A stretch of 64,000 nucleotides of DNA from the NCBI GenBank assembly GCA_002269645.1, contig NIVC01000034.1, forward strand, positions 186,001 through 250,000, in the 5' to 3' direction. Both the position numbers and the translations under genes were made by a program. This document shows positions 1 to 64,000 of the stretch, piece by piece. The notes beneath the pieces are model-generated. The model ran no database searches. It was not told where the DNA came from and saw nothing but the letters and a program-made list of their open reading frames with translations. This DNA is from Macrostomum lignano. Its lineage: Eukaryota. Position 1 is the first letter of the stretch, and each line of letters starts with the position of its first letter.

Positions 1-437
1 CTATGCCGTTGCCATCCGGTCTAAAATCGGACGAAGCGGATGTTCTATCATCGTCAGGACTGAGCAGTGACAGTGGTCTCAATAACGAGAATGATGTTGG
101 TCGGCATCACTTGGCGGAGAGTCACGCCGTCAAAGCTGACAAGACTCTGCTGTTGCATCATCAGCAATCGCGTCAAGAAGATCTGCTGGACAATGGCTCG
201 GTTTCGACACCTGTAGCTCCGATTCTGATTGGCCTGGCAACTGCCGGACTTGTCATTCTAGCCCTGGGGCTCATGTACCTGCGATACAGGCGCTCTGCTC
301 AGTCTGTCGGGTTATCTGGCGGTCGGGGTGGCGGCGGCAGCAATGGGAAAACTCTACCAGTGGATGCCGAGTCTCAAGCCGAAATGGAATGGGATAATTC
401 TGCCTTGAATATCACCGTTAATCCGCTGGATAATGAG
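1..437 (+). CDS. CLSTN: Calsyntenin, internal exon (transmembrane helix plus first W-acidic motif); window starts inside the exon
   Basis: A hydrophobic segment ILIGLATAGLVILALGLMYL is followed by EMEWDNSALNITVNPLD, which matches the calsyntenin cytoplasmic motif (MDWDDSALTITVNP). Phase-0 donor GAG|GTGAGG at 438. Confidence 0.85.
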
Positions 438-487
438 GTGAGGGACCGTTTCGGTTTTCATGAGGGATTTTAGTGAAGACAGGTGAC

Positions 488-2275
488 GCTTCAGATAATT
501 CAGATACTTCAGGTACTTCAGACACTTCAGATACTTCAGGTACTTCAGATACTTCAGATACTTCAGACACTTCAGATACTTCAGACACTTCAGATACTTC
601 AGACACTTCAGATACTTCAGACACTTCAAATACTTCAGACACTTCAGATACTTCAGACACTTCAGATACTTCAGACACTTCAGATAATTCAGATACTTCA
701 GATACTTCAGATACTTCAGACACTTAAGACACTTCAGACACTTCAGACACTTCAGATACTTCAGACACTTCAGATAATTCAGACACTTCAGATACTTCAG
801 ATACTTCAGACACTTCAGATACTTCAGATACTTCAGACACTTAAGACACTTCAGACACTTCAGATACTTCAGACACTTCAGATACTTCAGACACTTCAGA
901 TACTTCAGACACTTCAGACACTTCAGATACTTCAGATACTTCAGACACTTCAGACACTTCAGACACTTCAGATACTTCAGACACTTCAGATAATTCAGAC
1001 ACTTCAGATACTTCAGATAATTCAGACACTTCAGATACTTCAAACACTTCAGACACATCAGATACTTCAGACACTTCAAATACTTCAGACACTTCAGATA
1101 CTTCAGACACTTCAGATACTTCAGACACTTCAGATAATTCAGATACTTCAGATAATTCAGATACTTCAGATACTTCAGACACTTCAGACACTTCAGATAC
1201 TTCAGATACTTCAGATAATTCAGATACTTCAGATACTTCAGACACTTCAGACACTTCAGATACTTCAGACACTTCAGATACTTCAGGCACTTCAGATACT
1301 TCAGACACTTCAGATACTTCAGACACTTCAGATACTTCAGATACTTCAGACACTTCAGATACTTCAGACACTTCAGATACTTCAGATACTTCAGATACTT
1401 CAGACACTTCAGATACTTCAGACACTTCAGACACTTCAGATACTTCAGATACTTCAGACACTTCAGATACTTCAGATACTTCAGACACTTCAGATAATTC
1501 AGACACTTCAGACACTTCAGATACTTCAGACACTTCAGATACTTCAGACACTTCAGATACTTCAGATACTTCAGACACTTCAGATACTTCAGACACTTCA
1601 GACACTTCAGACACTTCAGATAGTTCAGACACTTCAGATACTTCAGACACTTCAGATACTTCAGATACTTCAGACACTTCAGATACTTCAGATACTTCAG
1701 ACACTTCAGACACTTCAGATACTTCAGACACTTCAGACACTTCAGACACTTCAGATACTTCAGACACTTCAGATACTTCAGATACTTCAGACACTTTAGA
1801 TACTTCAGACACTTCAGACACTTCAGATACTTCAAATACTTCAGATACTTCAGATAATTCAGATAATTCAGATACTTCAGATACTTCAGACACTTCAGAC
1901 ACTTCAGATACTTCAGATACTTCAGATACTTCAGATACTTCAGACACTTCAGATACTTCAGACACTTCAGATACTTCAGACACTTCAGATACTTCAGATA
2001 CTTCAGACACTTCAGATACTTCAGATACTTCAGACACTTCAGATACTTCAGACACTTCAGATACTTCAGATACTTCAGATACTTCAGACACTTCAGATAC
2101 TTCAGACACTTCAGATACTTCAGACACTTCAGATACTTCAGATACTTCAGACACTTCAGATACTTCAGACACTTCAGACACTTCAGACACTTCAGACACT
2201 TCAGATACTTCAAATACTTCAGATACTTAAGATAATTCAGATAATTCAGACACTTCAGATACTTCAGACACTTCA
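488..2275. repeat. 9-bp tandem repeat (ACTTCAGAY)n, about 200 copies, in calsyntenin intron
   Basis: Directly visible acttcagat/acttcagac array. It produces the spurious DTS/EVS/LKY/LQI ORFs. Confidence 0.97.
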
Positions 2276-2361
2276 ACAAAGAACTGATGCTTTTCAGATT
2301 ATACATGAAATTCTTGATTACTAAGCATTTATTTCAATATTTTTCTTATATCTTTACACAG

Positions 2362-2442
2362 GAAGACACAACTAGCATCGTCTCAAATGAGGCAGATTCA
2401 GCATCTGTAGCTGAAATGCTAACGGATAAAGACAGTGTTTAA
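2362..2442 (+). CDS. CLSTN: Possible short alternative terminal exon of calsyntenin (EDTTSIVSNEADSASVAEMLTDKDSV*)
   Basis: Strong acceptor ttttcttatatctttacacag| at 2361, phase 0 matching the donor at 438, in-frame TAA at 2440-2442. Confidence 0.4.
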   Translation, partial: EDTTSIVSNEADSASVAEMLTDKDSV

Positions 2443-2660
2443 AAATCAATTGAAAAAAATTACTATAAAGCTCGATTTTTCGTCTAACAAACTCACCAAT
2501 AATACTTGTAACTGTAATAATGACAAAGAACTTAAATTGCTTATAACAAAAAAATTAGTTCACAAAAAATTTCGTGTGAATTAGTCGATTGTTCATTTAA
2601 ATTAACAGATATTATAATCAGAATTAGCTCTTATTAAAATTCTTTAACACTGTTTGCAAC

Positions 2661-3797
2661 CAGGCACCGCGGAACAGGGAGGGGTGTCGCAGAGGGGGCA
2701 GCCGCTCACGAATTTTAAGGTCACTGCTTGACATTCCGTATGGCGCCAAGACCTTCCATATCGATATGACGCCAAGACCTCCCCTCCCCTATGGCGCCAA
2801 GACCTCCCCTCCCCTATGGCGCCAAGACCTCCCCTCCCCTATGGCGCCAAGACCTCCCCTCCCCTATGGCGCCAAGACCTCCCCTCCCCTATGGCGCCAA
2901 GACCTCCCCTCCCTATGGCGCCAAGACCTCCCCTCCCTATGGCGCCAAGACCTTCCCTCCCTATGGCGCCAAGACCTCCCCTCCCCTATGGCGCCAAGAC
3001 CTCCCCTCACCTATGGCGCCAAGACCTCCCCTCCCCTATGGCGCCAAGACCTCCCCTCCCCTATGGCGCCAAGACCTCCCCTCCCTATGGCGCCAAGACC
3101 TCCCCTCCCCTATGGCGCCAAGACCTCCCCTCCCCTATGGCGCCAAGACCTCCCCTCCCCTATGGCGCCAAGACCTCCCCTCCCCTATGGCGCCAAGACC
3201 TCCCCTCCCTATGGCGCCAAGACCTCCCCTCCCTATGGCGCCAAGACCTTCCCTCCCTATGGCGCCAAGACCTCCCCTCCCCTATGGCGCCAAGACCTCC
3301 CCTCCCCTATGGCGCCAAGACCTCCCCTCCCCTATGGCGCCAAGACCTCCCCTCCCTATGGCGCCAAGACCTCCCCTCCCCTATGGCGCCAAGACCTCCC
3401 CTCCCCTATGGCGCCAAGACCTCCCCTCCCTATGGCGCCAAGACCTCCCTATGGCGCCAAGACCTCCCCTCCACTATGGCGCCAAGGCCTCCATTATGGC
3501 GCCAAGACCTCCCCTCCCTATGGCGCCAAGACCTCCCCTCCCTATGGCGCCAAGACCTCCCCTCCGCTACCGCGCCAAGACTTGCCCTCCCCTATGGCGC
3601 CAAGACCTCCCCTCCCTATGGCGCCAAGACCTCCCTATGGCGCCAAGACCTCCCCTCCACTATGGCGCCAAGGCCTCCATTATGGCGCCAAGACCTCTGT
3701 TGTGTCGCTACTGAATCTTCCTTGTGGCGCGAACTATGTATTCTTGTGGCGCTAAAATCTCCCCTGTGGTGCTAAAAAAACATTCCGCGCTGGCCTG
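2661..3797. mobile_element. MITE-like non-autonomous element with imperfect TIRs, filled by a minisatellite
   Basis: Left end CAGGCACCGCGGAA; right end TTCCGCGCTGGCCTG (reverse complement CAGGCCAGCGCGGAA). No clear TSD. Confidence 0.55.
2760..3695. repeat. 24/25-bp minisatellite CTATGGCGCCAAGACCTCCCCTCCC
   Basis: Directly visible tandem array. It produces the repetitive MAPRPPLPYGAKTSPP ORFs in all three frames. Confidence 0.97.
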
Positions 3798-3853
3798 ACA
3801 ATAACCGACCATATGTATTCTCTAATCAATTAATCAATAACCGGCACAATCAG

Positions 3854-4198
3854 GAGAACATGTCAGACTCTGGCAGCGAAGACAATCAAGAAGATGATTA
3901 CGTTGAAGACGAACTGAATTTGGACAATGGCTCCAGCTGCTCGGACGAGATGGAAGACGATATTGACGGGATGACCGCTTCGGGCTTGCTAATGCAGCGC
4001 TCGGCTCAGATTGCCAGCTCTGAGGATGAGCTGGACGATGAGTCTGTGGTGGTTCAAATGGTCACTGGAGCCGAGGCGGTGCGCTATGGTCAGCAGCAGG
4101 TGCAGCAGCCGGTTGTGCTGAAGCCGCAGCTGGAGTGGGACGATTCGAGCCTGCCGGATATCAAACCCATGATTCGATCTACGGCTGGCACTATTTGA
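3854..4198 (+). CDS. CLSTN: Calsyntenin terminal exon (acidic tract plus second W-acidic motif LEWDDSSL)
   Basis: Acceptor caatcag| at 3853, phase 0. An Asp/Glu-rich stretch then QLEWDDSSL matches the calsyntenin C-terminus (QLEWDDSTL). Stop at 4196-4198. Confidence 0.85.
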   Translation, partial: ENMSDSGSEDNQEDDYVEDELNLDNGSSCSDEMEDDIDGMTASGLLMQRSAQIASSEDELDDESVVVQMVTGAEAVRYGQQQVQQPVVLKPQLEWDDSSLPDIKPMIRSTAGTI

Positions 4199-6309
4199 GC
4201 TGGGAAATCAAAGATCAAGGGCACAATGATGGGCAGTAATTGTGCGGCACAAATATGCAAAATTTAAAGTGCAACAGTTGTTTAATTAAACTAATGAGGA
4301 AACTACAATTTTATTTGTTTTCATCACAATAAATAATATTGATATATAAGCTTCAATACGAGTGTGATAAACTATAATCTCTTTAATTGTTTTCACTGCA
4401 ATTTTTTTTGATTATACAAAACCAACGCTTGTTATTAAATTAATTTTTGTTTCAATCAGCTTTACAATTTTTAATGAGAAAAAAATACCATCGACATTTA
4501 ATACCTGTTTTTGTTTATTCGAAATCACCTAATGCTTTACGTTACACTTTGCATGCAGGCTTGTCTTCACTTGTAATCATGTGGTATATAAATTGAATTT
4601 TTGACATATATTTATGATAATTTATGACAAATTTGCAACATTAGACGCAGACAACGAAGCAACAAATGTGATTTTTTTTTAAATTACTGTTTTTGTATGT
4701 AGAAAAAAGTTGTATTAAAGCGGCTAGATATTCATTTGTGCATCTGGTAGTTCAGAAAACATCAGACAGCTTTGTGTTATTTTTAGTTTTTTTTTTTTCA
4801 CCGCGCTGTTTATTGCAAAAACTCTGTTTAATATTTTATGATAAACATTTTCATGTGCTTTTTCCTGAACGTTATTCTCTTCTGGCAATATTTAAGCATT
4901 GTATAATCATTTGCTTTGAATTGGTAAAGTTTTGTATATTCTTTTTTCACTACGGCATACGAATATTGTACGTGTATGTATATCACATATATATATATGC
5001 GTTTATTGTTAACTATCTTACAACCAAATCGCTTTAACTACATGAAAATAAAAATATGTTAAACAGCTGATTTAGTTTATTTTGACAGCGTTATGCTTGT
5101 TTTGTTATAATTGTATTATTTATTTAATGATACAGTGCTCGAATCTCGAATATTTTAGTTTTATAAATATTTATTAATATTAGATGTCAATTTAATAATT
5201 AAACATTAAATAGTCGATTCGGGCGTAGTATCTAAAACAAATTAAAATTACAAGCTTGCTTTATTTTTGTTAATATTTATTATATTTATTTGTTTTTTTT
5301 CCTGAATCACTTTTGATCGTAACAACAGCGTCACAAACATTAAATAAAATTCCACAATAATTTTTTATCTGTTTTCTCTTTTCCTCATTTGTGTTATCAT
5401 TTATATTCATTTTCATTTTCATTGTAAATCAGTTTTTGAGCAGCTTTTGTCTAGATGGTTATTGATCCTTATGCAAGTCGCCATTGACGTATAATAATAT
5501 TTCTGCAATTTTTAGGCTTCTACATATTTAATTGTGTCTAACAATGAACAACAGTTTTATTCTACTGGTAATATTTACTGTTTTAATAATTACGTAATCC
5601 ACTTAATTTAATGCTTTTATTGTTGTACATTTTTTCGTATATTTAAATTATCAAAAATATGTATGTATTTCATGCATCTTAGTGTTATATTAGTATAGTT
5701 TACAGTGCTTTTGGTGTCACACGTTACAGCATAACCAAAGCTTAGGCTCGTATCATTATGTCGTGTCTCGCTTCTGCAGCCCGAAAAAAAAACAAAATCT
5801 TTATAAGATTTTTTCCAGTTAACAATTTGGGAAAAGTTCATGTGTGAAAAAAGTTCGAAAATGTGAAGTTTTTTCTCTCGTTTTTTGTTCCTTTTCTACT
5901 TATTCGCTTAGCCTAGTAGTGCATCTGTCGCCCAAGTATATTTGGCTAAGTTTATTTCACCAGCCGAATGTAGCATTCAACATTGGCTTGAATGTTTCGT
6001 CGACGGTCTGTGATCATTGAAAGCAGAAACTATAATAAACGTGTCTGCTCGTTCGTTGCTTGGGTGTTTTTTTATCAACAAAATGTGATTGTTCGGCTTG
6101 TTTATTTGTCTAATTTTTAGATTGTTTTTAGGCTTAGCGTAGTATTTAGTGACTAAATTTAGTTTGTTTTGACAATTCTAAGGTAATTTAACAAATTTTA
6201 TAGCGTTGTCTGTAGATTATTATAGTGCGTCGCTCATTGTTATGACTGCTGTCTGTTCATATCAACTGTCAATTGCCCAGCAACTTCTCTGAGGTACAAA
6301 CAAGTTGCT

Positions 6310-6603
6310 GGGTTGTGCAGCCTAGTTGGTCAGAGCGCGGACTCACGACTTGAAGGTCGGAGGTTCGATTCCCGATCCCACTCGCAACAATTTGTGTCTT
6401 TGAGTAAGACACTTAACTCTGCATTGCTTCAGTTCACCCAGTTGTAAAAATGGGTGCCAGCATTAGCTGGGGTAATTGAGGGTGTGTGTGGCGACCCCGC
6501 AGTCCTTGGACTGAACAGCCGTACGCAATAGCTGCGGCTGAGCTGTCGGTTGCACATCTGGCCTAATTGGGCAGGTGTAATCAATTATTATAATTATTAT
6601 TAT
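6310..6603 (+). mobile_element. tRNA-derived SINE with CORE-like central domain, copy 1
   Basis: A-box-like TAGTTGGTCAGAGCG and B-box GGTTCGATTCCC. The segment GTGTCTTTGAGTAAGACACTTAACTC...CAGTTCACCCAGTTGTAAAAATGGG resembles the CORE consensus. (ATT)n tail. Second copy at 19255. Confidence 0.75.
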
Positions 6604-6802
6604 CTGAGGTGCAAAAATGATGGTAGGACAGGGCATCTCACCGGCCAATGTGTTGTGACTACTTTCACCAAAGTGCCCAAGGACCAGCTTTCAATCGGTC
6701 TATCGGTAACAGTAGGATAATGTTTAGTACCCATTTTATACTGGCAGATCCTATTTGATTCTCTTCATAACTCTCATTTTTTGTCTTTTTTGTATCGTTT
6801 GC

Positions 6803-7225
6803 ATGTCGTCCGAGCAGGAAGACTCTGCGGAATCTGAGCCGCAGTCGCAGGCGGCTGAGCAGCAGACTCAACAGCAGGATGAAGCCTCTAGCAAAGACTC
6901 TGCAGTTGAGTCTAAATCAGATGAAGGCTCGGCAACTCCAGCTGCCAAAGCTTCAACAGACAAAATCGTGATTTTACTTCGACCAACTGGTAATGCGCCG
7001 ATTCTAACCAAGAAAAAATGGGTCGTCGCCCGTTCCCAACGAGTCGGCTGGGTCAGCGAGTTCGTCAAGAAGGCGCTGAAATGCCAGCCGGACGAGTCGC
7101 TGTTTCTCTACGTCAATCAGGCATTCGTGCCGGCGCCAGATCGCGATTTTGGCGGCCTCTACGACTGTTTTGGCGCCGATGGGAAACTCACTCTGCACTA
7201 TTGCAAGACGCAGGCCTGGGGCTGA
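6803..7225 (+). CDS. ATG12: Ubiquitin-like autophagy protein ATG12 (no intron in the CDS)
   Basis: KIVILLRPTGNAPIL...LFLYVNQAFVPAPD...LYDCFGADGKLTLHYCKTQAWG with C-terminal Gly. AATAAA just after the stop. Confidence 0.95.
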   Translation: MSSEQEDSAESEPQSQAAEQQTQQQDEASSKDSAVESKSDEGSATPAAKASTDKIVILLRPTGNAPILTKKKWVVARSQRVGWVSEFVKKALKCQPDESLFLYVNQAFVPAPDRDFGGLYDCFGADGKLTLHYCKTQAWG

Positions 7226-7805
7226 CAGCCGATATGTGCCAATAAATTGACGCCTAAATTATTCAAGAGCTATTATTGAAAATCTGTTTAAATAGCTACG
7301 CTAAAATTTAAATTAGTTATCATGATTTTATTTTAATCGACAATAAAAACACTATTGATAAATTTGTTATTACTCTTAGTTAGTATCTGTTTTATCTTCC
7401 CAATCAAGTCGAAGTGTGTTAATATGACTAGTAATAATTATTATTAACGTATCTGCAACCGCAAATGTAATGTTTTGTTTCAAAATAATATATATAACAA
7501 TGATTTCAATGAAATGCATTTATGTGCACTGCTAAGATTGACTGTTTCATACAATCGTTGTTTTATGTTGTTTACTAAATACTTAATAGTGGAATTTATA
7601 TTACTTAAAATGATACTGTAGATAGCTTTGTGTGTGGAATTAATAGTATTATAATTCTCCTAAACGCTACATTTTGATGATTACTTAAGTATAGATCTGT
7701 ATCTTTGTTTTAGCCTAAACTTGAAGCATGTATGCTAAAATATAAGTTATTAACGCTTCATATATTTTTCATGTAATCCTGCCGAGTTGCTATTTTCGAA
7801 GAGCG

Positions 7806-8447
7806 ATGAAGTTCAAAATTTTCGGCGACCTCGACTGTCCGGACTGGCTGCTAGCTGAAGTGTTTGCCATGTCAAAATTGTCAGTTGTCAAGTTGCGTCT
7901 GGTCTGCTCAGCTTTGGTAAAGTCTTTAGCCGCTTCTGCCGCTAGCAACGATAGTAGTAGCCTTGACAACAACGCCGTCCTCCTAGCAACGGTTGCTAAG
8001 CACACGTCGGACGCGAAATTTAACGAACGCGACAATCAGGCATTGATCTCGGCGTTGACTCAGCTGTTTACTTCGGCTAATAAGTACTCAGCGAGTCCAG
8101 AGACTCTGGGAGAGGAGCTGCAACAGCTGGGCTTGCCGAAGGAGCATGCGGGACAGATTGTTAGAGTGTACTCAGACTCCGGTGCTGCTCTGACTGAGTA
8201 CGCCAATGCTAGAGAGCTCAGACTGTCTCGTTTGGCCTCGTGCTCCTGGAGCTTGCGTTTAATGATGCCGCCAAAGTCTGGGCAGAAAACCGCTGCTCAA
8301 GTTCGATTTAAGCTCGGTGTTGAAGGTGACGGCACAGAGCAGACTAAAGAGATTGAGTTTGAAGCTAGCGAGCAGAGATTGCGATTATTGAAACACGAAA
8401 TTGGACGATTGCTAGCTATGATGGAGCAGACTATGAGAACTGGATGA
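7806..8447 (+). CDS. COMMD4: COMM domain-containing protein 4 (no intron in the CDS)
   Basis: N-terminus MKFKIFGDLDCPDWLLAEV...SVVKLRLVC is characteristic of COMMD4. TLGEELQQLGLPKEHA is followed by a C-terminal COMM domain. Confidence 0.93.
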   Translation: MKFKIFGDLDCPDWLLAEVFAMSKLSVVKLRLVCSALVKSLAASAASNDSSSLDNNAVLLATVAKHTSDAKFNERDNQALISALTQLFTSANKYSASPETLGEELQQLGLPKEHAGQIVRVYSDSGAALTEYANARELRLSRLASCSWSLRLMMPPKSGQKTAAQVRFKLGVEGDGTEQTKEIEFEASEQRLRLLKHEIGRLLAMMEQTMRTG

Positions 8448-8984
8448 TGCTGGGAAAGGTGTTTGTTGTTCTTGTTGAGAGAAGGTGCTTCAATGGTTGT
8501 CTTGTATATATGATACCAATATGTTTGCAATCTTACTTGACTAAATATTCCCAATTTGATAGTTATTTTATCATTTATGTTCCAACCTTAAACAGAATTG
8601 TTAGTTATAGAATTTGTCTTTCCAATACAAATTAGCATTATCTAAATTGTACTCCAATGTGTGTAGTGTGTACGGTTTGTTATTGACAAACAATTACTAT
8701 AATGTTATTCTTGCTCAATGAGTAATTAATTCACTCATTGATTGATTTATGCAATTCTATTATAATATTTGCGTAATAAAATAAATTTATTGATTCTTCT
8801 ACTAATATATACCAAGATATTTTTATGCTTACTATTGTAAAGCATGGGTTACCGTTTTAGAAGTAGCATAGATAATGGGGCAAAGCAACGTCGTGACTCT
8901 CGCATCTCAACCCTTTGTTCGATCCATGCATCCGTCACACTCATTTAAGTCTTGTGGCGCACGGAAATTGTCCATTGGGGGTTT

Positions 8985-9243
8985 TTATCTGCAATTCACA
9001 CCCATGAGGGCCAACTCTCCCCCCCCCCGAAGACAGAGTGTGCATGCCCTGTTATCTGCAATTCACACCCATAAGGGCCAACCCCCCCCCAAGACAGAGA
9101 GTGTACATGCCCTGTTATCTGCAATTCACACCCATAAGGGCCAACCCCCCCCCCCAAGACAGAGAGTGTACATGCCCTGTTATCTCCAATTCACACCCAT
9201 AAGGGCCAACCCCCCCCCCAAGACAGAGAGTGTACATGCCCTC
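8985..9243. repeat. About 60-bp tandem repeat, roughly 4 copies
   Basis: Repeated TATCTGCAATTCACACCCATAAGGGCCAACCCCCCCCAAGACAGAGAGTGTACATGCCCTGT. Confidence 0.9.
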
Positions 9244-9280
9244 GTAACATGCCTAACGATTAGAAAGGCAGGTTCGCTGA

Positions 9281-9588
9281 CAGGGGCGCCGCTATGGATT
9301 TTATAGTGGGGGGGGGGACAAAGCCAAGAGTTCTGCATGTACATGACTAAATTCCTACATGTACATTATTGTGAGAATCGGTGTTGTCAGCGCTCATTTT
9401 GGCGCCACAGGCACTCATTTTAGCGCCGCAGGCACTCATTTTAGCGCCGCAGGCACTCTGTTTTATCGCCCTGACGCAAAATTATTGATTTCCATAACAG
9501 GTCAACAAAGGTAGGGTAGGACAAATAACTAGCATGTCCCCCCATAAATTTTACTGGGGGGACATGCCCCCCCCCCGGTGGCACCCTG
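9281..9588 (-). mobile_element. hAT-like MITE, same family as 61578-62152 in opposite orientation
   Basis: Ends CAGGGGCGCCGCTATGGATTTTATAG and GGTGGCACCCTG are reverse-complement matches of the ends of the 61.6-kb element. A few copies of the same 21-bp internal repeat are present. Confidence 0.75.
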
Positions 9589-9761
9589 TGTGAGCGGTGC
9601 ATGAGTGTGTGCCTGCGTACAGTATTGGCTCGTTTGTATGTGCTATAAAATGCATTACTGAAACTTTATCATACTTTATAAAATTCCAGTCATTGTTTGC
9701 CATCGGTAAACAGTCAACAAAGTCAGCAGTCAAATAAATCAACAGAGCCGATACTGCAATT

Positions 9762-10551
9762 ATGAAAGCTTCTCCTGGAACCCACGACTCAGCCGTCATA
9801 GATATGGACGATGTTGAGATGACAGTTGAGTCAGACAATGCTCCTAGAGGTCAGCAGCAGCAGCAGCAACAGCAACAAGGCGGACCAGATCTTTACAAGG
9901 CCATCCGCGATAACATGTCTTCAATTGTGTGGCAGGAAGGCACCAAGAAAGCTAAGACGGCAATTTCATCTTACGCCAATGTTGACCTACTGCGACCCTA
10001 CTTTGATGTCCAACCAATGGAAGTGGCCAACCGTCTGTTATTCTCTTTTGTCCCGGCTCGAGTGTCCAATGATGCCAATAAAATTCATTCGGAACTGTAC
10101 GGCCCGGTGATGACTTGTTTCACCCTGGTTGCCGTGCTGTTGTACGAGATGAAGTCATCGGACCATCGGGTTCAAGAGGGTACCCTGATGGGCTCAGCCA
10201 TGATCACCGTGTTTGGCTATTGGCTTGGCGTGTCAGCTCTAGTGTGGCTAGTGGCTTACATTTGCAACGCCCAGGTGAAACCAATTCAGGTTGCAACTCT
10301 GATTGGCTACGCGTTAACCAGTCACGTTGCTGTTGTACTGCTGACAACATTTTTCCATTCTACTCAGTCTCACAAGCTCTTCTACCTGCTCTGGGCTGTG
10401 CTAGGCGGACTGACCACTTTGAAATTGGTCAGCACCTTTGTTGTTAGGACGCCCGGTCACACGGAACGGATTGTCCTGTGCGCTCTGGTTGCCATCCTGC
10501 ACATGCTGTTCCTGCTGTATCTGCACTTCGCTTATCACAAGATTGTGTCCG
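9762..10551 (+). CDS. YIPF3: YIPF3 (Yip1 family member 3), exon 1
   Basis: [46 protein letters not shown] and [15 protein letters not shown] match YIPF3. Phase-1 donor G|GTGAGC at 10552. Confidence 0.93.
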
Positions 10552-10576
10552 GTGAGCTGCGAGTTGGTGGGGTGTA

Positions 10577-11298
<722 letters not shown>

Positions 11299-11465
11299 AA
11301 CTTTCTATCTACGTATCCTTGTTGTCACTGCTCAAAATGTCTGCATGTGATTGGTTTTGTTTTTTAGGCCTGCAACAAAAAATTTAAAATTATGCACTCC
11401 TTCCAATATGTAAAACATTTAATTGTATTTAAACAATAGCCAACAATAAACTGCCCTTCACGCAG

Positions 11466-11611
11466 ACCTGAGCGAAGTCCTGGAGCAGAAGATAGGCATG
11501 CACCACCCTGTGGCTCAGGTCGGTGCCAACAAGCCGCCAGCAGCCGCCGGTTCTGGCAAAGCCGCCGCCTCCGCCATCGGAGCGGCTCCACTGATGCCGA
11601 AGGCTTCTTAA
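11466..11611 (+). CDS. YIPF3: YIPF3 exon 2 (DLSEVLEQKIG...PKAS*)
   Basis: Acceptor cttcacgcag| at 11465, phase 1, open to TAA at 11609-11611. Confidence 0.7.
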
Positions 11612-14600
11612 ACGAATTTACAGAAAAATTGATAAATTCACAAAGAACAAGGCTCGAAAAGTGGTGACTATTTAAGTCAATCGAGTTTTTTTACTTTTAT
11701 TTATCTCTCGATCTGTTCCGTTTTCAGTTGCTAAAAACCTTTTGCCTTCTATTTGTTAATTGTGTTTTAAGAGCATCAACTATTGATGCAAAGTAGAGAC
11801 TACTACATATATGTGCGTACGAGTAGTATACAATGTGACTGTACAGATGAACTACTGGGTATACGTATGCCCTACTCTATTCGTTTTCATATTTGGTGAT
11901 AGCTTTGAACCAACTCATTTCTACGTGGGGTCTATAAGGTATTCCCGGTCAGATATAAAAGGTCTTTGGTTGCATTCTAAGTTTAATCTACTACTGAATC
12001 TTACGTATTCTTACATTTAGCATATGAATTTAAACAGATTATTTCGAGAACCCATTTGTTTTAGTTCGTATATTTATCATATCTATTTAATACTGTTTAA
12101 TCTTTTAAAAGCCACAGTCTAAATTAAATTATAATGATTGATACAACCATCGCATTGGTACCGCAATGCGTTTGACACTTTTTAATGGTGTAACTTTGAC
12201 CAGTAAATTAACCTGTACTGTTAACTTAACTGATTTTGTCTATTTAAAGTATTTCTACTTTCCATTGTATACCACACCCGACAGTATCTGAATCTCGCTC
12301 TAGCTCTGCAGTCTACGCTACTACATTTAATGTGAGTATAGTACATTTTTATGTAAAAGATACACTGCTCAAAAAAGCGCCACCGGAAATTGTATCATCA
12401 TTCAGCGATAGTGCGTAAAAACGCGGTGGTATGAACTGGGTTTCATAAGCTAATGCATGGATATTAAATTCAATTGTAAAATAATCATGCGGAAATATTT
12501 AGGAAACTACAAATCAAATACCGGTATTACAGTATGTCTAGCAGTGCGATGCAGAGTGAAAATACTTTCTTCTGAAAATGTGTTTTTAAAGATCGACTTA
12601 AACAAGTAGTCTACTTATTTGTCTACTATTCTATGGAAGCATTTAGCTGTGCAATACTGTCACGAGTACATTTATATAGCTGTAATGTAATGCATAGGCC
12701 TAATCTCTGTTTGTAAATAAACAGTCCCACGGAACAAAAAATTGTCTTAGTAAAGTAAAGCCATTCCGAGTTAAGGTAACATTTATAAAAGAAAAACAAA
12801 AACCTTTACCAGCAAATTAAACAGCATGATAAGTAATTCTACGTTTTAATACTTTGACTGGAAAAATATTTCTTTGAAAAATTAAAATAAATTTAGTCAT
12901 ATATAGCTTTTAATACAATGACTAACTACACTGGGAAAGAACAATTTTAACTGTCTATATTATTAAGTTTTTTATATCATCATTGCGATGAACTGATGAT
13001 GATAGGCTGATAATTCCATTGGGTTGGAATCGGATGTTCAATTAATTATATGTGCCTGAAAAATGATTATAACGTTGATATAATGTATTTTAAAGCTATA
13101 TAATATTTTTCAAGCATTTAAACCTATTTCTTTTTTGCTCTTGTATATTAGACTTAGCGGATTTTGTTATCAGTTTCACTTGCACACTGTGCTACAATGC
13201 TATGCACAGTACCACCAGTAGTATTTATGGTGGCCAGTGCTGTTCTAGTGTTCTTGTAATTATAAAATTAGGAATCTTCAGCATATAAGATGGTGCAAAG
13301 TGCACTGAAACAAATCTCAAGCAAATTTTAATATCAAATATCCTATATTATTTATTAATATATTAGCCTTAGGGCTCCACTTGCTTGTGACTTGACTTTG
13401 ACTTGGCTTAGCCCTTGTAAAGTAATACTACATGTGCATTTCCTGTCCTGTCATATAATCCAATATATTAATTAATATTATATTATTATAATTATAAATT
13501 TTATTGTTTACTAATTTTCCATGCAATTATTGAATTAAGCAACAGCCCACTATGTTGGCCTATCATAGATATAGCTAATTCAATTATTTTGGGCCTATAC
13601 TATACCTTTACATTTTAGACTAGGTTTACACACTATGCTATATTTTCTAACTTAGCCTTAGATCAAGGCCTTGGCCTTAGATAAGAAGATGTCCTATATA
13701 GCAAAATTTTATGGCATGCATTAGCCCTTTTTAGTTCATTGGCATATATATTCAGGCCTAGCTTACTTGAATCCTCAAAAGTTGTGTTTGATAGGCCTAT
13801 ACAGAAAATAGTATAAAAGGCATCTTGAAAAAGAGTGCAAGTATATTCTAGTTTTTTTGTAACAAAAGATAGAAAATTTTGTAGAAAGCTGTTAAGAGGT
13901 AACAAGAGTGCAAATGAAAAAGAAATAGTAATTAAATATCATAATGCTTTTTAAAAAATTTTGGTATTAGAATTTTGTATAATTGCAAGTTTTTATAAAA
14001 GAGTAATAGGCCTACTAATAATAGATATAACACTTTTTATAATATACACATAAACACTGAACTTAATAATGAAAAAAGGTCTTTTATTGTTGCAAGAGAA
14101 AAATTAGTTTATATAATATTGAAATTTTAGCATATATAACAGAATCACATTTCAAATTTTTTTTATACATGGCTTATTCTTATACCTAAAAATTTGCCCA
14201 AAAAAACTTTAGTATATACTGGACACTTTCTTAACAATGGGACCCTAGCCATATTGCCCATATTATAAGATAAAGATAGTGATCAATTATTTATATTAGG
14301 CATATATATTAGATTTAGACTTTTTCATCATAGACCATATTTAAGATCATGTTGAATATATGCCAAAATATATACTAAGAAGTTTTTTATTTATATGCCT
14401 ATTGTCTATATGCTTATAAATTACATGCTATATGCACTATCTCTTAGAAAAGTATACACTTTTTTGTATAATATTTTTAAATGCACAAGAAAAAAAACAA
14501 AGCTATAACCATTCAAGCATTATATTATAAAGATATTACAAATACTACAAAAAATAAAATATTACAAATACATTTTAGTTCAAAAGTTTTTAAGAATAAA

Positions 14601-15194
14601 AATGAGATAAAATAAATTATTAATAATAAATATTTTTAAGAAGTACAATATATAATTAATAATATAGAATTGCAACACCCAAGGCCATACTTCAAAAAGT
14701 CATACCAGGTTATTATTGTGCTATATATTCTATGCTATCAAGCTATTCTATATTATAGCATACCACCTTTGCCATGCAATACCCAAATGCATACTAACAT
14801 TTTTGGCCAAACCAAGTGCATATGCACCAAAATTTTCTGGCATGATAGATGCCTTCTAGAGTATAGATAATTAGCTTTACTATTTATTCAACTAATAATA
14901 ATGTATACTTTATAAAATTAAAAAGTTAGCATAAATATGTTTGTTGCTATTTTTGTATGGATTATCAATAGATCCCAATATGAATAAAATTAACAACTAA
15001 ATTCAAAATTATCTTAATTAAATGATATAAAATTTATTTTAGATTTTTGTATTTTAAATGGTATAAAATAAAAATATTTGGCTATATAAAAATAATAGTA
15101 GCTATTTTTATTATTTATATAATACTACATTGAAATCATATTTTGCTTAATTTTTTGCCAATCCAATATTTGGCAAGGTATGCTCAATTAGGAA

Positions 15195-23461
<8,267 letters not shown>

Positions 23462-25149
23462 CATTATGATTCTGGCTTAGTTACGTTGATTACGATACAT
23501 ATCGGCGAAACATGAATCGTTAAAATGTATCACCAGGCAGACTAAACACTAAAACTTTTTCATTTTCCTATTGTGCAGTTATTAATAGATTTGTTAAATA
23601 CATTGTATGATTTATGGCATATATTTAACATCATATCTTTTTGTTGTCTTGTGTCTCAGCTTATAAATTATGTAGATTTCGCAATCTGATAAAGTGCTTA
23701 TAACCATATAAGTTAGTGTGTTTTTATATTCTATCTCTGTTGCATTCATTTGCTTATGTATAAATTTACTATTATCTATTATTAATTTACTTTATGAAAT
23801 ACAGCTGGACTAACTTAGTAAGTTTGCCTATTTGAGTGTGTTAGTCGATACACTTCCTCTAATTAGTGAAATTTCTATATTATTCAATGCAATTAACTCC
23901 AACTGTAGTTTTAATTCTAAAAAGTAATATATAAAATTTTGTCTACAATTTTCTACTACAAGTAGGCTTTTACAATTTTTCCTTGGTAGCTTCGGCATTC
24001 CGAACAAAATCTAATACGAATTATCATCATTGTTTACTTTTCAAACTAAAGGTTGTAGTAAGTCTTTGTTGTTAATTAATTGAGAATTAAGTTTACCTTC
24101 TGTTTATAGGTTTAATTTAATTTAATTCAATCGAATTTTAAGCTTTTAAATTGTTACATTTTTTCAAGGTCTAATTCCAAATACGAGGTATTTTAGCTTG
24201 GATTTGCATTTTACCAATTAATTTTTTATATTGCTTTTGACTTTAAGGCTTTATCTGCTAACTTCGAATGTAGGTATGGCTGTGCCACGTCTCTCAATTA
24301 TTTGTCTGTTATGATAATAATATTTCCCAAACATTAATTACATTGCATCTACGAAACTATCCGTCCTTAATAACAATACAAACGTTTTAACAAATGAAAC
24401 AATGAATTTTAAGATTGCGCTTACTACAATTCGTCATGTTTGTTATAACTTCACCTTTTGTCCGCTTTTGCAACATAATTTATGATTCGGCCAATGACTA
24501 ATGATTTGCTGTACATGTACATTAAAGTTGTTAATTAGTTATTGTGTCACCCATGTCAGCTTGTTTATCTATTCTTGTTAATGAGTACATACAGGTTTTA
24601 TCTATGCTTTTTTCATTTTATTGGATCTTTATTATAACTTTGTTAAAATCTAACGATGACGAAAGATTTTTGAATGGTTCCTAGTTTTTTAAATCTTATT
24701 TGTTTTAATTACTAGAAGCTGTAACTTATAGTTTGCTTTCGGTTATCTAGGCACAAGTTTCAGCTTTGCTCCGTTCTTCGTGCTCACCCTTTAGCTTTTG
24801 AGCTAACTTTTTACACATGCGTTTGCAAAAAAATGTTATTCTTTGTTTAAATCGCTTTTTTCTTGATCACCGCGGAAGATTTTCACTTTTAAATACTGTT
24901 GTCTTTTTCATGAGTATTAATGTGCATAAAAGCAGCATATTGATCTTCTAACTGTCATGGTTATTATCAATAATAACGGTTTTGCTTCTCATGGTGAGGT
25001 CTCTGACTTCGCTTCGATGGTACCATAAAAAGGTTAAGTTAGACTATTCGTGTTATTCGACAGACGTGTCAATTAATTTCGAACTTAATTATTATGAAGA
25101 CTAAATTTAAATACGGTAGTTGAATAGCTGTCTGTTTTTAACGTTAGTG

Positions 25150-26780
25150 GGACTTGAGCATGCAATTCGCTTTTTAAGTGCTAACTGACTGCTTGCAAGA
25201 GAAATAGAAAGTAGACATTTTTTCTGCAAAACTATCTTTCGAAGCATTCTCTCCCCATAATGCCAGCTGTGGCAATTTTGACGGACAGGAAACCAATGTT
25301 GTTAAAGATTTCGCTTGCTGCACATCCCTCAGGACTTAGCTAAGGCTGTTTGCTTTTTTCCTGAACAGATCTTCACTTGCAGTCCAGTTTGGTTGAGTCG
25401 ATCAAGTTACCTCAGTAGAGCATAAGGGGGTGTTTTTTGCTTGCCGTCACAGAAGCGACATGTGTTCAACGAGAGACTCGTTTGAGTCCATGGTTGGGTG
25501 GAGCTGAAGAGCAAACAAGTTCTCAGAGCTGAAGAGAAGTGCCAAAAAATATTTTGCGAGAATAGCTACTTTCTTACTGAGTATACATGTATCTAAAGTT
25601 CATAAGCGTAATTATCGCGTTAACTCCAATGCTTCCTCGATTGCTACAAGGACGAGTTCGACACACCTTGGATCGGCTGTTGTCGCTAGCGTCATTACTG
25701 TCATGACCGTGTGTAAATGCAGCGATATCTGCAGGGTCAAGGAGCTGTCGTACTTGGGACTGAAAAAAGGCGAAATTTCTACAACGCCGCTTTTCGAAGT
25801 CAAGTGAAGGCGTGTTACGAATATGAACTACATTCAAACCACTGGCAAATTAACTATCTCTACCTATAAAAATGAAAACTTTGAATAACTTTGAGACTCA
25901 CAATTTTACACGATTGGAAGTTAGTATTCTTTTTAGCGTAGCAATTACCCCAACCTCCGCCTCTCTTTCAGAGTGGAAAAAGTGGTTTCAAAATTGACTA
26001 ACTTTTGGCTGCCATAAGTTTGCTCCACATGAAGCGATTGACTTCACACTTGACACAATTATTCATTGACTCATTCTCTGTCTAAATGTGAAGTTTCAAC
26101 TCTGTAACTTAATCAGAACAGAAACTGTAAGCATGTAAAGTTTGTCTGCTTTTTCGATTGTTTGTGCCGCTCACCCAACTCATTTCCCCCAGACCAAGGG
26201 TCAGGCGATAGGGTTGAATGTACATAGCAAATGTACAGTGTTTTGGAATAGTTGTAATTAACAATGTATAGCTTCTTTTTATGGCCTCTGCACCTCCGTG
26301 GAGAGGCGAGGTTTAGCTGCGACACTTTAGTGAGGAATTCGAACCACTCTCCACTGTGTAGGCAACTCTGCGGCAGTTTAACAGTGGATGGCAAACCAAG
26401 GCAATGCGAGCTTTTCACAATTAGTTTTTGTTTGTTTGTTTAGTTTAGTTTAGTCTTTTTGTAAAACTAAAAGCGAAAAATTTATGAAAAAGCGGTTACA
26501 ATGTAATCCTACTAAATTAGTTACACCATCGAAATTTCAACATTAAGTTTCACTTAAGAGGTATTTCCTCCAAACAACCGCATTTCCTTGATTCGTAGAC
26601 TGCTGCAGACTGCAGTGGAGCTGGAGATACACAAACTCCTCATAGGGCTGCAAATTGACCAGAAAGATGACGTGATCAAAGCAATCAGCAAACAGCCGAC
26701 CGAATGAAACAACCATGACTGTCCATGAGAGTACTATGTCCCACAAACTGGCTTTCGAAGCAGGGGTCAGCAGACTTTCA
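25150..26780 (-). mobile_element. Possible highly degraded retroelement remnant
   Basis: Coding-like composition broken by stops. A minus-strand CRFCDGK resembles a zinc-knuckle start, and LQLH...AVV weakly resembles BEL/Pao RNase H. No intact domain. Confidence 0.22.
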
Positions 26781-26834
26781 CCTCATAGCCAGATGAAGAA
26801 TCCAGCTCGTGGCTGCGGGCCAGATGGATGGGAG

Positions 26835-27690
26835 TGGGAAGGAGAAGGAATATATGATTATAAAAGAGAGGAGAGGCAAGAGAGAAGATAAAAGAATAGA
26901 TTGAAAAGTAAAAGAGAGAAGATCAGGGTAGCAAGGCGAAAGAGAGAGGATGGGAGAGAGAAGAGAGAAGAGGGGCGACAGGGAAGAGAAGGAAAGTGGG
27001 TAGAAATGAGAGGGCAAAGATGAGAGAGTAGAGAGGGGAGAGAAAAGGGAGAAAGGAGAGAGGAGAGACAGGGGAGAGATGTGAGAGAGGAGAAAAGATA
27101 GGAGAGAAGAGCGAGGAGAGACAAAGGGAGAAAGAAGTGGAGTGAGGAGAGACGAGAGAGAATATATACGAAAGTAGAGATGAGAAAGCAGAGAACGGAT
27201 GAGAGGAGAGGTTAGAGAGAAGAGGGAAGATGAAAGATGAGAGAGCAAAGGGGAGAGGAGAGAAGAGAGGAGAGACGGCAGACAACGGGAGAGAGAAGTG
27301 GAGTGAGGAGAGAGAGAATTGTGAGGACAGAGAATAGGGGGGAAAGAGAGAGTAGAAAGGGAGGAGAGAAAAGCAGAAAGAGAAAAGAGGAGAGAAGAGG
27401 GAAGTGTCGAGAGAGGGGAGAGTAAGGAGTGAGGAGTAAGAAGAGGGGAGAGAGAAAAGAGAGTAAAGAGAAGAGAGAAATGCGAGGAGATAAGAGAGTA
27501 GAGATAACAGGGAGAAAGGAGAAATGAGAGAGCAGAGACGAGAGGGAGGAGAGGGGAGGGAGAAGAGAGGAGAATAGAGAAGAGGGAAGAGACGAGAGAA
27601 GAGAGGAGAGAGGAAAGATGAGAGAGAAGAGAGGAAACGGAAGAGAAGATAGAAGTTTCAAATGATCCAAGGGATATAGAGAGAGGCAGA
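26835..27690. repeat. Purine-rich (GA) low-complexity tract
   Basis: Almost entirely A/G on the + strand. It explains the Leu/Ser/Phe-rich minus-strand ORFs. Confidence 0.92.
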
Positions 27691-28294
27691 GGCATTGCCT
27701 ATACAGACATTGCCTGACATTCTGCCAACTAGATTAGTGCTTGCCTCAAATCTTAATTTTACACAGATTTACTTCATTTATTATGTTTACCTCTATCCTC
27801 ACCATAAACAAGTTTTTGTTTGAGTATGACTTCAGATTTTAGAATACAAGCAAAAATAGTTCCGTGGATTGGAATTCCAAGGGTTCAAATTCTGCGGGTT
27901 TCAACAGCTTGTGAAAAATAAAATTCTGAGTACAAGATCCAAAAATAAAAAGCAAACAGAATGAAAGCAACACCATGAAAGAACTAGAAAAAATACATGT
28001 GAAAAATTATAATAGATTACGAGCGTAAATATGCAATGTGGAAAAAGCAGGTGATCCCTGCAAAAAGTAAGCTTCTAAAACTTGTCGCAGACCTATTCAA
28101 TAAGAAAGTCTAAAGTCGATGTAACTATGTAAATTTGTTCAAAAAGTATGAAAAGTGTCAACACATGTGCAAATTAAAGTAGAAACATCAATAAATATGA
28201 CAAATTTCATGACAAATCTAGAGGCAAAGTCAAAGGCATCATTTAATAAATGACTAAAAATAGAACTTTCTATAGGTCACAAAGCAGTGACACC

Positions 28295-28562
28295 CAGGGG
28301 CGTAGCCAGAGGGGGGGGGCAAGGGGGGCCGGGGCCCCCCCCCCAATCACCAACTCTGGCCATGGCGCCCCCCCCCCTAAAAGAAACTGGCGCCTTCCCC
28401 CCCTAGAAGAAACTGGCGCCCCCCCCCTAAAAGAAACTGGCGCCTTCCCCCCCCTAAAAAGAAACTGCCCCCCCCTAAAAGAAACTGGTGCCCCCCTATA
28501 AGAAGCTGGCGCCCCCTAACTCACGGCCCCCCCCCCAATCAAAATTCCTGCCTACGCCCCTG
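28295..28562. mobile_element. hAT-like MITE with perfect 8-bp TSD
   Basis: TIR CAGGGGCGTAG...CTACGCCCCTG. The TSD GTGACACC occurs at 28287-28294 and 28563-28570. Internal AAACTGGCGCCCCCCCTAAAAG repeats. Confidence 0.88.
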
Positions 28563-28844
28563 GTGACACCTTAGTAAAAAAGTCCATTCTAATCTTTAAA
28601 AAGTTGTATCCTTGGGCCTAGCTAAAATATCCCTATCAGTCACTTGATAGTAAATAATGTTAGTAAAAAATCGCACCAAGTTCTAACTGAAATCTACGCA
28701 CACAGCAACACACTATAAAAATGTTCAAATGCAAAAAAAAATTATCAAAGAAAAGATCATGCTTCAAAAAAGTACACTATACATTATACACTACACAAAA
28801 TTATACACAAAAGTACACTATACTATACACTATACTTTTTTCTA

Positions 28845-29112
28845 GACACTATATTTCTATCTAGACTGTCTGTCTGTCTAGACACTAGACACTATATTTC
28901 TATCTAGACTGTCTGTCTGTCTATAGACACTAGACACTATTTTTCTATCTAGACTGTCTGTCTGTCTATAGACACTAGACACTATTTTTCTATCTAGACT
29001 GTCTGTCTGTCTATAGACACTAGACACTATTTTTCTATCTAGACTGTCTGTCTGTCTATAGACACTAGACACTATTTTTCTATCTAGACTGTCTGTCTGT
29101 CTAGACACTATA
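28845..29112. repeat. 45-bp tandem repeat, about 6 copies
   Basis: Repeated CTAGACACTATTTTTCTATCTAGACTGTCTGTCTGTCTATAGACA. Confidence 0.92.
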
Positions 29113-30385
29113 TTTTCGGCCACTGGATAAGTAGAATCCCTCAAATTGACACTTCGGGCTGCGACTTGTCAAGCTTTTCTGAAGGAGCCCAACGCCTTCT
29201 AGATAATCTGTTGTAGTCAGGCTATCGATTAAAGATGTTGGTGACCGTGCTGACAGCCTTCAGACACAGGAAGTCAGGCGGCGCTGCTGCAGCTCTCGCC
29301 ACTAGGAACTTATGAAACTTATGCAGTCATCGAGAGACAGTCGTCCACTACAATTCCCCAACGTGCACCCTGACTTGGGCGCCGTAGCCTACACCGATTT
29401 CTATCGGTTACTCCGTGCTTACTCCGCTGTCCACTTCTCTGGTGGTACGGAGCAACCCGGACACGCAGAAGTCAAGGACACCGGCAAACTTTTTTGTCTT
29501 TGCGCACCTCTCTTGCTGTGCATCTAGTCGCCAGCCCTTCGGACCGTCGAGATATTTAACGATTCAAAGATTGCACCAGAAGGTCGGACAAAATTCTACA
29601 ACATCATTGCACCCCTGTGCGCCAATCAGCAATGCGCCAAATTTAATCAGCGCGTCAAGCGCATGTGTTTACATCAGCTCATGACTACAGCGGCCGTACC
29701 GGAACTCATCTGGACCTTCAAAAAGTGGCATCGGTGACTATGGACTAGGGAAAAGGTATAATAAGAGGAGTTTAAAACTGTTTTTAAGAGGGAAAAAATA
29801 GAAACAGGAGATCAAGTCTTGAATATTTAGCCTTCCTCGGCTTCAGTGTGAATGTCTCTAATCAATACAATATGGGTTTGAATCTCAAAGCCAGAAAAAA
29901 TGCAGACCAAAAAATTCATTGTCAATATAGGGGAAAAAATAAAAAATTGAAAAGTCAAGAAAACTGTCCTCAAAAATTCTACTTGGACAGCAAACAGTTT
30001 GCCTTCTTCGCCTTGGATCGAGCAGCTGCCGAGCGGCTCTGAAATCAGTGGGGTGGGGGCCGTCGGACCTCGAACGAACCTCTGCAAGACATGAGCGAGA
30101 AAGCGAAAAAAAGTTTACCACCCCAAGTCGCACAGAGAGTTTTCGTTGAGACGGCTAGCTGGCCTGACTTTTCTTTTTCAGCAACTAACCTGAAACAAGC
30201 CTCTGGCCGTGAGCCGTGAGCACTGACCAACAGATGCTCAGTGAGAGAACTGCGACTCTGTCATTTCTGCATTTTTTCTAGAAATTCAAAGATCAGCAAT
30301 TTTTTAGAAAAAGTTAACTGAGAAGTATCAGTTGGACGAAATAGCAATCGATCACTAAATTCACGCCCACGTGCCCTGAATACTC

Positions 30386-30393
30386 TATAAATA
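30386..30393 (+). promoter_or_regulatory. Candidate TATA box of the WSC/F-lectin/VWA gene
   Basis: TATAAATA about 110 bp upstream of the signal-peptide ATG at 30496. Confidence 0.45.
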
Positions 30394-30495
30394 AGGTGTC
30401 AGTTTTTAGGCCAAATCTTCGCTCCTAAATTTCTTGCGAGATCGGCAAGAAAGTTAGCTACCTGCGATTTGATTGGCAACAACAGGCAAACTAAA

Positions 30496-30553
30496 ATGGC
30501 GTGCAAAGGCTGGCTATTGCTGGCTGCGTGCCTTCTGCATGTGCTGTCTCAAG
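30496..30553 (+). CDS. Signal-peptide exon (MACKGWLLLAACLLHVLSQ)
   Basis: AAAATGG start context, hydrophobic core, phase-1 donor AAG|GTGAGT at 30554 that joins in frame to the WSC exon at 31070. Confidence 0.8.
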
Positions 30554-33500
30554 GTGAGTGACCTCCGCCAGCACTGAAAGGCCTATGTAGCAGCATTATT
30601 CAAGCTAGTTAACATCCAATTATTTGTTTGTTACTTCTCTTGTGTATTGATATAATACGTAATATTCCGTAGAATCACACTGTCGTCTATGACCATTGCA
30701 TCATAATTGCTTCTGATGTCTATGGCAGCGTTAACTTGAGAAACACAGGGCAACAAGCCAGCTGAGAACCAACAGCGGTTCTCCTTTACCTCTAGCTTTA
30801 CCCGCTTTCTTTCCATAGCAATCGCTAGAACTGACAGTAAATTGCCAATTAACAACATGAGCATTTTGCTTCTTCATCAATTGGTTACTCTACTCGCGAG
30901 TGCTGCAAGTGAAACCTCATAGTGTCCATGCAGTAGCATAACCCAAATTAATCGGCAATTTTCGGCACAAAAGACACATAAACGAGTTCAAACGAGAATG
31001 CATTATACAATCAACCAATTATCCTAATACCTAAACGCAATTCACTAACATTACTACATTCCTATGCAGCGCATTCCTACCGCTACATCGGGTGCTTTGT
31101 GGACAAAGGCAAACGGGATCTGCCGGTACTGGGCGGAACTGGACACATGTACGCGGGTAAGTGCGACCGGCTCTGCCGCAAAAGGAACTACCGCTACTTC
31201 GGTCTGCAGTACTCCAAAGAGTGCTGGTGCGGCAACAGCTACGGCAAGTACGGAGCGCGTCGGTCCAGTGAGTGCCGGATGCGCTGCAGCGGCAGCCGAG
31301 GCTCTTACTGCGGCTCAAGCTGGCGCAACAGCATCTACGCGACCACCAAGCCAAGTGAGTCAGGGCTGAATGGCAAACCAGCGGTCCCGTTCAGTCTGTT
31401 GTGCTCCTTTACGGTTCTCCTTTACCTCTAGCTTTACCCGCTTTCTTTCCATAGCAATCGCTAGAACTGACAGTAAATTGCCAATTAACAACATGAGCAT
31501 TTTGCTTCTTCATCAATTGGTTACTCTACTCGCGAGTGCTGCAAGTGAAACCTCATAGTGTCCATGCAGTAGCATAACCCAAATTAATCGGCAATTTTCG
31601 GCACAAAAGACACATAAACGAGTTCAAACGAGAATGCATTATACAATCAACCAATTATCCTAATACCTAAACGCAATTCACTAACATTACTACATTCCTA
31701 TGCAGCGCATTCCTACCGCTACATCGGGTGCTTTGTGGACAAAGGCAAACGGGATCTGCCGGTACTGGGCGGAACTGGACACATGTACGCGGGTAAGTGC
31801 GACCGGCTCTGCCGCAAAAGGAACTACCGCTACTTCGGTCTGCAGTACTCCAAAGAGTGCTGGTGCGGCAACAGCTACGGCAAGTACGGAGCGCGTCGGT
31901 CCAGTGAGTGCCGGATGCGCTGCAGCGGCAGCCGAGGCTCTTACTGCGGCTCAAGCTGGCGCAACAGCATCTACGCGACCACCAAGCCAAGTGAGTCAGG
32001 GCTGAATGGCAAACCAGCGGTCCCGTTCAGTCTGTTGTGCTCCTTTACGGTTCTCCTTTACCTCTAGCTTTACCCGCTTTCTTTCCATAGCAATCGCTAG
32101 AACTGACAGTAAATTGCCAATTAACAACATGAGCATTTTGCTTCTTCATCAATTGGTTACTCTACTCGCGAGTGCTGCAAGTGAAACCTCATAGTGTCCA
32201 TGCAGTAGCATAACCCAAATTAATCGGCAATTTTCGGCACAAAAGACACATAAACGAGTTCAAACGAGAATGCATTATACAATCAACCAATTATCCTAAT
32301 ACCTAAACGCAATTCACTAACATTACTACATTCCTATGCAGCGCATTCCTACCGCTACATCGGGTGCTTTGTGGACAAAGGCAAACGGGATCTGCCGGTA
32401 CTGGGCGGAACTGGACACATGTACGCGGGTAAGTGCGACCGGCTCTGCCGCAAAAGGAACTACCGCTACTTCGGTCTGCAGTACTCCAAAGAGTGCTGGT
32501 GCGGCAACAGCTACGGCAAGTACGGAGCGCGTCGGTCCAGTGAGTGCCGGATGCGCTGCAGCGGCAGCCGAGGCTCTTACTGCGGCTCAAGCTGGCGCAA
32601 CAGCATCTACGCGACCACCAAGCCAAGTGAGTCAGGGCTGAATGGCAAACCAGCGGTCCCGTTCAGTCTGTTGTGCTCCTTTACGGTTCTCCTTTACCTC
32701 TAGCTTTACCCGCTTTCTTTCCATAGCAATCGCTAGAACTGACAGTAAATTGCCAATTAACAACATGAGCATTTTGCTTCTTCATCAATTGGTTACTCTA
32801 CTCGCGAGTGCTGCAAGTGAAACCTCATAGTGTCCATGCAGTAGCATAACCCAAATTAATCGGCAATTTTCGGCACAAAAGACACATAAACGAGTTCAAA
32901 CGAGAATGCATTATACAATCAACCAATTATCCTAATACCTAAACGCAATTCACTAACATTACTACATTCCTATGCAGCGCATTCCTACCGCTACATCGGG
33001 TGCTTTGTGGACAAAGGCAAACGGGATCTGCCGGTACTGGGCGGAACTGGACACATGTACGCGGGTAAGTGCGACCGGCTCTGCCGCAAAAGGAACTACC
33101 GCTACTTCGGTCTGCAGTACTCCAAAGAGTGCTGGTGCGGCAACAGCTACGGCAAGTACGGAGCGCGTCGGTCCAGTGAGTGCCGGATGCGCTGCAGCGG
33201 CAGCCGAGGCTCTTACTGCGGCTCAAGCTGGCGCAACAGCATCTACGCGACCACCAAGCCAAGTGAGTCAGGGCTGAATGGCAAACCAGCGGTCCCGTTC
33301 AGTCTGTTGTGCTCCTTTACGGTTCTCCTTTACCTCTAGCTTTACCCGCTTTCTTTCCATAGCAATCGCTAGAACTGACAGTAAATTGCCAATTAACAAC
33401 ATGAGCATTTTGCTTCTTCATCAATTGGTTACTCTACTCGCGAGTGCTGCAAGTGAAACCTCATAGTGTCCATGCAGTAGCATAACCCAAATTAATCGGC

Positions 33501-36500
33501 AATTTTCGGCACAAAAGACACATAAACGAGTTCAAACGAGAATGCATTATACAATCAACCAATTATCCTAATACCTAAACGCAATTCACTAACATTACTA
33601 CATTCCTATGCAGCGCATTCCTACCGCTACATCGGGTGCTTTGTGGACAAAGGCAAACGGGATCTGCCGGTACTGGGCGGAACTGGACACATGTACGCGG
33701 GTAAGTGCGACCGGCTCTGCCGCAAAAGGAACTACCGCTACTTCGGTCTGCAGTACTCCAAAGAGTGCTGGTGCGGCAACAGCTACGGCAAGTACGGAGC
33801 GCGTCGGTCCAGTGAGTGCCGGATGCGCTGCAGCGGCAGCCGAGGCTCTTACTGCGGCTCAAGCTGGCGCAACAGCATCTACGCGACCACCAAGCCAAGT
33901 GAGTCAGGGCTGAATGGCAAACCAGCGGTCCCGTTCAGTCTGTTGTGCTCCTTTACGGTTCTCCTTTACCTCTAGCTTTACCCGCTTTCTTTCCATAGCA
34001 ATCGCTAGAACTGACAGTAAATTGCCAATTAACAACATGAGCATTTTGCTTCTTCATCAATTGGTTACTCTACTCGCGAGTGCTGCAAGTGAAACCTCAT
34101 AGTGTCCATGCAGTAGCATAACCCAAATTAATCGGCAATTTTCGGCACAAAAGACACATAAACGAGTTCAAACGAGAATGCATTATACAATCAACCAATT
34201 ATCCTAATACCTAAACGCAATTCACTAACATTACTACATTCCTATGCAGCGCATTCCTACCGCTACATCGGGTGCTTTGTGGACAAAGGCAAACGGGATC
34301 TGCCGGTACTGGGCGGAACTGGACACATGTACGCGGGTAAGTGCGACCGGCTCTGCCGCAAAAGGAACTACCGCTACTTCGGTCTGCAGTACTCCAAAGA
34401 GTGCTGGTGCGGCAACAGCTACGGCAAGTACGGAGCGCGTCGGTCCAGTGAGTGCCGGATGCGCTGCAGCGGCAGCCGAGGCTCTTACTGCGGCTCAAGC
34501 TGGCGCAACAGCATCTACGCGACCACCAAGCCAAGTGAGTCAGGGCTGAATGGCAAACCAGCGGTCCCGTTCAGTCTGTTGTGCTCCTTTACGGTTCTCC
34601 TTTACCTCTAGCTTTACCCGCTTTCTTTCCATAGCAATCGCTAGAACTGACAGTAAATTGCCAATTAACAACATGAGCATTTTGCTTCTTCATCAATTGG
34701 TTACTCTACTCGCGAGTGCTGCAAGTGAAACCTCATAGTGTCCATGCAGTAGCATAACCCAAATTAATCGGCAATTTTCGGCACAAAAGACACATAAACG
34801 AGTTCAAACGAGAATGCATTATACAATCAACCAATTATCCTAATACCTAAACGCAATTCACTAACATTACTACATTCCTATGCAGCGCATTCCTACCGCT
34901 ACATCGGGTGCTTTGTGGACAAAGGCAAACGGGATCTGCCGGTACTGGGCGGAACTGGACACATGTACGCGGGTAAGTGCGACCGGCTCTGCCGCAAAAG
35001 GAACTACCGCTACTTCGGTCTGCAGTACTCCAAAGAGTGCTGGTGCGGCAACAGCTACGGCAAGTACGGAGCGCGTCGGTCCAGTGAGTGCCGGATGCGC
35101 TGCAGCGGCAGCCGAGGCTCTTACTGCGGCTCAAGCTGGCGCAACAGCATCTACGCGACCACCAAGCCAAGTGAGTCAGGGCTGAATGGCAAACCAGCGG
35201 TCCCGTTCAGTCTGTTGTGCTCCTTTACGGTTCTCCTTTACCTCTAGCTTTACCCGCTTTCTTTCCATAGCAATCGCTAGAACTGACAGTAAATTGCCAA
35301 TTAACAACATGAGCATTTTGCTTCTTCATCAATTGGTTACTCTACTCGCGAGTGCTGCAAGTGAAACCTCATAGTGTCCATGCAGTAGCATAACCCAAAT
35401 TAATCGGCAATTTTCGGCACAAAAGACACATAAACGAGTTCAAACGAGAATGCATTATACAATCAACCAATTATCCTAATACCTAAACGCAATTCACTAA
35501 CATTACTACATTCCTATGCAGCGCATTCCTACCGCTACATCGGGTGCTTTGTGGACAAAGGCAAACGGGATCTGCCGGTACTGGGCGGAACTGGACACAT
35601 GTACGCGGGTAAGTGCGACCGGCTCTGCCGCAAAAGGAACTACCGCTACTTCGGTCTGCAGTACTCCAAAGAGTGCTGGTGCGGCAACAGCTACGGCAAG
35701 TACGGAGCGCGTCGGTCCAGTGAGTGCCGGATGCGCTGCAGCGGCAGCCGAGGCTCTTACTGCGGCTCAAGCTGGCGCAACAGCATCTACGCGACCACCA
35801 AGCCAAGTGAGTCAGGGCTGAATGGCAAACCAGCGGTCCCGTTCAGTCTGTTGTGCTCCTTTACGGTTCTCCTTTACCTCTAGCTTTACCCGCTTTCTTT
35901 CCATAGCAATCGCTAGAACTGACAGTAAATTGCCAATTAACAACATGAGCATTTTGCTTCTTCATCAATTGGTTACTCTACTCGCGAGTGCTGCAAGTGA
36001 AACCTCATAGTGTCCATGCAGTAGCATAACCCAAATTAATCGGCAATTTTCGGCACAAAAGACACATAAACGAGTTCAAACGAGAATGCATTATACAATC
36101 AACCAATTATCCTAATACCTAAACGCAATTCACTAACATTACTACATTCCTATGCAGCGCATTCCTACCGCTACATCGGGTGCTTTGTGGACAAAGGCAA
36201 ACGGGATCTGCCGGTACTGGGCGGAACTGGACACATGTACGCGGGTAAGTGCGACCGGCTCTGCCGCAAAAGGAACTACCGCTACTTCGGTCTGCAGTAC
36301 TCCAAAGAGTGCTGGTGCGGAAACAGCTACGGCAAGTACGGAAAGAGGTCCAAGTCCGAGTGCAGGATGAAATGCTCAGGTAAAAAGTCCACCTTCTGCG
36401 GATCGAGCTGGAGAAACAGCATCTACACCACTGGACTGCCAGCTCGAAGACGACCAAGAGTATGTAAGTGCCACAATGCTTACTGTCTAAACTGAGTAGC

Positions 36501-39500
36501 AAATGAATTCTTCGCTTGGGTATTATTATTTATCGTGCAGTTTAGACGCTATGTATCTGTGAGATGGAGTAGATTGCCTTGAATTAAACTTGCATGCTTT
36601 TTTTACTAACACATTCTTAATTCATTGTACAGCAGCATTAAAAGTCCAAATATTATTTCAATCGAAATTGCACGTGATCCAATGTACACGATTTCAGCGA
36701 GGCTGCCTCTGTCTAGATGCTCGCAGCACTCCGTCGGTTGGAACGGTAAATGCAGTAGAGCCATCGATGGAAACACAAACCAAAACTATGGAAAGAAATC
36801 CTGCACCCACACCCGCACTGCGACCGGCGCCTGGTGGCAGGCGAGGACCAGCAGACGTGCCAGAATCACATCCGTCAGAATCTACAACAGGCGGGACTGT
36901 TGCGCCAACAGACTCAGGAACTTTGTGATCAAGGTCGACGGTCGAGTGTGCGCGTCCTACCGCTCGTCGAGAGCGTTCTCTGTGAGGACATTCAGGTGCA
37001 ACGCAGTTGGTCGCACAGTCCGCATCCAGACGAGGAATCGAGTACCGCTGACTCTGTGCGAAGTACAAGTGTTCGGACGTTATGTAGGACGCACTCCAAA
37101 GCCATCACGAGGTGTGTTTTTGTATTTTTAACTGGGAACGTGAGATTAATTTTGGTTTTACTTGCATCTCTGGTAAACTGTATATTTTGTTGCATGTTCT
37201 TTGTTCAGTTTTTTGTTTAATTGATCACCGAAGCATTTCAAACAAAGCCAATTTATGAAATGCAATTATCATTTTAGCCTGTCCAGCTGGGACGAAGGTG
37301 AAGCGAATCTCACGTCGTACCTGTTCTTGCAAGCCAGCGCCGGAAGAGCGACGGCTCGGTTCTCTCGTCTTCGTCATCGACATAACAGGCAGCATGGGCA
37401 GGGTGATCAACGCCGTTCGGAGGAACATCCGAAAGATTCTCGCTGCAAACAGGCGCTTCAGTAACTACGTTGTCGCTACTTTCGGCGACCCTTATGTGAA
37501 GAACATGAAGAAGACCAAAGACGCTCGACAGGTGATTCGATTTCTCAATCGGCTTCGAGCATCCGGAGGTGGCGACTGTGCGGAGATGGCCATGTCTGGC
37601 GCACTGGACGCCGCAGCAGCTGCTGACCGCAACTCTGTCATGATGCTGTTCACCGACGCCTCGGCCAAGGACGCCCGACTGAAGGGTCGCGTATCGGCCA
37701 GGCTGAGGTCGAAAGGAATCAGGTTGTACACTGTCGCGAGCGGCAACCTTTGTCGGCGAGGCAGCGGACTTTACAAATCGTTAGCGAGAGGCTCAGGTGG
37801 CTACGTGGCGAGCCTGCGCTCCAGCTACTTCAACAAGGCAAGGGTTATATTTCATGACTTCTATTGTATACAGGGGGCTTTCGGCATTGTTATAATGTAA
37901 GGTCAGATGTAAACTAGCGAGGAGAAAATCGGTTATGCTTAATACCGGTACGTTAAACATTCAGCACAAAAAGGTACGTAAGCACGTAGGTACAGAATCT
38001 GAAGGGGTGGACACCTGTCTTTAGTTTGTCGTAGCCAGTCCTGTCTATTTTGTTCGATGGGTTGACCCTTACTGATATTAATAGCAGGAGAAGGGACAAG
38101 GCCTTTTTGTGCATGAGCCGCTAGTTACTGAGGCCGCGTACTAAATCGAGACCGTCTGCGTTTCATCTTTGCTTTGGCCAGTGTTTGTGCTTTTAAAAAA
38201 ACTAATATAGTCCGAAAAATAGAAAAAATTGCTTAGTTTCATATTAGCTAAATTTTCTGAAAGAGCGTGGTTCAGCATGCTTTTTTTCTTTTCAATTGCA
38301 GCAGTGTTTAATGTCTAAAGTGTCTAGTGTGGCAGACTTTTTTGTTATTCTTTTTTAGTTTAAAATACCTGACGACACTGTCTAGGTCATTAAAATGTTG
38401 CAGCCTCGCTGATTTTCACTTTGATTTATCAGTAATCCTTTAATTACGTATTAACCTTCCTCCGTCTTTTTCAGCTGATGGAGTTTGTCAGGCGAGCAGC
38501 CAGTGGAAAAATGAGCTTCAGTGCCTTCCCAGCAAACGCGGCATCGCTAAACAAAGCTCTTCGAGGCCGTAAGCAAGAATTAGTTAATTTACAAAAAATA
38601 TTTGTAGGCTTAGCCTTGAAAACCAATCATCAGGATCTTACTAATACTCTTTGCAGGTTGCCGCTGTCGAAATATCAATCGTCGAATCTGTGTGCGAAAT
38701 GGTGAGAACTGCAAGACCGTTTTGTAAAATATAAATCATTTATTTGAAGCTCCACTGCACCTAATTTTCCGGACAATTCTTAGTGAAATAGATGCATTAA
38801 TTGACTCAAAGAACTAAAGCAACAGGTGGACAACAAACACAAAATCGCGAAAACAAACCCACTAGCGAAATTGCAAGAGTCGCATAATTTTGGTGCAAAA
38901 AAATCCGATTGTGTTTTAACTGGAACCTATAGTAATTTAAAATATGTTCATATCTTTTATTCACTAAGGCTTCCATCTGCGGCAACTCATCCTGCTAGTA
39001 GTTTTCGCAGACTTAGAATTCATTTCACTTCAAAGATCTGTTCTTTATCGCGTGTGTGCTCACCGAAATCTTGTAAATTTTGCAAGCATTGCTTGATAGT
39101 TGCCTCTGTCTTGCGACCTTTCATCACGGACTACTCTACTCGGAAAGGATACTACACAAAAAACAACCTCACATGATACTGCTATACGCATGCGTCTTGC
39201 TCAGCTTATTCTTCTCGGAAAGGATCCTCCCGATTGTAAATAGGCTTCTGCTTGGTATGTCTCGCTCGCGACTTGTCCACAACTACTGGATTGACTGCAA
39301 GAATGTTGATGGGATCTGCTTTGTTCTTGAGCTATTTAGAAGCCTGTTAGAGGATATTAGTTTGCTACACAAGCACTGGGCCCTTGCGAGATGTGAGCCT
39401 TCTACAGAAGCAGCAACTTGTTAGCTCAGTGTGTTTTGTTGCAGCCCAGAAGGTGCAACGACCAGGTGACCAACCTAGGTCGGCAGCAAAATAAACAGCT

Positions 39501-42500
39501 GATGATGGAGTTAGTCAGGCGAAAAAAACATTTAACCACTGTTCTGCATTAGCCGACGCGCCTGCCACCGAATGCCACACTGCCGAGTTTGAAATAACGC
39601 TTAGTGCAGAAGCGAACTGATTTTCCTGCATCATATTAGACAAGTAGACAACGATTGTGAATTGAGCCAAACTGCTACTCACTGGGGCATTAATTCGCCT
39701 TGCTCTCTCCTTCACTTTCTATCTAGTTTCTTTTATTTGCCTCTTCCAGCATTTTTCTTGTAACTTCCTGTATATACTTGTAAATCACACAATCTATACA
39801 ACTAAAGTAAAGTGGCTCTAACAAAGGTTCATTGCTTAATTCCATTCACTTGCATAAACGTTTTAGAAACTGGGAAGCATGACTACCGAAAATTGGAAAC
39901 AAAAAGTGTTTGAGCGACAATCTAAAAAATAGATTTGCTTTTCAAATATAGCAACTATGATCACGTGAAGACAACTGCGTTAAAAAGCTAACCCTTGCTT
40001 CACAATACCAGAATGAAGTAAAAACCAATGCGAATAAAAACGCTAACGACTAGCAGGCAAGAATAATGATAATATTCCAAGAAAACGCGCAAAACACTGT
40101 ATATCACGAATGTCTTGATCATACTGTAAAATGCCCTTAAAAAACTACAAACAAGTGTGTTTCGTGTTTTCCATCTTTCTTCAATCAGTTTAACAAAAAG
40201 CGGTGCCCAATTTTTAAAACAATTCACTGCAGGAGCGCATGCCACATCTAAAACTATTTTCCAATTATTACCAAGATTTCAATGTCTCCTTATGTCTCCC
40301 GTTTCAGCGAGGCTGCCGCTGTCCAGATGCTCGCAGCATTCTATCGCTGCAAGAGGTAAATGCAGAAGAGCTATCGATGGAAACACGAACCAGAACTATG
40401 GAAAGAAATCCTGCACCCACACCCGCACTGCGACCGGCGCCTGGTGGCAGGCGAGGACAAGCAGACGTGCCAGAATCACATCCGTCAGAATCTACAACAG
40501 GCGGGACTGTTGCGCCAACAGACTCAGAAACTTTGTGATCAAGGTCGACGGTCGAGTGTGCGCGTCCTACCGCTCGTCGAGAGCGTTCTCTGTGAGGACG
40601 TTCAGGTGCAACGCAGTTGGTCGCACAGTCCGCATCCAGACGAGGAATCGAGTACCGCTGACTCTGTGCGAAGTGCAAGTGTTCGGACGTTATGCTAAAG
40701 GCCGATCGCGAAGCAGAAGTAAGAACTAAAGAACGCTTTCCTCTTTGTATGACTTTTAATTCGATTAATTGGGTAGACTTTCGTAGACATTTGTCGCCGA
40801 AGTACGAGCTATAATATTTACGTCCTTTAAAACCTTTTAGCTCCGGGAATGCGATTCGTCGGCTGCTACATCGACAAGAAAAAGCGTGACCTACCAGTGA
40901 TGGCCGGCTCCGGCTCGATGAGCATCCCGAAGTGCTACCGACTGTGCAGAGCAAAGAAATACGCCTACTTCGGTGTGCAGTACAGCAAGGAGTGCTGGTG
41001 CGGAAACAGCTACGGCAAGTACGGAAAGAGGTCCAAGTCCGAGTGCAGGATGAAGTGCTCTGGTAAAAAGTCGACCTTCTGCGGATCGAGCTGGAGAAAC
41101 AGCATCTACACCACTGGACTGCCAGCTCGAAGACGACCAAGAGTATGTAAGTGATACAACGCTCACTGTCTAAAACGGAGTAGCAGATGTAATTCTTCGC
41201 TTGGTATCATTATTTGTCATACAGTTTAAGACGCTATGTATTGAGATGGAATTGATTGACTAAAATTAATTATGCGTGCTTTTACTACCAATAGAAAGCC
41301 ATTGTACAGCGGCGTTTAAAGCCGAGAATACACACGTGCTCAAATGTACACAATTTCAGCGAGGCTGCCTCTGTCCAGATGCTCGCAGCACTCCGTCGGT
41401 TGGAACGGTAAATGCAGTAGAGCCATCGATGGAAACACAAACCAAAACTTTGGAAAGAAATCCTGCACCCACACCCGCACTGCGACCGGCGCCTGGTGGC
41501 AGGCGAGGACAAGCAGACGTGCCAGAATCACATCCGTCAGAATCTACAACAGGCGGGACTGTTGCGCCAACAGACTCAGAAACTTTGTGATCAAGGTCGA
41601 CGGTCGAGTGTGCGCGTCCTACCGCTCGTCGAGAGCGTTCTCTGTGAGGACGTTCAGGTGCAACGCAGTTGGTCGCACAGTCCGCATCCAGACGAGGAAT
41701 CGAGTACCGCTGACTCTGTGCGAAGTGCAAGTGTTCGGACGTTATGCTAAAGGCCGATCGCGAAGCAGAAGTAAGAACTAAAGAACGCTTTCCTCTTTGT
41801 ATGACTTTTAATTCGATTAATTGGGTAGACTTTCGTAGACATTTGTCGCCGAAGTACGAGCTATAATATTTACGTCCTTTAAAACCTTTTAGCTCCGGGA
41901 ATGCGATTCGTCGGCTGCTACATCGACAAGAAAAAGCGTGACCTACCAGTGATGGCCGGCTCCGGCTCGATGAGCATCCCGAAGTGCTACCGACTGTGCA
42001 GAGCAAAGAAATACGCCTACTTCGGTGTGCAGTACAGCAAGGAGTGCTGGTGCGGAAACAGCTACGGCAAGTACGGAAAGAGGTCCAAGTCCGAGTGCAG
42101 GATGAAGTGCTCTGGTAAAAAGTCGACCTTCTGCGGATCGAGCTGGAGAAACAGCATCTACACCACTGGACTGCCAGCTCGAAGACGACCAAGAGTATGT
42201 AAGTGATACAACGCTCACTGTCTAAAACGGAGTAGCAGATGTAATTCTTCGCTTGGTATCATTATTTGTCATACAGTTTAAGACGCTATGTATTGAGATG
42301 GAATTGATTGACTAAAATTAATTATGCGTGCTTTTACTACCAATAGAAAGCCATTGTACAGCGGCGTTTAAAGCCGAGAATACACACGTGCTCAAATGTA
42401 CACAATTTCAGCGAGGCTGCCTCTGTCCAGATGCTCGCAGCACTCCGTCGGTTGGAACGGTAAATGCAGTAGAGCCATCGATGGAAACACAAACCAAAAC

Positions 42501-45500
42501 TTTGGAAAGAAATCCTGCACCCACACCCGCACTGCGACCGGCGCCTGGTGGCAGGCGAGGACAAGCAGACGTGCCAGAATCACATCCGTCAGAATCTACA
42601 ACAGGCGGGACTGTTGCGCCAACAGACTCAGAAACTTTGTGATCAAGGTCGACGGTCGAGTGTGCGCGTCCTACCGCTCGTCGAGAGCGTTCTCTGTGAG
42701 GACGTTCAGGTGCAACGCAGTTGGTCGCACAGTCCGCATCCAGACGAGGAATCGAGTACCGCTGACTCTGTGCGAAGTGCAAGTGTTCGGACGTTATGCT
42801 AAAGGCCGATCGCGAAGCAGAAGTAAGAACTAAAGAACGCTTTCCTCTTTGTATGACTTTTAATTCGATTAATTGGGTAGACTTTCGTAGACATTTGTCG
42901 CCGAAGTACGAGCTATAATATTTACGTCCTTTAAAACCTTTTAGCTCCGGGAATGCGATTCGTCGGCTGCTACATCGACAAGAAAAAGCGTGACCTACCA
43001 GTGATGGCCGGCTCCGGCTCGATGAGCATCCCGAAGTGCTACCGACTGTGCAGAGCAAAGAAATACGCCTACTTCGGTGTGCAGTACAGCAAGGAGTGCT
43101 GGTGCGGAAACAGCTACGGCAAGTACGGAAAGAGGTCCAAGTCCGAGTGCAGGATGAAGTGCTCTGGTAAAAAGTCGACCTTCTGCGGATCGAGCTGGAG
43201 AAACAGCATCTACACCACTGGACTGCCAGCTCGAAGACGACCAAGAGTATGTAAGTGATACAACGCTCACTGTCTAAAACGGAGTAGCAGATGTAATTCT
43301 TCGCTTAGTATCATTATTTGTCATACAGTTTAAGACGCTATGTATTGAGATGGAATTGATTGACTAAAATTAATTATGCGTGCTTTTACTACCAATAGAA
43401 AGCCATTGTACAGCGGCGTTTAAAGCCGAGAATACACACGTGCTCAAATGTACACAATTTCAGCGAGGCTGCCTCTGTCCAGATGCTCGCAGCACTCCGT
43501 CGGTTGGAACGGTAAATGCAGTAGAGCCATCGATGGAAACACAAACCAAAACTATGGAAAGAAATCCTGCACCCACACCCGCACTGCGACCGGCGCCTGG
43601 TGGCAGGCGAGGACAAGCAGACGTGCCAGAATCACATCCGTCAGAATCTACAACAGGCGGGACTGTTGCGCCAACAGACTCAGAAACTTTGTGATCAAGG
43701 TCGACGGTCGAGTGTGCGCGTCCTACCGCTCGTCGAGAGCGTTCTCTGTGAGGACGTTCAGGTGCAACGCAGTTGGTCGCACAGTCCGCATCCAGACGAG
43801 GAATCGAGTACCGCTGACTCTGTGCGAAGTGCAAGTGTTCGGACGTTATGCTAAAGGCCGATCGCGAAGCAGAAGTAAGAACTAAAGAACGCTTTCCTCT
43901 TTGTATGACTTTTAATTCGATTAATTGGGTAGACTTTCGTAGACATTTGTCGCCGAAGTACGAGCTATAATATTTACGTCCTTTAAAACCTTTTAGCTCC
44001 GGGAATGCGATTCGTCGGCTGCTACATCGACAAGAAAAAGCGTGACCTACCAGTGATGGCCGGCTCCGGCTCGATGAGCATCCCGAAGTGCTACCGACTG
44101 TGCAGAGCAAAGAAATACGCCTACTTCGGTGTGCAGTACAGCAAGGAGTGCTGGTGCGGAAACAGCTACGGCAAGTACGGAAAGAGGTCCAAGTCCGAGT
44201 GCAGGATGAAGTGCTCTGGTAAAAAGTCGACCTTCTGCGGATCGAGCTGGAGAAACAGCATCTACACCACTGGACTGCCAGCTCGAAGACGACCAAGAGT
44301 ATGTAAGTGATACAACGCTCACTGTCTAAAACGGAGTAGCAGATGTAATTCTTCGCTTAGTATCATTATTTGTCATACAGTTTAAGACGCTATGTATTGA
44401 GATGGAATTGATTGACTAAAATTAATTATGCGTGCTTTTACTACCAATAGAAAGCCATTGTACAGCGGCGTTTAAAGCCGAGAATACACACGTGCTCAAA
44501 TGTACACAATTTCAGCGAGGCTGCCTCTGTCCAGATGCTCGCAGCACTCCGTCGGTTGGAACGGTAAATGCAGTAGAGCCATCGATGGAAACACAAACCA
44601 AAACTATGGAAAGAAATCCTGCACCCACACCCGCACTGCGACCGGCGCCTGGTGGCAGGCGAGGACAAGCAGACGTGCCAGAATCACATCCGTCAGAATC
44701 TACAACAGGCGGGACTGTTGCGCCAACAGACTCAGAAACTTTGTGATCAAGGTCGACGGTCGAGTGTGCGCGTCCTACCGCTCGTCGAGAGCGTTCTCTG
44801 TGAGGACGTTCAGGTGCAACGCAGTTGGTCGCACAGTCCGCATCCAGACGAGGAATCGAGTACCGCTGACTCTGTGCGAAGTGCAAGTGTTCGGACGTTA
44901 TGCTAAAGGCCGATCGCGAAGCAGAAGTAAGAACTAAAGAACGCTTTCCTCTTTGTATGACTTTTAATTCGATTAATTGGGTAGACTTTCGTAGACATTT
45001 GTCGCCGAAGTACGAGCTATAATATTTACGTCCTTTAAAACCTTTTAGCTCCGGGAATGCGATTCGTCGGCTGCTACATCGACAAGAAAAAGCGTGACCT
45101 ACCAGTGATGGCCGGCTCCGGCTCGATGAGCATCCCGAAGTGCTACCGACTGTGCAGAGCAAAGAAATACGCCTACTTCGGTGTGCAGTACAGCAAGGAG
45201 TGCTGGTGCGGAAACAGCTACGGCAAGTACGGAAAGAGGTCCAAGTCCGAGTGCAGGATGAAGTGCTCTGGTAAAAAGTCGACCTTCTGCGGATCGAGCT
45301 GGAGAAACAGCATCTACACCACTGGACTGCCAGCTCGAAGACGACCAAGAGTATGTAAGTGATACAACGCTCACTGTCTAAAACGGAGTAGCAGATGTAA
45401 TTCTTCGCTTAGTATCATTATTTGTCATACAGTTTAAGACGCTATGTATTGAGATGGAATTGATTGACTAAAATTAATTATGCGTGCTTTTACTACCAAT

Positions 45501-48500
45501 AGAAAGCCATTGTACAGCGGCGTTTAAAGCCGAGAATACACACGTGCTCAAATGTACACAATTTCAGCGAGGCTGCCTCTGTCCAGATGCTCGCAGCACT
45601 CCGTCGGTTGGAACGGTAAATGCAGTAGAGCCATCGATGGAAACACAAACCAAAACTATGGAAAGAAATCCTGCACCCACACCCGCACTGCGACCGGCGC
45701 CTGGTGGCAGGCGAGGACAAGCAGACGTGCCAGAATCACATCCGTCAGAATCTACAACAGGCGGGACTGTTGCGCCAACAGACTCAGAAACTTTGTGATC
45801 AAGGTCGACGGTCGAGTGTGCGCGTCCTACCGCTCGTCGAGAGCGTTCTCTGTGAGGACGTTCAGGTGCAACGCAGTTGGTCGCACAGTCCGCATCCAGA
45901 CGAGGAATCGAGTACCGCTGACTCTGTGCGAAGTGCAAGTGTTCGGACGTTATGCTAAAGGCCGATCGCGAAGCAGAAGTAAGAACTAAAGAACGCTTTC
46001 CTCTTTGTATGACTTTTAATTCGATTAATTGGGTAGACTTTCGTAGACATTTGTCGCCGAAGTACGAGCTATAATATTTACGTCCTTTAAAACCTTTTAG
46101 CTCCGGGAATGCGATTCGTCGGCTGCTACATCGACAAGAAAAAGCGTGACCTACCAGTGATGGCCGGCTCCGGCTCGATGAGCATCCCGAAGTGCTACCG
46201 ACTGTGCAGAGCAAAGAAATACGCCTACTTCGGTGTGCAGTACAGCAAGGAGTGCTGGTGCGGAAACAGCTACGGCAAGTACGGAAAGAGGTCCAAGTCC
46301 GAGTGCAGGATGAAGTGCTCTGGTAAAAAGTCGACCTTCTGCGGATCGAGCTGGAGAAACAGCATCTACACCACTGGACTGCCAGCTCGAAGACGACCAA
46401 GAGTATGTAAGTGATACAACGCTCACTGTCTAAAACGGAGTAGCAGATGTAATTCTTCGCTTAGTATCATTATTTGTCATACAGTTTAAGACGCTATGTA
46501 TTGAGATGGAATTGATTGACTAAAATTAATTATGCGTGCTTTTACTACCAATAGAAAGCCATTGTACAGCGGCGTTTAAAGCCGAGAATACACACGTGCT
46601 CAAATGTACACAATTTCAGCGAGGCTGCCTCTGTCCAGATGCTCGCAGCACTCCGTCGGTTGGAACGGTAAATGCAGTAGAGCCATCGATGGAAACACAA
46701 ACCAAAACTATGGAAAGAAATCCTGCACCCACACCCGCACTGCGACCGGCGCCTGGTGGCAGGCGAGGACAAGCAGACGTGCCAGAATCACATCCGTCAG
46801 AATCTACAACAGGCGGGACTGTTGCGCCAACAGACTCAGAAACTTTGTGATCAAGGTCGACGGTCGAGTGTGCGCGTCCTACCGCTCGTCGAGAGCGTTC
46901 TCTGTGAGGACGTTCAGGTGCAACGCAGTTGGTCGCACAGTCCGCATCCAGACGAGGAATCGAGTACCGCTGACTCTGTGCGAAGTGCAAGTGTTCGGAC
47001 GTTATGCTAAAGGCCGATCGCGAAGCAGAAGTAAGAACTAAAGAACGCTTTCCTCTTTGTATGACTTTTAATTCGATTAATTGGGTAGACTTTCGTAGAC
47101 ATTTGTCGCCGAAGTACGAGCTATAATATTTACGTCCTTTAAAACCTTTTAGCTCCGGGAATGCGATTCGTCGGCTGCTACATCGACAAGAAAAAGCGTG
47201 ACCTACCAGTGATGGCCGGCTCCGGCTCGATGAGCATCCCGAAGTGCTACCGACTGTGCAGAGCAAAGAATACGCCTACTTCGGTGTGCAGTACAGCAAG
47301 GAGTGCTGGTGCGGAAACAGCTACGGCAAGTACGGAAAGAGATCCAAGTCCGAGTGCAGGATGAAGTGCTCTGGTAAAAAGTCGACCTTCTGCGGATCGA
47401 GCTGGAGAAACAGCATCTACACCACTGGACTGCCAGCTCGAAGACGACCAAGAGTATGTAAGTGATACAACGCTCACTGTCTAAAACGGAGTAGCAGATG
47501 TAATTCTTCGCTTAGTATCATTATTTGTCATACAGTTTAAACGCTATGTATTGAGATGGAATTGATGACTTAAATTAATTATGCGTGCTTTTACTACCAA
47601 TAGAAAGCCATTGTACAGCGGCGTTTAAAGCCGAGAATACACACGTGCTCAAATGTACACAATTTCAGCGAGGCTGCCTCTGTCCAGATGCTCGCAGCAC
47701 TCCGTCGGTTGGAACGGTAAATGCAGTAGAGCCATCGATGGAAACACAAACCAAAACTATGGAAAGAAATCCTGCACCCACACCCGCACTGCGACCGGCG
47801 CCTGGTGGCAGGCGAGGACAAGCAGACGTGCCAGAATCACATCCGTCAGAATCTACAACAGGCGGGACTGTTGCGCCAACAGACTCAGAACTTTGTGATC
47901 AAGGTCGACGGTCGAGTGTGCGCGTCCTACCGCTCGTCGAGAGCGTTCTCTGTGAGGACGTTCAGGTGCAACGCAGTTGGTCGCACAGTCCGCATCCAGA
48001 CGAGGAATCGAGTACCGCTGACTCTGTGCGAAGTGCAAGTTTCGGACGTTATGTAGGACGCACTCCAAAGCCGTCACGAGGTGAGTTTCTGTATTTTTAA
48101 CTGGGAATGTGAGATTAATTTCGGCTTTACTTGCACCACTGTTAATCTGTATGTTTCGTTGAATTTTCTTTGTTTAGTTCTTTGTTTAATTGATCACCGA
48201 AGCATATTAAACAAAGCCAGTTTATGAAATTTAATTATAATTTTAGCTTGTCCAGCTGGGACGAAGGTGAAGCGAATCTCACGTCGTACCTGTTCTTGCA
48301 AGCCCGCGCCGGAAGAGCGACGGCTCGGCTCTCTCGTCTTCGTCATTGACATCACAGGCAGCATGGGCAGGGTGATTAACGCCGTTCGGAGGAACATCCG
48401 AAAGATTCTCGCTGCAAACAGGCGCTTCAGTAACTACGTTGTCGCTACTTTCGGCGACCCTTATGTGAAGAACATGAAGAAGACCAAAGACGCTCGACAG

Positions 48501-51500
48501 GTGATTCGATTTCTCAATCGGCTTCGAGCATCCGGAGGTGGCGACTGTGCGGAGATGGCCATGTCTGGCGCACTGGACGCCGCAGCAGCTGCTGACCGCA
48601 ACTCTGTCATGATGCTGTTCACCGACGCCTCGGCCAAGGACGCCCGACTGAAGGGTCGCGTATCGGCCAGGCTGAGGTCGAAAGGAATCAGGTTGTACAC
48701 TGTCGCGAGCGGCAACCTTTGTCGGCGAGGCAGCGGACTTTACAAATCGTTGGCGAGAGGCTCAGGTGGCTACGTGGCGAGCCTGCGCTCCAGCTACTTC
48801 AACAAGGCACGGTTTATCATTTTCTTAAGCCTTTATGTTTTTAGCGACGCAATTGAATATTTTTCCTTGTCTGCCAAATGATTGAGAAAGTGATGAATTA
48901 TTCCGAGATGTGAACTAAAGCTATCCCGTTAAATTTATTAGCTCTGAGCATTGGCTGCTTCGTGTAGTCGGACTTCTTGGGTGTGAAAAAAAGTTCGGCT
49001 GAATAATTTCATTTGCATGCCTTAAACAACAGGGCAACGATTTTACGTGATTTATTTTTAGGGACGATGAATTTTTTATGTCTTTTTCTTTATGTTTGTA
49101 GTTGATGGAGTTCGTGAGGCGAGCAGCAAAGGGAAGAATGAGCTTCAGCGCTTTCCCAGCCAACGTAGCAGCACTAAACAGTGCACTTCGTGGGCGTAAG
49201 TATAATTTTTTTGAAATTACCAATGTACCAGCTAATAAAATCATTTTTCATATCGATAAATTCTGACACTTTTAGGTTGCCGTTGTCGCAACATTAACCG
49301 CTCGATCTGTGTCCGAAAGAGTAAGAGCATCTCTATTATCAGTGTTTTGAAATACAATTTTTGTAAAACATGATTTACTTAAAAGCGCTTCGGTTAATCT
49401 CTCTTAGCTCCCGGATTGAGAAAAGTTGGCTGCTTTGTCGATGCGAAATCTAGAGATCTACCTGTTCTGGCTGGATCTGGCTCAATGAGTGTCTACAAAT
49501 GCTACAAACTGTGCAGGGCGAAGAAGTATTCTTATTTTGGCGTACAGTTCTCCAAGCAGTGCTGGTGCGGCAATCGCTACGGTCGATACGGATCCAGGCC
49601 GGCTCGCGAATGCAGAATGAGGTGCTCCGGCGACAAGTCCGCGTTCTGCGGCTCTAGCTGGAGAAACACAGTCTACACCACTGGAATTCCTTATAGAGCT
49701 ATTAAAAGTAATATTAATAAACTGATTTTTCAGGCTACTCTTTTTTGTGGATAGATAAAATTCTTGGAACGCATTTTGCTAATCATCTTTTACTTTAAAT
49801 CCTAACAGCCCCAGGTTTAAAATACATCGGTTGCTACATCGACCGAGCTAGTCGCGACCTGCCAGTGCTTGCTGGCCGAGGATCCATGAGCGTTGCTAAA
49901 TGCTACAAACTCTGTCGAGCAAAGAAGTACCCGTATTTCGGCGTTCAGTACTCCAACCAGTGCTGGTGCGGCAACAGATATGGCCGGTACGGCGTGAGGG
50001 CTGCCAGAGAGTGCAAGATGCGCTGCAGCGGCGACTGGTCCAAGTTCTGCGGTTCCAGCTGGAGAAATAGGATCTATGCGACTGGACTTCGCGCTCCCGC
50101 TATTGCTAGTGAGTTTGTTGCTGGATTTTTTTAACAAATCCGGAAGAGAAATTACATTGAACAGTTCTCGTGCCTAATCGATGACTCATTAGCAAGCAGA
50201 TTCATTAGCATTTGCTGTTTGACGAGTGTATACTCATAAAATATTAGGCAGACATCTTTTTGGTACGTTTATGATCTCGTAAAGCAATTATCTAGTAAAA
50301 GCTAGGCAAAATCAAATTTGACATCTAATCGAACAACAAAATGTTATAGCTCCCGGCTTAAGAAAGATTGGCTGCTTTGTTGATAACGCCATCCGCGATC
50401 TGCCTAAGTTGGTGGGCTCGGGCGTCATGACCGTGCCGAGGTGCTATCAGCTCTGCAAGCGGGCCAAGTACGCATATTTTGGCGTGCAGCACTCAAAGCA
50501 GTGCTGGTGCGGCAACAGCTACGGTCGCTACGGAGCGAAACCAATGTCGCAGTGCAAGCAGCGCTGTAGCGGCAATCGCAAAACTTTTTGCGGTGGAAAT
50601 TGGCGAAACATTGTCTACTCTACGGGACTGAGGTCTTCGAGGCAATGTAATTCAAGTTGTAAAATATTCTGTCTTAATTTGATGTTTTTTCACTGTGTTT
50701 ATTTGCTTCAAAAATTTGAAAATCGATTTCAGTGCCGGGTATCAGGCATCTTGGCTGCTTTCTTGACAAAGGCAGCAGAGACTTGCGTAAATATGCTGGA
50801 TCTGGTCGCATGACAGTGTCAAAGTGTTACAAACTCTGTCGAGGCAAGAGCTACATGTACTTTGGTGTTCAAAATGGCAACCAATGCTTCTGCGGCAATA
50901 GTTACGGTCGATACGGTGTCAGACGCATCACTGAGTGCAGAAAGCGTTGCAGCGGCGACAAGTCGACTTATTGCGGAGCCTCTTGGAGAAACAGCGTCTA
51001 CGCTACCGGTGTAACTCCTCCAAAAATCCTAAGTAGGTTTCTGCGATGCTATCTATAATGCCAACTAATTTGGATTCTGTGTCAACTTATACGAGTATAT
51101 TTTCATTTTTGACTTTTTCCAGCACCAGGACTTCGATCTCTCGGATGCTACATCGATCGAAAGGCCCGAGATCTTCCAGTTTTGGCTGGCAGGGGCAGCT
51201 CGATGCGGATACCCGTCTGCTATAGGCTGTGCCGTGCCAAGAAATACTTGTACTTTGGAGTGCAACATTCTAACCAATGCTGGTGCGGCAACACTTACGG
51301 ACGGTACGGCGTTAGGCCAAAGAAAGAGTGCCGTATGCGGTGCCGAGGTGACGGATCGACGTATTGCGGCTCGTCCTGGAGGAACAGCGTCTATGCCACT
51401 GGCCTAACAATGAACGATATTAGTAAGACTTTCTGCCAGTAATCTCTGTACTAATCGCATCCTATTTGCACTTATGCCATTTATTTTATGTTTTGCTGTT

Positions 51501-54500
51501 TAATTGCAGTGCCAGGGCTTCGCTACATCGGCTGCTTCCTTGACAGCGCCAACAGAGATCTGCCTAAGCTTGCCGGCAAAGGCAAGATGAGAATTCAGAA
51601 GTGCTACCAGCTTTGCAGACAGAAGAACATGGCCTACTTCGGACTGCAGTACGGCAACCAGTGCTGGTGCGGCAATGAGTATGGGAAACACGGAGGTAGG
51701 AGGGCATCGGAGTGCAACAAGAGGTGCTCTGGAGACAGCAAACAGAAATGCGGCGCTTCTTGGAGAAACAGCGTCTACACTACTGGACTTGGAAATCAGG
51801 GAGAAAGTAAGATGATAACTCCTTTATACTAAATTACGCTTGTATTTTCATAGACTAAGTAAGTAAAAAATACTTAAAAATCCTTTCAGCCAAGCTGCCA
51901 CTGTCTCACTGCTCGCAGCACTCCACAACATGGAAGGCCCCTTGCATTAGAGCCATTGACGGTAACACTAACCAGCACTTCTTCAAGCACTCCTGCACCC
52001 ACACTAAAACTGCCAAAGGCGCCTGGTGGCAGGCTAAGACTAAAAAGCTCGCCAGAATCACCGAGATCACCATTCACAACAGACAGGACTGTTGTGCGAA
52101 GCGACTCAATAATTTCGTTGTGAAGGTAGACGGTCGCGAGTGCGCCTCGTACCGGTCGTCGGCAGCTTTCTCCGTGCGAACTTTCTCGTGCCATCTGATT
52201 GGACGGGTCGTTCGAATTGAGACTAGAAATAAGGTGCCGCTAACTCTGTGCGAAGTGCAAGTCTTTGGACACTATGTCGTAGCGAGAGCCTGGCCTCCGG
52301 GTAAGCTCAAGAGAATATATATATATATCTCATACATATAACAAGCTATTTCCGAGAATTGAATGATTAGTCTATTAGTGTATTATCAAAACAGGAAAGA
52401 TCTGAAAAATTATTTTATAAGCGTTTTATGCAGTACCATTTGGTGTAATGGATCTAATGGATCTAAACTTAGTCGAACATAGACCACCGATTATAGCTCG
52501 TACTTAACATCTTTTCAGCTAAAGGAGTCAGGTATCTTGGTTGCTACGTTGACAACAAAAAGCGAGACCTGCCTTTACTATTGAACTCTCGTTCAAAGAC
52601 TACCCGCAATTACTGTTACAAATCCTGCAAAGCACGTGGTTATCGCTATTTTGGTGTGCAGAACGGCAACCACTGCACGTGCGGCAACTCGTACGGCCTG
52701 TTTGGTCGCGCTTCAGAGAAGAGCTGCCGATCGCTCTGTCAGGGCGAGAAGAGCACCTACTGCGGAGGTCCATGGAGAAACGCCGTCTACACAACCGGAG
52801 TCAGCAGACCGCTTGCTTCAAGTAAGATTGATTTTTCTTAATAACTTAAGTCACGGCGCCACAAAAGAAAAGATATGTGGCTTGCCATTAAATTCATGAC
52901 AATAGCTAACGTCGTTAAAGTTATATTTCAATATGAGCCAGTGAAAATTGAATTCAAAAGCATTAAAAAAACCATATATTTCAGCTTTTTAATTCATTTT
53001 GAGTCACCAAAATATCAAGCGCCTAAAATCATCATCAACTTCTCTTTCAGATAAGAGAGGGAATGATGATCTTATGCCAATCAAAGCTTCTAAATTGAGA
53101 GATAGTTGGTAGGGTTTTTGAATGATAAAACGTCTTGGTCACGAAGCTTTTATATGTGGTTTTATTATAGATCAACTATCCGCAACTATTCTACCAGCTC
53201 GTGTCAAGAAGTCTAGCTTAGAAGCTAGACTCATCGTCGCTAAATCCAATATTCTATCCCTGATCTCACCTCTATTTTCATAACACTTCATTTCAGCGCC
53301 GGGCATGACCAAGTTAGGATGTTTCATCGACAAGACTGCTCGCGACCTTCCAGTGCTGGGTGGCTCAGGCTCCATGAGCGCCGCCAAGTGCTATAAGCTT
53401 TGCAGAGGCAAGAAAAAGCGATTCTTTGGCATTCAGAATGGCAACGAGTGCAGGTGCGGCAATCACTACGGTCGCTATGGTAGGCGTTCACAAATCGAAT
53501 GCAGAAAGCAGTGCACAGCAGACAAAACTGCCTACTGCGGTGCATCCTGGAGAAATATGATCTACACTACTGGACTGGATCTTGCTACTTCTAGTAAGGA
53601 GGAATATTTCTCATAAATGAATTACACATACGCATACTTTGACCGAAGAGAAAACGAGAATTACATCGCTCTCGCATTATCTATAATGCTTTATTTAGGC
53701 GTTGGGGTCCGAAAACTCGGTTGCTTCGTCGACAGAGCTAAGCGAGACCTGCCTCATCTGTACGCTGCTGGACACAGAACTAACAAAGCCTTCTGCTGGA
53801 GATACTGCAAAAATAGGGGCTACAAGTACTTTGGTCTGCAGTTTGGCAATCACTGTACATGCGGAAACACGTACGGTCGGTACGGAAAGGCTAAATCGTC
53901 TACCTGCTCCTCCGTGTGCAAAGGCGATCGGAGAAGAAAGTGCGGCGGTGCTTGGAGAAACGAGATTTTCACAACCGGACTGAGGTCCAGACGATACAAA
54001 AGTGAGATTCTCCAGCTTTACCTACTAAGATTTTAAACCAAAGTAAAAACAACATCGCGTACTATAAAAGTCGAACGCGCTAATCTAAATAAGTTAAAAA
54101 ATTCACTTGCAGCACCTGGCATGCTCCATCTGGGTTGCTTTATTGACGCTAAGGCTCGCGATCTGCCCAAATTGGCTGGCAAGGGCCGCATGACTGTCGG
54201 AAAGTGCTACAACTTGTGCAGAAAGCTCAAGTACAGATTCTTTGGAGTGCAGTACGCAAGTCAGTGCTGGTGCGGTAACCACTACGGACGGTACGGTCTT
54301 CGCGACAAGAACGAGTGCCGCATGCAGTGCAGCGGCGACAAGACCACTTACTGCGGTGCAGGCTGGAGAAACGACATCTTCACAACTGGTCTTTCGGCCA
54401 GGCCAAAAGGTAAGATTACTTAGTGTTGCAATGCCTATAATTTATATCGATTACTGAAACGAGCTATCATTTACGACAGCAACTATGATTTTTGTCCACA

Positions 54501-57500
54501 GACTCGGCTTATCTTGGCTGCTTCATTGACAACGCAGCCCGCGACCTGCCCAAGGTGGTGAACGCTGGAGTGAAAGCCAACAGCCACTACTGCATCAAGC
54601 TGTGCAAGCGTGCTGGCTACAAGTACGCCGGTTTGCAATACGCCAGTTACTGCACCTGCGGCAATAGCTACGGCTCTCTGGGTCGAGTCAGCAACAAGCA
54701 ATGTAAAATGACGTGCAAGGGCGACAGGCGAGAGAAGTGCGGCGGACCGTGGAGGAACTCCGTCTACAGCACCGGACTCAAGACTAGAAAGGTGTCAAGT
54801 AAGTCTTCTTTTACACAAACTAACATAATGAACTTTTAGATTGTTAATTTTAAATGATCTTTGAGATAAATTTCAATTAATATCGTTGTTTTTAACAGCT
54901 CCGGGACTGAAGTACCTCGGCTGCTTCGTCGACAAAGCCACCAGAGATCTGAGACGCGAAGCTCCAAAAGGCCACATGAGCGTGCCCAAGTGCTACAGGT
55001 TCTGTCGAAAGCACAAGTACAAGTTCTTCGGAGTGCAATATGGCAACCATTGCTTCTGCGGCAATCACTATGGCCGATTCGGAATCAGACCGAACACGGA
55101 GTGCAGGATGCAGTGCAGTGGCGATAAGACTACTTACTGCGGTGCAGGCTGGAGAAACAGTGTGTACGCTACCGGCTTGGAGCTGGCTTCCACAGGTAAA
55201 TATTTAATAAAAAGTCTACCAACACTGAAATTTCAATTTTTACATAATATCAATAAAATATAAAACGGTTTTTATTAAAGTGATGAGTGCTAGACATTTG
55301 AGCACGTGCTGACATCCATTGGATTCTGAATAATATTCAAAGCAACACCACCTTTCAGGAGCTGGAGTTCGCAAGCTCGGCTGCTACGTCGACACAGCTA
55401 AGCGAGACCTGCCCCACCTGTACGCTGCTGGACACAAGACTAACAAAGCCTTCTGCTGGAGGTACTGTAAAGGCAAGGGTTACAAGTACTTTGGACTGCA
55501 GTTCGGCAACCACTGTACATGCGGAAACACGTACGGTCGGTACGGTAGAGCAAAGGCGTCGTCATGCTCAGCAGTGTGCAAAGGCGACCGACGAAGAAAG
55601 TGCGGCGGCACTTGGAGAAACGAGATTTTTACAACCGGACTGAGGTCCAAGAATGCTAAAAGTGAGTTATTGTTAGCTTTCCTACGTTTTAGCATGAGCT
55701 GCTTAATGTAGGCTCAACTTTTATTTTAACGTTCTTGGGCGTCCTCTGACTGTAGCTCAGCTTTTAGAACACAGCACTACTTTACAAAAGCCTGGGACAA
55801 AGAACATAGACAAATTAAACCCTCGCACTCCTCTTAGGTAAATTTACAGGTTCATATCGGTTTTCCATTCGATACAGAAAAAGAACATAAGAGTGTTGAG
55901 TCTCAGTTCTCTCAATAAAAGAATATTGTTGTCAAAGTTAGTATCACTGCAGAGGCTTCATCCAACGGAATTTGCAGGTAAGCATTGGTGAAGTCGATGA
56001 CGGCAAAAACGTTGCCCCGTCCAACTGGCTTAGGACGTCCTCGTTGCTTGGTGTGGTAGAGACCATGTCGTTTAACCAATTATTTACTGTCACTTTATAA
56101 TCCCCACGCAAACAAATCTTTCTATTCGGGTTTCTTACAGTCACGAATGGAGTAGACCATTTGCTCTGATCCACGGGCTTTAAGATCTTCTCCGCCACCA
56201 ACCGTTCCAGTTCCAGCTTAACAGCATCACACATGCCGTAGCTGTCTGGTATTGGTCGTTGTTTAAAAAAACAATGGTGTAGCACCATCCTTTAACGTGA
56301 GGTGCGCTCAAAATTAAGCAACTTAAAAGATGTTTAGATGAGGTTCCAGTGCGTGCATCCACTCGAGGCCATTAAAGATACTGGGAGCGTTTAGATTGTC
56401 TACCATGAATATCGGGAGGCTGCCGTCTTGCCTTGAAATTGCACGTTCACAATCGACTGTCCACATATCGGAACAACTCTTCCTTGGTAATCGTTGAAAT
56501 TTCTGTCCGGTATTAGACTTCCGGTTTTCTCTGTTAGACCATCGAACAGTTTTCTAGAAATTAGCGAGGCATCTGGATTTGCCACGGTATTGAAAACCGT
56601 GTTGAAATCGGTCCCGTTAATGCGCAACTTTCTGTAGATTCTCTGACTGTCCCTTGAAATAAGAACACTTGATCTCCATTGTCCCCTAGCTGCTTATCGA
56701 CATCGTTCCGAACTTCCCCATGCATAACATAAGTCTGATAGAAAATGACCCGCTTGTAGGCTTACATCTTTGCGAAGATGTCTTGGGGTTTAGTGCTTTA
56801 CAGACGGCTTTGAGATGTCCCACTTTTCTACAATATCCACACTTGAGCAGCTTGTCTCGACATTCCCTCTTCATGTGTACTTGCTTTCCACTGCAGAAGC
56901 AAGATATCTGTTTTCTTGCTTCTCAACGGTAGGCTCTTTCAGGCTGTTTTCATTGCCCAATTCCGGTGACGGGGTCGATTTCCCCCTGACTGGCGCATCT
57001 GTAATAGGCCTGAGTCCGCCATGTCCTCACCTCTTTACACAGATGCGCACGCTGTTGCAACAGCAGTGACCTTTTCCAGAGTTATTCCCGCGAGTTTCTC
57101 GGCCAATAGCTTGCGTAGAATATCTTATCTTTGTTCGAAAGTTCAAATATAAACTGGTCGCGAAGACGGTCCTTGACGTCGTTGGAATCGCACTCGTCGG
57201 CCAGTTGATTCAGTCTAGGACTGTTCGACAAGGTATCCTCGTTGGGCTCCTGCCCTGTCCTGCGAAATACGTATCGGTAGGCGATTACAGATTTCAGTGA
57301 TTTTATCTTGTCACTCAGCAAGGTCTTCATGTCATCGTAGGACTTCTTCTCAGTATCGTCTGGCACGGCTGCATCTGCGAGAAGGTTACACATGCGCTTG
57401 CCAATAAGCGCTAGAAATGCGTCTTTCTGCTTTTCCTCCTTGAAGTCGTGAAATTTGCAGTGAATTTCGACTCTTCAAATCTACCTATTCGAATCTTCAC

Positions 57501-60500
57501 CATCTTCTAGTGTGTCCAGTGGGGAAAGCCTCGTCGCCATTGTTAGCTTTCTTCTTACGTTGTAGCATGAGCTGCCAATGTATTCTCAATCTTTATTTTC
57601 ACGCTCAGCTTATAAATCACAACACTAAATTACAAATACGCTCGTATCTAAGGCATATAGAAAAACTAAACCCTCGCAGTTGTTATTCAATACTTTATCA
57701 TACATCGAACAAATTTAATGCTGCTTTGTTAAAAACTTGCAAAATGTGAAATTACACGGTGATGTACTTGTCAAACTCTCGTAAAAAAACAAACAGATGA
57801 TAGCTTTGAACTATATCGCTCTCTTTTAGCACCAGGAATGCTACATCTCGGCTGCTTCGTCGACTCTAAAGCTCGCGACCTACCCAAATTAGCTGGCAAG
57901 GGCCGCATGACTGTCGGAAAGTGCTACAACTTGTGCAGAAAGCTCAAGTACAGATTCTTTGGAGTGCAGTACGCAAGTCAGTGCTGGTGCGGTAACCACT
58001 ACGGACGGTACGGTCTTCGCGACAAGAACGAGTGCCGCATGCAGTGCAGCGGCGACAAGACCACTTACTGCGGTGCAGGCTGGAGAAACGACATCTTCAC
58101 AACTGGTCTTTCGGCCAGGCCAAAAGGTAAGATTACTTAGTGTTGCAATGCCTATAATTTATATCGATTACTGAAACGAGCTATCATTTACGACAGCAAC
58201 TATGATTTTTGTCCACAGACTCGGCTTATCTTGGCTGCTTCATTGACAACGCAGCCCGCGACCTGCCCAAGGTGGTGAACGCTGGAGTGAAAGCCAACAG
58301 CCACTACTGCATCAAGCTGTGCAAGCGTGCTGGCTACAAGTACGCCGGTTTGCAATACGCCAGTTACTGCACCTGCGGCAATAGCTACGGCTCTCTGGGT
58401 CGAGTCAGCAACAAGCAATGTAAAATGACGTGCAAGGGCGACAGGCGAGAGAAGTGCGGCGGACCGTGGAGGAACTCCGTCTACAGCACCGGACTCAAGA
58501 CTAGAAAGGTGTCAAGTAAGTCTTCTTTTACACAAACTAACATAATGAACTTTTAGATTGTTAATTTTAAATGATCTTTGAGATAAATTTCAATTAATAT
58601 CGTTGTTTTTAACAGCTCCGGGACTGAAGTACCTCGGCTGCTTCGTCGACAAAGCCACCAGAGATCTGAGACGCGAAGCTCCAAAAGGCCACATGAGCGT
58701 GCCCAAGTGCTACAGGTTCTGTCGAAAGCACAAGTACAAGTTCTTCGGAGTGCAATATGGCAACCATTGCTTCTGCGGCAATCACTATGGCCGATTCGGA
58801 ATCAGACCGAACACGAGTGCAGATGCAGTGCAGCGGCGATAAGACTACTTACTGCGGTGCAGGCTGGAGAAACAGTGTGTACGCTACCGGCTTGGAGCTG
58901 GCTACCACTGGTAAATATTTTTAGACGATAAAAGTATTAATATTGACTTTTCGATTTGTATATATTACCTTCAAACATGAAAAGAGCCAGCCGTCTTTTT
59001 AAGTAGTGAGTGCCTAAAAATTGAGCACTAGCTTGCAATCAAAAATATATTTGAGAAATGCAGAAATGCTACGTGCTGACATCCATTGGATTCTGAATAA
59101 TATTCAAAGCAACACCACCTTTCAGGAGCTGGAGTTCGCAAGCTCGGCTGCTACGTCGACAAAGCTAAACGAGACTTGCCCCACCTGTACGCTGCTGGAC
59201 ACAAGACTAACAAAGCCTTCTGCTGGAGGTACTGTAAAGGCAAGGGTTACAAGTACTTTGGACTGCAGTTCGGCAACCACTGTACATGCGGAAACACGTA
59301 CGGTCGATACGGTAAAGCAAAGGCGTCGTCATGCTCAGCAGTGTGCAAAGGCGACCGACGAAGAAAGTGCGGCGGCACTTGGAGAAACGAGATTTTCACA
59401 ACCGGACTGAGGTCCAAGAAGGCTAAAAGTGAGTTATTATTAATACTTTATCATGCATCGAAAAAAATTATTGCTGCTTTGTTAAAAACTTGCAAAATGT
59501 GAAATTACACGGTGATGTACTTGTCAAACTCTCGTAAAAAAACAAACAGATGAAAGCTTTGAACTATATCGCTCTCTTTTAGCACCAGGAATGCTACATC
59601 TCGGCTGCTTCGTCGACTCTAAAGCTCGCGACCTACCCAAATTGGCTGGCAAGGGCCGCATGACTGTCGGAAAGTGCTACAACTTGTGCAGAAAGCTCAA
59701 GTACAGATTCTTTGGAGTGCAGTACGCAAGTCAGTGCTGGTGCGGTAACCACTACGGACGGTACGGTCTTCGCGACAAGAACGAGTGCCGCATGCAGTGC
59801 AGCGGCGACAAGACCACTTACTGCGGTGCAGGCTGGAGAAACGACATCTTCACAACTGGTCTTTCGGCCAGGCCAAAAGGTAAGATTACTTAGTGTTGCA
59901 ATGCCTATAATTTATATCGATTACTGAAACGAGCTATCATTTACGACAGCAACTATGATTTTTGTCCACAGACTCGGCTTATCTTGGCTGCTTCATTGAC
60001 AACGCAGCCCGCGACCTGCCCAAGGTGGTGAACGCTGGAGTGAAAGCCAACAGCCACTACTGCATCAAGCTGTGCAAGCGTGCTGGCTACAAGTACGCCG
60101 GTTTGCAATACGCCAGTTACTGCACCTGCGGCAATAGCTACGGCTCTCTGGGTCGAGTCAGCAACAAGCAATGTAAAATGACGTGCAAGGGCGACAGGCG
60201 AGAGAAGTGCGGCGGACCGTGGAGGAACTCCGTCTACAGCACCGGACTCAAGACCAGAAAAGCTTCGAGTAAGTGATTGAGTAAAAGAAAGCTCGAAAAA
60301 CACTTTTTTCACGATATATTGGTACTATATAATTTTCATTTCATTTTTTTGACAATGTTTAGCGCCGGGAATGAAATACCTCGGCTGCTTTGTCGATAGT
60401 TCGAAACGAGATCTGAGACGCGAAGCTCCAAGAGGCCACATGAGCGTGCCCAAGTGCTACAGGTTCTGTCGAAAGCACAAGTACAAGTTTTTCGGAGTGC

Positions 60501-63500
60501 AATATTCCAACCATTGCTTCTGCGGCAATCACTATGGCCGATTCGGAATCAGACCGAACACCGAGTGCAGAATGCAGTGCAGCGGCGACAAGACCACTTA
60601 CTGCGGAGGAGGCTGGAGAAACAATGTTTACACGACAGGCTTGGAGGTGGCTACAATTGGTAAATGTGCATTTTTATTGAGTTTTTTAAGCCTCTGGACA
60701 TCGCATATAAAATGAGATTAAACACAGAAAATTATCTTCAACGCATTCATTTTTTATAGCCAAGGGTGTCAGACGTCTTGGATGTTTTGTTGACAATGCC
60801 AAGCGAGACCTGCCTTTAGTACACAATGCCGGTCATAAGGCAAGCAAGCCATACTGCTGGAAATTCTGCAAGAGCCGAGGCTACGTTTACTTTGGTCTGC
60901 AGAATGGAAATCATTGCACGTGCGGCAATAACTACGGAGCTTTCGGTCGAGCCAAGAAGAGCTCGTGTCGCAAACCCTGTCGGGGAGACAAGAGGTCGAA
61001 ATGCGGTGGAGCCTACAGAAACGAAGTGTTCACAACCGGAATTGAGCTTGAGCGGCCATCGGGTGAGATTACTACAGATCGGGTGGTTTAATACAAACGA
61101 TCGTTGGTTAAAATTCAATTTTTTCGGAACCTTTCACCCACTCCAGCTCCGGGCATGAAGCACATGGGCTGCTTTGTCGATTCTCGCAAACGCGACCTGC
61201 CTAAGCTTGCTGCCACTGGCGACATGTCTGTCCTGAAGTGCCGCTTAAAGTGCAAACGACTCGGCTATAGGTACTTTGGTGTACAATTTGCCAAGCAGTG
61301 CTGGTGCGGCAACAGCTACGGTAAGCACGGCAAGAGAAGCCAGATCGAGTGCAGGATGCAGTGCACCGGCGACAAGGCCAACTACTGCGGAAATAGCTGG
61401 AGAAACGACATCTACTCTACGGGGATTGAGCTGGAAGCGTCCAGTGAGTATTCTTTCCACTGCCCATTTTTCGAAAGTTTTTCCGTGTCGTCTTTAAAGT
61501 AATTCTTTCAGCTTGCAAGTCCTGTAATACAGTAAAGCAACGTTTAGAATGCATTTTTGATAAATAAAAGATTCATGCAGGGGCATCGCCACCGGGGGGG
61601 ACAAGGGGGGCATGCCCCCCAGTAAAAGATAAGGGGGGGGGGGTCATGCCAATGCTTTGTCCCCCCAACCTTGTATGGAAATCAATAATTTTGCTGCAGG
61701 GTGAGAAAGCACGGTGCCAAAATAAGTGCCTGCGGCGCCAAAATAAGTGCCTACGGCGCTAAAATGAGTGCCTGCGGCGCTAAAATGAGTGCCTGCGGCG
61801 CTAAAATGAGTGCCTGCGGCGCTAAAATTAGTGCCTGCGGCGCCAAAATTAGTGCCTACGGCGCTAAAATGAGTGCCTGCGGCGCTAAAATGAGTGCCTG
61901 CGGCGCTAAAATTAGTGCCTGCGGCGCCAAAATTAGTGCCTGCGGCGCTAAAATGAGTCTCTGCGGTACCAAAATGAGTGCCTGCGGCGCTAAAATGAGT
62001 GCCTGCGGCGCTAAAAAGGAGCGCCGGCAACACCGACTCAGAAAATAATGTACACGTAGGAATTTAGTCATGTAGGTCGTACATGTAGATGTATCAATAA
62101 AATTCTTGGCTTTGTCTCCCCCCCCACCATAAAATCCATGGCGACGCCATTGGATTCAATTATCCGTCTGTCTAATATACGTTTGTATGAATGGAAGTGA
62201 GGAGAGATACATACGATATAACATTTATTGTACAGTGTATATACTTGTAACACACTTACGAGCAGCTCTTATAGAATTTGAAGCATAACCGGTTAGCATT
62301 GTAGGGAATTAGGGAACTTATGGAATTTTATAGTTTGGAATAAAGATAGATAAACGAGAATAGTTAAGTAGCGTCGATAGTTTATGCATCAAATCTGGCA
62401 TCCTATCCGTTCTCAGCTTGCCGGCTCGGCACCAAGGAGAAGTTCGTGCCCTACCGCACCTGCTCTTGCAAGCCGGCGCCAGACCATCGCAGCCTCGGCT
62501 CCCTGGTGTTCGTCATTGACACTACGGGCAGCATGGGCAGAGTCATCAAGTCCGTGAAGAACAACATCCGCAAAATCATCGCTGCCAATAAGCGATTCGA
62601 CGACTTCGTCGTTGCCACATTCGGCGATCCCTACAAGAAGAAGCTGATGAAGACAACCAGCGCATCGAAGATCTATCGGTTCCTCAACAAGCTGAAGGCC
62701 AGAGGAGGTGGCGACTGTCCCGAGTTCGCGATGTCGGGCGCTCTGGACGCTGCCGAGGCTGCCGAGCCGAACTCCGTCATGATTCTGTTCACGGACGCCT
62801 CAGCCAAGGACAGGCGCAAGATGGGCGCCGTGGAGGCCAAGCTGAAGGCCAAGAGAATCCGATTCTTCACGGTAGCCAGCGGCAGGCAGTGCGGCACGAA
62901 CGGAAAGAACTTCGCTAAGTTGGCCAAAGTCACCTACGGACAGTTTTCTAGGCTTCACTCCAAAGTCAGCAATAAGGTAAAATTGATTTTCTATGAGCTT
63001 GTAGAGAGACCGCAGGGTTGATTTCAGATTATGTAGTCAAATAATTACTTAATGAAACTCTCCGCCCAGGTCATGGAGCTCATCAGACGAGGTGTCCGAG
63101 GCGATTTAAGCTTCAGTGCCTTCCCCTCAAGCCGTGGCGGTCTGACCAGAGTGCTGAAAGGAAGTGAGTACTCTTTTGACTTATCAATATACCAGGTAGC
63201 AGACATTTTTAACGACTTGAAAAATTTCTCAAGCGGTGTTTATCGAAATGGGTAATCGAAGTTTGACTCACAAGTAGACAGTCACATGTACCTTACCTAC
63301 TTCGGAAGCCAGCCTTTTCAAGGAGCTAAAGTCAAGATGATAAAGTATCATTGAGTAAGATTATAGATACTGAAGCGCTAAATAAAACATCAATTTTGGC
63401 TGCAAACAACTTAAAATTTTCAGAATGCCCTTGTCGAACTGTTACTCGTCGAATTTGTGTGAAGCCGCATCCAGGTAAGAATGTTTTTTGTTTGTTTAAT

Positions 63501-64000
63501 TTAGATAGCTTAACGATAAAATTTAATTTTTTATACGAGATAATCATTGCTTCATGTGACTTGACGTAAATTGACATCGCTGGCAAATGGCTAGTTTTTA
63601 AAGTACACTGACAAATATGGAAGTCGTACGGCGGCTGAACGATTGTTTAATGCACGCTCATTTAAGTACCCATTTGTCAGCAATATAGAAGGACGTTGTT
63701 ACCGCACAGCTACTACTATAAGTAGTTGTATCAAACTTTTACATACATCGCCCATTCGATCATTAAAGGATTCCTCGGCTGTTACCTGGACGACCCGGAG
63801 TATCCGGACTTCACCGTCGCCATGGTGTCCAACCGCATGACTGTGTGGAAGTGCAATAAAATCTGCAAGGCCAAGAAGTTTTCCTACTTCGGCGTCAAGA
63901 ACGGCAAAATCTGCGGCTGCGGCAATCAGTATGGAAACAGCGGCGACACCGCCAATGCCAACTGCAACGTGGCTTGCGGCGGCAACCCGGGCGAGAAGTG
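30496..64000 (+). CDS. Giant secreted multidomain protein: signal peptide, about 39 WSC, 10 F-type lectin (FTP) and 3 VWA+linker modules; 3' end beyond the window
   Basis: A phase-compatible exon chain runs from the signal exon to the window end. WSC signature: GC(F/Y)xD...C...C......F(G)xQ...C.CG...Y...C...C.G....CG..WRN.(I/V)Y. F-lectin signature: AIDGN...SCTHT...RxDCC..R. VWA signature: FVIDxTGSM...GGGDC.E. A few 1-nt exonic deletions occur near 47.3-48.0 kb and 58.8 kb. Confidence 0.8.
30776..36320 (+). repeat. 636-bp tandem array (WSC exon plus intron), about 8.7 apparently identical copies
   Basis: Identical ORFs recur every 636 bp. The 285-nt exons start at 31070, 31706, 32342, 32978, 33614, 34250, 34886 and 35522, and a ninth hybrid exon spans 36158-36463. 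Confidence 0.97.
36698..37111 (+). CDS. F-type lectin (fucolectin/FTP) exon, module 1
   Basis: AIDGNTNQNYGKKSCTHT...NRRDCCANRL carries an intact H-x26-R-x-D-x4-R fucose-binding motif. Phase 1-1. Confidence 0.9.
37287..38701 (+). CDS. VWA domain exon (37287-37837) plus linker exons (38475-38568, 38657-38701), module 1
   Basis: LVFVIDITGSMGRVI, GGGDCAEMAMSG and FTDASAKD are hemicentin/VWA7-type VWA motifs. The linker LMEFVRR...RCRCRNINRRICVR is conserved in all three modules. Confidence 0.85.
40308..48080 (+). repeat. 1052-bp tandem array of F-lectin exon plus WSC exon, about 7.4 copies
   Basis: F-lectin exons start at 40308, 41360, 42412, 43464, 44516, 45568, 46620 and 47669. WSC exons start at 40841, 41893, 42945, 43997, 45049, 46101 and 47153. 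Confidence 0.97.
48256..49320 (+). CDS. VWA exon (48256-48806) plus linker exons (49102-49195, 49276-49320), module 2
   Basis: The VWA exon is nearly identical to module 1. Linker exon lengths (94 and 45 nt) are the same as in module 1. Confidence 0.85.
49408..51806 (+). CDS. Six diverged WSC exons
   Basis: Phase 1-1 exons at 49408-49707, 49809-50108, 50350-50646, 50733-51032, 51123-51422 and 51510-51806, each with the 8-Cys WSC pattern. Confidence 0.88.
51890..52300 (+). CDS. Diverged F-type lectin exon
   Basis: AIDGNTNQHFFKHSCTHT...NRQDCCAKRL. 411 nt, phase 1-1. Confidence 0.88.
52519..55661 (+). CDS. Seven WSC exons
   Basis: Exons at 52519-52821, 53297-53593, 53699-54001, 54113-54409, 54502-54798, 54899-55195 and 55359-55661, all with lengths divisible by 3 and phase 1-1. 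Confidence 0.88.
55671..57678 (-). mobile_element. Degraded, internally deleted Ty3/Gypsy LTR retrotransposon in an intron
   Basis: LTRs at 55671-55827 and 57541-57678 (minus strand TGCGAGGG...GCTAACA). PBS-like TGGCGACGAGG lies next to the 5' LTR and a PPT (AAGAGGAG) next to the 3' LTR. Fragments of gag (RLRDQFIFEL), zinc knuckle (CGYCRKVGHLKAVC), protease and RT N-terminus (WSTPFVTV...GDYKVTVN). 5-bp TSD GTTAT/GTTGT. Confidence 0.88.
57830..61443 (+). CDS. Nine WSC exons, including 1753-bp-period repeats of the 54113-55661 block
   Basis: Exons at 57830-58126, 58219-58515, 58616-58910 (2 nt short), 59126-59428, 59583-59879, 59972-60268, 60363-60659, 60760-61062 and 61147-61443. Confidence 0.86.
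61578..62152 (+). mobile_element. hAT-like MITE carrying a 21-bp minisatellite (intronic)
   Basis: Ends CAGGGGCATCGCC...GGCGACGCCATTG. The flanks GATTCATG and GATTCAAT look like a decayed 8-bp TSD. Internal (AAAATGAGTGCCTGCGGCGCT)n at about 61715-62015. Confidence 0.8.
62417..63474 (+). CDS. VWA exon (62417-62976) plus linker exons (63070-63163, 63424-63474), module 3 (diverged)
   Basis: LVFVIDTTGSMGRVI, GGGDCPEFAMSG and FTDASAKD. Linker VMELIRR...KCPCRTVTRRICVKPHP. Canonical GT-AG sites. Confidence 0.87.
63769..64000 (+). CDS. WSC exon, truncated by the window end
   Basis: GFLGCYLDDPEYPDF...CNKICKAKKFSYFGVKNGKICGCGNQYG...CNVACGGNPGEK. Not in the supplied ORF track. Confidence 0.8.

Follow-up and report, generated by a model that had tools for sequence, protein, structure and literature searches.

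A 64-kb window of the Macrostomum lignano assembly Mlig_3_7 (NIVC01000034.1:186001-250000), the whole stretch of DNA analyzed here, harbors a real, very large gene for apparently one secreted-type protein of about 6,000 aa in the present assembly, made of WSC, F-type lectin (FTP) and VWA domains. The product is best read as a strongly cationic, cysteine-rich, multivalent scaffold secreted body-wide, with a predicted role in glycan binding. We lean, without strong conviction, towards an overall explanation in which one Mlig000935 gene encodes a secreted multivalent scaffold that cross-links or coats glycan-rich material, the frameshifts in its exons being consensus errors.

In a hand-built model, which starts with the ATG at 30496 and extends to the end of the window, 59 spliced exons yield a 5,937-codon frame without stop, provided that five 1-nt deletions (47268, 47887, 48040, 58814 and 58821) are bridged. 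Each domain corresponds to one exon, and nearly all exons are of phase 1-1. The chain has AG acceptors, GT or GC donors and consistent phases, the rarer GC donors being required by two of the three VWA exons. The resulting order, SP-(WSC)9-FTP-VWA-(FTP-WSC)7-FTP-VWA-(WSC)6-FTP-(WSC)16-VWA-WSC, with a final partial WSC cut by the window end, comprises 39 WSC, 10 FTP and 3 VWA domains. It coincides exactly with that proposed in an initial annotation of this DNA, whose estimate of more than 5,000 aa within the window is also borne out by the 5,937 codons, given the bridged deletions and a copy number that may depend on the assembly. The predicted protein has a mass of about 670 kDa, a pI of about 10.3, 20.5% Arg+Lys and 7% Cys, and N-glycosylation sequons are almost absent from it. 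The gene would have a TATA promoter, a signal-peptide exon, at least 58 domain exons and a C-terminal family-specific WSC, and its domain exons would have multiplied as exon cassettes were duplicated in tandem. The features are as follows.

30386..30393, + strand: TATA box TATAAATA, lying 31-38 nt before position 30424, where the annotated mRNA begins (sequence read)
30496..30553, + strand: exon 1 with ATG, signal peptide MACKGWLLLAACLLHVLSQ (judged by eye), GTGAGT donor and phase-1 end
31070..36463, + strand: nine WSC exons of 285 nt each (306 nt in the last), tandemly repeated every 636 bp (Pfam)
36698..37111, + strand: FTP (F-type lectin) exon 1 (Pfam, motifs, similarity to solved F-type lectins)
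37278..38701, + strand: VWA module 1, with VWA_4 exon 37278-37837 (GC donor), exon a 38475-38568 and exon b 38657-38701 (Pfam, AlphaFold)
40308..47457, + strand: FTP and WSC exons alternating in seven pairs, tandemly repeated with a 1052-bp unit (hand-built model)
47669..48080, + strand: FTP exon 9, which lacks one nucleotide after 47887 and another after 48040 (hand-built model)
48247..49320, + strand: VWA module 2, with VWA_4 exon 48247-48806 (GC donor), exon a 49102-49195 and exon b 49276-49320 (hand-built model)
49408..51806, + strand: six divergent WSC exons (Pfam)
51890..52300, + strand: FTP exon 10, a divergent copy with intact motifs (Pfam, motifs)
52519..61443, + strand: sixteen WSC exons (Pfam)
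62417..63474, + strand: VWA module 3, with VWA_4 exon 62417-62976 (GT donor), exon a 63070-63163 and exon b 63424-63474 (Pfam)
63769..64000, + strand: C-terminal, family-specific WSC exon, truncated where the window stops, with ~13 codons missing as judged from paralogues

The N-terminus encoded by exon 1 is common to GenBank PAA93064.1 and to the paralogues P0010 and P0068. The junctions of VWA module 1 are identical in the RNA-seq-based GenBank model, and those of module 3 equal the junctions of paralogue P0009. The remaining deletions lie in the last WSC exon of the FTP-WSC array (47153-47457; one, after 47268) and in the WSC exon 58616-58910 (two). The block of sixteen WSC exons holds a higher-order repeat of four exons, of roughly 1.75 kb. 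An intron of this block (55662-57829) contains a TE-like insert, whose ORFs have no Pfam match and which is labeled a retrotransposon by appearance. A 21-bp minisatellite at 61712-62016 was considered as an exon and left intronic, because the equivalent introns of VWA modules 1 and 2 lack it.

The WSC exons match Pfam PF01822 with E values of 1e-15 to 1e-20 (39 matches above the gathering score), and all 38 complete domains have eight Cys; the closest solved WSC structure is that of Kremen1 (E = 5e-9). Sugar binding is not universal among WSC domains. The FTP exons match PF22633/PF00754 with scores over the cut-offs, and resemble the solved F-type lectins MsaFBP32 (3CQO, E = 1.7e-27) and Sm-hPAF, SpX-1 and AAA 1K12 (E <= 4e-13). 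F-type lectins are defined by an H-x26-R-x-D-x4-R/K fucose motif and an h2DGx Ca motif (PMC12221842). The form H-x26-R-x-D-x4-R, which the initial annotation had reported, is kept together with the Ca motif AIDGN in all ten FTP domains. Judged by sequence, these domains are thus members of the F-type lectin domain (FTLD) family, with predicted fucose binding.

The VWA exons match PF25106 (VWA_4) at E about 1e-35 per domain, and their MIDAS starts, DITGS, DITGS and DTTGS, agree with the DxTGS form noted before; the invariant T126/D127 are present in the alignment. Since a sequence search with the VWA module against the PDB gave no match at E <= 0.1, a fold search was used, and the AlphaFold model of the VWA1 module (pLDDT 84.8) yielded Foldseek matches to integrin beta-I, ITIH1 and ANTXR domains. 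The sequence match and the modeled structure indicate that the VWA modules are of the VWA_4 subfamily with a Rossmann-like VWA fold, and metal binding is predicted. The stretches that had been described as linkers after the VWA domains each contain two small conserved exons, a (31 aa) and b (15-17 aa), by which the VWA module is completed in the AlphaFold model. The epithet "hemicentin-type" holds for the VWA subfamily and for no further feature. Hemicentin-1 and VWA7 share PF25106 and a DxTGS-type MIDAS start with the giant gene, and the nearest VWA matches outside Macrostomum are VWA7-like proteins; however, the gene has no Ig arrays, G2F, EGF or fibulin modules or VWA7 accessory domains, and carries three internal VWA copies rather than one N-terminal copy as in hemicentin. 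Membership in the hemicentin family was rejected, Pfam over the whole model showing no Ig, G2F, EGF or fibulin-type domain. By Pfam, the whole gene model has no domains besides WSC, F5/8-C-type and VWA, and its second half holds 23 WSC, two VWA_4 and one FTP.

GenBank PAA93064.1 (BOX15_Mlig000935g1, hypothetical, partial), which derives from a genome-guided StringTie/TACO RNA-seq assembly, corresponds to the gene's first 2,822 aa. The annotated gene starts at window position 30424, and its junctions, from the signal peptide through VWA1-a-b into the FTP-WSC array, are those of the hand-built model, with one WSC exon skipped. Because this RNA-seq-based annotation crosses the first VWA junction, it supports one gene. 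The GenBank model stops at 47.36 kb, with no annotation from there to 57.4 kb, which would fit two or more genes: an SP-(WSC)9-FTP-VWA-(FTP-WSC)7-FTP-VWA gene ending at 48-49 kb, and a Mlig000253-like (WSC)n-FTP-(WSC)n-VWA-WSC gene from 49.4 kb. The use of SL trans-splicing and polycistronic precursors by M. lignano, and the 50-62% identity of the second half to the paralogue family Mlig000253, of layout (WSC)n-VWA-a-b-WSC, point the same way. Such a division is nevertheless improbable. PAA93064.1 terminates precisely where translation runs on out of frame past the 47268 deletion, and its truncation is therefore an ORF-calling artefact rather than a mapped 3' end. Exon b2 is separated from the next WSC exon by 87 bp, a gap too short for a separate promoter and signal-peptide exon; it holds no ATG or signal-peptide exon, and the phases are compatible. 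The block from 49.4 kb starts in mid-domain phase without a signal peptide, and AATAAA and ATTAAA are absent between the VWA2 exon and exon a2.

The single gene is also supported by its ends and by a published transcript length. The small, complete paralogue P0010 (SP-WSC-FTP-FTP-WSC) is 84% identical to the window's first exons, and the last exon shows 84-86% identity to the C-terminal WSC of P0010 and P0005, so that the two ends belong together. An entry of 13,818 nt is listed for the Mlig000935 cluster (Mlig000935.g7; Brand et al., 2020, Table S8), which also speaks against separate genes; if CDS, it equals 4,606 codons and may represent the window locus or a near-identical copy. Among the papers searched, the gene IDs have entries only in PMC7336406, with no match in the main texts or in the supplements of PMC5730564 and PMC12896417. 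In protein searches and local BLAST, no deposited protein exceeds 62% identity to the second half (~3,100 aa), and no transcript or protein in the searched collections covers any of that half, or the junction from b2 to the following WSC exon, above this identity. A single gene, as first annotated, is thus the best reading in view of the RNA-seq annotation, the 87-bp gap, the ends shared with P0010 and the 13,818-nt entry. About half of this ~6,000-aa gene is absent from protein sets because a probable consensus error truncates the called ORF, and the public annotation is corrected accordingly.

Errors in the PacBio consensus, not real lesions, most likely account for the five frameshifts. The assembly was built by Canu from PacBio reads and Pilon-polished, and three of the five deletions reduce GG to G. 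A second genomic copy of the locus has G at 47268, 47887 and 48040, and carries a different 1-nt deletion of its own elsewhere; being intact at three sites and deleted at another, it makes the frameshifts look like random consensus error. The deletions might alternatively be real, the window copy being a degenerating duplicate in the neopolyploid DV1 genome and the full protein being encoded only by another copy. The five frameshifting deletions themselves, the existence of the second copy, the 180 Mb of >=95% identical blocks in the assembly, and the same frame jumps in ML2-based models (P0003) would all suit this scenario, which we nonetheless consider quite unlikely. The jumps in P0003 are not independent evidence, as ML2 and Mlig_3_7 were made from the same PacBio reads. 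Every lesion is a 1-nt deletion, stop codons are absent and the splice sites are all intact. The window and the second copy differ by no substitution over 5,038 exonic bases, against 7 over 4,583 non-exonic bases (p = 0.0055). Ka/Ks values of 0.04-0.2 among paralogous exons of the unannotated half indicate that this half is under purifying selection.

The length of the single gene depends on its arrays. The interior WSC units of the 636-bp array are 100% identical, with 0 unit-to-unit differences, and the units of the 1052-bp FTP-WSC array are essentially identical, with 2 differences. Periods were measured by script, as Tandem Repeats Finder reports no period >500 and missed both arrays. The second genomic copy has two units of each, compared with nine (636-bp) and seven (1052-bp) in the window. 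Because the units are near-identical and differ in number between the two copies, the exact gene length is uncertain; the product may be of about 4,000-6,000 aa, as set by repeat number, and the 5,937-codon figure may be inflated. By analogy with oyster bindin, the locus might conceivably be a diversity-generating lectin locus, with cassette arrays that expand and contract by unequal crossing-over, so that its multivalent glycan binders would vary between individuals or with conditions. We give this little credence, although the sequence-perfect arrays with nine versus two and seven versus two units between copies, the annotated transcript without one exon, and expression responsive to social group size point to it, and any exon subset could be skipped in frame because almost every exon is of phase 1-1. 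Variable binders of this kind might be used by worms to recognize each other, or a biofilm, at the surface.

Published positional RNA-seq places the Mlig000935 transcript cluster in the "non-specific" class, with expression in head-only fragments at least at the whole-worm level, and its expression is 4.6-fold lower in octets than in isolated or paired worms. Full expression in heads argues against tail adhesive glands, prostate and shell glands, and thus disfavors the adhesive and egg-capsule roles proposed initially, leaving mucus, rhabdite or surface secretion and innate defense as candidate roles. Identity with the temporary-adhesion proteins Mlig-ap1 and Mlig-ap2 was rejected on domain content and positional class. 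These proteins of the same species are, like the giant, very large, secreted, cysteine-rich and repetitive, with carbohydrate- and protein-binding domains, and Mlig-ap1 is likewise strongly cationic; they differ in having KR repeats and C-type lectin, vWD/C8/TIL, EGF, TSP1 and LDLa domains, and in their site, the tail adhesive glands (PMC6410801). A prostate or seminal-fluid WSC protein was also considered, as many SFP candidates carry WSC, and was rejected by size and positional expression: prostate-limited WSC candidates of M. lignano have transcripts of 0.3-1.4 kb, whereas the Mlig000935 cluster is of 13.8 kb and not tail-specific.

The protein would act as a long multivalent scaffold, in which terminal fucose would be the ligand of the F-type lectin domains, further glycans, probably anionic or glucan-type, would be bound by the WSC domains together with the positive charge, and the VWA modules would engage proteins in a metal-dependent manner. 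It would thereby cross-link or coat a glycan-rich extracellular material made all along the body, candidates being surface mucus, rhabdite secretion, glycocalyx and gut lumen. The same single gene could instead encode a soluble pattern-recognition lectin for innate immune recognition or agglutination. Tandem F-type lectins are opsonins or agglutinins in fish and invertebrates according to reviews, and the ten intact, motif-predicted fucose sites and the body-wide expression are compatible with this role. We regard it as unlikely, since ~670 kDa, 39 WSC domains, VWA modules and an extreme positive charge are easier to reconcile with a matrix or polymer than with an opsonin in circulation, and simply meeting more pathogens in denser groups would not lead one to expect the 4.6-fold drop in octets. 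Transgenesis and RNAi are available in M. lignano, in which bioadhesion, mucus and sexual selection are studied. The protein, with its strong expression all over the body, its high positive charge and its ten predicted fucose sites, is therefore a testable candidate component of the surface or mucus matrix.

The closest relatives are hypothetical, uncharacterized M. lignano paralogues, Mlig000253 (PAA70473.1 and PAA74529.1; (WSC)n-VWA_4-a-b-WSC) and Mlig029288g1 (PAA55829.1; SP-WSC-FTP-FTP-WSC, 475 aa). They share with the giant gene the signal peptide and first WSC, the VWA-a-b module with identical junctions and the atypical C-terminal WSC, but are much shorter (475 to >=1,315 aa), and none has all three domain types. 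In a scan of 1.84 billion representatives, WSC or FTP combined with VWA_4 occurred among the best 150 hits only in M. lignano paralogues, which upholds the earlier statement that no characterized protein has this layout. MsaFBP32/MsFTL1, Xenopus PXN-FBPL (5 FTLDs) and oyster bindin resemble the giant protein in FTLD fold, in fucose and Ca motifs and in tandem multivalency, and repeat number also varies in bindin. These tandem and mosaic F-type lectins have one to five FTLDs, against ten here, with pentraxin, CTLD, CCP and FA58C as partners; two F-type lectin reviews (including PMC12221842) name no WSC or von Willebrand/VWA partner domains. WSC and VWA_4 thus join these partners, at a multiplicity beyond that in the reviews.

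The novelty claimed at first is qualified on two counts: the layout is uncharacterized, but the first 2,822 aa were already in GenBank, and a giant WSC/F-lectin mosaic exists in amphioxus. That protein (XP_078580859.1, LOC144864360; 5,602 aa), likewise uncharacterized, has a signal peptide, ~34 WSC and five F-type lectin domains, with FTP-WSC alternation as in Macrostomum. In contrast, it contains Kringle modules, no VWA and divergent WSC domains, with 32% identity over matched stretches. The two architectures were probably assembled independently, which suggests a recurrent design.

On the forward strand, the sequence between 30.5 kb and the end of the window consists of a regular run of short open frames, each of which encodes one protein domain. 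Three domain types were recognized with Pfam scores far over the curated cut-offs, namely WSC (PF01822), F5/8-type-C/NedA-like (PF22633, PF00754), the latter representing F-type lectin domains (FTP), and VWA_4 (PF25106). Splice sites were assigned frame by frame for all open frames of the gene. Nearly all domain exons are in phase 1 at both ends, with AG acceptors and GT donors. The VWA exons end in phase 0 and are followed by two small exons, a and b, which are conserved across the three 'linkers'. VWA1 (AAG|GCAAGG) and VWA2 (AAG|GCACGG) require GC donors, and the VWA3 donor at the homologous codon is AAG|GTAAAA. Starting with the ATG at 30496, splicing of 59 exons yields 5,937 stop-free codons if five 1-nt deletions are bridged, in the order SP-(WSC)9-FTP-VWA-a-b-(FTP-WSC)7-FTP-VWA-a-b-(WSC)6-FTP-(WSC)16-VWA-a-b-WSC, where SP is the signal peptide exon. 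This is exactly the domain order proposed in the initial annotation. In the last exon, the C-terminus of the paralogues lies approximately 13 residues past the window cut; for the gene itself, a CGGSTNNSVFEVK-like ending followed by a stop and a poly(A) signal is predicted there.

Elements of the gene model
30386-30393, forward strand: TATA box
Exon a: 31 aa, begins in phase 0 and ends in phase 1
Exon b: 15-17 aa, phase 1 at both ends

The top database matches were Macrostomum lignano proteins of 97% identity, and a cluster look-up led to PAA93064.1 (BOX15_Mlig000935g1, 'hypothetical protein, partial', 2,822 aa), whose contig, NIVC01000034.1 of Mlig_3_7, is identical to the window at 186001-250000. 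Its junctions agree with our model over the signal peptide, VWA1, and exons a and b, and on into the FTP-WSC array, with one of the first nine WSC exons omitted, and its end is an out-of-frame read-through from a deletion at 47268. Because the Mlig_3_7 gene models were assembled from RNA-seq under genome guidance (StringTie/TACO), with TransDecoder calling the ORFs, the junction between exons a and b of the first module and the array is transcript-supported, and the truncation is a consequence of ORF calling at that deletion. The GenBank records of the contig hold no annotation in 47.4-57.4 kb, and the part of the model beyond the deposited 2,822 aa had no match above 62% identity in a collection of 5.8 billion protein sequences. 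Thus, public protein sets lack approximately 3,100 aa of the modelled protein.

The deletions to be bridged for frame continuity follow positions 47268, 47887, 48040, 58814, and 58821, the first three of them in the last unit of the second array. We read all five as consensus errors, because a second genomic copy has a G where the window lacks one, at 47268, 47887, and 48040, because GG is shortened to G in three of the five, and because Mlig_3_7 is a Canu assembly of PacBio CLR reads that was then polished with Pilon; unique short-read placement is impossible in repeats this perfect. The second copy has its own 1-nt deletion, equivalent to window position 47751, which truncates its GenBank model, PAA53524.1 (1,143 aa). 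The five deletions might instead be genuine lesions within a copy made redundant by neopolyploidy, as the ML2-based models, including P0003, contain the same frame jumps; however, ML2 was made from the same PacBio reads as Mlig_3_7.

Two junctions bear on whether the domains belong to one gene or several. The first, from VWA1-a-b into the FTP-WSC array, is crossed by the RNA-seq-based annotation model, which argues for one gene. At the second, near 49.4 kb, exon b2 and the next WSC exon are 87 bp apart and in compatible phases, which also argues for one gene, and sequence inspection of this interval revealed neither an ATG/SP exon nor a poly(A) signal. On the other hand, no sequence spanning this junction was found in the collections searched, which argues against one gene. 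Three further observations speak for one gene. A small but complete paralogue, PAA55829.1 (SP-WSC-FTP-FTP-WSC, 475 aa), shares 84% identity with the first exons and 84-86% with the last exon, placing a family N-terminus at 30.5 kb and a C-terminus at 63.8 kb, and nowhere else in the locus. The second copy follows the same order with fewer units, having two rather than nine N-terminal WSC domains and two rather than seven FTP-WSC pairs. For Mlig000935.g7, of the transcript cluster of this locus, a length of 13,818 nt is given in Table S8 of Brand et al. (2020; PMC7336406). It would correspond to 4,606 codons if it denotes a CDS; the lengths examined in that table are all multiples of three.

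Several observations bear on the coding status of the second half. Paralogous WSC exons of this unannotated part have Ka/Ks values of 0.04-0.2, at Ks values that reach 0.8, and all 38 complete WSC copies retain eight cysteines despite divergence down to 37% identity. The second copy (locus L002, NIVC01003074.1:18954-46433) is collinear and approximately 98.7% identical, and includes the upstream 10 kb and the intronic insert that resembles a transposable element (TE). Between 48.3 and 57.9 kb, the two copies show no substitution in 5,038 exonic bases vs 7 in the 4,583 bases outside exons (Fisher p = 0.0055), a contrast whose direction is consistent with purifying selection, the numbers being small.

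All ten F-type lectin domains contain the calcium motif AIDGN and the fucose motif H-x26-R-x-D-x4-R, which had been described as intact in the initial annotation. Among solved structures they match MsaFBP32 (E = 1.7e-27) and AAA (4e-13), and the nearest solved relative of the WSC domains is the Kremen1 WSC. AlphaFold modeling of a VWA with exons a and b (pLDDT 84.8, pTM 0.80) gave a VWA core with an N-terminal strand at residues 6-16, helices from exon a, and a C-terminal strand at 222-232 from exon b, and Foldseek matched the model to integrin beta-I, ITIH1, and ANTXR domains. By the predicted structure, the 'linker' exons are thus part of the VWA module, whose terminal strands probably pair with each other. 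As assembled here, the mature protein is approximately 669 kDa, with a pI of 10.25, 12.4% Arg, 8.1% Lys, 7.0% Cys, just 4.6% Asp + Glu, and a single N-x-S/T sequon.

When 1.84 billion representatives were scanned exhaustively with HMMER, using the segment FTP-VWA-a-b-FTP-WSC, 4,631 proteins scored E <= 1e-10. Among the best 150 of these plus earlier matches, WSC and FTP are combined in amphioxus, hemichordate, oyster, and protist proteins, and any combination with this VWA is found in M. lignano only. A WSC/F-lectin giant exists in amphioxus as well: XP_078580859.1 (Branchiostoma hybrid, 5,602 aa) resembles the gene with approximately 34 WSC and 5 F-lectin domains, differs in carrying Kringles, and is annotated only as uncharacterised. 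It represents a giant secreted mosaic of this kind that probably arose independently. Neither WSC nor von Willebrand domains are named as partners in the F-type lectin reviews consulted. The gene appears to be a variant of the mosaic tandem F-type lectins and is already deposited in part. The VWA_4 module has also expanded within the M. lignano lineage in other secreted proteins, with two copies and a VWD in PAA86075.1 (Mlig022224g1, 4,112 aa; P0107) and, in P0016 and P0021, arrangements of four tandem copies or a combination with an LCCL domain.

In a re-analysis of positional RNA-seq, the cluster was classed as Non-Specific, from unreplicated counts in which reads of near-identical copies are pooled (PMC7336406).

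Counts for Mlig000935 in positional RNA-seq
Head only: 1,878
Head + testis: 1,495
Head + testis + ovary: 1,602
Whole worm: 2,195

These counts speak against the tail adhesive glands and the shell or cement glands, sources in line with the adhesive and egg-capsule roles initially envisaged. Expression likewise argues against the prostate, and favours a producing cell type distributed along the body. Worms kept in octets have approximately 4.6-fold less Mlig000935.g7 transcript than worms kept singly (padj 1.6e-5) or in pairs (padj 9.5e-4), with a log2FC of about -2.2 (PMC7336406, Tables S9/S10). Identity with Mlig-ap1 or Mlig-ap2 was ruled out, their domains being quite different; many prostate-limited seminal-fluid candidates of M. 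lignano have WSC domains, in transcripts of ~1 kb. From its domain content and composition, we propose that the protein would serve as a cationic scaffold that binds glycans multivalently, in a secretion at the surface or in a lumen.

The tandem arrays are nearly sequence-perfect, with no difference among seven interior 636-bp units and two differing positions over 5.8 kb of 1052-bp units. A 278-aa antisense ORF runs through the exons and intervening intron of each 1052-bp unit (40304-47266, minus strand); it recurs because the units are identical and shows no sign of coding. The 21-bp minisatellite is open on forward frame 3 as (CGAKMSA)n, and was taken as intronic because the corresponding introns of modules 1 and 2 lack it. 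The ORFs of the TE-like insert, which is common to the second copy, resemble LTR-retrotransposon pol/gag by eye; a Pfam search of them gave no match. A 45-bp tandem repeat (28842-29110, 6.1 copies, 97% matches) lies ~1.3 kb upstream of the TATA box, and three unrelated ORFs or genes are located further upstream.

Repeats and neighbouring features
55700-57800, in the intron at 55.7-57.8 kb: TE-like insert of ~2 kb, carrying ORFs on the minus strand (55944-56288, 56400-56627, and 57082-57393)
61712-62016: 21-bp minisatellite, 14.5 copies, within the 974-bp intron preceding VWA3
354-2306, reverse strand: ORF with Med31/SOH1 match
7806-8447, forward strand: ORF with COMMD HN-domain
~17.7-20.6 kb, end near 20615, forward strand: GC-rich annotated gene, 994-aa product
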